From Chiloscyllium plagiosum (lineage: Eukaryota), in assembly GCF_004010195.1 (NCBI RefSeq), contig NC_057726.1, forward strand, positions 21,535,283 through 21,599,282: DNA of 64,000 bases. Direction: 5' to 3'. Made by a program: the position numbers and the translations under genes. Position 1 is the first letter of the stretch. Each line of letters begins with the position of its first letter. The notes beneath the pieces are model-generated. The model had not been told where the DNA came from, ran no database searches, and saw only the letters and a list, made by a program, of their open reading frames with translations. Positions 1 through 64,000 of the stretch are shown piece after piece.

Positions 1-256
1 TCAATTTGGTGAATTGGCAAATTTAAGAGAAGACAATAAATTGTGTACTATCAATTCAATCTCCGAGAATGTTGTTGGTGTAGCACCCTTCAGTTTGCTA
101 GAGAGTAGATACATAGGGGAACATAAATAATAAAAAATAAGGCAAAGATTTTGCAATGCACTGAGACAGTAATTTTGACAAGGATTAAGACACAACAAAA
201 TTAAAAATCTAATATATTATCCATCAAAGCTGAATGAGGGGAGGAGAGAAAACTAT

Positions 257-1774
257 GTGTTGAATTTTCCCAAGTTGATTGATTGTCAATTCCGGGAGTT
301 GCATGACAGATTTCTCTGTGTGCGCCCAATTGATTTTGCTGAAGCAATTATAGACTATTCACCTCATTAATTATGTCCCGTCTCCCTGGTGCTGCTCTTG
401 TATAATTGTGCTGAGTGAGAGTACCCTGCTTTCACGCTTCAGCCTCCATGTTTCATCCTTATCTGCACACCATTGGAAACCATGCTTGCATGGGTTGAAG
501 TCACCACTCTATTCTATACAGTGTCCACTGGAGTAACATACAGCAATGCCTGAAGAAGGTGCAAGGCAAAATGCCATGATCTTCTCTCTGATCCCTTGCA
601 CTCTCTCTAATCTGCTACTGCACCCAACACCAACAAGCATTATGGTCTACCACTATCATAACTGTATCTTCCCTTAATGGGGCTCTCACCCATCCCATCT
701 CCTCAAATTGCTAACCCTTCCAGACCTCTGCAGTTTCTATTCATTCACTCAGGAGATCTAACTGAGGATGGCTGAGTCCCAAATGACTACAGTCCCCTTA
801 ACTGGACTAAAGACTGTTCCTCTAAGTTTCAGGCATAGCCAATTGGCTGAAGTTCATGCAGCATGTCTTCCACAAGCTGCTATTCCACAGCTGACATTGT
901 TGCAACACAATACCTTACGTCAATTCTGCCCACCACCTTGACCATTAATTGCTGGCCTGGCTTTTCTGTCAGTTCTCAAAGGTAAGGCATGGAATTGAAG
1001 AGATGTGCTGTGTACATCCAAGCAGATGTAAATCACTAAGAGAGCAAGCTAAGAGGTCAGAGATGTACCCTGTTTCAATGCATGAGATGCATGCCTGTTC
1101 TTGTGCAAAAAAGTGGCCTGGCAGCAGCACTGCAAAGCTAGCCACATGTGATCTTCAAAGTGCCACACTGATATGGTGAACTGTATTCTGAAGGAGTTAG
1201 AGATATGCTGAGATGACATTGTGAGGCTGGTGCTTGTCTGATACCCACTTCCAGTATATGTGTATATGTGCATACATGTTTGTGTACACACATGCATCTG
1301 TGTGCACATCTGCCTTGTGTCTGCATATGCATGCATGCACATCTGCACGTGTGCGTCCGCATGTGCACATATGTACACATGGGTGTGTGCGTCTACATGG
1401 GACTGTGTGTCTGTGTCTGTCTGGGACGTTAGACACTCGCTGTTCGTGGAGTATACCCTGAGATACTTGAAAGTGTTGGTCACGACAGAGGCCCAGAGAA
1501 GATGCTGGCAACCCTCTGAAGTCAGGAAGTGGTGCTTTCTAATTTCTTTCTGCTCCCTGGGAAAACAACAATCTGCATATAAATGTAGTGACATTAGGTA
1601 ATAATGAGATGTTAATGTATGCATGAAGGGCCCCCTCTCGTGAGTTTCTCATCTATCCACTAAGACCTTATGCTGAAAGTCTGACTCTCTTCTCCTCAAT
1701 GTTGAGGATCTTACTGCCTTTTCCCAAATGCTTACCATTGTAAGCATCACGTGGAGAAGGGGAAAATTCAGCCT
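257..1774. mobile_element. Candidate old non-autonomous TIR (PIF/Harbinger-like) DNA transposon
   Basis: Left end gtgttgaattttccc (257-271). Right end gggaaaattcagcct (1760-1774, reverse complement aggctgaattttccc). Flanking trinucleotides tat/tgt resemble a decayed 3-bp TSD. No internal coding remnant recognised. Confidence 0.4.
1255..1425. repeat. Degenerate (TG/CA)n purine-pyrimidine microsatellite
   Basis: Alternating tgtgtatatgtgcatacatg... tract. It generates the spurious overlapping ORFs at 1049-1624. Confidence 0.85.
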
Positions 1775-1892
1775 TGTACGGCAAAACGAAATGCATGTAC
1801 AAAAGAGCTTTCATTTTGACTGCACCTTTAACAAAACCAAAAGGCACTTCCATGGAGCGTAATCAAACAAAAAAAAATGAGAACAAGCCATT

Positions 1893-2220
1893 ATAGAATC
1901 CCTACAGTGTGGAAACATGCCTTTGGCCCAACAAGTGCACACCAGCCCTCCAAAGAGTATCACACTCAGACCCATTCCCCCACTCTATTGCTCTACATTT
2001 ACCCTGGATTAATGCATTTAACCTATACACCCCTGAGCACTATGGGGCAATTTAATATGGCTAATTCATCAAGCCTGCACATTTTTGGATTGCAGGAGGA
2101 AACCCGAGCACCAAGAGGAAACTCATGCAAACATGGGGGGAATATGCAAACTCCATACAGACAGTGGCCCAAGGCTGGAATTGAACCTGGGTCCCTGACC
2201 ACTGAGCCACCATACCACCC
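1893..2220 (-). mobile_element. HE1-type tRNA-derived V-SINE (older copy, head partly deleted)
   Basis: Homologous to the copies at 9232-9561 and 47625-47950. B-box reverse complement ggaattgaacc is present, with a CR1-like tail. Confidence 0.85.
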
Positions 2221-5019
2221 CAAGCTAGGTAAGGAGATATTAAACCATGTGTCAAAAAGCTTGGTCAAGGTGCTGGATTTCAATGAGGACTTCAGAGAGG
2301 ATGAAAAGATTGAAAGGCTGAGGGCAGGGAATGGAGCCTGTGCTGGAGATCAAATGATGTTCCAATATACAGTTGGAAGCAACCTCTGTCCATCCAACTC
2401 TGGATTTAAAACAGAGAGTGTGACAATTTAGAAATAGTGGCAGGCTCGAGAAAGTTGATGCTGAGCCAGGGGCCAGCATCAGCACATATGAATAACCTGA
2501 AATGTTTTTGAATGATCAGAAAACAAGATCACGTCTATGTAACTGTTGAATAAGGACCACTAATGGCTATGTAATATGATCAAGAAGCAATGTAGAAAAA
2601 TGTTCAAAGAACTTGCTGTCACAAGTTATTTTCAAAGCTCCACAATACTGAAGGATGTCTAAAGATTTCAGCTGATCAATGCGGGGCACAAAAGGAGTTG
2701 CACAGTCGGAAAAGTACCATGATCAAAGATCAATCCTCCCAAATTAGGATGGATGATCGAACATGAGAAGTCAGTCCCAGAAGCTGCAAAATTAGATAGA
2801 ATAAGTATGCATTTGGGTGAGACTTGACAAATTCTAAAACCCCGTGAATTGTAAGTAAACAATCAGTGGTGTTACTTTGACTGCAGAAATAGTTTTGTGA
2901 TTGCTATGATGATATTGAGGTTGTTAGCTGACCGTGGAAAGGTTTGAGTCTGTACAGCTCTAATATGAAGAGAAAGTAGCACATTACAGCAGAAACTCAT
3001 GAACAGAAGGACAGAAGTCAAAGGAGTCATACCTTAACAATACTTTGGTCAGATCATGTTTGGAGTCCAGAGCTCTGCTCTGTTTTTAAAGCTTGCTGAC
3101 CGTGCAAAGAATCTTTGTGCACCAAAAATGTATTTTTTTTTACTTCTGTATTCTTGCTTGGGGTATAGCCTTCATTGGCAAGGCCTGCATTTGCTACCCA
3201 TTTCTAATTGCCCTTGAGCTGGGTTAATAAGATAAAGACTGTAGAAGAGGCAACAGAGAGTTAAAAGTACAAAGCACAGATGAGAAAGGATTGAATAAAA
3301 TAATCAGAAACACAACATGCTTTGAACTTAAACAGTTAAAGTACAGAACACTAGTTCAAGCTTTTAAAAGTTTGGATTGCAGTTAGGAAGTTGTTCTGCA
3401 CACAGTGAACAATCAATAAATGGATTGAATTGTTAGGAGAAGTAAAATAAACTGGTCTGTTAGGAAAGGTAAAAGTATTGGGATCATTTGACAATTAGAT
3501 GTTGAGATGGTGGGCTTTTCAGCTCTTTAAGAATGTGTGGTTAAAATAGCCCAAGTAACCTTCTTCAAATATATCATTTTATCTTGTCATTCCAAACCTT
3601 CTTTCGCACATTCATGGACTGACAATTGAGAAGCAGTCTTTGAGGGTTATTTAGTTAGTGTACAACAATACCATTAACAGACCACAAATGCATGACAAAC
3701 CATTAATTACTCTATTAGTAAAATAGCTCAATGATTGTTCTTTGTTACTTTATGTCATGACAGACAATTAGGTGATAGAGGTACGACCAAAGAGTATTGG
3801 TTACACAAGGCCAGCACGTAGAAATCACAGATGCCACTGAAAAATCTGATAATGATATTCAGCTCTTATTTTGGCATGCTTACTAAACCTGTTCAATTTT
3901 CCAGCTAAACAAGAATAATCAGATGGAGAGATGGCAGTAAGGAAAGCAAAACTTATGAACAGAAAATTGTCACCAAGACCACAAATGAGTCAAGAAGTCA
4001 TAGTGCCAAATTAATATTTTGAAAAAGTGCACTGAATAATAATTTGCGATGCAGTAATTGTCTGTAAAAGTGGAACATAACAAATTCAGGAATGTATTGA
4101 AGGATACATATCGGTAAGAATAGTAGACCACCCCTCCCCCAACCATACACCACCCCGACAAGCCCACAACCATTCATCCTGCCAAAACTTCATGCAAGCT
4201 TCTGATTTTGCTTCGGAGAATGTGGAGGATTTAGTTAAATTATGACCGCACTCAATTTTTGCAAGGCCACATGCACACAGTAATTTTGAAAGGGCTGTTT
4301 TGTACATGACCTACCTTAGGGTTTTGTATTCATACATGGCAGTGCAGCTTTGAGGCAATATTTCATGCCATTCTATGCTTGTTCACCTAGGTTGACTTCC
4401 AATTAACCAGAGCTTAATTTTAAAATGATCTTGTTCGTCCCAGTATCTGTAAACCTCTTGATCCCTACAACCCTCTGATGAATTGTGCACTTCCAATTCT
4501 GCTCTTTGCACCTCAGCAATGTTAATCCATCCAGTATTGGAGACTACATCTTTAGCTGTCAACAGCATAAAATAAGTAATTCATTTTCTAAGCCTCTCTC
4601 TCTCACTATTCAATTTTCCAAGAATTAATGTAAAACTTTTTTACTTGACCAAGCTTTTGATTATCTACCCCTCTATTTCCCTATGTGCCTCATTGTCAAA
4701 TTTGTTCAGTAGTGTTCCTATTAAGTACTTCAGAACTTTTTTAAATGTTAGAAATGCAATTTAAGTGCCAGTTGCTTTTGGTGTAATGCAGAGAAATACA
4801 AGATAAAAGATTTTACAAAGAAGGAAACACACAATAAATGGTAAGATTCATAATCAAATGAAGAAACAGAGAGCTCCAAGGGCACAGATAATGACAATCT
4901 TTACAAGGGGTACTGGACAAGAAGACCATAGTGAAATTAAGTAGATTTATGAATTAAGCACCGTAGCAATAGACATTAAAACAAAATGATGTTGAATTTA
5001 TACTACTCAATTATGTCTG

Positions 5020-5773
5020 CAAATGGAATTTATTGTGGAAAAGTGTGAGGTGATTCACTTTGGAAGGAGCAGCAGGAATGCAGAGTACTGTGCACATGCA
5101 GAGAGATCACAGTGACCATGCACATAGATTGCTGAAAGTTGTCACCCAGGTTGATAGGGTTGTTAAGAAGGCATATGGTGTGTTAGCTTTTATTGGGAAA
5201 CGGATTGAGTTTCAGAGACACGAGGTCATGCTGCAGCTGTACAAAACTCTGATGCAGCCGCACTTGGAGTATTGCATACAGTTCTAGTCACTGCACTATA
5301 GGAAGGATGTGGAAGCTTTGGACAGGGTTCAGAGGAGATTTATTAGAACATTGCCTGGTATGGAGGGAAGGTTTTATGAGGAAAGGCTGAGGGACTTGAA
5401 GCTGTTTTGTGAGAGAGAAGACGTTTAAGAGGTGACTTAATTGAGACATATAAGATAATCAGAGGATTAGACAGAGTGGACAGTGAGAGTCTTTTTCCTT
5501 GGATGGTGATGGCTAGCAAGAGGGGACATAGCTTTAAATTGAGGGGTTATAGACATAGGACATTGCCAGAGGTAGGAGCATGGAATGCACTGCCTGCAGC
5601 AGGAGTAGACTCTCCAACTTTAAGGGCACTTAAATGGTCATTGGATAAACATATGGATGAAAATGGAATATTGTAGGATAGATGGGCTACAGATTGGTTT
5701 CACAGGTCGGTGCAACACTGAGGGCCAAAGGGCCTGTACTGCACCGTAATGTTCTAAGTTCTCTGTTCTATAT
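5020..5773 (+). mobile_element. CR1 LINE 3' fragment (RT C-terminus and tail), nested in older CR1 debris (about 4800-6170)
   Basis: Peptides LKVVTQVDRVVKKAYGVLAFI...LQLYKTLMQPHLEYCIQF and ESLFP...RGHSFKLRG. Ends in a gggccaaagggcctgt...gttcta tail. Confidence 0.9.
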
Positions 5774-6519
5774 TCCCTGCATGTCCAAGCAATTCATTAT
5801 AGGAAGGATGCTGGAGCCATGCTCTTCCCGGTGCAGAGAAGGTTAAGAAGGACTTAAGTCTAAGTATCCAAATTTCTAACAGATTTTGAGAGAATTACTG
5901 AAAAGTTCTTTCCGCTGGTCAGTAAAATTGCTAACTCTGCATTATCACCAGATGAATGAAGTTAGAAGTTAGAAAGAAATGTGTTTGCAAAGAGTTGTTA
6001 AAAGTTGGAATACTTTACACAAGTGCCTTTTTAGCAAATGTTAATCATATGCATCTAATTCCCTTTAAAATACTTCAAAAAGAATATAGAATGATACAGG
6101 AAAAGAGGATTGAAATAAGTTTAGAGCAGATGGCTTCTGAGGAAGAGTTGAACTGAATAGCTTCCTTATGTCAGATTATTTCTGTTCAAAACAATTCAGC
6201 ATATTTTGCACATGATTGTAATTTATTATTCCTGTTTGAAAAGAAATAGAAATGTTGAAATCCTACTGAGTACTGAGTATGCCAGAGAGTTGATCCCAAG
6301 CTTATGGCTCATAAAGTAACATCTAATTAATTGTTAATTACCACACATCTTGCCCAGATATATCCACACTACACACACGATTAGTAACACAATTATAACG
6401 TCCAAACATGGAACCCAGGTTTTCCAATAATACATCATCATTATGGAAACTAGTTGGGTGGGAAAGGCATCTGCTAAAATCACAAACACTGGCCCCATTC
6501 CAATTTCTTTGGACACTTC

Positions 6520-6690
6520 ACTTGAATTTTGGTGAGACAAACCAGGACAGGACTTATAAAGTTAATGGTAGGGCCCTGGGAACCATTGTTGAACAAAGAG
6601 ACTTAAGAGTGCAGATGCACAGTTCCTTGAAAGTGGCGTCACAGGTCAACAGAATGATGAAGAATGCTTGGCACGCTTGCCTTCGTTGGT
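6520..6690 (+). mobile_element. CR1 LINE internal fragment
   Basis: Peptide NQDRTYKVNGRALGTIVEQRDLRVQMHSSLKVASQVNRMMK, typical of CR1 ORF2. Confidence 0.8.
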
Positions 6691-6699
6691 GCGAACCAA

Positions 6700-7660
6700 G
6701 CAGTGGCGAAGGGAATAGGTGAACTTCCCCCACCCCTCTAAGCATAATAAAGACAGGGTCCCCTTGTCCTCATTTTCCACCCCACTAGTCTATGCATCTA
6801 ACATATCATCCTCAAATATTTCTGCCAACTCCAACTAAACCCCATCATCAAGAAAATCTTTCCCTCCCCATCCCTGTCTGCTTTCCCCAAGGACCATTCC
6901 CTCCGACAGTCCTTGGTTCATGCTACACTTCTCCCGAACCCCCAGGTATCTTCCCCGCAACTGTAAAAGATGCAAAACATGCCGGCACACCACCTCCCTC
7001 ACCTCCATCCAGGGCCCCAAGTAGTCTTCCCAGGTGAAACAGATGTTCATCTGCCTCTCCTCCAACCTAGTTTACTGTATCCGGTGCTCTCAATGGGGTC
7101 TTCTCTCCATCAGGGAGACCAAATGTAAACTCAGGGCACGTTTCACCAAGCATCTCAGCCAGGCCCGCACGGGCCGACCTGACCTCCCAGTCACAGCTCA
7201 TTTTAATTCCCCATCCTACTCCCTTTCTGACATGACCATCCTCAGCCTCCTCCATTGCCATAGAGAATCAGACTGCAAGTTGGAGGGACAACACCTTATC
7301 TTTCAACTGAGCAGCCGACAGCACAGAGGACTTAACAGTGAGTTGTCCAATTTCAAATAACCTTCCCAGCCATTCCCTGACTCCCTTCCCAGCCCCGCCT
7401 CCTCGCTTCCAGCCCTCTGACCAATCCTTCCTTCCAACTATCACCCGGATTCATTCCTCCCACCAACTAACCAGGTCATATGCACCACCTGCATTAATCT
7501 ATCACTACCTTACCGACCCTTCCCCCCCCCCACTTTATTTGCAGCTCCTCCTATCCCACCTTTATTCCTGAAGAAGAGTTATATCCAAAATGTTGACTTC
7601 TCCACCTCCTCATGCTGCCTGGCTTGCTGTGTTCTTCCAGCGCCTTGTTTGTCTACTTTA
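6700..7660 (+). mobile_element. Penelope-like element 3' part: GIY-YIG endonuclease remnant plus pLTR with decayed hammerhead
   Basis: KDRVPLVLIFHPT linker. ORF 7034-7360 reads SSNLVYCIRCSQWGLLSIRETKCKLRARFTKHL...VTAHFNSP...KLEGQHLIFQL...GLN, a PLE GIY-YIG pattern. CTGAAGA at 7568 is followed by a mutated stem and GAAA. Confidence 0.9.
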
Positions 7661-7767
7661 ATATATGGCATCAAATAAATGACTTTTAAGCTACAGTTCT
7701 TCCATTTATACCACTGCCACTTGTCTATATAACAAAACCATCATCACAGTAAAAACTAAGTACAGTA

Positions 7768-7962
7768 AAACAAAGAACCGCTGTAGATAGAAGTTGCTGG
7801 AAAAACTCAGCAGGTCTGGCAGCATCTACAGAGAGTGAAACAGAGTTAATATTCCATGTCCAATGAACCTTCCTCAGAAAGGCTCTGAAAAATGAACTCT
7901 GCTTTCTCTCCAAGCATACTGCCAGACCTGCTAATTTTCGCCAGTAACTTTTGTTTGTGTTT
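7768..7962. mobile_element. Older hairpin-shaped PLE pLTR insertion
   Basis: Arms agttgctggaaaaactcagcaggtctggcagcat...cagagtt and aactctg...tactgccagacctgcta...ccagtaact are inverted copies. A decayed CTGAGGA hammerhead core lies on the minus strand near 7845-7878. Confidence 0.7.
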
Positions 7963-8194
7963 AAGATCTATGTGTATATTTCACAACAGCTCTGAACTTC
8001 TTTTCCACAAAGCTTTCTTTGCCATCTCTTGTTCATGGAGGTATGATCATATGACAAATGGGTCACATGACACTTGATACCATTTGGCAAATGCTGGGTC
8101 CCCTCCAATTGAGCACCTTAATGCTGGCAGCTGTTGGGCAGGAAGGTTAGAGTTTATATTGGGCAGCAAGGATGTTAGACATGATGTAACCTTA

Positions 8195-8545
8195 CAAGAA
8201 CGTAAGATATGGAAATAGGGGGAAACCTCATGGCACCTCAGGCTATTTCTATCATTGGACACGATCATGGCTATCCTCCTGCCTCTGATTCCCTGGCCCT
8301 CCTCAAATTCCTTGGTTTTCTGAGAGATCGAAAGTCAATCTTAAATATACTCAACAATTATGCATCCCAAACCATAGGAGGTCGAGAATTTCAATGATTC
8401 AAAATTAGTTGAATGAAGGCATTTATCTTGATCTCAGTGCAAAATGATCAACCTTTTATCCTTATGTTATAGATTACCCAGCCAAGGAAAACAGCCTCTC
8501 AGATTCCTACCATGTCAAGCCCATTCAGAATGTTGTAGGTTTCCT
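8195..8545 (-). mobile_element. CR1 LINE 3' end (old)
   Basis: Homologous to the 3' end of the CR1 at 53853 onward (agaacgtaagatatgg..., atcatggct..., ggaaacagcctctc). Confidence 0.7.
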
Positions 8546-9021
8546 GATCTTCAATTAGATATTGGTTTTGATCATAGATTTTTATCCCTCACAGATTAAA
8601 CCAAGTTCCCTTCCATATGGACAGCCCTTCCCTTAAGCACTGTATAATACCACAAACAACAAGGTTATATTGGAGGTTGCAGACATCCACAGTACCCACT
8701 TCAATGAACTGCTTTATGTTGTGAACAGAACAGGTACACATGTGCAGAAACAGTTCAAGGTGACTGTGGAATGGGGAACAGCTGTACTAAATTGGGAGCA
8801 AACAAATGTGGTAATCACCAAACAAGATTGGCAATGTTTTTCCCCCAGCTTTGGTTCGAAGAGATTCCCATTCAAATCAGGGAAGGGCTGGAAAACCCTG
8901 TCCATAATTCTGTCAGGTATGTAGTGATAAGCTTTACATTTGAGCTATCCTGACAGCATAAGAATTGCACAGACACCATTAGTTATACATGCTATCTCCT
9001 ACTAAGATAGTGTATAAGTAA

Positions 9022-10043
9022 TGTTATGAAGATGTGGGTGTACTGTACTTTTAAGACAGTTAAAAGCTAGCAGTGACAGCACCAAGTTTCTCAATAAGAC
9101 ACAATGTAACATATGCTCCGGCTACTGGGGTAGCTGGTTGCCTGGAAATTACAAAACAGATTCGAATTAGGCCAATCAGTTTAAATTACACCCCAAAAAA
9201 TACCAATTTCCAACCAAATTTGAATTGAGTATAGATTAGATTAGATTAGATTACTTACAGTGTGGAAACAGGCCCTTCAGCCCAATAAGTCCACACCGAC
9301 CCGCCGAAGCGTATACCACCCAGACCCATACCCCTACATTTACCCCTTCACCTAATACTACGGACAATTTGGCATGGTCAATTCACCTAACCTGCACATT
9401 TTTGGATTGTGGGAGGAAACCAGAGCACCTGGAGGAAACCCACGCAGACACAGGGAGAATGTGCAAACTCCACACAGTCAGTCGCCTGAGTTGGGAATTG
9501 AACCCGGGTCTCTGGCGCTGTGAGGCAGCAGTGCTAACCACTGTGCCACCGTGCCGCCCACAATATTGACAATCGTAAAAGCTAATGACAGAATCCGATG
9601 CTTTGGGGTTTAAGACTGGGGTAAATTGAATAGTTGGGCGGAGAACTGCCAAGCCAATGACATTTGCCCAGAAAATAGCTCTCTTAAAATATACCTTAAT
9701 CGATCAGTAACCTGTGAAGCAGACTTCCCAAGAAGAAGAAAAAGACAGGAATTCGGAAAAAAACTGAAAATGGCCTAGTTTTGAGATAAGAAGTGTTGTT
9801 TTGTAAATCTTAATTGGGAGTTTTATCAGACTAGTATTATAGAAGGCATAAAAGATAGGTTAGAAGAAGGACTTGTAAATAATTGTTAGTTAATTATTCT
9901 CTGTTACACTTTAAGAAATAAAGTTATTAATTTTAACTTTAACTCATTCTTAGGTTTTCAAATTTTCACAGATTACTGCACAGGATTAATCTTTTCTGTG
10001 TTGCTGGTTTTAAATTAAGTAGGAGAGTACCATTGTCATAACC
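9022..10043 (+). mobile_element. Solo LTR (LTR retrotransposon), interrupted by a SINE
   Basis: Starts TGTTATGA and ends TCATAAC(C), i.e. short inverted termini. AATAAA near 9917. Architecture resembles the LTRs at 19693 and 42055. No clear TSD. Confidence 0.6.
9232..9561 (-). mobile_element. HE1-type V-SINE, young full-length copy
   Basis: On the minus strand: tRNA head with A-box TGGCACAGTGG and B-box GGTTCAATTCC, central conserved domain, CR1-derived tail and (TCTAA)n end. Near-identical to 47625-47950. Confidence 0.92.
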
Positions 10044-10831
10044 CATGTCTTAACAATAATGGTAACTGTGCAATTCTTCCCTTTTGTCTCTTTCCTTATG
10101 ACATCTTCAATTAAGTAGCTGCCCAAAGTATAAATATTATCAGGTATAATAGCTTTAGCATGTTAACTGTGAATTAAAATCACAAACTTAAGCTTCTAAA
10201 TTTGTATTTTGGGGAAAATTAAATAGGATAATATATTAAGGTTCTAAACAGAGGGCCCACAAGTACAGATGGTCTGGCTCAGTACAAGTCCAAGATTAAT
10301 GCCTGGCTAATGTCAATGGGTAATGGAGCATAAAGGGAAAGGATTGTCTCATTGAAATTGGTTTCTGTGGACTCGGGCAATGACCAAAACGGAGAATGGT
10401 AGTGGGAACTAAACAAGATTTTGTAAAAGGGGTTACAAGAGGACTAAGATAACACTTTACAAGATAATATAGGAAAACATATATTGACTGTCTCTCCATC
10501 ACCACCAACCACCCACCCCATCTTCTTTGAATGGTCCACACCAACAGATATCTGGAGAAGGACCTTGTACACCCTACGGTTGTATCAATGTTGGAAGCAG
10601 ACGAGACAGAGTGTAAACAAATTCCTGTAGATAGGATAAGTGGAAGACCCCAGATAGAAAATCTTTGTGTATTGTATGAGAACAAAATGTAAGCAATGTA
10701 TGCACGTGTGAATGTGGGGGAAATAAAGGCTGATGATTTTCCGTGTGTATCAGAGATAGATCAGACAAAGATTGAACAATGTGGGACAGAGCAATGTAGA
10801 GCCAGACAGAATATCAGGCAGAATTCTGTTT

Positions 10832-12460
10832 GGAAAAAGTGAGGACTGCAGATGCTGTGGATCAGAGCTTAAAAATGTGTTGCTGGAAAAGCGCAGCAGG
10901 NNNNNNNNNNNNNNNNNNNNNNNNNNNNNNNNNNNNNNNNNNNNNNNNNNNNNNNNNNNNNNNNNNNNNNNNNNNNNNNNNNNNNNNNNNNNNNNNNNNN
11001 NNNNNNNNNNNNNNNNNNNNNNNNNNNNNNNNNNNNNNNNNNNNNNNNNNNNNNNNNNNNNNNNNNNNNNNNNNNNNNNNNNNNNNNNNNNNNNNNNNNN
11101 NNNNNNNNNNNNNNNNNNNNNNNNNNNNNNNNNNNNNNNNNNNNNNNNNNNNNNNNNNNNNNNNNNNNNNNNNNNNNNNNNNNNNNNNNNNNNNNNNNNN
11201 NNNNNNNNNNNNNNNNNNNNNNNNNNNNNNNNNNNNNNNNNNNNNNNNNNNNNNNNNNNNNNNNNNNNNNNNNNNNNNNNNNNNNNNNNNNNNNNNNNNN
11301 NNNNNNNNNNNNNNNNNNNNNNNNNNNNNNNNNNNNNNNNNNNNNNNNNNNNNNNNNNNNNNNNNNNNNNNNNNNNNNNNNNNNNNNNNNNNNNNNNNNN
11401 NNNNNNNNNNNNNNNNNNNNNNNNNNNNNNNNNNNNNNNNNNNNNNNNNNNNNNNNNNNNNNNNNNNNNNNNNNNNNNNNNNNNNNNNNNNNNNNNNNNN
11501 NNNNNNNNNNNNNNNNNNNNNNNNNNNNNNNNNNNNNNNNNNNNNNNNNNNNNNNNNNNNNNNNNNNNNNNNNNNNNNNNNNNNNNNNNNNNNNNNNNNN
11601 NNNNNNNNNNNNNNNNNNNNNNNNNNNNNNNNNNNNNNNNNNNNNNNNNNNNNNNNNNNNNNNNNNNNNNNNNNNNNNNNNNCTCCTGGGAGCAGATGCG
11701 GCGAAGGCGAAGGAATTGGGAATATGGGATGGCGTTTTTACAGGGGGCAGGGTGGGTCGCTGTGGGAGTCAGTCGGTTTATAGTATACGTCCGTGTTGAG
11801 TCGGTCGTCCGAGATAGAGATGGAGAGGTCTAGGAAGGGGAGGGAGGAGTCTGAAATGGTCCAGGTAAATTTGAGGTCGGGGTGGAAGGTGTTAGTAAAG
11901 TGGATGAACTGTTCAACCTCCTCGTGGGAGCACGAGGCAGCGCCGATACAGTCATCAGTGTAGCGGAGGAAAAGGTGGAGGGTGGTGCCAGTGCAGCTGC
12001 GGAAGATGGACTGTTCCACATATCCTACGAAGAGGCAGGCAAAGCTAGGGCCCATGCAGATGCCGATGGCTACTCCTTTGGTTTGGAGGAAGTGGGAGGA
12101 CTGGAAGGAGAAGTTGTTAAGAGTGAGGACCAGTTCAGTCAGTCGAAGGAGAGTGTCAGTGGAAGGGTACTGGTTGGTTCGGCGGGAAAGGAATAAGTGG
12201 AGGGCTTTGAGGTCTTCATGATGGGGGATGGAGATGTATCGGGACTGGATGTCCATGGTGAAGATAAGGCGTTGGGGGCCGGGGAAGCAAAAATCATGGA
12301 GGAGGTGGAAGGCGTGGGTGGTGTCCCGAACGTAGGTGGGGAGTTCTTGGACTAAGGGGGACAGGACCGTGACAAGATATGCAGAAATGAGTTCGGTGGG
12401 GCAGGAGCAGGCTGAGACAATGGGTCGGCCGGGGCAGTCAGGTTTGTGGATTTTGGGCAG
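10832..12460 (-). mobile_element. 5'-truncated Penelope-like element (RT remnant, gap, pLTR end) with TSD
   Basis: ORF 11738-12256 reads MDIQSRYISIPH...NNFSF...QTKGVAIGICMGPSFACLFVG...FLRYTDD...LPFLDL...VYYKPTDSH, a PLE RT with YIDD changed to YTDD. It continues after a small deletion as HPAPCKNAIPYSQFLRLRRICSQE. The pLTR terminus ggaaaaagtgaggactgcagatgctg lies at 10832. Direct repeat gaattctgtttgg at 10821-10833 and 12461-12473. Confidence 0.92.
10901..11682. other. Assembly gap (782 N)
   Basis: Run of N inside the Penelope element. Confidence 1.
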
Positions 12461-12610
12461 GAATTCTGTTTGGCCTGTCTAACACAGGCTTTATCTCTGA
12501 AGTTATTTGAATGAACATGTACTCTGTACAGGAGATTTGCAACAATATTATCCATTTCATTTTAATTTGTACTTTTGTACCTCTGTTGTCATCATTTTTG
12601 TGGCCTGAGC

Positions 12611-12859
12611 AAGAATTAAAATTTGCTAGGTAATAGAAATGAAAGAATGAGTGTGACAGGTAACCTTGACACCATTCCTTGTACCATATTGAATGACATA
12701 GCGTCGGATGATGTGGAGTCTGTGTGGGTGGAATTGAGGAACCACAAAGGCAAAAAAAACATAATTGGAGTTGTGTATAGAAGAATTAAAATTTGCTAGG
12801 TAATAGAAATGAAAGCATGAGTGTGACAGGTAACCTTGACACCATTCCTTGTACCATAT
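12611..12859 (+). repeat. 79-bp direct duplication enclosing a 91-bp CR1 endonuclease-coding fragment
   Basis: 12611-12689 matches 12781-12859 with one mismatch. The insert 12690-12780 translates NDIASDDVESVWVELRNHKGKKNIIGVVYR, from the APE endonuclease region of CR1 ORF2. Confidence 0.9.
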
Positions 12860-13238
12860 GATTTACGGCACCAGGGTATAACCTGGTACTTCTCAATAGC
12901 ATTAAAAGGTTAAAACAAAACAAACCTCTCAAGAATGTTCTTGACTTACTACGTTAAAAAAAACAATTTGCCATGATCTGAGGACCACAGGGATGCTCTC
13001 TCAAGAGAAAGAGAGAGAGATGATTGGTGATGCTTTAACTCAAGGATCACCACACTTCAGGCAAGGGGCAAGGCTGAATGGGACTGTCCTTCACGGTATC
13101 TTCAGCTAGAGCACAAAATGAACCCTTGCTGTTGGCACCATCCTGCATTGCAAACAACTATCCAGACAATTGAGTTATCTGATCTCTGTGGATGCATTAG
13201 AATGCAAGTTCTGTTTAGGTGACCCATGAACTCCAGAT

Positions 13239-14371
13239 TGTTACAGAAAAATTGACATTTTTCCATGAGCATAGATAAAATCTGGAAATGTGGAAGCCAA
13301 GCTTAAACCGAACTGGACTCTGCAATTTGCAAATTGCCAAGCTAGAACAGACATTATTCATGTATCCAGGCTTTAGACAAACAACTGCCTGTTGAAACCA
13401 GACAGGCCTGGAACTGCCTGGCCAGGTGCTAACTGCCGCATTGTTTCAGAACAGACTGTTATTTACACCTTTGTGAGTAATGTGACACAGATTTGGTGGC
13501 ACCCAGCTCAGGGAGAGGCCAGAGGAACAGTGTGACAAGGACAGCCCTTGCCAGTTGAAGATTCAAAACCATGTTCTGTGACAGGAGAAATCGACGTAAT
13601 ATTGATTCTCCTGCTCCTTGGATGCTGCCTGACGTACTGTGCTTTTCCAGCACCACACTCTCGACCATGTTCTGTGACATCCAAATATAGGAAGTAGCCA
13701 AGTCACTGGATCTTCATGCCCCACCTAGATTTGGTCACAGAATCTTTGAGAAGGGCACAAAGAGGAGTATAAAAGGTCCCCAGCTCACATTTCTTTAAAT
13801 GCATCTCCAGACAGCACCTTCGACTGGCAGCTGAGCTGCACAGAATCTCAGCTCCTTGGAGCTCATGATGAGCATCATCAGACTGACCAGAACCAGAGAG
13901 GTGTCCTCAGTGTGACAATACAAAGGCCAGAAACAGCCTTGGACAAGAGTGCAAGCCCAAGTTGATGACTACGGATCCTGAAACTTCAACCAATCCTCAA
14001 AGACCGAGGAACAGCCTGCCTCAACCTTACTGAATGGGTATTACTAATTCTTTTGGACAAACTGTTCAACTACAGCAGAAGGGAGTGTAGATAGGGTATT
14101 GTAAATGCTTAGAAGTACATGTCAGAAGTAGATAACTAGGGCAGATTTGTGACTGTTTGGTTGGAGATTTAAGACTGATTACCGAAGAGTAATGTGAGGA
14201 GATAATAGAGAGTTCAATTAATGTAGAAAGTAATATGTAATAAATAAAGAAATACCTACCTGTCACTTTACAACCAACTGAAAGATAACTTCCACAGATT
14301 TTCATTGCACAATTGCCCTTATATACTCATTTTGTTCTTCCTTCACTATACAAGGGCTTACTCCAGTAATT
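13239..14371 (+). mobile_element. Possible solo LTR
   Basis: Begins TGTTAC. TATAAAA at about 13768, AATAAA at about 14242, decayed GTAA end. Boundaries uncertain. Confidence 0.35.
13584..13663 (+). mobile_element. 80-bp PLE pLTR insertion with short fold-back and 16-bp TSD
   Basis: TSD accatgttctgtgaca at 13568-13583 and 13664-13679. The insert matches the pLTR gattctcctgctccttggatgctgcctgac... and is preceded by an inverted ggagaaatcgacg. Confidence 0.88.
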
Positions 14372-14929
14372 AAAATTGCTTGGTACTCTGGCATCACCCA
14401 CTTTCTTTTCTCCATATGAGTAGCCTCATTATTCTATTTCTCCCAGCTTGGAGAATAGGGCAGACTAAACTTTCTTGCTAATGTAATCAAATGTCAAACC
14501 CTACATCATAAAAATAAGCAGTTCAAAAGATTAGGCAATATGGTGGTGAATGGCACACCTTAATCATTTGATTCAGTTTGCTAAATTAAAATTCACTTTT
14601 CTCGAACAATTATATCATTTTAAAAATGAGCTTGGCTAATCTTGGCCCAATTTTGAGTGGACTAGGGATGGAAATTGCAAATAATAAACTGGCAATCTCA
14701 TTTAAAGAAATCAGTTGCGTTGGGAATGAGAAGATCATCAGTTTTATAAGGAGTTGCCACTCTAACGTGAGACTGAACTACAACACAGAAATATGGCATG
14801 CAGTTCAGCCGCTTAATGCCAGTAATTATGCACCACTCCACCTGCAACCCAACTTACTTCATCCAGGCATAAAAGAAGTTCTCTGGGAGGGGGCATGTCA
14901 AAGATCACAAAGCGTGGCTTGGGATCACC

Positions 14930-15652
14930 AGTAATGTCCAAGCTTCATGGACATAGCCGCTAACCTCATGCTACACAGTTGCCAGCTAATGACCATCTCC
15001 CCTTAACATTCAAGGCTATTACCTTGTTTAATCCCTCAACATCCTGAGGATCAATATTGACCTAAAACTGAACTGGACTAGTACGTAAAGCTACAAGAGC
15101 TGATCAGTGGCTCGGCATTCAACAGAAAGAGTAACTTACCTCCTGTTTACCATCTACAAGGCATATGTCAGGGTTGCGATGGAAAACATCCCACCTTCCT
15201 GGATGAGTGCAGAGTGAACAACAATAAGGAGACTTGATAGCATCCAAGAAAAGTGGTCCATGTGATTGGCACAAACATTCCCTCCTTTTCAACATCAATA
15301 GTCAGTCAAAAAATTGTGTACCATCTCCGACATGATACCCCCAGGTTCTTCAGACTATTCCTTCCAAACTGTGACCGTTAACATCTAGAATGAGAAATGC
15401 AGCAGGTACATGGAGATGCCACCACCTACAAGTTCACCTTCAAGTGATTTGCCATCCTGACTTGCAAATATGCCAATGTTCTTTCAGTGTCACTGGATCA
15501 AGATCCTGTAACTTCTTCCCTAACGACATTGTGGTTGCACCTGCATCAAAGGGACTGTAGAAGTTCAAGGCAGCAGCTCAGCACCAGCTTGTCAAGTGCA
15601 GGGATGGATTGACCCAGCCAGAAAAGCCCATATGCCATGAATAAATAAAAAT
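14930..15652 (+). mobile_element. Old CR1/L2-group LINE 3' fragment
   Basis: Peptide IYKAYVRVAMENIPPSWMSA (YKAQVRSVMEYSP-like). 3' end cccagccag...atgaataaataaaa. Same family as 59170-59985. Confidence 0.7.
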
Positions 15653-18600
15653 CATAGCTGAACTTTGACTCCCTTACCACCTTTCTTTCTCAAGTTTCTA
15701 CTTGGATTCCTCTTAATACACTTTGGTATTAATGCCAACGTCTTCATGATGTAAAATCTAATTCAAATTAAAGTTCCACATTCCCTACTCTTGGCTAATG
15801 ACATATTCCCTGACTTCCTAATGGAGGAGGGAGATATGAACATCTGTCATCTCTGATCATGTTAGATGGTATGGAGATCACTGGGTTGAAAAAAAATGAA
15901 CCATTTTGTTATGAATAGTGCAAACATTATCAAAATGCCTCTTCTCGAAAGAAAAGTCAACGTCAAAGTGAAGCTTCATATATTTTTGAATCTTGCCATG
16001 CAATTAGTCTACAAAAAATACATATAAAGTGAAGTTATCTCACCGAGAAGTTGTTAACTATTTAGTAATATGGTCCCTTCAGAGAATGTTTTGTTCTTCA
16101 ATAATGTGAGGTCTAATGCTGGTAGATGCAGTAAATAATTGATTAACTTGTTTGATTAAATTTAAAAGACTCCTGCTTTAATGAACACTGATTTTGCTGA
16201 CAGGTATTTTTAGACACAGCTCCAGCAGGAAATGAAATTCATTGACTTTAATTAACTTTGATTATTTCTAATTAACTACAATTAAAACAAAGATCTTTAA
16301 AAAGTGCTAAGCACAGTAGAAACATATCAATCAACATAACACTTCAAATTATTGTTTCCAAGTGGCAGGTTGCCCTTGTAGTATTGTTTGCAATCACTGG
16401 TGTGAACTGATAATTAATCTTGACATCCAGATGATTCAACTTCATTTACATAAAAATCAACTTTAGTGACCACATTAAAATGTTACAATTTCATCATTAA
16501 ATTAAAACTATTTTAATAGGTTTTGCCCAAAAGTCAAAACATTACCGCCATTCACAGTGGCTAATGAGGTGAGAAATGAACGGTTAATTGTTGCGTTTTC
16601 CTTTTGTCTCAAACATAACCATTGTGCACTGAGGCTTCAACTTCATCTTCATTGAAATTTTGAAGCACCGGTATTTTCGCAAAAATCTGCAGCATTTCTG
16701 TATTGTGATCTGGACACACTGATGACCATAGTGCCATTTGTGACCATGGGTCAAAATGGCAACACCAAACCATCCATCAACAATGAAAAGGTTAATAGAC
16801 CGCAGCAACAAGGTTCATGATACAGTAGCACAGAATCTGCCGGAGACAAACATCTTACTGTGAGCAACACGAGTTCAAATAGTTTTCCTCATCCATTAGC
16901 TCCTATTATTTTTGTGCCACAGATTGAAGCAGATGCAACTTGATAAACGCCTAACAAGATCAACCTTTGTGTATCACAAGCCCACCGGTCCAATTCCTCA
17001 AACAATGAAATGTAAAGATAGAGAAAGAAACAGAAACAATTAAATCGTAGAAGTTGATTTAGATACTGAAAGAGAAACAGTGAAGGAAAGGAAGACTGGA
17101 TTAAGAAAGAGCGAACAGTAAATGGAAAGAAGAGGTTAAACTAAATTGTAAAGTTTATAATAAAATACCACAAGGAACAATTTACTATCTACAGGAAATG
17201 TGAGTCCACAGTTTCAATTGTTCTCTTTGGGATTTCCAAGGTTGAATGGCACCGTCAGGCTATTAAGAGGAATCACACACCATGAAATAGCAACTCTGGT
17301 TTTCTACAGTGAATTTATTCTGTATTGTCAGGACAAGTCCAACAATTCTGAGGAAGTCACAGGCAGGTTCATGATAAAGTCCTATTTTGTCAGTTTAATA
17401 GTAGCGAGTTCAGCAATTTATGCCGATATGCAACTCATTTCATAAGCCAGACTATATAGACGGAGGTAAAGATTTTTCAGCATTAAAACAAAACAGCAGC
17501 AAACTTACCCAGCCCATCTCACAGCCATCAAGATGTTAATTGGCTCAATGCAGGCCTTGTCCACCCAGCTGATGAGGAAGCCCCCCCGTGCCACCAGAAA
17601 AGGTGGATGCTACCTGCTCAGCAAGGTGGTGTTCGATGACAAAGCTCATACTGTAAGGTAAATCTGCACTCTCACTAGGGCCAGGCTAGTGGACCGCAGT
17701 GAGAAGGGCAGCAGTAGATGGAGAATGCAGGGCTGGCAAGACCTTGCACAAGTCTCTGATGGGCAAAGGTTGTTAAAACAGGTGCCCTTTCCCTGATTCC
17801 CACACTTCACTCCCAATTCCACTCCCCGCTCTCATCCCCACTGCCTCCAGAAGCCACCCATCCAAGCAGTGAAACTTGCTGGGCTGCTCAAATGAAGAGG
17901 GTGTCTCCTACTGTGTTTACAATCCCAGCAGAGGTAGGAAGAGGAAGCCTTAAGCAGTCACTAACATCATTTAACAGCTCCACCTGGCCCACCAATGGGC
18001 AGGACTCCTGAGACAGCCACTTGCAATATTAAAATAAAACCATGACAGAGAAGGGCAATTTGGCACCAAGTACAGTGCCCATGAAATGGCAACCAATAAT
18101 GGTACGCCAACCTTCCACTTGCATAAGAACCTTTCAGGGGTCGAAAATCCAGCTTTACATCTCTTTCTCACCACAACACTTTAAACAAATAGTTAACAGT
18201 GGGTGCCATGAACTTATCATTATGTTTCCAGTCAATTCTGGGCCAGAGACTTCAGTTCTGCTAAGTCATAACTTCAATCCAACAGGCCATGTGTCAAATC
18301 TGCGTATTAAACTTATATTTTCGTCAACTTAATCAAATAAAATTACATTCAAGCATAACATAAGCTAGGGTGGTAGTCCATGTGATCAAATGCCTGACTC
18401 TCAGCCAGACACTTTATGTCCCAGGGTTTTCTGTCTTAATGATTGCTTGCCACCTTTAGACTGCTCCACGTTCGATGGATGAGAAACAACAGCGTCTATG
18501 CTGCAAGATTGCCTCGGGTCAGCCAATAATCATGCTAAAAGAAGAAATCCTTTGCTGAGAGAGTGATATAAAGTATTTGAACAGATGGTACGAATGGCAA

Positions 18601-20168
18601 GAAAGCAAACAAGTGTAACAATGTTCATGAGAAAGATGAGAAACAAAATGGTACTACAGCAGCTCGAGCATGACAGTGGTAAGAAAGACAACCACAGCGA
18701 GGCAACAAAATATTGCTGTGGTTCCAAGAACAAATGTAGTCACTGTGTTTCCCGATTGGAACCGTAATGCAATGTCCACTTAATGCTGTGTGGTGCTGCT
18801 TTGCTGGTACTTAAAGTGCAGCAAGAAGAATAAAGGTTTTATAAAAAATAAATTAAGATATAGAATCCTGTCTGATTTGACAGGTCTGAATCTACATTAT
18901 CCTCAGACACAGGTTAGATGTCTTTTTGATTATGAAAAGCAGAAAGACAAATGACAATTACAGTCTTCTCAACAATGAGCAAACTAAACACAGGGGGCGA
19001 AAGGAATGGTTATTTAATCACTGAAACATAAATGTTGCTCCTGTATTGATAAGAGAAAACAGGGGACTGGAATTAAAATGGAAATTGTATATTTTAAAAC
19101 AGCATCTCATGCTAATGTGCACTGGCAAATTTTCCTGTTCTTGGTACATTCTGCTCACAGAATGAAAATGAATTCCTGTGGTGATTATACTATGACATAG
19201 ACTTTATGGGCACAGGCTTTCTGGCACATGTTTCAGGGAATACTTCACTATTTTCCCACACAGCTCACACTGTGCTGTATCCTCAGATGCTAAGTTTGAT
19301 AGCCTTTCGTCAAAGCAAGAGATTTTACAAGAATAATACAAATACAGAGAAAATGGACTAGGGAGGTGGGAGAACAACAAAGTGAAGGCCTGCAATTGCC
19401 TGGAAAGCAGGATATTTTAAGTTATAAAAGAGATGATGATATGTAATAACCGAGCAAGCCAGACTGGAAAAAAAACAGCATTTATTGCTGAAAACCAAAA
19501 TAGAGCCACTACTCATTCTATAAATGGCTAGTCTCAGCCCAGGACAGAGACTTGTGCAAATTCATTTCCAGGTCTACTTTATCTTCTCTTCTAATTACCA
19601 CATACACAACAGAGCAACTTTCTCACCACCAAAATCACCGTGACTTTTTTTGTTTTCCTTTTCAAACACCAATCACCATCAGTGAAACACCTTGTGATGA
19701 TATGTGCTTTTAAGGGGGATTTGTTCTGTCCTGTTTTGTTTGAAGTGGGGAGTTGTCAATCTGGTGTTGGAGGTATCTGCTCCATAGAAAGCAGAGTAAA
19801 GACCTTTGGGATTTTTTTTTTAAATTAGACAAAAGAAGCATGAGTGAGTACAGTCAAGCTAACACAGACCCAATGTGTTAGCTTTGCTCTCAATTGTTGA
19901 CGTTGGGGTGTTTGGAATTGAAGCTGCTAGATACACCTCTCTGTCTGCTGCTGTAAAAGCTTGAGTTCTCTCTCTCTGCTGCTCAATTCATTCAGATTGG
20001 TGTTCCTCCTCCTGGACTGACTGAGATAGCAAGTGAGGGAAATCTGTTTTATTGAGTCTACCTTTGCCAAGACTGTGGTTATGGGATGCTGCTGTATTGG
20101 AACAGCTGAGGAGCAGTTGCTGAAATATATGTCATTCTGTTAAGTAGTTCAACAGAGTTATGGTTATG

Positions 20169-20303
20169 GAGGAGAAAGTGAGGTCTGCAGATGCTGGAGA
20201 TCAGAGCTGAAAATGTGTTGCTGGAAAAGCGCAGCAGGTCAGGCAGCATCCAGGGAACAGGAGAATTGACGTTTCGGGCATAAGCCCTTCTTCAGGGCAT
20301 TTT
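20169..20303 (-). mobile_element. PLE pLTR insertion with 16-bp TSD
   Basis: TSD cagagttatggttatg at 20153-20168 and 20304-20319. Same terminus as the element at 10832. Confidence 0.9.
20268..20295 (-). ncRNA. Minimal hammerhead ribozyme motif (PLE type), intact core
   Basis: Minus strand CUGAAGA-A-GGGC-UUAU-GCCC-GAAA-CG-UC, giving a GUC cleavage triplet and a palindromic ACGU stem III. The 5' strand of stem I appears lost at the truncation point. Confidence 0.7.
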
Positions 20304-20874
20304 CAGAGTTATGGTTATGCCAATTTTCTTTTTGCTTGTATTTTAACCGTGGTGTAGAATTAACAGTGTTTTGCTTAAAGCTTAGGAGCTTAACAAATCG
20401 AATCACAACTGGAATGCTGCTCCTTCCACTTGCTTTCAAATTAGATAAAAGTTAGGGTCTAGGCTATGTGCTTGATATGTTTTGAGTAGGGTTGCCTTTG
20501 TCCATAATAACCCACATAGCCAATTAAATATTTACAAGAAAAGCCCCATGGGCTGTGCAAACCATTAATAGTGAGGGAGAGATGGGAAAAGAAGGAAGGG
20601 ACTAAATCAAACTAGAGTTGGAGATGAGATAAAGCCTGCTTTATTTATTTTCAAATCAGCCTCTTCAAACATGTTATTACACTCCACATCCCAGAGGCAG
20701 TGACCCTAACACAGTGCCACAGCACCCTACCCTGGATCAGCTTTACCTTTTTAATGCACAGAAGTGTTAGCAAACACAACTGAGCAACTTTCCCACCACC
20801 AAATCACCTTGACTATTTTTTTCTAAAAGCTATTCACCACCGTTGGGTCTTCTTTTTAAAAATTTAACCTATTT

Positions 20875-20990
20875 TACTTATCAACCTGTTCAGTGATGTT
20901 ATTACACACTTCTGGAGCAGTTAGGACTTGAACTTGGCCCTCCCAGTCCAGGGGGAGGGAAATTACCACTGTACCACTAGAGGGGCCCAG
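20875..20990 (-). mobile_element. Short tRNA-derived SINE (similar copies at 49195-49300 + and 55430-55530 +)
   Basis: Minus strand tggtacagtggtaatttccc...ggttcaagtcc...ctgctccaga, with A- and B-box-like motifs. Confidence 0.6.
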
Positions 20991-21369
20991 GTCAGTTGTA
21001 TTTTTGAATTTTTTTTCTCTGCTTCCAGCACAGGTAAATACCCATTGGACTAATTGATCTTTTAATTTTTTTTGAAAATCACCCATGGTTATATTTTGTA
21101 TAGTTTTATTTTTTTAAATTGCTTTTATAGTGAGAGAAAATGAAGACATCGTTGTGAGTAGAGTTTTTTTTATTTTTAAAATTATATTTTGTTTTTATTC
21201 CACTACCAGGAAAACATCTGTGTGGCTGATTGAATATTCTCAAGCAAAGCCTGTAAAGGGCAATTCTAATATCAAAACGTGAAAGGGTTTGGAAGAGTCA
21301 CAGGGAACAGAGGGATGGGACCAAATCAAAATTAAAAGAAATACCTAAATCAGAACAGGAGAAATGTTA

Positions 21370-21710
21370 ACAACTATTGTCTTAAGAAGTGGACAGAGGA
21401 GTCAGAATCTGAAATTTTGACCTCTGTGTTGAACACAAAAAAATGTTAGGAGGCCAATCAAAAGATGAGACACTGCTCTTCAAATTGTTGCTGACCGTCA
21501 TTAGAATGGCAGAGGAGATCAAAGTCAGGAAAGTCCAAGTGGGAATGGGGCAGTGAATGAAAATAACAGGCTAACAGATGCTCAGGGTCATGCTTGCGGA
21601 CTGAACTTGCAAAGTCACTATTCAATCTATATTTAATTCCCCAATATAAAGGAGATGCATTGTGACCAATGAATACACTATATGAAATTGAAAGGAGGAT
21701 AAGCAAGTTC
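21370..21710 (-). mobile_element. Old PLE GIY-YIG endonuclease remnant
   Basis: Peptide SVRKHDPEHLLACYFHSLPHSH...QQQFEEQCLIF parallels the end of ORF 7034-7360. Confidence 0.7.
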
Positions 21711-21849
21711 CTCCATTTATTCTAATTTTTCTGTTTTCATTATGTTTTCCGAAGATGCCAGTTTGAACACTAATGCTTGCATTATTCCATTCCATTTCCT
21801 CAACTGAGAATCACCATCCTGCTGGTTAACAGCAACTGTGGCCATTACA

Positions 21850-22830
21850 TTCCCTGCACTTCTTTTTTTCTCCTGTCCTTCCCTCTCAGAGCAACCGTTG
21901 AATTTACTCCGTAACCCATCAGCCTCCAAACTCAGTAACAAACAAACTGATCTGCTCCTTCAGTGCCTATACTCTGAATGGACCATTCCCGATACAATAT
22001 TTATCTCATCCTCAACACATTTTTATGTCAGAGCAGGAGCTGCAAGATTGTTATTTTACATCTTCTCTTCCTATTGTTAAGACCTCCAAGTATTCCCCCC
22101 TTAGTATACTGCGTTTGTTTTTTGCTCTCAATTTGATCTCCTCTATATGTTGGAGACCAAATGCAGACTGGGTAATCACTTTGCTGAATACTTCCACTCA
22201 CTCCACAAGCATGACCATAACATTCTGGGTTGCTCATCAGTTTAACTCTCCATACCATTCCCACTCTGTGCCTCAGCCTTCTACACTATTCCAAACTAAT
22301 CTTAAAGATCAGAATCTCATCTTTCAATTGTACACTTCACAACTTTGTGTCCTCAACACCATATTCAACATTTTCAGGTTATGACATCTATCTATTAGTT
22401 TGTATGACAGCAATTAATGATGACTCAGTTCGGTTAAGCTGTTTGCACCTTTTCAAAATCCATCCCTTGTTTCATTAATAAAGACAGAAACTGAGGGATA
22501 TATTCAGAAACAAAACTGACATTTCCTCAACCCTAACCTCCATAGATAGTGCATGTCCTCCTGAGTATGTTCAGCGGTTTCTATTTTTGCTTCAGATTTC
22601 AGGTACCTGAAATATTTTACTTTTGTGTCTTAACTTCTCACATTACTTTTCGTTATGATTCACATTTAATCTTTTCTGTATTCCATTCAATTATAACCTC
22701 CTTTCCCTCTGGATCCACATAAAACCGGTAACTTTTTTTTAGTTCTGATGGTCATTAACTTAAAACAATAATTCTGTTTTCCTGTCCACAGATGTTGTCT
22801 AATCCATTGGGTACTTCCACCAGTTTGTGT
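21850..22830 (+). mobile_element. Old PLE remnant (GIY-YIG C-terminus and pLTR pieces), opposite orientation to the adjacent remnant
   Basis: Peptide VAHQFNSPYHSH...LKDQNLIFQL...LNTIFNIFR. pLTR-like segments at 22530-22630 and 22740-22830. Confidence 0.65.
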
Positions 22831-25026
22831 TAGATTATGCATTATGCCTTATTTTGAAATGGCATGTTATTTTCTACATTCAGTAACATATGCACACACG
22901 CAGAGTTATCGGCAAAAATAGCCAGAGTGTTTACCCAGAACTGTGAACAGCAATAAGGAGAATCTGAGGGATGGCAATCAATAAAATGACTCTTGCTGCA
23001 CTGGGACGAAAGCCGTTGTTGCTTGATAGTGATGTGACACAAGTGGCACCCTACTGTTCTAAGTGCTCCAGTTTACTTTCATGTAAATGCATGATAATTG
23101 AGTCAATAGAATCTTTTACCCTGAAAATGTTAAGCTCCTATTTGTCACTTTTATTATTCTGGGGTAGTTGGGAAATGGTATTCATGAATACATTAAGCCT
23201 ACATCTGGAGACTGTTAAAAAATATCTGCCAATGCTGTCAGATTGATGACTTGCAAGTTGTCTCTCCAATTGAGACCCAACAGGTATCACAATGAAAGGA
23301 TCCAGTGGTCATGGTATCTGTCAGATTCTTGACTTTGAATATTTCACATGTAAAAGCCGGTAATATTTTTGAAATTTTTGACAAAGTATTTGCTTCCTTG
23401 GGCAGTTCCATTCATCACCCTGGGAGACAGTAGTTTGTTGCAGCGAGGAGCTGAATGGAAGTTTGTGCAAAGCCAGGAAGCATAAAACCATACTCAGTAT
23501 GCAGAATATGTGTAGCACCTTTCCCTATCAACCTGAGTGGAGCCCCTAGGGATACAGATATAATGACAGAAAAGCTCAGGGAAGGTGGAAGGAGCCAAGA
23601 GGCCCACAAGATAGGTTGATGTGAGGGAAGATAATACAAGGCATTTCAACACATGTAATACTCACCAACAAAACATTCTTTTTTAAATGTAAAGGCTTGG
23701 TTTGGGATGAGGATGGGGAAACAAAACTGCAGGGCCTGGATTAACATACGGCATAGGGATTTTAAAAAAAACCTTCAGAGAGTAGTAATACAAGTTCCGA
23801 GAACTGCTATGTAGTTTCATCATTTAATTGATTTTTATTTCAACATCTTCTCTCTTGGTCACTCTGTTGTTAAAAGATTTCTCATTTCTTGTCAATTTGC
23901 TGCATATGTGTGTGTGAATGCATGTTTCTGTGCCTGGGTGTGTCTTTTTTTCTGTGTATCTGTGTGTCTACACGGCGGTTTGCAATTTCCCCAGAATACA
24001 AAGCCATAGCGATCTCCATTGTTTTCCAAGACAGGTTTTTTGCATAAGGCAGCCTGGTTCCTCATTAACGTACCAAAGTTACAGTTCTGTTAGTGCTCCT
24101 ATAAGATCAGGGAAAGGAGAAGTAAGCTTCACAGGCCACTCAGCCTCACCCTCAACCACCTCCACTACCCACCAATTGCTGACATTTGACCCCATCCCCA
24201 CAATCTCTCAATCATTGTCTTCAAGTGGGCACCGAATGCTTGAGCCTCTTGAAGCATCAAATGCAGGAGACGTTAACTCCTCGGACTGAGATGATGGAAG
24301 TTGTCTTGACAGGTGGGAGGCAAGTGTTGTGAGTTCCATGCTGCACCTGAGATTGCAACCACTGGAACTATATGGGGACCAAGTGTGAGAAAATTGATAA
24401 ATTCATGATGGGATGTGCGGGACGAGCCGGGGATGGAAAAGTCCCAAGATAAGCCAAGGGGAGAACTTCTTTAAAACTCAGCTCACTGCTAGGCCTCTTG
24501 TGATCAGAATGCTGACTGCAGGTTAGTGACCAAGTGGGTTAATGCTTGGTCAAGCCCATGGCTAACTAAAGGCAAATGTATCAATGACATTATAATTAGA
24601 ACACAGTTCTGTTACTGAAATTAGGCTTCCACTCCTCTAGGGTCAGAGACCTCTTGTCTGAACTCACACAACTTAAAATGGTAGGGAATGGAAAGCATCA
24701 GAAATACAACATGAATCCCAATTACCTTGACCCAACTCTTGCAGCATAACTGCACAAGCTGAATTAAAATCGGCTCAAGTATGCATCCAACTACAATCTG
24801 ACTGTTCACAGTAACTTTTCATAATCCAGATATTAGACAGACAGTTCCTCTAATAAATACCTTTGCAGTTTAAATTCAGCTAAAAATGCATGTCTTGGAT
24901 ATCAACCATTGGACCACTGTCTGCTAACCTCTTCCACTGAAGGGAATTAGTTTGCTGTGAATTTTTCATAAATAGCAGAAACTACTCCCGTTTAAAAGGA
25001 TAATAAAACTCATGGTTAGTACTTAC

Positions 25027-25176
25027 AATATACATGTCCATCTCCTCGCGGTCTAGTGAACGGGTGACAATGATTTCTCCAGATTGGTCATTGATTTTGA
25101 AAACACCCTTTGGTTCCTCCTCCACACCCTTACCATGAAGTTGAAATTTTATGCCATCTTGCCTGTCAGTTATAAC
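25027..25176 (-). CDS. cdh13: Internal coding exon of a cadherin gene, most likely T-cadherin (CDH13) exon 5 homolog (EC1 segment)
   Basis: Minus strand reads ttttccag|GTTATA...TATATT|gtaagt, with canonical acceptor and donor. 150 nt, phase 0-0, translating VITDRQDGIKFQLHGKGVEEEPKGVFKINDQSGEIIVTRSLDREEMDMYI. Contains the cadherin LDRE motif. About half identical to the human CDH13 exon-5 peptide as I recall it ([24 protein letters not shown]...VTRTLDRE), with the same exon boundaries. No neighbouring exons found, consistent with the very large CDH13 introns. Confidence 0.88.
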
Positions 25177-25749
25177 CTGGAAAATAATAATATCACACAA
25201 GGCCGGAAAATTAATAAATTTTGCATTAGAAATCGAAAAGCAACAAACCATTGATGCTCCCAGTATATAACACAATATGTAGTCTGACCTAATTTAAGAT
25301 TTCTCATTTCTACGTATTTATTTTTTTCCGTTGCAGACTTATTTGAAGATTCTTTCTAACTTGGGGTCTCTCAGTTTCCAGACTGCATTTGAATGCAGGA
25401 GAGTTTCCAGGAGGGAATCCTCAAAGGACCTAAGAATGCCGATGAGGTTTCTTGTGGACTGACAAAATGAGGTCTCCAGAATAGGAGATCATTCCCAACA
25501 TAGAGCAGAACATCTCCAAAGCTCAACAGCAGCACAACAGGAGGTCACCACTGCTGCTCTCAGTTTCTGCCCCAGGTTTGGGCCCTCAGTCATTCACACA
25601 TTTGTGCAGATGCAGAGACAGACCTGACCCTCCCAAGCTGACTGCCAGCTTTTACTGGCTAGCCAACTCTCTGTCGCCTCTGTGGAGTTGAACTAATTGT
25701 AGCCCAGGTAGGATGCGGCCCTTAAATGACTGTTTAAAAACTCACAGAG

Positions 25750-26235
25750 TGGGATGTCAAGCCGGCTCAATGGTTATCACTGCTTCCTCACAGTGCCAGT
25801 GACCAAGGTTCAAATCAAGTCTTGTTCAGTTTACGTATTCTCCCAGCGTCAAAGTGGGTTTCCATCGGATGCTCAGGTCTCCTCCCACAGTTTAAGGATG
25901 TGGTTACTTGGATTGGCTATGCTAAATTGCCTGTAGTGTCCAGGGATGTGCAGGCTAAGCAGATTAGCCATGGGAAATATGGTATTACAGGGATAGGATT
26001 GGTCTAGGTTTGGGTTGGGATGCTCTTCAAAGGGTCAAGATTAGAGTGGTGCTGGAAAAGTACAGCAGGTCAGGCAGCATCCGAGGAGCATGAAAATCAA
26101 CATTTCGGGCAAAAGCCCTTCATTAGGAATGGAGGCAGGGAGCCTCCAGGGTGGAGAGATAAAATGCTCTTCAAAGGGTTGATGCAGATTCAATGGGCCA
26201 ATGCCCTCTTTCTGCACTGTAGGTATTCTATGTTT
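25750..26235 (+). mobile_element. HE1-type SINE (old), split by a PLE insertion
   Basis: ggctcaatggttatcactgc...ggttcaaatc...gattggctatgctaaattgcc...aatgggccaatgccctctttctgcactgtag. Confidence 0.8.
26036..26163 (-). mobile_element. PLE pLTR insertion with 16-bp TSD and decayed hammerhead
   Basis: TSD atgctcttcaaagggt at 26020-26035 and 26164-26179. Minus strand reads CTAATGA-A-GGGC-TTTT-GCCC-GAAA-TG-TT. Confidence 0.88.
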
Positions 26236-28354
26236 TATTCTGTTAAAGAAGAACTTAACTTCCAGGAGATGGAAGAAGGAATGTGGGCCTTCCTATTTAA
26301 AACCTAACCCAGTGCCAACTAATCACTTTTCCACTTGTTTTCCAGGAGAGATGGATTCTGTCCATTGTATCAAAGATTGGACTTCAACATTCCTGAGGCT
26401 AGGGAGGCCAGTATTGGGGGCAGGTCTGCTAAAGGGAACAAAATTTGTTGTAGAACTCAAATCCTCTCAACGCTTTTTGTGGGCTGAATGCCAGATCATG
26501 ACTCATTACATTATAGCATAAAAGATACAAAGTCAGCAACTGAAGTATTATCTGTGTTTATGTCAGTAACAGTGGCTTTTGGCTTTGAACACTGCTGGGG
26601 CTTTGAAAATGGGTAAGTTCAGGTGTTCAAAAGCCAGTTTTTAAACTGATCAATCTCAAAGCAAAATGACTATGCTGGGCAATGGACAGCAGCAAAAATA
26701 TTTAAAAGCATTACTGGAGAAGGTTTCATGTTGCAGCCGAAGTGTCACAACAAATTCCATCCATTCCCTGTGATATTTATAGTAAGTTAACTTCAGGAGA
26801 TCTGATGAAACCATCAAAATGGTGACACAGGTATGAGTAATGTTAATGTGTGTTACCACTTTTTTTCACTCCAGCTTAAATGTGGAAATGTAAAATGTAG
26901 CATTTCTATCACAAAAGCAGAATATCAATGGATTAGTCAGACCCTTAATTGTTCCATGTGATGACAAATCAGTGCTGAAGGCAGAAGGCAATCTAAATTG
27001 TTTTCTTTCCTATAATAGTATTCCAATTGCCTGCACACAGTAATTAAAATCCATTGACCTTACTTTTGTTTATTGTGACAGAATAATTATTGTAAGTGTA
27101 CTCAGTGAACAATTTTTGTCAGGCTAAATTGTGCTCCTTCTCACATCCAGAATTTCAAGGATTTATTAAGATTATAATTGTATTAATTTAGAAGGATTTT
27201 AAAATACAGTGAAGTACTGTATTGGCCACTTATTTAAATACTAAACTTCCACCAAGTGCTTGACAGAATATCTCTATTCAGCATTGATTCTGAAGAGATT
27301 AATCTTACAAAATGTGTTGGTCAATAGCTCATTTATTATGCAATATGCATGATCATTTCAACTTGCATTCATTCTGCATTGCTAAAAATTGCACTTGGCA
27401 TCTTTCTCAGATCTAGACATGCAACACTACTGACACTAATGAGAATCCCTTTGGTCATTTTTGGATTGTAATGAAGAACTGCATTGTACAAAACATCCAG
27501 ATTATTTTCCACACAGATGTTTTCTAGGCATAAAATTGAGATGAAGGCTTTCCTTCAAACATACATGAATATTGCAAAACTGTTCAAAGCATTTTGCTGA
27601 GAAAAGATTGTAAGTATGCGTGCTTTTGAATAATAAGATGCTCTTCCAGAAGCATATGCTCCCAGAGACCTCAAATCCAAAATGTGTAATCATTTAGCTT
27701 GGCCAAACTAATAATCAGCTAATAGGTACTGAATTCCACAAGAATATTCAAACACTGGTGTCGTTAAAGGAACTGAACATAGCATTTTTGCTGTTTACTA
27801 AATGGACAGCCGAAATCATGTATTTTTTGGTGTAATTGTTCTGACCTCTCATTTAGATTTCTCAGTGCAAATACAAACAAAAGTCCAATAGGTGGACAGA
27901 CAGACAGTTCTCCTATTTATAAAGAATATGGATGTACAGTAATGCCCTGTCTTCTTACACAATTATCAATAAACCTTTTAACCAGAAGTTTAAGATGAAA
28001 GTTTGTCAACATGATTCCTGGTTAAACTTGCATTGAAGGGGATTTTAGAAATCCAAATAAATGTAAGATTTTGTTTCACGATTCAAAGCTTGCTTTTGTC
28101 ACTGGGTTATTTAGAAAGCTGCAGTTGCACAACAAATGCTCATTGATGCAATTTAGACAAGTTACTATGGTTATGAATGGAAGCAAAATTTCAGCCAGTA
28201 ATTTAATGAAAACAACTTAACGATTCCAAAAATACATGATGCATCCTCTCCTGAGCAAGTTGATTTGGAGCTCTTAGCCTTTACTTCACGTAATTCAACA
28301 AAAAAGCATTACCTTATCCTATTTACAATATTATCAGAAATATTGCAATGCATT

Positions 28355-28650
28355 CTTAGGGATCTTGTGGGAGAGTCTAAAACCAGAGGGTATAATCCCA
28401 GCGTTGCCCATTTATGGCAGAGATGAGGAAGAAATTTCTCTCAAAGTCTGTGGAATTGTTTACCGCAGGGAGCTGTTGAGGCTGGGTCATTAAATATATT
28501 CAAGGCTGCGGTAGGTTTTTAATCAGTAAGGGAATCACGGTTTATGGACAAATAGGAAACTGGAGTTGAGAATGATCAAATTTATCATGATCTGATGGAA
28601 TAACTGAGCAGACTCAATGGAGTGAATGATCTAATTCTGCTTTGTCTTCG
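28355..28650 (+). mobile_element. CR1 LINE 3' end (old)
   Basis: ggagagtctaaaaccagaggg...gagatgaggaagaaatttc...ctgtggaatt...attcaaggctg...aagggaatc, homologous to the CR1 3' ORF end. Confidence 0.75.
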
Positions 28651-29312
28651 GAATAATACAGGAGAATTTCAAACAGCACTACTTGATTATCTATACTGCA
28701 TGCTAACTGCAGTGCCTATTCCCTTACTCCAGATGAATATTAATGAATCAGCAATTAGATTGTGTTAGTTGAGCAAACAAACAAATAACGCAGACTGATT
28801 CCAAATAATTTACAAACGATGGGTGCCAAATGGAGAATGGAAAAAAAGCAAGGACTCACTGGATTGTCTCTAGACGAAGATGAATAAAGGCTGGCACATT
28901 TTGGGTTGAAATTTGTGGGGCCAACAGGGGTCACATTCACAGGTTGGAGAACTGGTGGGGAATTCCTGTTAGTCCCATGCAGGAGACCTGGCACAATCCA
29001 ATGTGCCGGACTGGCCACCATCAGACTCCCCACCGCTGAGAGGCCCAGGGGCAGAAATCCTTCCAAATATGAGATTCCAGACAATCAGAGGAACTGCAAC
29101 CTTTCTGAACAAGGGTGAATGAGGGCAGGGTGGGGCTCACAGACATAGGGAGGTGGGTGGCTTTCAGTGACCCACCTCATTCCTGATGACAGGGTTCCCC
29201 CGCATTGGGCACTGAGTGCCTGAATGACTGACCCATCTGCAGATCTTGGATACTCGACAAACATTGCTGGACAGTTCTCTCAAAAGGATGAAAAAGCTTC
29301 CCAGTTGCATCC

Positions 29313-29812
29313 ACCTTCTGCTAAGATGGCGGTGGAGTAGGACGCTCCAATTGGAGCTCCTCTGCCCTGCCCCTTTCTCTTCTTTTTCCATCCTCTCATC
29401 CCTTCTCTCGGCCTCGGAGTCTCAGCCTCCGAAGCGATGGAGATGCTGGCGACCGGAGCGGCCCAGTGGGGGGAGGGGAGGATCGTGGCCTGGTGCAGGA
29501 GTAGGGATAGCAGCCCCCAGATTGGAGCGTGGCAGCAGCCAGTGGTTTGATCACATGGAGGCCCCCTGCTTTGGTCTGCTGCAGACAGCCTTTGGAGAGA
29601 AACTGTGATGCTCGCCTTTTTATCTTTGGTTCTTGTTTTCCTGCCCTATGGTCATACAGTGTACAGCTGGAATGTAACTCTTCTTCTGTATTTCTCTATT
29701 CTGTAATGAAGGATTGTACCTAGGTACCTTTGCACTGAAGACAGCACTGTTTATGGTGATTTACAAACTTTTCACTGTACTCATTTGAGTATATGTGACA
29801 ATAAAGCTAATA
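29313..29812 (+). mobile_element. Unclassified non-autonomous retroelement-like insert
   Basis: GC-rich 5' part starting AAGATGGCGG (YY1-like, 29323). Ends ttttcactgtactc...gtgacaataaagctaat. Sits within older GC-rich repeat sequence. Confidence 0.45.
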
Positions 29813-30899
29813 TACATTTAGCACCAGCAGTGAGGCCTCAAGGATAATGGATGTCAACTGAATCACGAATAAGCCAAATTGAATACCTCCTCAGCCCCTT
29901 GTTACCCTCTTGATTTAATCGTGACGGGAGCTTTGGCCATGACTGGGAAATTGACACAGTGGCACTCCCATGGTTAAATGAAACTAGCCAACCTTTTTTC
30001 CATTGCAAGCAGCAGCATTAAACCCAAAACTTTATTTATCCTTCCTTTTCATCAATCTTACCTTTACAATGGGGTGTCTGTGTTACTCTAATTAAAGAAT
30101 TTTACTGGGTCAAGTTGACTGGTGAAACAAAAGACGATGGTCCCATAATATTCACTACATAGCAACTGTAACAGCATCAATACATTTTTTTGCACACCAG
30201 CACTGAAGACAGGCAGGATGTTTCACTACCCGGTCATGATAAATAGCAACTGTCACCACTATTAGATTCAGCATTTTAAGTGGAGTGCAGAGTCCTCAGG
30301 AAATAGAAAACAGACTCATAATCTTACCAAAAATAACCAATCACTGGGGCAGAGGGGCTGGGTGGAAAAAGAGGCTGTCAGGGTCATCATGTGTAGCAGG
30401 GGGACCTGGAACATGCAGGTCCTAGGGATCAGGGTACCTGTTGACTCCGTGAGGTCTGGTACTGGGAATGTTTGGCACGATCTACATTGCCATCCAGAAT
30501 TTTCCCTTCCCAGATGCAAAGTACTCTTAGAAAATGGCTGAAACAATGCCCGGGGTGGGCTGAGTAAGTGTCAGATTGATGTCTAAATTATGGGATCCAT
30601 GTTCGTTGTACAGACAAAAAACAAAATGAAACAGCTGTCTGCAAAGCCCAGGCACACTGGATTTGCAACCATTCCATTTCCCATTTTATATGCATTCAGC
30701 TGGAGGATTCTGATGGGTCAGATACTGATCAAAAGCGATTTACTATACTCCATTGGTGCATGCAAACGGAACCTACACATGTCAATAACATGTCAGCAGC
30801 AATGACAGTAAAAATGACCAGTGCTGACTGATGGGAAATGAGCATTCACCTCCAAGGGTCCTGTTTGAGCCAGATAAGTTCCGGTTCTTTCTATCACAT

Positions 30900-31160
30900 A
30901 AGTATTATGATTGTCCATGCAGAACACAATGTCAGGTCCAGCATATGATGTCACATCATTCTGGTATGCTGTGCTCTACATTATCAGAGCAGGCAACAAG
31001 ACAATGTCCTGGATGCAGAGGTATTGAAGTAACGGGAGCAGTTTTCCGCGATTGAGGACAAGGACATTCGGATGGAGGAAGCAGACATTGTCCATGACAC
31101 AGCTCAGCTGCATCAAGTGTTTCAAGCCAAATAGGACCTCATTGACACAATGGAAGAGAA
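30900..31160 (+). mobile_element. PIF/Harbinger transposase C-terminal remnant
   Basis: HIILVCCALH at 30952-30981 (HARBI1-type IxxxCCxLHN), followed by an acidic stretch and ..DLIDT. Possible TIR remnants at 30494 (ccagaattttccc) and 31842-31850 (attcagccc). Confidence 0.55.
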
Positions 31161-33227
31161 CTGGGTGCAGCAGGAAATCATTGACCATAACACACTTAAA
31201 TCATGATGCTAAATCCGTTTGGCATTGTGGGCATGCAGTTCAGCCTCTGTTAGCTTCACTGCTTTTCCATTTTCCTGTCTGGAAATAAAACCTCATGGTT
31301 GGGTTTGGAATTGTTTCATTTCTTGTTCTTCTGTGGGGCTCCCCAATTGAACAATGACAATATGTGAGTCTGAAGTGTACACTGGGGACAGAGTAGCACT
31401 GAAATGGAGGGTGTTTAGACAATGTATTTAGAGACATGTACAGTGTATGGCATGCTGATGGAACAACGACAAGTGGTTCCATGTGCGAGGCACTGTCAGC
31501 AATATGCAGTGACCAGCACAGCTTTATTGCTGCAGTGCAATTAGATTGGCAATCCTCTGTTTCCCCTCACTGAGGAAGCTTATCCGAGTGCACGGTGGCC
31601 TTTCAAAATGGCACATGTGCAAGAGATTCCAATCTTTGGGTGGATATCCGCTGAGCGTTGAGTCATTGTGGCAATGGTGCATAAGATAGGGCAGAATTTG
31701 GACATGAGAGACACCATAGAGGTGGGACAAGTAATTAATGTGCCGAGTTTAATGAAATGGGCAGTAAAGTATTCTAGGTCTCATCGCGTAAAACTCTTCA
31801 AGATATTTGATGCAATGTGAACGGAGCCAAAGATAAATATTATTCAGCCCTTTGCCTTCAATTACAGTAGTGTGTGATGGACCAAGGAATCTGTCTGCCC
31901 AAGTTATGATGACAGTAGCTCCAAGGACCACAGATTTTAGTGGTTTCTCTCAATAGGTCTATATTTTGGTTTCTATATCATTAAATTTTTTTAACCTTTT
32001 AATTTAAAACTGAAAACAGAACAATCTTCCTCAAATTTTCTACTGTTGTACAATAAGGGGTCAATAGAAGTGCGAACACTACCACAATACAGCACAGTGC
32101 CAACATAGAACCACACTACATTTAAGTTATGTAAATATACAACATATTTTGAAGTTTTCAACCACTGTACTGCAACTGACTTAAATCATAAATTTAAACC
32201 GTGATTTATTTATAAGTAATGGATATTAGTTTAAGACATATGTAAACGACTCCTTATAGGGGCCAATTTACTGAACGGATACATGTGGCAGTACTTGACT
32301 GACCCTGATTTTGAGTCTTCCTCTCATTGGGAAATCTCAGTCTTGAAATTTCCCTTGATAATCCAGCCAAGATTTGGAACCCCTCATGTGAGAAATCACA
32401 GGTAAAACTCCATGTCTGACACATACCTTGCTTGTATAATTTTCAAATATCTCAGGGGAAGTGAAGTTACAGCACACAGACCGATTTACAAGCAGACACA
32501 GCAGGTATCAGATCATGAATGAGATGAGAGCTCACTTACCTAAATTAATTGCTTTGGGTGACAAAGGTTAGTCTTCAAACAAGATTAAAATAGCAAACTA
32601 AATTCAAACATGTTCAAACAGTTTACTGTATTTGTAAAACTCAGTCGATTTCAGATTCAGAAAATACCATTGCTAAGCATGTATACCAAAGCTAAACTGC
32701 ATTAAATCCAGAATAATAAATAGTCTAGTTGTCAGCATTATAAGATAATGCAGCATAATCAAATGATTCAGATGACATAAAGCAAAGCAGTATTATGTCT
32801 CAAACAGCTTGCAAAGATCATCTGAATGCAATGATTGTATTACAGTCCATAATTGGATGCAACACATCTGCTATTTCATAATAATATAGAGTGGCTGTGT
32901 CATCATGTACATCCCACTAGTTACTGTGCTGGAGAGTCTGCAATATCTTTGTGACTGTGCAAATATTCCACTATGATTCCAGCTTTCTGACCAGATGTGA
33001 TATAGGATGGAATAGAACAGCAAGCCGAATAGAAATATTATGCCACATAAAAGAAAAGGAGCTGGAGAATCAAGAAATTTGTGTTGCAGAGACTGACACA
33101 GTAATAGAAACATTGGCATGGTGGTTGGATATCCAATGTGTTCACAGTGTTTCTCCTATTTCTTACTCTTTTTGAGTGGAGGACAGCATTTTTTTCAAAA
33201 GTAAAATGGGACAGTGCCAATTTAAAA

Positions 33228-33272
33228 TTAGATGGAGGTGTTAGTGTTGGACTGGGGTGTGATTTTTAACTT
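33228..33272. mobile_element. Collapsed 45-bp remnant of the PLE family seen at 61353-62052
   Basis: gatggaggtgttagtgttggactggggtgt matches the reverse complement of that element's tail and is joined to gatttttaactt, its arm end. Flanked by aatttaaaa at 33219-33227 and 33273-33281. Confidence 0.6.
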
Positions 33273-36152
33273 AATTTAAAAGTTAAGAGAAAGAGAGAAT
33301 GCGTTTGTTAATCTGTGCGTTTAGCCTTCACTACATGAAAAGTATCTATGTATTAAGCTGGTCCATTGAATGCCACCATTTAAGTCTCCGACATAGTTCA
33401 TAATGGCGAAATGTTGAACCTTCTGGTGTTTTGGATTTGAAGTACGATTGTGCTATTTATGGATCCCACGATGGAGCTTTACTTGAGCTGGGGTGCCCCT
33501 TTAACACCAATGCTGATCTACAACTAGCCAGAAAGTCTTCAGAGTACACACATTCGACAAGAAATTAGAGGGCCTTTGCAGCTGGCTGCAGTAAATCCTG
33601 CTAACAGGCAACAAGACTGAACAGACATGACCATCTTTCTTTGATTTGGAGAAACAACTTTGACATTTAAACTGAGATGTATCTGCACACGAGATACAAT
33701 GGACTGGCCTCTCCTCCAAAACAAGTTGGATCGTGGCAAGATTGAGGCGGAATAATAACAGTAATGCCTCCTACTCTTCACTGCACTCAATAGAATTTCC
33801 ACTCCTACAGCAGACAAGGTGGGGCCCTTGTCTGCAGTTAATCTTTCTCCCATCCAATCTCCTTATCTAATTTCTGGCCCCATTCGCTGAAGCCCCCTCA
33901 TGAAACACTTCTGACTTGCTTTGGATTTCTCCAGAAAGAACTGTGCTTAAAACCAACTACGTTGGCAAACTTTGGTCACCCATCCTAATGTGTCTCCTCT
34001 GTTGTTTTGACATTCATTTTAAAATATTTTTTATAAAGTACTTTTGGGCATTTTACTCTATAAATGAAATTATATCAAAACAAATTGTTATTATTTAGTT
34101 TACACACTGGATCATGAGTGAAAGACATAGCCAAGTTTTATGGAAACAAAGGATTTTTATCATCCCATTCTCCAGGCAGTGGTGATGTTTTACATCAACC
34201 TGAACAAGACAACAGGACTTAGTGGGTGTAAAGTTTTTTTATAATAGAAAAGTTAACACCGACAATGTAGCAATCCTTCTGTCATACGGAAATATCCTTT
34301 CAAAGCAATGACATGGGTTGGCCTTCAACCTACAATATTTTGACACAAATGCAAGTGTACTACTTAAGCTTAGCCGCACTTAGGCAAGTTTGTTTCCGAG
34401 CAATGCTAGTTTAAAATCAACCTTTTGATGTAATTTTGCAATGCACATATGTCAACATGTACAGAACATTTAAAAGGTCAGAAAGGGCCTGTTCTTCTGA
34501 GAATTGCCTTCTTATCTGAAGTAGATATTCAGTCCCTGTGAGGAACTCAACTCCAGCAATATGCAGTGGCCAGCAGCTCAGAATTATGTAGGTTAATGGA
34601 CACCTGCAGGAAAACAATCAAATTCTATTGATGTGTGAGTATTTTCTGGGCATGATTTTGTTGGGAGGTGAAAGTGGAAGGAAAGTAAACTTTACAGATG
34701 ACTCCTTCAAGACAAAAGCTGTCCTCTTCAATCTGCCCAGTTGTACAATTGAAAGAGCTAAAGACTGGTTGCAGGTCCAATGAGAACATGGGCAGGACTT
34801 CTCTTGCAAGCTTCAGGTCCCCCACCAATCAACTGAAAAGTGGATCAGAAGCCTGTAGTTGAGAAACAGCCCCTTTGATTCTTTCTATCAGAAGGACATT
34901 GGCCTGTGAAAATCTCTTCTTCAGAAAGCAATCCAGGCATTATATTTAAGGCTGCATTTTGTTGATTTTCAGTTGACAAGACAACTAAAGGCTATTGGAG
35001 GTGGAGGGGGATATGTTTTGATTTAACAGGATAGCTACGATCTCATTACATGGCAGCTTCCTGCTGGATTTAGTAGACCGATGACCGGAAGAAGACTTTC
35101 AATCTGAAAAGGAGAGACTCCACAAAGGATAAGTGAGAAGCCATATCAAAACTCAAGCTAGTCTTTCTTTTAAAATTCAAGGTTTGAAACGTGTTTTGAA
35201 GCCAGGCCATCACGGTGGGTGGGTGGGAGAGGAGGGCCCTTCTATAGTTGTGGCTTCAGCTGAGCAGCCAAAGTTGACCCACCAGAGATCTGCTTGTGGG
35301 AGGAGGCCTCTGAGACCGAAACTCTCCCGCTGCTGCATGCAGAAACCTTAAGGCCACTTGGAAAATCCCAGTTCACTTCCTTTAATTGGCATTAAGCGTC
35401 TACATACTGGAAGGTGCAGGTTCTGCCACACACCCCATGCCATCCCTGCCAAATGGGCAAGATGAGGAGTGAAGCAGGAGCAAGGCATCTTTTCACATCC
35501 AGTCAACCTTGTCAAGGCTTCAAGAAAATATCAGAATAGTATTCCAGATCCTGGGGCTTGTTGCTGGGGACCTCACCATCTGGATCCAATGGTGTCTGCT
35601 GCGTACACGATACTAACATGAATGAGGTCTAATCATGGAAGATATCACCCTCTATATGACCCATTCAGCACAAACACAATGAATTGATTAGCCTCTTCCT
35701 ATGGTGTATATTCCTATGACTTTATGACATCACCCTACCTGTTGCATCATCCCAGCTAACACAGATGTTCACTCTTTTATCGGTTGCTTCCTTAATCTCT
35801 AGCTATCAGAAGGAAACTTTTGATTTGAAGTTCAAATAAAGCGCAGGCAATTTATTTCCCTCTAAGTGACATGAGTGCCTGCCATTACGGTATTCAACCA
35901 CAGCGCTTTCACTGAATCATAGTTTATGGTGTGCATTTCCCAAAACCTATTATTTTGTTCCTCCAAATCGATGTCCATAGCAGATGAAGAAAGTAAGGTG
36001 AATAATTGTGTGTAGGAAATATTTGTAATTCGCTGGCCCCATACTCTCCTTGAATTGGTTATGACATGACCCTGGAACTGGCTCCAATGTGGCCAATTCT
36101 TCAGCAGCTGTCTAGCCTGGGAACATTTAATTACTTGCATAGAAACTCCATT

Positions 36153-36351
36153 AGGAGAAAGTGAGGACTGCAGGAGTCGAGAGTGTGGTGCTGGGAAAGC
36201 ACAACAGGTCAGGTAGCATCCGAGGAGCAGGAGAATCAACGTTTTGGGTATAAGCCCTTCCTGATGACGGGCTTCTGCCTGAAACATTGATTCTCCTGCT
36301 CCTCGGATGGTGCTTGAACTGCTGGGCTTTTCCAATACCACACTCGCGACC
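36153..36351. mobile_element. Hairpin (inverted pLTR) PLE insertion with 13-bp TSD and hammerhead motif
   Basis: TSD tagaaactccatt at 36140-36152 and 36352-36364, with inverted arms. Plus-strand CTGATGA-C-GGGC-TTCT-GCCT-GAAA-CA-TT at 36261-36288 (CpG-decayed). Confidence 0.88.
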
Positions 36352-37248
36352 TAGAAACTCCATTCCCTTACTCCACAATTTATTAATTCCGCTGTTGCTT
36401 TCTTCCAGCCAGGCATTTCTCAAATTCACCATCCAAATCCAAATCAATCAAATCAATCAAACATTTTTGAAATCAAGTTCCTTTTGCCTTCTACATTTAG
36501 CCCCTGACCTTTAACATGACCACCTTCCTTTAAATGCTTGTTCTAGCCTTTCACGTTGCTGCAATGTTAAATCAATGTGCAAGTTCACAGCACAAGTCAG
36601 AACATTTGCAAGCTAGCAAAATCGATAACTTGTTTCAGTTTGGTTGAACACAAAACTTAGACCGTTGTTTTTGTGTGATCCGAGAATATTACAAGAGAGG
36701 GTGAGAAGTGCACAAATATGAACTTAGTAGTTTGAAAAATAAGCTGTGTTTGTACTCAGAGCTTTGTCTTTATGAAATTTCTACATCTTTATTTTAACAG
36801 ATACATCCATGCAATCTGTCTAACTACTCTGATGAAATAGAGGCATACTCAATTTCATTTTAATGCATTCATTAGTGATACTACACAGCTTGATCTCAAG
36901 CTACATCAGATAGAGAATAACATATATAAATACATTTTTAAATAAGTGTTGTGCTTATATTACTTGGAATGGGTATGTCTTTCATTATCAGTATCGAACT
37001 TTCAAGTTGTAATTCACTGTGAGGTCAAGTCAAGGTCCTTCCAAAATAAAAACAGAAAGATCAGGCAGCATCTGTCTGGAGAGAGAAAGCAGTGTTAATG
37101 TTTCAAGGTCCCAAAATTTAGCTAGAAACAAGGTCAATTTTCAGTAAGAGGTGGATGGCACAGAATGAGGTTGCATTTAATTATGCACATCAGCCCAGGT
37201 GGGGCAGCCAGTGTACATGCACAGGAGTACAGACATGCAGTGGGGCAT

Positions 37249-37409
37249 TTTTAGAGTGGTACTGGAAAAGCACAGCAGGTCAGGCAGCATCCAAAGAGCA
37301 GGAAAATCAACATTTTGGGCAGGAACCTTTCATCGGGAATTTCTGAAGAAGGGCACCAGCCTGAAACATCGATTCTGATCTCCAGCATCTGCAGTCCTCA
37401 CTTTCGCCT
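37249..37409. mobile_element. Hairpin PLE insertion with 14-bp TSD and hammerhead motif
   Basis: TSD atgcagtggg(g/a)cat at 37235-37248 and 37410-37423. Plus-strand CTGAAGA-A-GGGC-ACCA-GCCT-GAAA-CA-TC at 37343-37370. Confidence 0.85.
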
Positions 37410-38250
37410 ATGCAGTGGGACATCACTACTAAGCAACAAGAGCAGCTATCTGCCACAAACATCACTGTGTGATCATATCGAGGCTTCTCCTCCTTCTGAG
37501 CAGCCACTTTTTTCTTGTCTCAGCTCAAGCTGACAACATGTGAGGAGTGGTGGTGATGGTGGCGTGGGAAAAGCAGAAAAAAGTAAGGCAGTTTGTGTAT
37601 GCACTGCTGATGACATCACTGACACAGAATGTGCTGATATCAGCAATGCACGCTGAGATGAATCCTGAAGCCTGTCATAGATAGCTGATACCAGTGACCC
37701 ACTCTGCACATCGCTGTGGCCATTTCAGTCTTTGGAGTAATTACTCCAGTAAAGTAAGGGCAGTTGTACTTCTACCCTAGGTTAAGTTACTGGGCATGTG
37801 CAAAGGGAACATAGGAACAACAGTAGGCCATTCAACCTGGCAAGACTGTTCCACCATTAATTGCGATCAAGAAAGCCTGCTGTTGCTCATTCACATAGAT
37901 CATCACATTAACACAGGTGGGACAGGAACCAAAGGAAGTTTTCTGATAGGGTGGGAGCCTGAACGACAGAAGTCTCCCAGGGGCAAAAGGGAATGGTGAA
38001 GAGCCAAGACCAGAAACAAAGAAACTAAACATGTTCCGACAACAGGTAATTTACTGACAGGAAAGAGAAAGAAAATGAAACAAGCAGGGAAAAAGTAAAC
38101 AAAATGGGGTCAGAATTTACACCCTGAACCAGTAGAATTCAATGTTGAGTCCAAAAACGAGAAAGTGCCTAAATGAAAAGGGAGATTTTGTTCCTGCTCT
38201 CTTGTCTTCCATCCAATCACAGACCTTCCTTTTCGTTCAGATTTAAGTGC

Positions 38251-40480
38251 TGTCATGTATATTAATGTGTTCTAGTCTGCTACAGCAAGACACACACACT
38301 GTTGGCAGACATCTTAAACGTTACTTCAATAAAGTCCTCATTTTGAACACACCGCTGTGTTATACACTTGAAACATGGTTTCAGAAGTGGTCAATGTCCA
38401 GAGCTGAGATATAAAGCACGGCTGCTCAGCTGTAAGCTGCCACTGAGAAAGAAAATGAGCAAATGAAAAATCACAGAGAAATCATTGCTTAAGAGAGAAT
38501 GGCTGCAGCTTCTCCCCTGTCCCCAAATGGGATAGGAGGCAAAACTGGGAATTCTTCTTTGAACAATGGCAAAATTATGTAACAGTTATGAATTTGTTGA
38601 GCAAACCAGAACAAGTACACACAGCTGCACTTTTATCACTGTTGGGAACAGATAGTTTCAAAATTTATTCCATCCTAAATCTCTGAAGAGCAGAAAGAAA
38701 TACATGCCAGAAATGTTAAAAGCTTTGAAGGCATGCTTTGAGCCCCATGTGAACCATGTGTGTGAATGGTGCATATTCAATACTAAGGAACAAAGTGTGA
38801 AAAAAAATCCAATGATCAAGATATAACATCATTAACGCAACCTGCAGAAACCTGTGAATTTGCACAATTAAAGGATGAGCTAATTAGAGACAGCACTATA
38901 TTCAAATAAAGGATCCAAGGTGAAAATAGAGCAATGGACTTGTCCAAAATTGCGGAGGTTGTGAATCAACAGAGAGAATATTCATGGTAGAACAAAACCA
39001 GATCTTACATTATACTGGCAGATACTCCTGGGACATGGGGCAGAACAACCACAGAGGATCGGATAAAAATGCTGCAGTAGACAGCATGCAAAAGAAGAGA
39101 AGGCATGTCCAGCCTGGGGAAAGCAGTGTTCTCACTGCAAGAACCTGAATTAATTTGCACACAGGTATATGGCAAATGGCCATGGGAGAGATAATGGCTT
39201 AGGATTATTGGAAATCACTATACACCATACAACAGTTTGCTCCAGTCAAATTGATAGACAGGACGTGGTTGTAACTGTTGGAACAAGGACTGCAAAAGGA
39301 GATTTTACACACTAATGCTTCATGTCTCGCATGAACTTAAGGACCTTGGCAAAGTAACTTAAGGCAACAATCCAGAATTGAAGCCCTCAGGAGTACTTCT
39401 TGTACTGAGAGGACAGATTAGTCTGTGAGCCCACTTCAATAACATGAATAAGGATCTAGAATTCCAGATTATAGACTTTAAGGAAACATCACTCATCTCA
39501 GCTACAGTAAATCAATAGCTTGGACTGGTAATCCTCAATGTGCCAAAAGCGATGCAGTATATTACAGCATATTAAACCTTTGGCCATGGAGCACATCTAG
39601 AGGAGCACAAAAATGTGTGGATGCAATTCGGGTGTCTTCCAGGAGAAAGTCATCCTGAAGCTGATAAGAATACCAGATCAATTCAGTACCAACTCTCGCT
39701 ATCCTTATGGCCGGTCGGAAATGCAGATTGAAAAGCTGGGAAAAGGAGGAAGTAATCAAGAAGGTGACAACTCTTACAAAATGGATTAGCAGCATGGTAG
39801 CATGGAAACAACCTAAAAAGATGAATGTGCATTGACCCAAAGAACATACATGAAGTCTTGAAGAAATCTCACTCCCCCATGCCAACCATTCATAGAATTC
39901 TGCTATAATTTGCAAAGGCAAAAATATTTACCACCTTTGTCACACAGAACCTGGTAAGTGAAGCTAGATTAGAGCAGCAGCTTTCTGACCATATTCTGGA
40001 TGCATTTTTGGAGATACAGATGGTTGCACATGCTGTTTGGCATTTGCAGTGCTTCAGAAGACAAGACAGTTAATAATCTTCCTGGAGTGGAAGATGCAGC
40101 CAATAAGCTGCTAGTCTATGGATGCAAAGGCACAACAGAAGAAACGATTGCTGATCATGATCAAAATCTAGTGAGAGCACTCAGAGTTCTCCAGATCAAC
40201 CTGAAGTTGAAGATAAAAAATAACAAAAACTCATGAAAATTCTGAAGAACAGTCACATTGGACTTGAAATGTAGTGTCTGCTGTGCTCTCCAACAGATGC
40301 AACCAGACCTGCTGAGTTTGTTTTCCTGTTTTTATTTCTGATTTCCAGCATCACAGCATTTGGCTTTTTTTTAACAGAAGGCCTTACCTGGATGATGAAA
40401 AAGTCACAGCTCTAGTAGCCATGCAGCAGGCAACAGATACAGAAGCAGTGCAGCAATTTGTTGGATTCATCACGTTTCAT
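38251..40480 (+). mobile_element. Decayed Gypsy LTR retrotransposon (5' LTR, PBS, gag, RT)
   Basis: LTR TG...CA at 38251-38375 with AATAAA. PBS tggtttcagaagtgg at 38376 (close to the tRNA-Leu complement TGGTGTCAGAAGTGG). Gag remnants LKALKACFEP, ETCEFAQLKDELIRD and knuckle CPAWGKQCSHCKNLN. RT remnants VIKKVT..WISSMV, FWRYRWLHMLFGICSASE, LPGVEDAANKLLVYG and PDDEKV..AVQQFVGF. Many stops and frameshifts. Confidence 0.85.
40238..40372 (+). mobile_element. Older PLE pLTR fragment with hammerhead-like motif inside the Gypsy RT
   Basis: CTGAAGA (40242)-AC-AGTC-acattg-GACT-T-GAAA-TG-TA, then cagatgcaaccagacctgctgagttt. Related fragments at 40490-40550 and 40900-41055. Confidence 0.65.
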
Positions 40481-42054
40481 AATTGGTGCACAGACACTGC
40501 CAGACCTGCTGAGCTTTTACAGCAATTTCTACTTTTGTTTCTGATTTAAGGACTATGTGTGCAGTGCATTCAGAGACTGATGGAAATACTGAACTGCCAA
40601 GGCAGGAGATCAGTAGCATATATAGTTTGCACATGGATAACAGAAAATGTATATGCTAATGCAAGGGTTTTTTTTTTCTTATTTTTTTCATATAAAAAGA
40701 AAATAGTGTCAAAATATTTGCTTAGTCTGCTAATCACATGGCTTCTACCATGAGGCACTTATCCTGTAAGGCAGATATCTTATGCTTTACTCAAATGAAG
40801 TCATTGATTGAACACACAGTTTTGTCGCAAACTCAAAACTCCTCTGTCCTCATTCCACTCACCCTTTGCTCAAAGCATTTTACATATCTAACTTATCCCA
40901 GTTAAAACAAAAGGTCATAGACCTGAAACATTAACTCTGGTTCTTTTGCACACAGATGCGGCTTAACCCACTGAGATCCCTCCTACCATCCTCACCACCA
41001 TCACTTCTGGCTTTATTTCAGAATCCTAGCATTAGTAGTATTATGCTCTTTGATTCTAGTTCGATCTACTTTGACTCAACAAGATGCCTCAGAAGAGCAC
41101 CTAACAACACAACTCATTGCACACATTAGCCAGCCTGTATGATTTTGAAGGCACTTCAATTTCTCCCCAAACTCGATTTAACTTTTCAAAACCTCACCCC
41201 ATTAAGCTTTTTCACTGAACACCCCTCCTCTTTGGACAGTTGATGAACATTGATGTCGGAATCTATAGCCAATTTTCCTTTCTTGCCACTGAGAGAAATG
41301 TTCTTTGGAAATAACAAGTTAGTGAAAGAGTTTGAGGAGAAGGAATTTAAAATGACACAAAAGAAACTTTTAACAATGATTTTTTTTAAGAAGAAATTCT
41401 TGAAAAGAATTAATTAAGAGATTTTAATGAATAAACATACCAAATAAATCGTGGATGCCTTGAAATCCTGCGGCATAATCTAGATTAAAATCTTTTATTC
41501 ACATAAACTTCACATTTATAACAGAAACTAATTGTAACTCCTATTGTGACATTTCAATTGCAACCTCCCACCATCAGTTCTGTCAGTAAAGTAAAAGAAC
41601 TATATGTTGCAAGCAACTGTGTGCTTACTCTATACAGTTTTCCTATTTTAGAAAGTATAATATAAACTTTTAAAAGGGTAGAAATTTTAAATGTGAACTG
41701 GGCTTCATCTGTACTCTAGTTGAATTTAATCCTATTATCTAAATTGACATCACTTAAAAGCCACACAAATTCTAACTTCCAATGTAAATGCCACAATTCA
41801 TCTTTTGGTATGAGCAACAAATCTTTTGATAATTCTGCAGAAATACCATTTTAACAAAACAAAATAACTTGTACTTATATAGTGCCAATCTTATCCCAAA
41901 GCACTGAAAAGCTATTATTTACTTGTGAAATGTTATCACTCGTTACAGTGGGCAGACAATAGTTGATTTGTGCAGACATTAGATGTATATTCCCATGCTG
42001 CTTTCGTGCTCTTAGTTGAGGAACTCCAGGAAAATTCCCTTATGTTCTTTCATG

Positions 42055-42691
42055 CGTCACAAAGCTAGTCCATTTTCTTTCTAAAAGCTGTTCCTTTTCT
42101 CAAGGATACTCTGTCCTTGATTTTTTTCAGTAGGGTCATAAATGGGCCAGGCTCCAATCAGACTAGTTTGGTACATAGATGAAAAGGATTTTGAGAGGCC
42201 TTTTGTTTATATGTAAACAGATGAGACTTTAGGCCAAAGTGACCGGTAGAATGAAAAGGGAGTGGTCAGCTCTCTAGCTGAGCAGTTCAGTCCAGAACTG
42301 GTTGGGAGTTCAGCAGTGGACTGTGTGAACAGGCTCTCTCTCTCTCTCTCTCTCTCCCTCTGCCCTTCTAACTTCAATCTGTAGGCATATGTTCCTTTTT
42401 TTAACTGTTTTTTTAAGGGAGTTTGCCTATTGGGACTGTTGAGTATATTTGGAGCAGCATAATTAAGTCTAATTTGGATAGACTGATTTCTGTAGGGGTT
42501 GATTATTCTGTTCTTAGTATTTCATTGTGTAATTTTGTGAATAAATTTTTGTCCGTTTAAAAATCTGGTAGTCAACTTCACTAACTTACTCTGGGTAATT
42601 GTCATTGTATATTTACCAAAACAAATTGCAAAGTTATGGTCTGGTCTGGCCTGGCTGCTTAAGAATGTTTTGAGTGGTCTACTCCATAACA
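42055..42691 (-). mobile_element. Solo LTR with 4-bp TSD (Gypsy-type)
   Basis: Termini (C)GTCAC...CATAACA flanked by CATG at 42051-42054 and 42692-42695. Contains a (CT)n tract at about 42334-42360. Strand is tentative. Confidence 0.7.
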
Positions 42692-43119
42692 CATGCTATG
42701 GAATCATTTATACCTGCAAGCATAATTTGTGAAAATCAGAACCTCTGAAAGTGTGGCACTGCCATGAAATATGCATTCAAGCCTCAGTGTGAAATTTGAA
42801 GATAGCTTTGACTGGCTAATCAAAACTTGAGATGATTATTAAGAAATCTTAACCAGTTTATTGTCAATGGGTTGACTAAAATAATGTATCGAAACTTCAG
42901 TAATTCACAAACTCTCCTTATTACTTTGTACAATTTTATGGCATACTAATTGCAAAATGTTAGGTATCATACTTCTGTTTAGCCTGACAAGAAAGGTTTG
43001 GCCTCTATGTCAGCTGATTGCTACAGGGCATGTTTTGAAAAAAAAATCAATTTATGTATCACTTGCAGAAATCATAAAATCAGCAAAAGTCATGGTCCCC
43101 ATGAACTGGAGTCGACACT

Positions 43120-43840
43120 TAGAATCATAGAGCATGGAATCAGATCTCTTGGTCCAACTTGTCCACACTGACCATGTTCTCAAACCAACCTAGTCCTACC
43201 TGCCTGCACTTGGCCCATATCCCTCCAAATCTTTCCTATTTATGTACATATCCAAATGTCTTTTAAACATTGTAACTGTACTTGCATCCACCACTTTCTC
43301 TGGCAGTTCATTCCATACATGAATAAAAAAGGTTGTCCCTCATGTCCTATATAAATCTTTCTCCTCTCACCTTAAAAACATGCCCTCTAGTTTTGAACTC
43401 TCCCAGCCGAGGGAAAAGATCCTTGTCATTCACCTTGTCTGTGGAGAAAGTGAGGACTGCAGATGCTGGAGATCAGAGCTGAAAAATGTGTTGCTGGAAA
43501 AGCACAGCAGGTCAGGCAGCATCCAAGGAGCAGGAGAATTGGCGTTTCGGGCATAAGTTTTCCTGAAGAAGGGCTTATGCATGAAACGTCGATTCTCCTG
43601 CACCTTGGATGCTGCCTGACCTGCTGTGCTTTTCCAGCAACACATTTTTCAGCCCCCCATTCACCTTGTCTGTGTCCCTCATAATTTTATAAACATTCAT
43701 AAAGTCTCCCCTCAACCTTCAGTGAAAAAAGTCTTAGGCTTTCCAGACTACTTTTATATCTGAAACCCTCCACTCCCAGCAACATCCAAGTAAACCTTTT
43801 CTGAACCCTCTCCAGCTTAATAATATTCTTTCAATAATAG
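43120..43840 (-). mobile_element. CR1 LINE 3' fragment interrupted by a PLE hairpin
   Basis: Reverse-complement CR1 3' ORF end and tail (agaatcatagag..., ccatatccctccaa..., ctctagttttgaactc). Confidence 0.85.
43444..43657. mobile_element. Young hairpin PLE insertion with 17-bp TSD and hammerhead motif
   Basis: TSD cattcaccttgtctgtg at 43427-43443 and 43658-43674. Near-perfect inverted arms plus an unpaired terminal tail. Plus-strand CTGAAGA-A-GGGC-TTAT-GCAT-GAAA-CG-TC at 43563-43590. Confidence 0.92.
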
Positions 43841-44830
43841 ACTGGAGGTCTGTGACTAGTGGTGTTCTGTAGGGATCCATACTAGGATCTCTGCTGTTTG
43901 TGATATATATAAATTACTTGGATGAAAATGTAAATGGGTAAGTTAGTAAGTTTGCAGATAACACAAAAGTCAGCGGATAGTGTTGAAGGTTGTCAAAGGA
44001 TACAGCAAGATATGGATCAGTTGCAGATATGAGCGGAGAAATGGCAAATGGAGTTTAATCTGGGGAAGTGTGAGGTACTGCACTATGAGAGATCTAATGT
44101 TAAGGAAAAATATACAGTTAATGGCAGAGGGATCTTGGGTCCATAGTTCATAGCTCCCTGAAAGTGACCATGCAGGTAGATAGGTTGGTAAATAAGGAAA
44201 ATGGCATGCTTGCCTTTATTGGTTGGAGAATTGAGTATAAAAGTCAGGATGTCCTGTCACAGCGTTAAAAAACTTTGGTTAGGCCGCACTTAAGAGTATT
44301 GCATTCAATTCTGGTCATCACATTACAGGAAAGATGTGGAGGTTTTGCAGAGAGCACAGAAGAATTTTACCAGGATGCTGCCTGGATTCGAGAGTATGAG
44401 CTATAAGGAATGACTAGACAAACTCGGGCTATAGTTTCTGGAGTAACGGAAGCTAAGGGGAGACTTGTTCAAACTCAAAAAAGTATGAGCTGCATAAATA
44501 GGGTTGACGGTCAGAATCGTTTCCCCAGAGGTGAAATACCTAATACTATGGGGGCAGCATTTAAGATAAGAGGGGGAAATTCAAAGGAAATGTGAGGGGC
44601 AAGTTTTTCAAAATCAGAGAGTAGCAGGAGTTTTGAACACACTGCCAGGGGTAATGGTGGAGGTTGATATGATAGGGGCATTTAAGGGACTTTCAGTTAA
44701 GCATATGAATATACAAGCAATGGGGGGATATGGACCAAAGGCAGGCAGAAGAGTTCAATTTGGCATCATATTTGGGAGAACATTGAGGGCCAAAGGGCTC
44801 ATTCCTAAGCTGTGCTGCTCTGTGCTCTAG
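43841..44830 (+). mobile_element. CR1 LINE 3' fragment (RT C-terminus and tail)
   Basis: Begins WRSVTSGVL.GSILGSLLFVIYINYLDE...SKFADNTK (RT FADD region) and ends gggccaaagggctc...gtgctcta. Confidence 0.88.
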
Positions 44831-45078
44831 AGGACTGACAGACGAGACCAAACTGCAAACCCTGCCAGTCTGTTCAAATGTTTCCACCCAGGCCAGTGCA
44901 TTCTCCATAGTCTGGCGAAAAACCTTTGAGTACAGGCGTTGGGATGTCACACTGAGTTTATACAGGACGTTTGTGAGGCCTGTTCTAGAATACTATGTCC
45001 AGTTCTGGTTACCCTGTTAGAACATCGTAGAGAAAAACATTGAGCTTCCCTGCACAATTGACGTCACTTACACTGCAT

Positions 45079-45710
45079 ATGGCAGACAAAGAGAAATTGG
45101 AGCCTTGTTTTGCGGATAAGGACCTTGAGGTCCTAGTGAACAAGGTAGTGCAATGGAGAGATGTTCTCTTTACACAGGACCAACAGAGGAGACCAAATCA
45201 CAGACCCTGCCAGCCTGTTCAAATGTTTCCACCCTGGTCAGTGCATTCTCCATGGTCTGGGGAAACATGCAACACTGGAAGAAGATCAATGTCCTTCGCC
45301 ATTTTGCCAGAGTAAGTATCATCCACGTTTACCTCAGGGAGTCCCTCTCTTAGTGTCCTTGTAAGAAGGAAAAGACACATAATAGGGCTAAAAGAGCCAG
45401 GACAGGTGGTGGAAGCTGATATTTGTTAATTCACCCTCAGAGGACTGCTAGACACTTTGCACCTGCTCAGCCCCAGGCAGGAGACAACCCATTTGTGTGG
45501 GCAATTAGGGACTTCTTCCAAATGCACAAGGTGATAGAGAAGCAGCAGGAAGGTTTGTCAAGGATACTGGACAATTTGACACAAAGGTTTCAGAACTGCA
45601 GCAATGTGGTTCGGACCCTGCTGCTTCAGGCACTTGCCAGAGAGATCAGGATTGAGTGGTCTCAGAGCTCATGGATGCACCAACCCTCACTCCACCATTC
45701 AGCATGAATG
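45079..45710 (+). mobile_element. PIF/Harbinger Myb/SANT-like gene remnant with its intron
   Basis: MADKEKLEPCFADKDLEVLVNKVVQWRDVLFTQDQQRRP, then a frameshift, then QTLPACSNVSTLVSAFSMVWGNMQHWKKINVLRHFAR|gtaagt (donor at 45312), then KEKTHNRAKRARTGGG (45366-45413). Matches the NAIF1/Harbinger Myb pattern. Confidence 0.75.
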
Positions 45711-46269
45711 CCATATGGCAGGGGGATGAGGGATTTTAACCTCAAATCCAGATGCCTGTTCCTCACAAGGAGACAAGGCAGTGCCAGTGAGCTGCGCCAG
45801 TGAGCAGCCAGCTGAACAATGGATTATCTAGAATCTCCTCTCAGAACACTGAGGTGACCCAGCCTTTCATCTGCACCGTCTGTGGCAGTTCAAGCCAAGG
45901 AGGGTGCACCTGCCTCTGGGTAGGACACACTCGGCCAACCTGAGCCTTTTGGGCAGAAATGCCACTGGGGTCACCCAACTAAACCATCAAGGTCACGCTT
46001 TGTGTGAGAGCCTCAATTTAGCCAAGACTGAATGTACAGAGCTCAGCGATCCTGTTTGCTACAGGGTGTTCAATGGTCCAAGGTGTGAAATGAGCAGCTC
46101 CTGCACACAGGAGGCTAACATTCCCACAACATGTGTGACTCAGCTGCAGTGTACGGATGTCTACGTAATGCTACTGCCCTGTCAAGGGCCTTGCATCACT
46201 CAGATTTGAAGATCCCTCTCTCATAGAATGAGAAAAGTATGCTACCCACACCAAGTGTGGTGGCAGCAA

Positions 46270-46578
46270 GGATGGCACAGTGGCTCAGTGCTTAGAACTG
46301 CTGCCTCACAGTGCCAAGAACCCATGTTCAATTCCAGCCTTGGGTGACTGCCTGTGCGGAGTTTGCACATTCTGCCCATGTCTGCATGGGTTTCCTGCAG
46401 GTTTCCTCCCAGAGTCCAAAGATGTGCTGACCAGGTGAATTGGCCATACTAAATTGCCCATAGTGTTAAGTGCATTAGTCAGAGGAAAATAAGTCTGGGT
46501 AGGTTACTCTTTGGAGGGTCAGTGTGGACTTATTGGGTCGTAGGGCCCTGTTTTCACACTGTAGGGAATCTAATCTAA
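46270..46578 (+). mobile_element. HE1-type V-SINE
   Basis: tggcacagtggctcagtg...gttcaattcc...gagtttgcacattct...cacactgtagggaatctaatcta. Confidence 0.85.
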
Positions 46579-47624
46579 GCTATTTCATCATTACACATTT
46601 GTTACTAATAACACAATGAAACGCAGCAGCAGTTACTCATCAAACACTACGTCTCAGGCTCAGCTTCACCACCTTATGAACAGTCTCAAATGTCAACAGT
46701 CCCTTCGTGCTAGCCTGCCCCATCAACATCGCTATCATAATTCTCCAAGACCCTCACACAATCCACTTAGATCTTCATCAGCCCACTTTCCACACCCAGC
46801 CCCAGGCATGCCAAGTGCTGCTTACAGTCAATAGTATCACTTCCCACATTAACCCTTTCCTTCCCATTCTCTTTTGTCTCTCCCCGCCCTTGTAAGTTGC
46901 TCCCCTTGACTATCGCATTCCTTTCTGCATCCCAGCATTCTGACTCAAATCCCTCCAATCTCCAGTCTCTCTTTCACAGTACTGGCTCCTGATATCACGC
47001 CCCCACTTTGATCTTTAGAGGATGGATCCCCAGGACTGACGATGGCATACACCCTTGAACAACTTCACTGAAAATCCCCAAACAATACCAGACCAGACCC
47101 CTGATTATTCGACTCCTGACTATTTTCCCACGACTCCCCCAACTGACTGCACAGGACTCACAAGGCTGATAGTGACCTACTCCTGGATTGTATTGGTACA
47201 CACCTGACCAGCTAACCGATTGTGTCCAAGCCTCTGAAGTGATAGTGGACGCTGCCTTTGACTTACTGTGCCAGTATCCCAACCCTGAAAGGTGTCTTCC
47301 CAGACCTAACTGAGGACTACTCCCCTTGAGACATGGCTGTTTTCCTGCACCAAATGCAGTGTCATTGGTATGGGCACACTTGTCACATGGTACAGGAGTG
47401 TGATTGGCATCACATGGTGCCATACAGAAACTTGTCCACCCTCTTAACTAATGACTGTTGACAAATGTGACAAATTTTGATTCTGCAATAAACAGCAAGG
47501 TAAGGCTGAAACACTGTTTCTTTAAAAGATCTAGCTGAGGAGCCAAAGCACAAAAAGACAAGATATTGCATTATAATGATTATCCTTTGGCTTTAAAGCA
47601 AAAACTCAAAATAAATAGTGCCGC

Positions 47625-47950
47625 TGTGGGCGGCACGGTGGCACAGTGGTTAGCACTGCTGCCTCACAGCGCCTGAGACCCGGGTTCAATTCCCACCTCA
47701 GGCGACTGACTGTGTGGAGTTTGCACATTCTCCCTGTGTCTGCATAGGTTTCCTCCAGGTGCTCCGGTTTCCTCCCACAGTCCAAAGATGTGCAGGTCAG
47801 GTGAATTGGCCATGCAAAATTGCCCGTAGTGTTAGGTAAGGGGTAAATGTAGGGGTATGGGTGGGTTGCGCTTCGGCGGGTCGGTGTGGACTTGTTGGGC
47901 CGAAGGGCCTGTTTCCACACTGTAATGTAATCCAATCTATTTTAATCTAA
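47625..47950 (+). mobile_element. HE1-type V-SINE, young full-length copy
   Basis: A-box tggcacagtgg, B-box ggttcaattcc, and tail gggccgaagggcctgtttccacactgtaa shared with CR1 3' ends. Confidence 0.92.
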
Positions 47951-48609
47951 ATATCTATCAGTCATAATGGCCATAGGATCATCTTCCTTCCTAATCCAAA
48001 TATACTCATTACCAAATACCATTGTTTCCCCAAGAGGTAACTGATAACTTAAATAAGAGATAACTGCTGATTTCCCATGCTAGATATCTTATGAAGTGTC
48101 TTTTTTCCTTCCTCTGTATATATTAGGCAATATAACAACAGGATGCAATCAAAAGATAACTGCAGAAAGAACAGATCTTTCAACAGTTTGATTCTGTTCT
48201 CTATTGAGAAAAGTCATCCTGTTTTCTGCAGCATAACGTTTGGTGCAGCCACACTGTTTTAGTTAATGATGGTGAATATTGCATTTGAACATTTGCATCC
48301 AAGAAACAGAGATCCAGATAAAACATCAATTGCGATAAAAAGCAGACATATCCTCTTATTGATCAGCAATATGCATAAAGCTAATAGTTTATGAAATACG
48401 CTATGTTGTGGTTTCTTAACAAAACAGAGGCATTAGCATCATATTTCCAAGTTTTCTGAGTAAAGCACAAAGGTGGCCTGTGCCTGTCAGTTTTTAAATC
48501 CTTGTTTCAAGGGACCCTAGGAGGGTCAGAGTGTTTGCAGTGTTGATCACGGAGCACAGCAAACAGAAAGACGTATGCCTGATTTGGAAAGGCAGGTCTT
48601 CTAACTCCA

Positions 48610-48805
48610 GATCTTTCCTGATTCCTTGAAGGTCATGTTGTGTGCAGTAAGTGCCCAAAAAGAGGAATGTCGCTGCCTGTGGATTGAGGAAGTGGCTAAC
48701 CCCTTAAAGTAAACAAGTGCGGCTCAATTAGCGGAAGAAGTGAGTGGCAGGATGGTGTACATCACCATCAGGTTGAAGGAAGTTCAACAGCTTCAATAGG
48801 TCAGA
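48610..48805 (+). mobile_element. Second, older Harbinger Myb/SANT remnant
   Basis: Fragments FPDSLKVMLCAVSAQKEE, AQLAEEVSGR and RKFNSFNRS, collinear with the 45079 domain. Confidence 0.5.
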
Positions 48806-51800
48806 ACATGCCATTGTCAAGTGTGCTTGGATATCTAACATTGTGCAGTCCTGTACACATTGTCAGCAAATCCTTCGAAAGAACTGATGGGCAAAGCAAA
48901 ACAGCTGTGTGGCAACCTTGCCAACCATTGGCAAAACTCGACAGGATATCCTATTTCAGGAAGCTGGAAAAATCAACAGTGGTTTGACATATGCGTCAAT
49001 CATATTGAGGAAGCTCAAGAATTTCTGTGTAAGGGATATTCCCTCTTTCAGAGCTGAAGCCCTTCCCCTATGGTGTGGCATATGGCATGGAGAAGACTGT
49101 TCTTGCTGTTGGTGTTACACTTGCCCCTCTTGATACTGTTTGCATTGCTGGCATGACGGTACCCATACCTCATCAAAACTCTCAGGTAGTTGGGCTCTTG
49201 AGGTGCAGCAGTAGTGTCTCTACTCTGAGGTAGGAGGCCTGGGTTCACATTCCACCTGCTCCAGAGGTGTGCTATAACAGGTCTGACCAGGTTGATTGAA
49301 TATCTGAAGTTGCATAAGTAGCCCTCTCTGCTGCAGTAAAGGCTGACAACAGGAAGCGCAGATTCAGGTTAAGTCCAAAATAGCAGAAGTTCCTCCAAAA
49401 TGTTTGCAATTACTTCAGCAGTGAAAGCATGCTCTGTGCTTCAAAATAATTTCACTTAGGCAAGGAAGCGGCAATGTAGTTTCAGTGTTTAAAAGATCTC
49501 TAGACTGTCAATTTCACAGATCTATCAAATCCCATTGTACTCTTTTCTTGTTAACCCTCGTGGGTTTCAGACAGCTTGAGAAACCCATAGTGTGCTTGCA
49601 AGTGTTTTGCACATTTAAATATCAGTGTCCGTCCTGATACTAGTTCAATATAAAAATGAATGGTTATGTCGGTGTATGCTGTCATTTTTAATGCTTTTAC
49701 ATATGCTGTTGCACATACCAACACCATCTAAGTCATTTCAAATATCACTACTGCTTTTTTATATTGACCTCCATTTTGAAATCACACAAAGAGCTGTTCA
49801 TTGCAGATGCACAATAACCTGGCTTAAAAACTAACAACTCCTCTACACTTGAATATATCAAATTTTAGTTCAATTATCAGGGATTCCAATGAAGCATAAA
49901 AATGTTCGCTTACCTGCAGACTCTCAGCCTCAGAATGAAATCATATGGTCTCCATAGCTTTATACAGTGTATCTTGGAGTCCAGAAATCAACTATGCTTT
50001 CCCTGAACTCCACCAAATACAGCTACAATACTCCATTCATAGATATTCTTAGAAATTATAAAGTGGTGATTAGCAATAAAGGTACAATTATAAAGGAAGC
50101 CAGTGAGAAATGAAGTTTCAGTTGACAAGGTTGAACATGTATCTCCCAAGAGAGAACCTGTGGACTATCAAATGGAATGCTGAGGTTGAATAGGACGAGT
50201 GAAGAGGATCTCTTGGCAGCACTTAGAAAGACAGTGTAGTCACTGGGTGAATGATATTTTGAATTTGAGCTGTGCTATAAGCCAAATAATAAAATTATGA
50301 CACTAGGAAAGTGTGCTAAGGTTTGTTGAGAGACTTACCAGGGAAATACTGTCACTGCAACCCTTCAACACAATTTCTCATATTATTCTTAGTGTTATTT
50401 GTTAGGTGTCCAGAGAAATGGCAAGCAACTACAAGGTTAGCAACTTATCAGTCAGCATGGTCAAATAGATGAGAACTGATGAAACGCCTTATTGCAGGGA
50501 TAAGGGAGTGACAATAAAGGCAACAAGGATTGTTAATGAAGAAGTTTATTGTGCTACATTCCAGGTGAATGAACAGGTCAGCCAAAGTAACGAACAGTCA
50601 AGCAATATCTTGAAGCTTGACACTTATAGATAAATGGTTTGTAGGGAATGAGGATTGATCTTCCTGGGGAAGGCTGCAGACATTTAAGTCAAATTGCCTG
50701 GCTAAGTGTAGCTCACTGATTCATCATCCCTTACACAGATCCAGAAGACTCACTCTGGACCTATAAACGTTACAGACTCGGTGAGGTTGCCTTATGTAGC
50801 CCATCCACAGCATTTATGTTCAGAGAAAGGTCCCGATGTTGCTGCATTAGAAGTTGAGTTGGTACTCCACCTACTCTCCATGCAGCCGGATTGAGTGAGG
50901 AAGAGATGGTACCTGCCATAACCAGTGTGTGTACGGAGTTAAGCAGAGCTCTCAATCGTTTACAATATATTCAATATCATCAGGGTACTCACATCATTAC
51001 AGAATTCCAAACAGCTTGCACCTCACATTACTGAGTAAACTGTGTGATAAATATTTTGACAGATGGGGTTCAAGTAGGAACAGAAATATCTTGGTCAATG
51101 AAATATTAGCTTTTCTCCTATCCTACTCTCACTGTGTAGCTAGAGTTAAAATCCTCTTCTTCTGTGCCTACTGAAAAAAGACAATTATCCAGGAAGGAAT
51201 ACAAAAAAGATACTTTTCAAAACATTCTTAAAATGAATAATAAGCTATTTATTGTGCTCTAAACCAATCTCAAATGACTTATGATTGATTCACTTGGCCT
51301 GCATTTACTTAATATTCCATTTGTACTGTACTTGTCACATAGTTCTGAACATGCTGATGAATAAATATTCTATTAATTTCATTTTCTCTTCAATTTTATC
51401 CCTCCTCTCCTAAATGCATTGATTCTGTAGTCTCTGGTTCCTCTGCCAAGTGCCCATTATTAATGCATGAGCCTTGGTGGTGACTGTCAGCAAGCTATTC
51501 AAATGTAGGCGGAGAAACATTACTGACAAGCCCTATTCTGTCCATGTCTGATCTCCACAAGCACATGAATCCGCAAGAGGCCACTGAATTGAAATCAAAA
51601 ATGGTAGAGCCATATAAATTAATTTAAAATTGCCTCCAGTTAGCTACAAAATTCTTTTATCACAGTCTCATAGGAGTGAAACAACATGTAAGGCTGTCTG
51701 GAGGTAAGTTTTAGCATTAAGGGAGAGATGACCAGCTTTTGATTGTGCCATTCCCTGATCAAAGACAAACTGAGTCCAGTCTGGTTGATACTTTATTTCT

Positions 51801-53852
51801 TTAAAATATTAACTTGCGTAAATTCATTCCACATTAAAATAGTTTGTATTGTGATCAAGACTCAAGTAAAAGACTCTGCCGACAGGCTAAAATATGCTGA
51901 TCACATTTCATCTACTTGATTGGTAGAAATGATTAATATTCTGGTTCCCCATCAGTTGGAAACAACTCTGTAAAATGTACCTCCCGACACTTCAAAAGGC
52001 TTCAGCACTGTATTAGTTAGTTCTTAATTTATTGGAACAATTGCAAGGAGCTCCATAGAGATTTCATCACTAAACAAATTGTGAGTGTAAAAAAAATTGA
52101 AGGAAGAGTCAGAACTCCCTATTGCCTGGGAATCAAGTTTAAATATTGATTCAGGTTTCACAACAGCGACAAAAGTGAAATATTGGAGCATTTGCCATCA
52201 TTCCACCAGTCAAGCTGACAGTGAGATTGGGAGTCCACAGATGAAGTGAAAAGCAGAAATCCTGAAGTCACTGCCAGTGATTCTCCATTTGTCCAAAGGG
52301 CGTGTTACTGGGATGTCTGGAACACAATCAGTTAGAAATCACTGAACTAATGAGAATTTCTACTGCCATTAACCTTGCTGTGAAATCACATGCAAAAGTC
52401 ACACCTTGTTGAATGCAGTCTGAATCAGTTTTTAACAGCATATGAACTTCACAATTGGTACTAAAGACCTGTCAAGTTTTTTTTAGGCCTTGCAAGCCTA
52501 TATAGAGAATTTTGGAGCCCATTTACAATAAATCCAGGTTAAAACCAATTCTGTTCTATTAGGGGATTTTCTTTTTTCTTTTTACAACACATGCAGTTGT
52601 TCTGAGCACTTTCGTTTCTTGCTGGGCATCCTTCTATGAATAAATAATTATCTCCCTTGCCCACCAAAGTTATTGCTATATTTGGCCATGCTGTCAGCCT
52701 GCTAACTCACTGCCTTGGCAAAGATAGTAAAAGGTTTCATCAGGTTCACTTTCATTCTATTTATGTCCAATTCCTTAATCATCTCACATAGTAGCACTAT
52801 AAATACATTGTATCTTTGAGCACCGTGGGAATGTGGTGATTTTTAACAAAAGATTTTGGGAAAAAAAGCCACATGAGAAGGATGTGTGCATTGTTGAGCG
52901 TGACCTTCATTGTTCAATGTCACTGCATCTTTCACAAGGTGAATCTGGACTATAGAAAAAGATCCATGCACCTTATTTTAGATTGAAATGCACCTTTAGA
53001 TTATAAGTACAAACAATAAATTGAATTTAGTGAACTCCAAATAAGCACAAACAAGCAGAATTTTGGTCCAAGCATAATATTTCACTGAACAATTTCCCAT
53101 TCATTCTTATTAGAGAGAGTTACTAAGTTTGGAATTTTTAAAAAAGGCAAACAGCATAAAGCAATCCCACAAAATTGTTTGTCCTATTTTAATGTCCTCC
53201 AGCTGAACAAGTCAATGAGAGGCAAAATTCACCAAATTAGACGGAACACATTTAAGTAGTCTTTGGCGATTTTTGAATAACTTTAATGCTGTGACTCCGT
53301 AGCGAGCAATCTCAGGCAGCAGTCAGCAGTACCATATTTGGACAGCCCAGAAGCATATCTAGCTGTCACAGCTAAAAGGGACCTCTGTAAACACATACCT
53401 GTGTGCATCACATGGCACTTCTGTGTCAGCCAATAAACTACATTTTCTCTAAGCACAGGTGGGAATATCCACACATTCAAATGTTTAAACAGCTTTATTT
53501 TTCCAAGCTCTCGGTCAAACAATTTCAAGCAGATCACTTAAACATTTTTTTAAAATTTCAACCCAACGTTACTCGAGTTGTACTCTTTGCGGTGTCAATC
53601 AAATGGTGTCTCTCAGGAGCTCACAAATGACTGTGTTCAAAAACCAAGCCAATAGGAAAGGAAAAAAGTGTTAAGCGTTTTTTAAGAAGTTGTGCAACCA
53701 ACCATGACATTATTTCTAACCACAAAGAATGAGCTTTTAAGAAAGAATGAGAGATCTGACCAACTGAATTGATCAGAGTGCAGTGAACTTGTAAGAATTT
53801 AAGATTTCAGACATGTCCCCTCCTAAATGTTAACCTGTCTTTTGTTTTTAGA

Positions 53853-55283
53853 ATTAGACCATAAGACATAGGAGTGGAAGCAAGGTCATTCGGTCCATCA
53901 AGTCCACTCTGCCATTTAATCATGGCTGATGGGCATTTCAATTCCACTTACCCGCACTCTCCCCGTAGCCCTTAATTCCTTGCGAGATCAACAATTTATC
54001 AATCTCTGCCTTGAAGACACCCAATGTCCCGGCCTCCACTGCAATTCGTGTCAATGAATTCCACAGGCCCACCACTCTCTGGCTGAAGAAATGTCTCCTC
54101 ATTTCCATTCTAAATTGATCCCCTCTAATTTTAAGGCTGTGCCCACGGGTCCTAGTCTCCCCGCCTAACGGAAACAACTTCCCAGCTTCCACCCTTTTTA
54201 AGCCATGCATTACCTTGTCAGTTTCTATTAGATCTCCCCTCAGCCTTCTAAACTCTAATGAATACAATCCCAGGACCCTCAGCCATTCATCATATGTTAG
54301 GCCTACCATTCCAGGGATCATCAATGTGAATCTCTGCTGGACACGCGCCAGTATGTCCTTCCTGAGGTGTGGGGCCCAAACTTGGACACAGTATTCTAAA
54401 TGAGGCCCAACTAGAGCTTTATAAAGTCTCAGAAGCACGTTGCTGCTTTTATATTCCAACCTTCTTGAGATAAATGACAACATTACATTTGCTTTCTTAA
54501 TCATGGACTCAACCTGCAAATCAACCTTTAGAGAATCCTGGACTAGCATTCCCAGACCCCTTTGTGCTTTAGCTTTATGAATTCTCTCACTGTTTAAAAA
54601 ATAGTGAATGCCTGTATTCTCTTTTCCAAAGTGCACGACCTCGCACTTGCTCACATTGAATTTCATCAGCCATTTATTGGACCAGTCTCCTAAATTGTCT
54701 AAATCTTTCTGCAGCCTCCCCACCTCCTCAGAACTACCTGCCTGTCCACCTAACTTTATATCATCGGCGAAATTCACCCAGAATGTCCCCAAATCATCCA
54801 GATCATTAATATATAAAGTGAACAGCTGCGGCCCCAACACTGAACCTGGCGGGAACCCACTTGTCACCAGCTGCCATTATGAAAAAGAACCTTTTATCCC
54901 AACTCTCTGCCTTCTATCAGGCAGCCAATTCCCAATCCATGCCAGTAATTCACCTCGAACACCATGGGCCCTCACCTTACTCAGCAGCCTCCTGTGAGGC
55001 ACCTTATCAAAAGCCATTTGGAAAACTAGATAGACAACATCCACTGGGTTTCCCTGATCTAACCTATTTGTTACCTCTTCAAATAATTCTGACACGTTTA
55101 ACAGGCACAACCGCCCCTTACTAAATCCATGCTGACCTGTTCTGATCCGACCCTGCACTTCCAAGAATTTACAAAACTCATCCTTAATGGTGGATTCTAA
55201 AATTTTACCAACAACTGAGGTTAGGCTAAATGGCCTATAATTTTCCAACTTTTGTCTGGATCCTTTTTTGAACAAAGGGGTCA
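53853..55283 (-). mobile_element. 5'-truncated CR1 LINE with nearly intact RT region
   Basis: ORFs 54877-55314 and 53938-54867 are in the same frame, separated by one TAA. Motifs TPLFKKG..ENYRPFSLTSVVGKILE, QHGF, AFDKVPH, SGFPPGSVLGPQLF, FADDIKL and PHLEYCVQ. 3' tail near 53853. Confidence 0.95.
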
Positions 55284-55540
55284 TGAACAAGAATTCATGT
55301 CTGAATGCTTTCAAACAACTGTAGGGAAGAAATTGAATCTCATTGTTAAGTCTGCTGATATCTTTAAGGTTAGAAGAGACAGGTGATAACTATTAATTGT
55401 TTGAGTATATACACATCTGGGTTACAGCTCTCATGGTGCAGTGATAGCGCTCCTATCTCTGGGACAGAAGGCCCATGTTCAAGTCCCACCTGCTCTGGTG
55501 GTGTGTAATAGCAGACCTGGGCAGATTTATTTAAAATAAC

Positions 55541-55760
55541 CACCTTGTGGGTCTGCTCTTGGCCTTGGCCAGGCTGGCTATAAACAGGTCCAGACAGCGG
55601 GCTGTGAGGGAAGTCACCTCTGCCGATTGCTTGCCTCTCTTCAGCGGTTATGTTTGTGTCTGGGTGTCCTTGGAGAGGGAGCATACTTGTCCATCAATCT
55701 TCTCAATGTCTTGAGAGAGAGGCATAGGCACCTTGGGGGCTACAGTGCTTTATTTCTCCA
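55541..55760 (+). mobile_element. L1-Tx1 LINE ORF2 C-terminal fragment
   Basis: Translates HLVGLLLALARLAINRSRQRAVREVTSADCLPLFSGYVCVWVSLEREH, which I recognise as Tx1-type (LLLGLAKLAI..SR...LF...V..RV.LE). Confidence 0.7.
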
Positions 55761-56729
55761 TCCAACACCAATTGGATTTAGCTTTTTTCCACTCTCCATA
55801 ACTCTCTAATTCCCTGTAACCAACCTTGCGTGTAAATATCAAGTTGGTTACATGAGTGGTTTACTGGTCATGATTAATGGTTAAGAAAAAGGTCATGGTG
55901 ATTTGGTGGGGAGAGATAACCATTCGTTTGTGTGTGATAGCTCTTCTAGATATTAAAAATAATAGTCCACCTCCAGGTTTCCTTGGTTGGGGCACCGGTT
56001 GCCTTTGTGTCAATAGTTCTGTCAATTAATTCTTGCCCTTTTGTTGTTTCAAAAAGCTCCATCTAATTAATCTGATGGTGGCTGTGCAACCATGACAACA
56101 TGGACATACAAGGATAACAGCTTGATTTATCGTCAGTTTAAAATAAAAATCAACTAATGACCAAAATATTTTCCTTTGGAAAAGATTGCTGTAGCATTCT
56201 TCCTAAACACCACAAATACATCTTCTTAACAGTTTTTGAAATAAATGCCTCTATGCTCCTTCCTCATCTCTCTTGCACCTTCATTTTCATTGCAATTAAT
56301 TATTTAATGACTATAATCTCACCATATCTCATGTGTCTCGATAGATAATGTAGTGCTTTCCATTTTAAGCAGGAACCTGCTCAATTATAAGCTGAAATGA
56401 AGTTAAATGATCATAGAAAAATTCAGTAAATTGTTTGCACATATAAATGCAGTATGAAACCACTTAAATATTTAGTACTAAAAAATTCAGGCCTTGTTCC
56501 ATATTCATAAGTGTAAATTTTCTTTATATTTCGAGTAGTTTTTTGAAATCTAACTGATACTGCAGTGGGCTGGATTTGCATTTTTTAGTAAAAGTTCCCA
56601 TTGTTCTTGATCTATATTTTAAAAAGCTTTCTTGCTGTCTGTTGAAGACCACCATCTGGTACACTAAATGAATAGTGATGGCATCATCATATCACTTAGC
56701 CAGAGTCATAAACAGACTTTCAATGTTCA

Positions 56730-56916
56730 AAACATAGAAACAAATTACTGCAGAGGCTGGAATCTGTACTGAAAACAACAAAGGCTAGAGATCACAGCAG
56801 GTCAGGCAGCATCCATGGAGAGAGAGCAAGCTAATATTTCAAGTCTGGATGACTCTTCATCAAAGAGGAAGTGAAATATGAAAGGGGCAGCAATTAAATA
56901 TGTTTACATTTGTTGG
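56730..56916 (-). mobile_element. PLE pLTR insertion (another family) with 12-bp TSD
   Basis: TSD tttcaatgttca at 56718-56729 and 56917-56928. Minus strand TTGATGA-A-GAGTC-ATCCA-GACTT-GAAA-TA-TT is a decayed hammerhead. Confidence 0.8.
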
Positions 56917-57755
56917 TTTCAATGTTCACAACTTGAATTTGCACAATTTAAATGTGCTTCAGCTACTGAAGGAAGAGTTGCAGGTTTTCAGGGTTTCCAT
57001 ACCCATCAGACCACACAAAGTACTCCACACCCAATTAAGTATAAAGACCTATTAAAACATAGTCACTACTGTACTGTCGGCAACACAGCAGGCAGATTGT
57101 GCACCACCAAGTTCCCAGCAACAGCAAATGATAATGAACAGAAAGCTTCTTTCCTGATGTGAAATGTGGGATGAATATTGGTTTAGTTAATTCCCTGCTC
57201 ATCTTCAAAATAGAAGCTTTCATGGATTCATTGGGGTGGTGCACTGGAAACCAAGCCCCAGTATTCCTCGAGTCATCATAAATGTGAAAATATTGAATAT
57301 TTCATCCCCAATTTCTTGTCAAAATGAGATTAAAAGAAATCATTCATCAACAAGAACAAGTACTTAACAAGAACACAGCGACTTATTGCAAACAGATAGT
57401 TTTCAACTGATAAAAGAAAAGGAACACAAATTCCTCACTTATAACTTTCAGTAACTTACTCTACTACTTTTTAAAATGCCGAGACACAAACCAACAGACA
57501 CACAGTGACAAGACAAAGCAAAAATAATGGATTGAGAAGGAACATGAGAAAGGTCAGTGAAGCACAGATCTGGCCTCATTCCAGTTCTGGCAATACGCCA
57601 GGTTACAACCAATGAGATGTTTTCCTTCCCCTTAAGATTTCCTGAGAGGACAAAAGATGTGGACACATCGGTTCTCAGTCTTTCATTCACAGGTTGACGA
57701 TTTGTCTTCTCAGGATCTCCGAAGGTGTTTTCTTCCTTTCTTATGGTGCATAACA

Positions 57756-58060
57756 GTACAGCAAAGGAACAGGCCCTTCAGCCCACCATGTCTATGCTAT
57801 TCCAAACTAATCCCATCTGTGTCCATAAGGTCCGTACCCCTCTTACGTCCTGCCTATCTAAAAGCTACTGTGTCTGCTTCTACCCACCTCCCCGGGCAGT
57901 GCATTCCAGTCAACAACACCTTCTGAAAATCCTCCATCGAACTTCTTCTTTAAACTCTTTCTGTCTCACCTTAAATTTATGCCTCCTATTATTTGACATT
58001 TGCACCCTGAGGAAAAGAGTCTGACTACTCACCCTATCCATGCCTCTCAGAATTTTACCA
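57756..58060 (-). mobile_element. CR1 LINE 3' tail fragment
   Basis: ggaacaggcccttcagcccaccatg...ggcagtgcattcca...ctcaccttaaat...ccctatccatgcctctc. Confidence 0.75.
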
Positions 58061-58479
58061 ATAGCAAATGTTTTATTAATCAGCACCTATGGGACCAGGA
58101 TGTGCCTATTGATCAAATATTCTGGCTAATCAAGAGGTTCATGTAATCAATATAAAAACATGCATTCAGTGATAGAAACATAATGCAGGGGGTATACTGT
58201 TATATTTTAGCTACAGCATAAATCACAAATAATAATGCAACTTTATTTTAAATAAATCTTCCCAGTAGAGAGCCATTTCACTCACACCCTCAACTGACTA
58301 AACCGACATCGCAGTAAATTGCAATATAGAGGAGAAATTGACTCAAAATTGAATCAACTATTGATATTTCATGTGGCCATTTGATTGAGCAGCAAGTATA
58401 TTTACAGAGATAAATAAATTTAAAAACTATGATAAGTGGACAGAATAATACAATAAACTTTGTGGTATTGACTATGGAG

Positions 58480-59090
58480 AAAGATATGTTTGCCTTTATT
58501 GGTTGGCACATTGAGTATCAGATTTGTGAGGTAATGTTGTGGCTGTACAGGACATTGGTTAGGCCACTGTTAGAATGCTGTGTTCAATTCTGGTTTCTGT
58601 GCTATAGGAATGATGTTGTGAAGCCTGTAAAGTTCAAAAGGTATAAAAGGATGTTGCTGAGGTTGGAGGGTTTGAGCTATAGGAAGAGGCGGAGAAGCTG
58701 GGGCTGTTTTCTGTGAAGCATCAGAGGCTGAAGAGTAACCTTACAGAAGTTTATAAAATCATGAGGGGCATAGATAGGGTGAATAGCCAAGGTCTTTTCC
58801 CTGGGGTGGGGGAGTCCAAAACTAGAGGGCGTAGGTTTAAGGCAAAAGAGAAAAGATTTGAAAGGGACCTAAGGGAAGACATTTTCCAGCAGAGGGTGGT
58901 GCGTGTTTAGAATGAGCTGCCAGAGGAAATGGTGGAGGCTGGTACAATTACAACATTTAAAAGGCATCTGGATGGGTACATGAATAGGAAGGGTTTGGAG
59001 GGTAAGGGCCAAAGGCTGGCAAATGGGACTGGCATGGACGAGTTGGACTGAAGGGTCTGTTTCTGTGCTGTGCAGCTCTATGACTCTGTT
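58480..59090 (+). mobile_element. CR1 LINE 3' fragment
   Basis: Peptides LYRTLVRPLLECCVQFW and EVYKIMRGIDRVNSQGLFPGVGESKTRG, with tail gaagggtctgtttctgtgctgt. Confidence 0.88.
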
Positions 59091-59169
59091 TGAGGTATAT
59101 AGTTCTTGTTGGTTTATCAAGAGTGCCAGTTCATAAGGTGCCAGTTGAAACAAATTTTACTGTACTTTT

Positions 59170-59985
59170 ATCAGGTTGCCAGACAATGACCCAGATCCAA
59201 GTATCTCCACTTAACATTCAATTGCATAAGCAGCAATTAAATACTGGTGCTAGAACCATCTCATTGGCTAGGGATTTGTGGCAATTAACTCTCATCCTGA
59301 CTCTGCTAAGCCTATCCACTACCTACAAGTCAGGAAAGTGATAGAATACTCCCCACTTGCCTGAATGTGTGCACTCAAGGACAAAGACGTCCACCTTGAT
59401 TAGCACCCCATCCACCATTTTCAACGTTTATTCCTTTCACCATCATCAGAGGTATGTACCAACTAAAATTTATGCTGCAGCTGCCCACCAAGGTTCCTTT
59501 GACATTCTCCCAAACCCACAATTTATACCACATATAAGGACAAAAGGTCTATATCAGTACCCAATAATGGGGTCCAGGGCACAAGAAGGCCTCTGGGTTT
59601 TTGTTGCTCGGGTGGGACCGCGGTTCACGGGTCACAGAGTAGTATTGTTCTGTTTAGGGCAGAAATGGGACCATTGAGCTTGAGTCAGGAGCAAGGCCTT
59701 GGACAAAGATCAGCACAAGAGCCTTCGATTTCTCGCGATGGACACTTGGCAGCACCGCCAAGCAAACACACCATCCTGACTTGGAACTATAATCACTGTT
59801 CCTGCACTATGTTTGTGTCAAAATCTTAGACTCCCTTCTAGACAGCAGCATGGATGCACCTACACACTAACAGTGCAGTGGTTCAAGAAATCAGCTCATC
59901 TCCATCATTCCAAGGTCATTTAGAAATGGGAATAAAATGCTGGCCCAGCCAGTGATGCCACATCCCACGAATGAATAAAACAAAG
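59170..59985 (+). mobile_element. Old CR1/L2-group LINE 3' fragment with a foreign insert at about 59548-59767
   Basis: Same family as 14930-15652 (gaatactccccacttgcctg..., 3' gctggcccagccagtgatgccacatcccacgaatgaataaaa). Confidence 0.7.
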
Positions 59986-61411
59986 TCAATCAAATTCTGA
60001 TACAAGATCATATGATACTAACATTATTAACTATTTTTTCAGGTAACTACTGCAACATATTGCATACATCAATGCACGTTACCTCCTTCACATCCAATAC
60101 TAGTAATGGCTTGCATTCCGAGTATTATTGGAATGCCCCAATTTGTGAAAGGAATTAAGTTGATTAATCATAGCTTTGTCACAGGTAGTGCAGGAAACAG
60201 TTTTTTTTTTAATTTATGAAGTGTAAACCCTGATTTCAATTCCATGGTAACTGTGAGCGAGCTGGGGTAGTGAGTTTTTCACTTGGGGTGTTCACTAAAA
60301 TGTGAAAAATCCTGAAGTGAGGACAGTGCAATTGTCAATGTCTTTTCAACTCACCCAAAAAGGAAAAACAGGCAGACCTGGCATTTTGATTTGACTTGTC
60401 TGGTGCATCTCAAACTAAAAATCCACTACGACCAACATGTTCATTTCCAAGTATTAGTGTTTTTTTTCACTGTTCATTCTGAGCAGACCCATCATTGTAA
60501 TTTTTACTTCTGGCCTTGCAGTCTACTTTTCATTATTGAAAGCTTGTCATATCCATTATAGACCTTTATCTCCAGAAGAGAACTGTCGAACTAACAGTAA
60601 CGGAATTAATACCAGACACTTTGGCCATCAGACAGCTTGAGTTGATATTTGCAATCCTTCTCCAGTAACAGGGTTGAATGATTATTCACTTGTTAGAAGC
60701 GACAGGAAGAAATGTGAACTAGATAAGTCAAGCAGAAGTGCAGCAATTTGCATTAAATTTGATTTCCCATATGAAATTGTAAGACAATGTCACATTCTGG
60801 AAGCAGAAACTCTGAGTCAAATAAACCCCAAATGGGATTTATGTGCCCAGTACCATATTATTTGCTAATAATTTCCCAAAGACTGTAACAAATTTGTGAT
60901 GAACTATGCAATATCTTCAGTTACTGCCGTGAAAAGAAAGACAATGGCATCATTATTAGAGGTAAAAGGAATCAACTGGAACTAATCCTCCACCCGTTCT
61001 GCTTTCAAGCATGTTGTTGATTTCCTATCTTGCAAAATACATTTTAGCCGTAACTGAAGTACATATCCATGAAGTGTATGGGTTTCCAGGGAAACAACAT
61101 TCTAACTGTAGGACTTCATAAATACTTCAACCGATCTTTCAATGTTAAGTTAATAGTCCACCAAAATCCTTGGACACCAGATATCAAATTACATCTGCTA
61201 ATGAAATCTATCCCAGCAACATTCTTTTAAATAACATGTCCATTCATGTGTTTCACCAATGTTAAGTATGCTATGTCCAAAGGCAGGTCCCTGGCTTATT
61301 ATCCTTACATTTAATTCCAGTCTTTTAATTTGCCAATAACTTCAATTTTCAAAGTTAAAAATCACACAACACCAGGTTATAGTCCAACAGGTTTAATTGG
61401 AAGAACACTAG

Positions 61412-61509
61412 ATGTGGGCGGCATGGTGGCACAGTGGTTAGCACTGCTCGGTGTGGACTTGTTGGGCCGAAGGGCCTGTTTCCACACTGTAAAGTAATCT
61501 AATCTAAAA
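61412..61509 (+). mobile_element. Internally deleted HE1 SINE inserted in the left arm
   Basis: Head gtgggcggcatggtggcacagtggttagcactgct is fused directly to tail cggtgtggacttgttgggccgaagggcc...aatctaatcta. Confidence 0.88.
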
Positions 61510-61930
61510 TTTCGGAGTGACGCTCCTTCATCAGGTGATAGTGGAGGGCTCGATCGTAACACAGAATTTATAGCAAAAATTTACAGTGTGATGTAACTGA
61601 AATTATACATTGAAAAATTGATTGTCTGTTAAGCCTTTCATCTGTTTTCATACAGTGATAGTTTCACTTCTTTCATGTGTAAATCACAAAACCCTTTTTT
61701 TAAAGTTGCATTCTCGGGTTAGCTGTTAACAATGGTGACAGCTATTCATTGTTAACAGCTATCACCATTGTTAACAGCTAACCCAAGAATGCAACTTTAA
61801 AAAAAACTATCACTGTATTCTAACAGATGAAAGGCTTAACAGACAATCAATTTTTCAATGTATAATTTCACTTACATCACACTGTAAATTTTTGCTATAA
61901 ATTCTATGATACGATCGAGCTCTCCACTAT

Positions 61931-61965
61931 CACCTGATGAAGGAGCGTCACTCCGAAAGCTAGTG
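61931..61965 (+). ncRNA. Minimal type I hammerhead ribozyme motif (PLE type), complete
   Basis: CAC-CUGAUGA-A-GGAG-CGUCA-CUCC-GAAA-GC-UA-GUG. Stem I is CAC/GUG, stem II is GGAG/CUCC, stem III is the palindrome AGCU. Predicted cleavage after CUA (61962). Confidence 0.78.
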
Positions 61966-63339
61966 CTTCCAAATAAACCTGTTGGACTATAACCTGGTGT
62001 TGTGTGATTTTTAACTTTGTACACCCCAGTCCAACACCGGCATCTCCAAATCATAACTTCAATTTTCAAGCCATCTGTCATTTGTGTCTCTTCCTTTCTC
62101 TTATACTTATCCTTGAAATTCACACTCCAGAACATCTCTGATGAGTTTGTTTCCTCTTAGGATGTGTCCTATCCAGACTCCATGCTGGCTTTTAATTAAT
62201 TCATTACATTCAAACAGTTCTTTTTTGTCCATTCACTGTCCACAGTACCTGGTCATTTGTTACTTGTCCTTTCTCCTCCAAACCAACATTTCAAAATTAT
62301 TTAGCAAGTTAGTTTCTTTTTCCATAGGTCCAAATGTTAGGGTCCTAGCTGATAGTAATATTGAACAAGTCAGATCATAGAATAAGACTTGAATTGATAG
62401 ATCATAAGTCAGAACTTTGCTGTTTGGTACCATGGTAGTCAGTTATTGAGCATAAGAGACTGCCAATGTACTTTTAACAGGAGAATATTAAAACTTATTA
62501 CATACTAAATAAAATGATGCAAGTACGATTTGAACTGATCATGCTGCAAAACTCAGAAATAAATATTCAACACCTTTACCCTCAACATTCTTATTGACAC
62601 TTCTACCTCAGTGAAGGGGGCAGTCCTATCTTTAATTTACTGAGTTGGCACGACTGTAACTGGTTTCATTTCAGCAAGGTACTGAATTCACTTACTGCTA
62701 TGTTCTTTAGTTAATGTCTCTGAGTTCAACAAACAAGCTGCTAACTCAGCTCACTTACTCCTTAACATGTGTTCCTTAAGCTCATGTGTTCAAAGCTCTA
62801 TAGGCTTCTGACACCTACAAAACATTTTGATTTTTGAGTTTTTTTTACCACAATGGAATTATGCTGCTTCTCCTTGGAGACTGCTAAATGTACAACACAT
62901 CTGCTTTGACAGACCTGTTCTCTCTCCTTCTTGGTTGGTCTGAATTTGTGATACTAAATTCCTGACATGAGGCAATAGCAGGTTCCTTTTTTTGCCTCTT
63001 CTACTTGTTTTTCTTAAGCAATTAACTATTCACCTCAAGGGTTTTAAAGACCTCATGCAAATACCTGTGAATAAATCTCCAGGCACTCCATTCCAATTCA
63101 TAAGACAAATCTAAAATGAAACTTAAAAAGTCCTTCCCCTTCTTCATGCATAGAACGTAGAAATAAAAGTCAAATTCAAAGCTATACATTATTTCTGCCA
63201 TTTGATCAAGATCTCAAACAATAATAAAGGCATTATGATTCACCATCATGTAAGTCCCATATCCATTTGAAAAAAAAAAGTCCTAATTCATAGAAACCTT
63301 AAACATTCATCATTTTCCTCCAATATCCAGCATAAAAAC

Positions 63340-63700
63340 GAATCGGCAGACTGCAGCTGGTATGAATTTTGGAATCTAAGTGAACATTTACAAAATCAGA
63401 GTGATGCATAACTACCAATAAATATTCATAAATTCGTGGAAAGAAAACTAGATTAGGTGCAAGAATTCAAATATTTTGGGAGCATAACATTGCAAATGAA
63501 AAGTACAACAAAGAATTAAGAACAAAGACAGCAATGAGAAATGCCATATTCGTTCAATGGAATGAATAGTTAAGTGGAAAGCTGAATATCCAAATCAAAA
63601 AGCGACTTGTAGAGAGCTTAGTTTGGGGTTTTGCTCCAAATGCAAGTGAAACATGGACCTTACAGAAAAGAGACCAAATTTGTAATGCAATTCTGAAGTT
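63340..63700 (+). mobile_element. Ancient RTE-clade LINE RT C-terminal remnant
   Basis: Fragments AAGMNFGI*VNIYKIRVM, RKLD*VQEFKYFGS, KELRTKTAMRNAIF and LSGKLNIQIKKRLVESLVWGFAPNASETWTLQKRD match the RTE pattern FKYLGS...EI..RI.MA..AF...LY..ETWTL. Confidence 0.7.
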
Positions 63701-64000
63701 ATGAAGCCTTAAAAATGGTACTAACTTGGGATAACAGCAGCAGTATTAAAAATAGATGTATTCTCCAAAGTCTAATTATATGAAAACAAAACAAAGTTGT
63801 TCGAGAGCCAGTATTTGTAGAATGTGCTATGCAACATTTTTAAAAATTTTATTCAACTACAATTAATCATGACAGCATATGGACTGTCTGATTGCCTAAT
63901 GACTGCATTTTGCCTCCAATACCCAGTTATCTGTTGCCACTGGGGGGACAGGAAGGGGTTCTGTGCCTTGAAAGAACTGACAGCCTGCGTCAGCAACTCC

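Follow-up and report, generated by a model that had tools for sequence, protein, structure and literature searches.

Short hammerhead-bearing insertions in a shark genome as probable, separately made ends of Penelope-like elements

The short insertions scattered through a 64-kb stretch of Chiloscyllium plagiosum DNA (the window, i.e. the whole stretch analysed) are pLTR pieces of Penelope-like elements (PLEs) of several families. They are probably separately made insertions of hammerhead-bearing PLE ends, about half of the young ones being run-off cDNAs of the capped, uncleaved RNA front. The chances appear evenly balanced for a more detailed version, in which some 10^5 fossil strong-stop products would be cDNAs started from two priming sites inside a capped RNA that is uncleaved and begins with the 32-nt hammerhead, with the hairpins arising by twin priming from the two sites. 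The general phenomenon has already been described (PMC4209133; bioRxiv 10.1101/2021.04.23.441226; PMC3846280). A search of freely accessible papers listed none on shark PLE stubs, on a cap-derived G in PLEs or on PLE twin priming; the supplements of PMC4209133 and of the bioRxiv papers may list shark families. Within that search no print report was found of 5′ ends 4–8 nt ahead of the core, of full-length starts there too, of the extra G, or of non-fold-back hairpins (7/20).

A single exon of cadherin-13 (CDH13, T-cadherin) was detected in the window (25176-25027, minus strand, 150 bp). The flanking CDH13 exons lie outside on either side, and the insertions are thus spread over two introns, not one. 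None of the listed RNA records covers the exon region. As no splice joint for this exon is among the joints listed, its limits are given by homology and AG/GT. The features are as follows.

6659..7655, plus strand: old PLE 3′ fragment with thumb/endonuclease coding relic and 3′ UTR (tblastn to PLE proteins, E 1e-26); decayed hammerhead, core 7568-7574; right end approximate; TSD not found.
7790..7940, no strand assigned: old family-C fold-back stub; degenerate hammerhead, core ~7877 on the minus strand; ends approximate; TSD not found.
10832..12460, minus strand: 5′-truncated family-A PLE; RT 12460-11683 (Pfam RVT_1, 1.1e-8), 782-N gap, short end, 34-nt tail; 13-bp TSD at 10821/12461.
13584..13663, plus strand: family-A stub, a small fold-back that surrounds the predicted cleavage site, without CUGA core or tail; TSD 16 bp.
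20169..20303, minus strand: family-A stub; intact core (20295), stem II and ACGU-C; 34-nt tail; second arm of few bases; TSD 16 bp.
25027..25176, minus strand: CDH13 exon, AG/GT bounded; best PDB match T-cadherin (3e-13); 100% to P0001; tblastn.
26036..26163, minus strand: family-A variant, single arm; ~35 nt of 3′ UTR; core mutated (CUAAUGA); no tail; TSD 16 bp.
33228..33272, no strand assigned: family-B micro-insert, an inverted tail fused to a short end, without hammerhead; TSD 9 bp.
36153..36351, no strand assigned: hairpin of a family-A variant; the left arm alone carries the tail; right-arm hammerhead partly decayed, core 36261; TSD 13 bp.
37245..37409 (named insertion 37249), no strand assigned: family-A variant hairpin; right arm with core 37343, internal deletion and tail; TSD 10 bp.
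40242..40940, plus strand: three old family-C relics (core 40242; arm ~40493; core-less stem II 40912); TSD not found for the first two, which the TSD search covered.
43444..43657, no strand assigned: hairpin of family A with the tail confined to its left arm; core 43563, stem II broken; TSD 17 bp.
56730..56916, minus strand: old single arm of family C; C3 of the core (56863) mutated; stem II GAGUC/GACUU; TSD 12 bp.
61353..62052, no strand assigned: family-B long hairpin; left arm interrupted by a SINE fragment (~61412-61507); TATAAA, an unbroken hammerhead (core 61934) and the tail on the right arm; TSD 17 bp.

The preliminary description had listed ten short insertions with TSDs of 9–17 bp, and exact TSDs were present at 10/10; the search at three further relics (~6700, 7790, 40245) found none. 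Its density of roughly one per 6 kb is borne out for PLE pLTR pieces of several families. The proposal that they colonise a cadherin intron did not hold up: two CDH13 introns are involved, and nine insertions were observed in the window against 10.7 expected from 965 kb of other stretches of the same genome (P(≥obs) = 0.74). Enrichment in CDH13 was rejected, insertion density being that of the genome background, and nothing points to a role of the insertions specific to CDH13.

Exact matches to core, stem II and GAAA number seven in the window versus 0.35 ± 0.57 in 20 resampled controls. Strict hammerhead matches total 78 in 965 kb, with 55 in the first 583 kb against 0–1 in 5 controls. Stem II differs by family yet remains paired, as had been claimed (GGGC/GCCC, GGAG/CUCC, GAGUC/GACUU and AGUC/GACU were all seen). 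A fifth stem, AGGUC/GACCU, is present at 40912, but the CUGA core is missing there and the pattern by itself occurs at chance level (32/100 shuffles). The motif said to be carried by most pLTRs is recognisable in 7/10 of the named insertions, but core and stem II are unbroken in 2/10 only (20169 and the right arm of 61353); 13584 and 33228 have no hammerhead motif. An Rfam search gave no hammerhead family match at E ≤ 5; all that it did match were miRNA hairpins, at chance-like level, on the fold-backs. As stem II pairing was built into the motif search, it does not constitute independent evidence. Outside the search terms, stem I forms at least two pairs at 0.75–1.00 within families versus 0.00–0.25 between families A, B and D (family D, n = 4; family C, n = 3), families A and C having their first stem I pairs in common. 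The inner pair of the helix III palindrome, likewise outside the search terms, is Watson–Crick in 58/78, and 17 more resemble CpG decay. The families each have a minimal type I hammerhead whose helices I–III appear to covary between families. The family-A stem I is weak (two pairs, then U-U; mean 1.75 pairs), and ribozyme activity is predicted to require dimerisation together with protein.

That PLEs carry minimal hammerheads in their pLTRs was already published (PMC4209133), and the shark motifs share with those min-HHRs the CUGAnGA core, the extra base ahead of stem II, the G-C at its base, a helix III that is palindromic or missing, the occurrence of many consensus families in a single genome, and mostly dispersed singles with some opposite-strand pairs 100–700 bp apart. 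Roughly 4,000 copies are given there for coelacanth and 9,000 for Xenopus, against 18,445 exact genome copies of one 33-mer and an extrapolated ~290,000 strict motifs in the shark, although the descriptors differ. Ribozyme-motif counts in cartilaginous fish may exceed those reported for other vertebrates by one to two orders.

The element at 10832-12460 had been taken to link the commonest short repeat physically to a PLE RT. Family A is indeed tied to an RT elsewhere, but the link inside the window spans the N gap (10901-11682), which hides the hammerhead of this element, so other genomic copies were needed. The order RT to pLTR with a family-A end recurs in 18/20 of them, 7 ungapped. A PLE-type RT followed by a GIY-YIG endonuclease, as in EN+ PLEs, is indicated by tblastn, the RVT_1 match and 15 homologues at 34–71% identity, all with RT and 4/15 annotated GIY-YIG (PF01541); in the Pfam search alone the endonuclease parts of L078 and of window 7025-7357 were unmatched. 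A pLTR unit is found at either end via tandem copies, after the endonuclease and before the ORF (tandems L223 and L224), together with the inverted copy, 30–40 bp tail at one end and variable TSD of EN+ PLEs. Among 30 loci with a 5′ ORF, 13 read through from tail into ORF. The full-length copies L214 and L222 begin at the A of ATTC, and family B is located downstream of a PLE endonuclease in L032, L038 and L042. The 5′ order of the autonomous element reads AUUC-hammerhead, short end, 34-nt tail, then ORF, the unit being repeated 3′ of RT and endonuclease. The general anatomy of PLEs is confirmed by PMC8969392. A C-x4-C-x2-C motif in L078 and L079 matches the CxxC Zn-finger linker between RT and endonuclease that defines the Neptune clade.

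Unselected stretches totalling 965 kb contain 71 arms at risk of a stop at −8..−4, and 46 of them do stop there (0.13 per nt), compared to 5/130 at the cut site, +26..+29 (0.0096 per nt; background 0.005–0.007), and 0/17 at −40..−21. For this count, 24/158 arms ending beside the anchor, mostly old families without template, were set aside. Cut-site-defined 5′ ends were rejected, being at most about twofold over background. Family B has TATAAA at −38 in 21/31 templates, which were chosen for TATAAA, and a broad peak of 5′ ends (20/47 at −12..0); a canonical TATA is lacking in family A. Where single arms end at −13..+1, a TSD stands at the junction in only 9/38 (control 1) and the upstream sequence is pyrimidine-rich in ~7/38, hence some ends are false breaks from missing templates.

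The base before the start was G in only seven cases, against A in four, in the unselected set, and genome-wide counts were therefore taken for the cap G. Before the ATTCC-hammerhead these gave C 13,412 (templated), G 3,017, A 1,449 and T 567, a 5.3-fold excess of G over T versus a background G:T of 452:654 (0.69). An extra G is a mark of full-length L1 insertions (PMC11702581). Normal 3′ UTR was absent upstream in all of the first 30 G loci, judged by eye. The G was scored untemplated by script in 14/19 hairpins, whereas by eye it was readable from the other arm's next base or a captured piece in 8/14, and it lies inside the TSD at 4/11 single-arm loci; it is strictly untemplated in few inspected loci. 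RNA raw reads from one informative run were placed only on repeats, on both strands and without start or end pile-up; from a second run none were placed.

It is quite unlikely that ordinary 5′ truncation of cDNAs with priming at the 3′ pLTR accounts for every stub, the RT stalling or switching at the hammerhead or at short palindromes and the G being a microhomology choice. Cervera and de la Peña take dispersed min-HHRs as truncated PLEs (PMC4209133) and map no 5′ start, with no shark in the text portions compared. The break rate also climbs along the core from 0.013 to 0.04 per nt ahead of the peak, and many junctions show microhomology. However, the RT reaches the stems from their 3′ side, yet the peak lies 5′ of them and is followed by the empty interval upstream; full-length copies start at the identical base, and the G excess is contrary to the background ratio.

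The preferred origin, separate insertion of PLE ends, would begin with RNA polymerase II starting ahead of the CUGA core, by ~4 nt in family A and by ~8 nt in family B, where the start lies 30 nt behind the TATA box. The PLE protein would cut both target strands and prime reverse transcription within the RNA at two sites, spaced by one tail-length. A cDNA primed within the 5′ copy, or within the transcript of a promoter-bearing solo end, would run off at the cap after 95–130 nt with a G added, and priming in the 3′ copy would yield ordinary 5′-truncated copies. Where both target ends are extended, one per site, the cDNAs would join by microhomology into a head-to-head hairpin with a one-armed tail. 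The ribozyme would be mostly uncut in the RNAs that got copied. In the anole PLE Poseidon_Ac (Frangieh et al. 2024, PMC11167929) the hammerhead similarly stands at the element start and two internal RT start sites bound the tail, ~80–120 nt downstream; in vitro both strands are extended and cleavage is dispensable and protein-assisted, whereas the shark elements are known from genome sequence, not biochemistry. Family A differs in looking Neptune-like (CxxC linker), with an ORF that appears to start ~40 nt past the tail and not in the hammerhead.

Single-arm stubs could instead propagate themselves in the manner of SINEs, from an internal promoter in the hammerhead region and re-copied by the PLE protein in trans, which we consider rather unlikely. 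A re-copied stub looks identical to a run-off product, the D. virilis Penelope pLTR has an internal Inr/DPE promoter (PMC2377424), and rotifer pLTRs act in trans (PMC3846280). In the unselected set family-A tails run into an ORF in 0/61, so that full-length sources are rare, and CTTG occurs in 4/8 G-start arms versus 0/10 long arms. Conversely, in a larger, pattern-selected set the haplotypes of G-start copies follow the same spectrum as those of long copies (TCTG 16/27 vs 14/23, TTTG 5/27 vs 4/23), the upstream TATA box of family B is lost in stubs, and hairpins are not copied as units. A tRNA gene search found none in the window, a weak result for decayed heads.

MITEs and SINEs are short, non-coding, high-copy and TSD-flanked. 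The shark inserts resemble them in all four respects, the hairpins being superficially MITE-like, but differ in asymmetric ends, 9–17 bp variable TSDs, unique junctions, lack of a tRNA head and ends set by RT start sites. The MITE-like seeding suggested earlier is contradicted by hairpin junctions that are distinct in 42/42; the 34-nt tail is on exactly one arm in 23/24 and 38/42 hairpins (two overlapping sets), and hairpins are never copied as units. A MITE assignment was rejected, as the fixed unit, symmetric terminal inverted repeats and fixed TSD are lacking.

Earlier papers on EN+ PLEs already describe inverted arms with the tail on one side, in the form of an inverted 5′-truncated copy and a 30–40 bp tail at one terminus (Craig et al., bioRxiv 10.1101/2021.04.23.441226; Arkhipova et al. 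2013, PMC3846280). Head-to-head arms, one-armed tail, variable TSD and TATA/Inr-like pLTR motifs are common to both, whereas most shark inserts are 45–700 bp and without ORF. According to the self-priming model of Arkhipova et al. (PMC3846280), one cDNA or antisense template would fold back and copy itself. Two arms from one hairpin are far more alike than arms taken from separate hairpins, with medians of 2 and 10 mismatches per 56 nt and matching haplotypes in 26/42 versus 11%, and perfectly palindromic junctions occur. Arm similarity is also expected if one source locus gave both templates. In 7/20 G-start hairpins the tail is missing from the G-start arm and the core from the tailed arm, each arm thus holding sequence that is not in the other, which is not the product of one cDNA folding back unless later deletions are invoked. 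Self-priming is therefore regarded as unlikely, and the junctions favour two priming events.

Published work names as open both the way in which PLEs form inverted repeats with a tail at one end and the function of their hammerhead. If correct, twin priming would account for the inversion of the pLTR and for the confinement of the tail to one side in PLEs, and the ribozyme would be a decapping or dimer-sensing switch, not the definer of the copied unit. The many independent junctions make the predictions countable: a start at −4, an extra G, one tail per hairpin and a cut site little used.

Non-LTR retrozymes (bioRxiv 10.64898/2026.07.22.740005) are likewise non-coding, carry a type I hammerhead, stem from PLE pLTRs in vertebrates and occur in a chondrichthyan. 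Retrozyme-like stubs, with cleavage setting a unit RNA that is circularised and reinserted, are nevertheless highly improbable. Nine same-strand neighbours lie within 400 bp among 176 arms, but retrozymes are by definition head-to-tail tandems in which every unit has its own hammerhead, an arrangement absent from the named window inserts, which are monomers or inverted pairs with TSDs, and 5′ ends at the cut site are scarce (see above).

For annotation, such hairpins are to be read as PLE by-products, not as MITEs or miRNA hairpins. The insertion at 43444..43657 has a predicted fold of −142.6 kcal/mol (z −19), in which arm-to-arm folding is predicted to mask the ribozyme; first-look candidates number 4,599 genome-wide.

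Exact target-site duplications (TSDs) of 9–17 bp were confirmed at all ten insertions named in the preliminary description (10/10); a TSD search at three older relics found none. Exact motifs of core, stem II and GAAA occurred 7 times in the window versus 0.35 in controls. All five stem II variants described earlier are present, although the AGGUC/GACCU copy is now without the core. The hammerhead motif is recognisable in 7/10 named inserts and undamaged in 2/10, and an Rfam search of the window left the hammerheads of these inserts undetected. The window holds a single gap, of 782 N. The literature already describes minimal hammerheads in pLTRs and how massively they disperse, along with opposite-strand pairs, inverted copies and tails (PMC4209133, bioRxiv 10.1101/2021.04.23.441226 and PMC3846280). 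The window insertions are genuine and numerous, and they belong to a known kind. Their value lies in the mechanistic record that we infer from the junctions and that is open to experiment; a literature search outside Dfam, Repbase and supplements listed no paper on shark stubs (short Penelope end pieces), and none on twin priming or a cap mark for Penelope-like elements (PLEs).

A strict hammerhead descriptor gave 55 matches in 583 kb versus 0–1 in five controls, and 78 in 965 kb, which extrapolates to ~290,000 per genome; one hammerhead 33-mer alone has 18,445 exact genome-wide copies. Outside the descriptor, 58/78 matches have a palindromic helix III, and stem I pairs within families but not between the pLTR families A, B and D. 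These features fit a hammerhead, as a predicted ribozyme. Stem I of family A comprises two pairs only, followed by a U-U mismatch, and in hairpin inserts the two arms are predicted to pair together, masking the motif. Subfamily A2 (loci L087, L092, L100 and L119 of the same genome) has a perfect stem I of at least 4 bp where the commoner family A has the U-U mismatch, making the two a natural pair for a cleavage comparison. Family D (L093:6949(+), L113:9734(+), L135, L139:7224(+)), which does not occur in the window, has a longer stem II of 6–7 bp and its own covarying stem I. In family B, AATAAA lies ~10 nt past the predicted cut site (window 61966–61972 and other copies), possibly a poly(A) signal within the pLTR.

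The reverse transcriptase (RT) at 12460–11683 matches RVT_1, and its link to the short repeat spans the N gap. The proposed linkage held at other loci: among 20 fetched out of the 39 other RT matches listed, 18 carried a family-A end downstream on the same strand, typically at ~600–800 nt. The intervening stretch was N-free in 7 loci, and the 2 misses enter gaps. Between RT and family-A end sit a CxxC linker, which points to the Neptune clade, and an endonuclease region; RT is present in the homologues, with a GIY-YIG annotation in 4/15. In L032, L038 and L042, PLE endonuclease sequence precedes a family-B end. Upstream walking revealed that the full element opens with the same hammerhead–short end–tail unit found at its 3′ end, the tail running on into the 5′ ORF in 13/30 loci. 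Two full-length copies begin at the A of ATTC, directly before the core, and two more are tandems. By eye, a short hydrophobic frame of ~26 codons begins upstream at an ATG within the stem II loop of L214 and L222–L224, and the main ORF apparently begins ~40 nt past the tail. N gaps occur in 16/20 loci picked for PLE RT (L061–L080), many within the element; this genome's long PLE copies are under-assembled.

Where copies start was mapped, counting from the CUGA core, on the 158 of 163 arms that were usable; 24 of these ended beside the anchor, most of them from old families lacking a template, and were set aside, leaving 134 for analysis. The break rate per nt was 0.13 at −8..−4 and 0.042 at −3..+1, compared with 0.0096 at the cut site (+26..+29), 0.005–0.007 nearby and 0/17 at −40..−21. 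Single arms in the peak region (n = 38) had a TSD at the junction in 9 cases (control 1), while ~7/38 look like subfamilies absent from the templates. The start coincides with an initiator-like sequence, TCATTCC. In family B, TATAAA is kept at about −38 despite differing spacers, and 20/47 5′ ends fall at −12..0. Raw RNA reads from one informative run, covering repeats only, mapped to both strands with no pile-up at starts or ends; they neither favour nor contradict a start site.

The base preceding ATTC is genome-wide the templated C in 13,412 copies, G in 3,017, A in 1,449 and T in 567, against a background G:T ratio of 0.69; part of the A class represents palindromic hairpin centres, seen as paired opposite-strand matches. 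When the first 30 loci of the C class were inspected, 21 continued upstream for 35 nt or more and the other 9 ended within 11 nt, so roughly half of the intact copies are stubs. None of the first 30 G-class loci has a normal UTR upstream (0/30). An extra G is the accepted cap mark for L1 (PMC11702581). In those 30 loci the G is often readable as a TSD base or a base of the other arm, which weakens the case for a cap mark here; such sharing would itself be expected if cDNA with a cap-derived C anneals by microhomology.

The preliminary description called the inserts SINE/MITE-like. For hairpins this label is wrong, as 42/42 centres in the pooled set are distinct, which rules out MITE-like copying of hairpins as units. 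The 30 close relatives of the 43444 hairpin likewise have many different centres, with separate flanks except for five copies (L007, L010, L022, L024, L025) whose identical flanks indicate multiplication within a larger duplicated region. A tail is found on exactly one arm in 38/42 pooled hairpins and in 23/24 of the unselected subset. SINE-like self-propagation of single-arm stubs is unproven, and the haplotypes, mostly common to stubs and long copies, make it less likely.

Arms are far more alike within one hairpin than between hairpins, so the two arms share a single RNA or source locus as their origin. Self-priming, proposed in PMC3846280, would have one cDNA fold back; however, 7/20 hairpins with a G-start arm combine a tail-less G-start arm with a core-less tailed arm, a complementarity of content that two priming events can produce but, barring later deletions, a fold-back cannot. 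The same scheme accommodates the 33228 micro-insert, which joins an inverted tail to a short end, and the second arm of 20169 with its few bases. The anole PLE in vitro uses two internal start sites with two-strand extension (PMC11167929), matching the shark junctions. The junction data agree better with this two-site scheme than with self-priming.

The host gene contributes one detected feature:

25176–25027, minus strand: CDH13 exon, 150 bp, AG/GT-bounded; best match T-cadherin, identical to P0001 (annotated cadherin-13)

It was the only exon detected by tblastn on the window; other P0001 exons lie ~84 kb past one window end and 261 kb past the other in a stricter first-look search, which short exons may escape. 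The inserts therefore occupy two introns rather than colonising one, and there is no local enrichment: 9 insertions versus 10.7 expected from the same probes (164 insertions in 965,512 bases, in 100 stretches at round coordinates on large contigs). The insertions have no special tie to CDH13.

Other repeats share the window:

9232–9562, 47625–47949, 46274–46585, 1894–2197, 25764–25939 and 61412–61507: SINE-like repeat, ~330 bp, short tandem tail
53938–55389, minus strand: LINE, two adjoining RT-bearing frames with RVT_1 matches
12611–12689 and 12781–12859: 79-bp direct duplication, 98.7% identity, flanking ~90 bp of LINE-like sequence

The SINE-like repeat, which is common and resembles the shark HE1 SINE, gave 144 blast matches in the unselected 965 kb, and one fragment splits the hammerhead on the left side of the 61353 hairpin. 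The LINE is CR1-like by its motifs. The 79-bp duplication may be either a long TSD or an assembly artefact.
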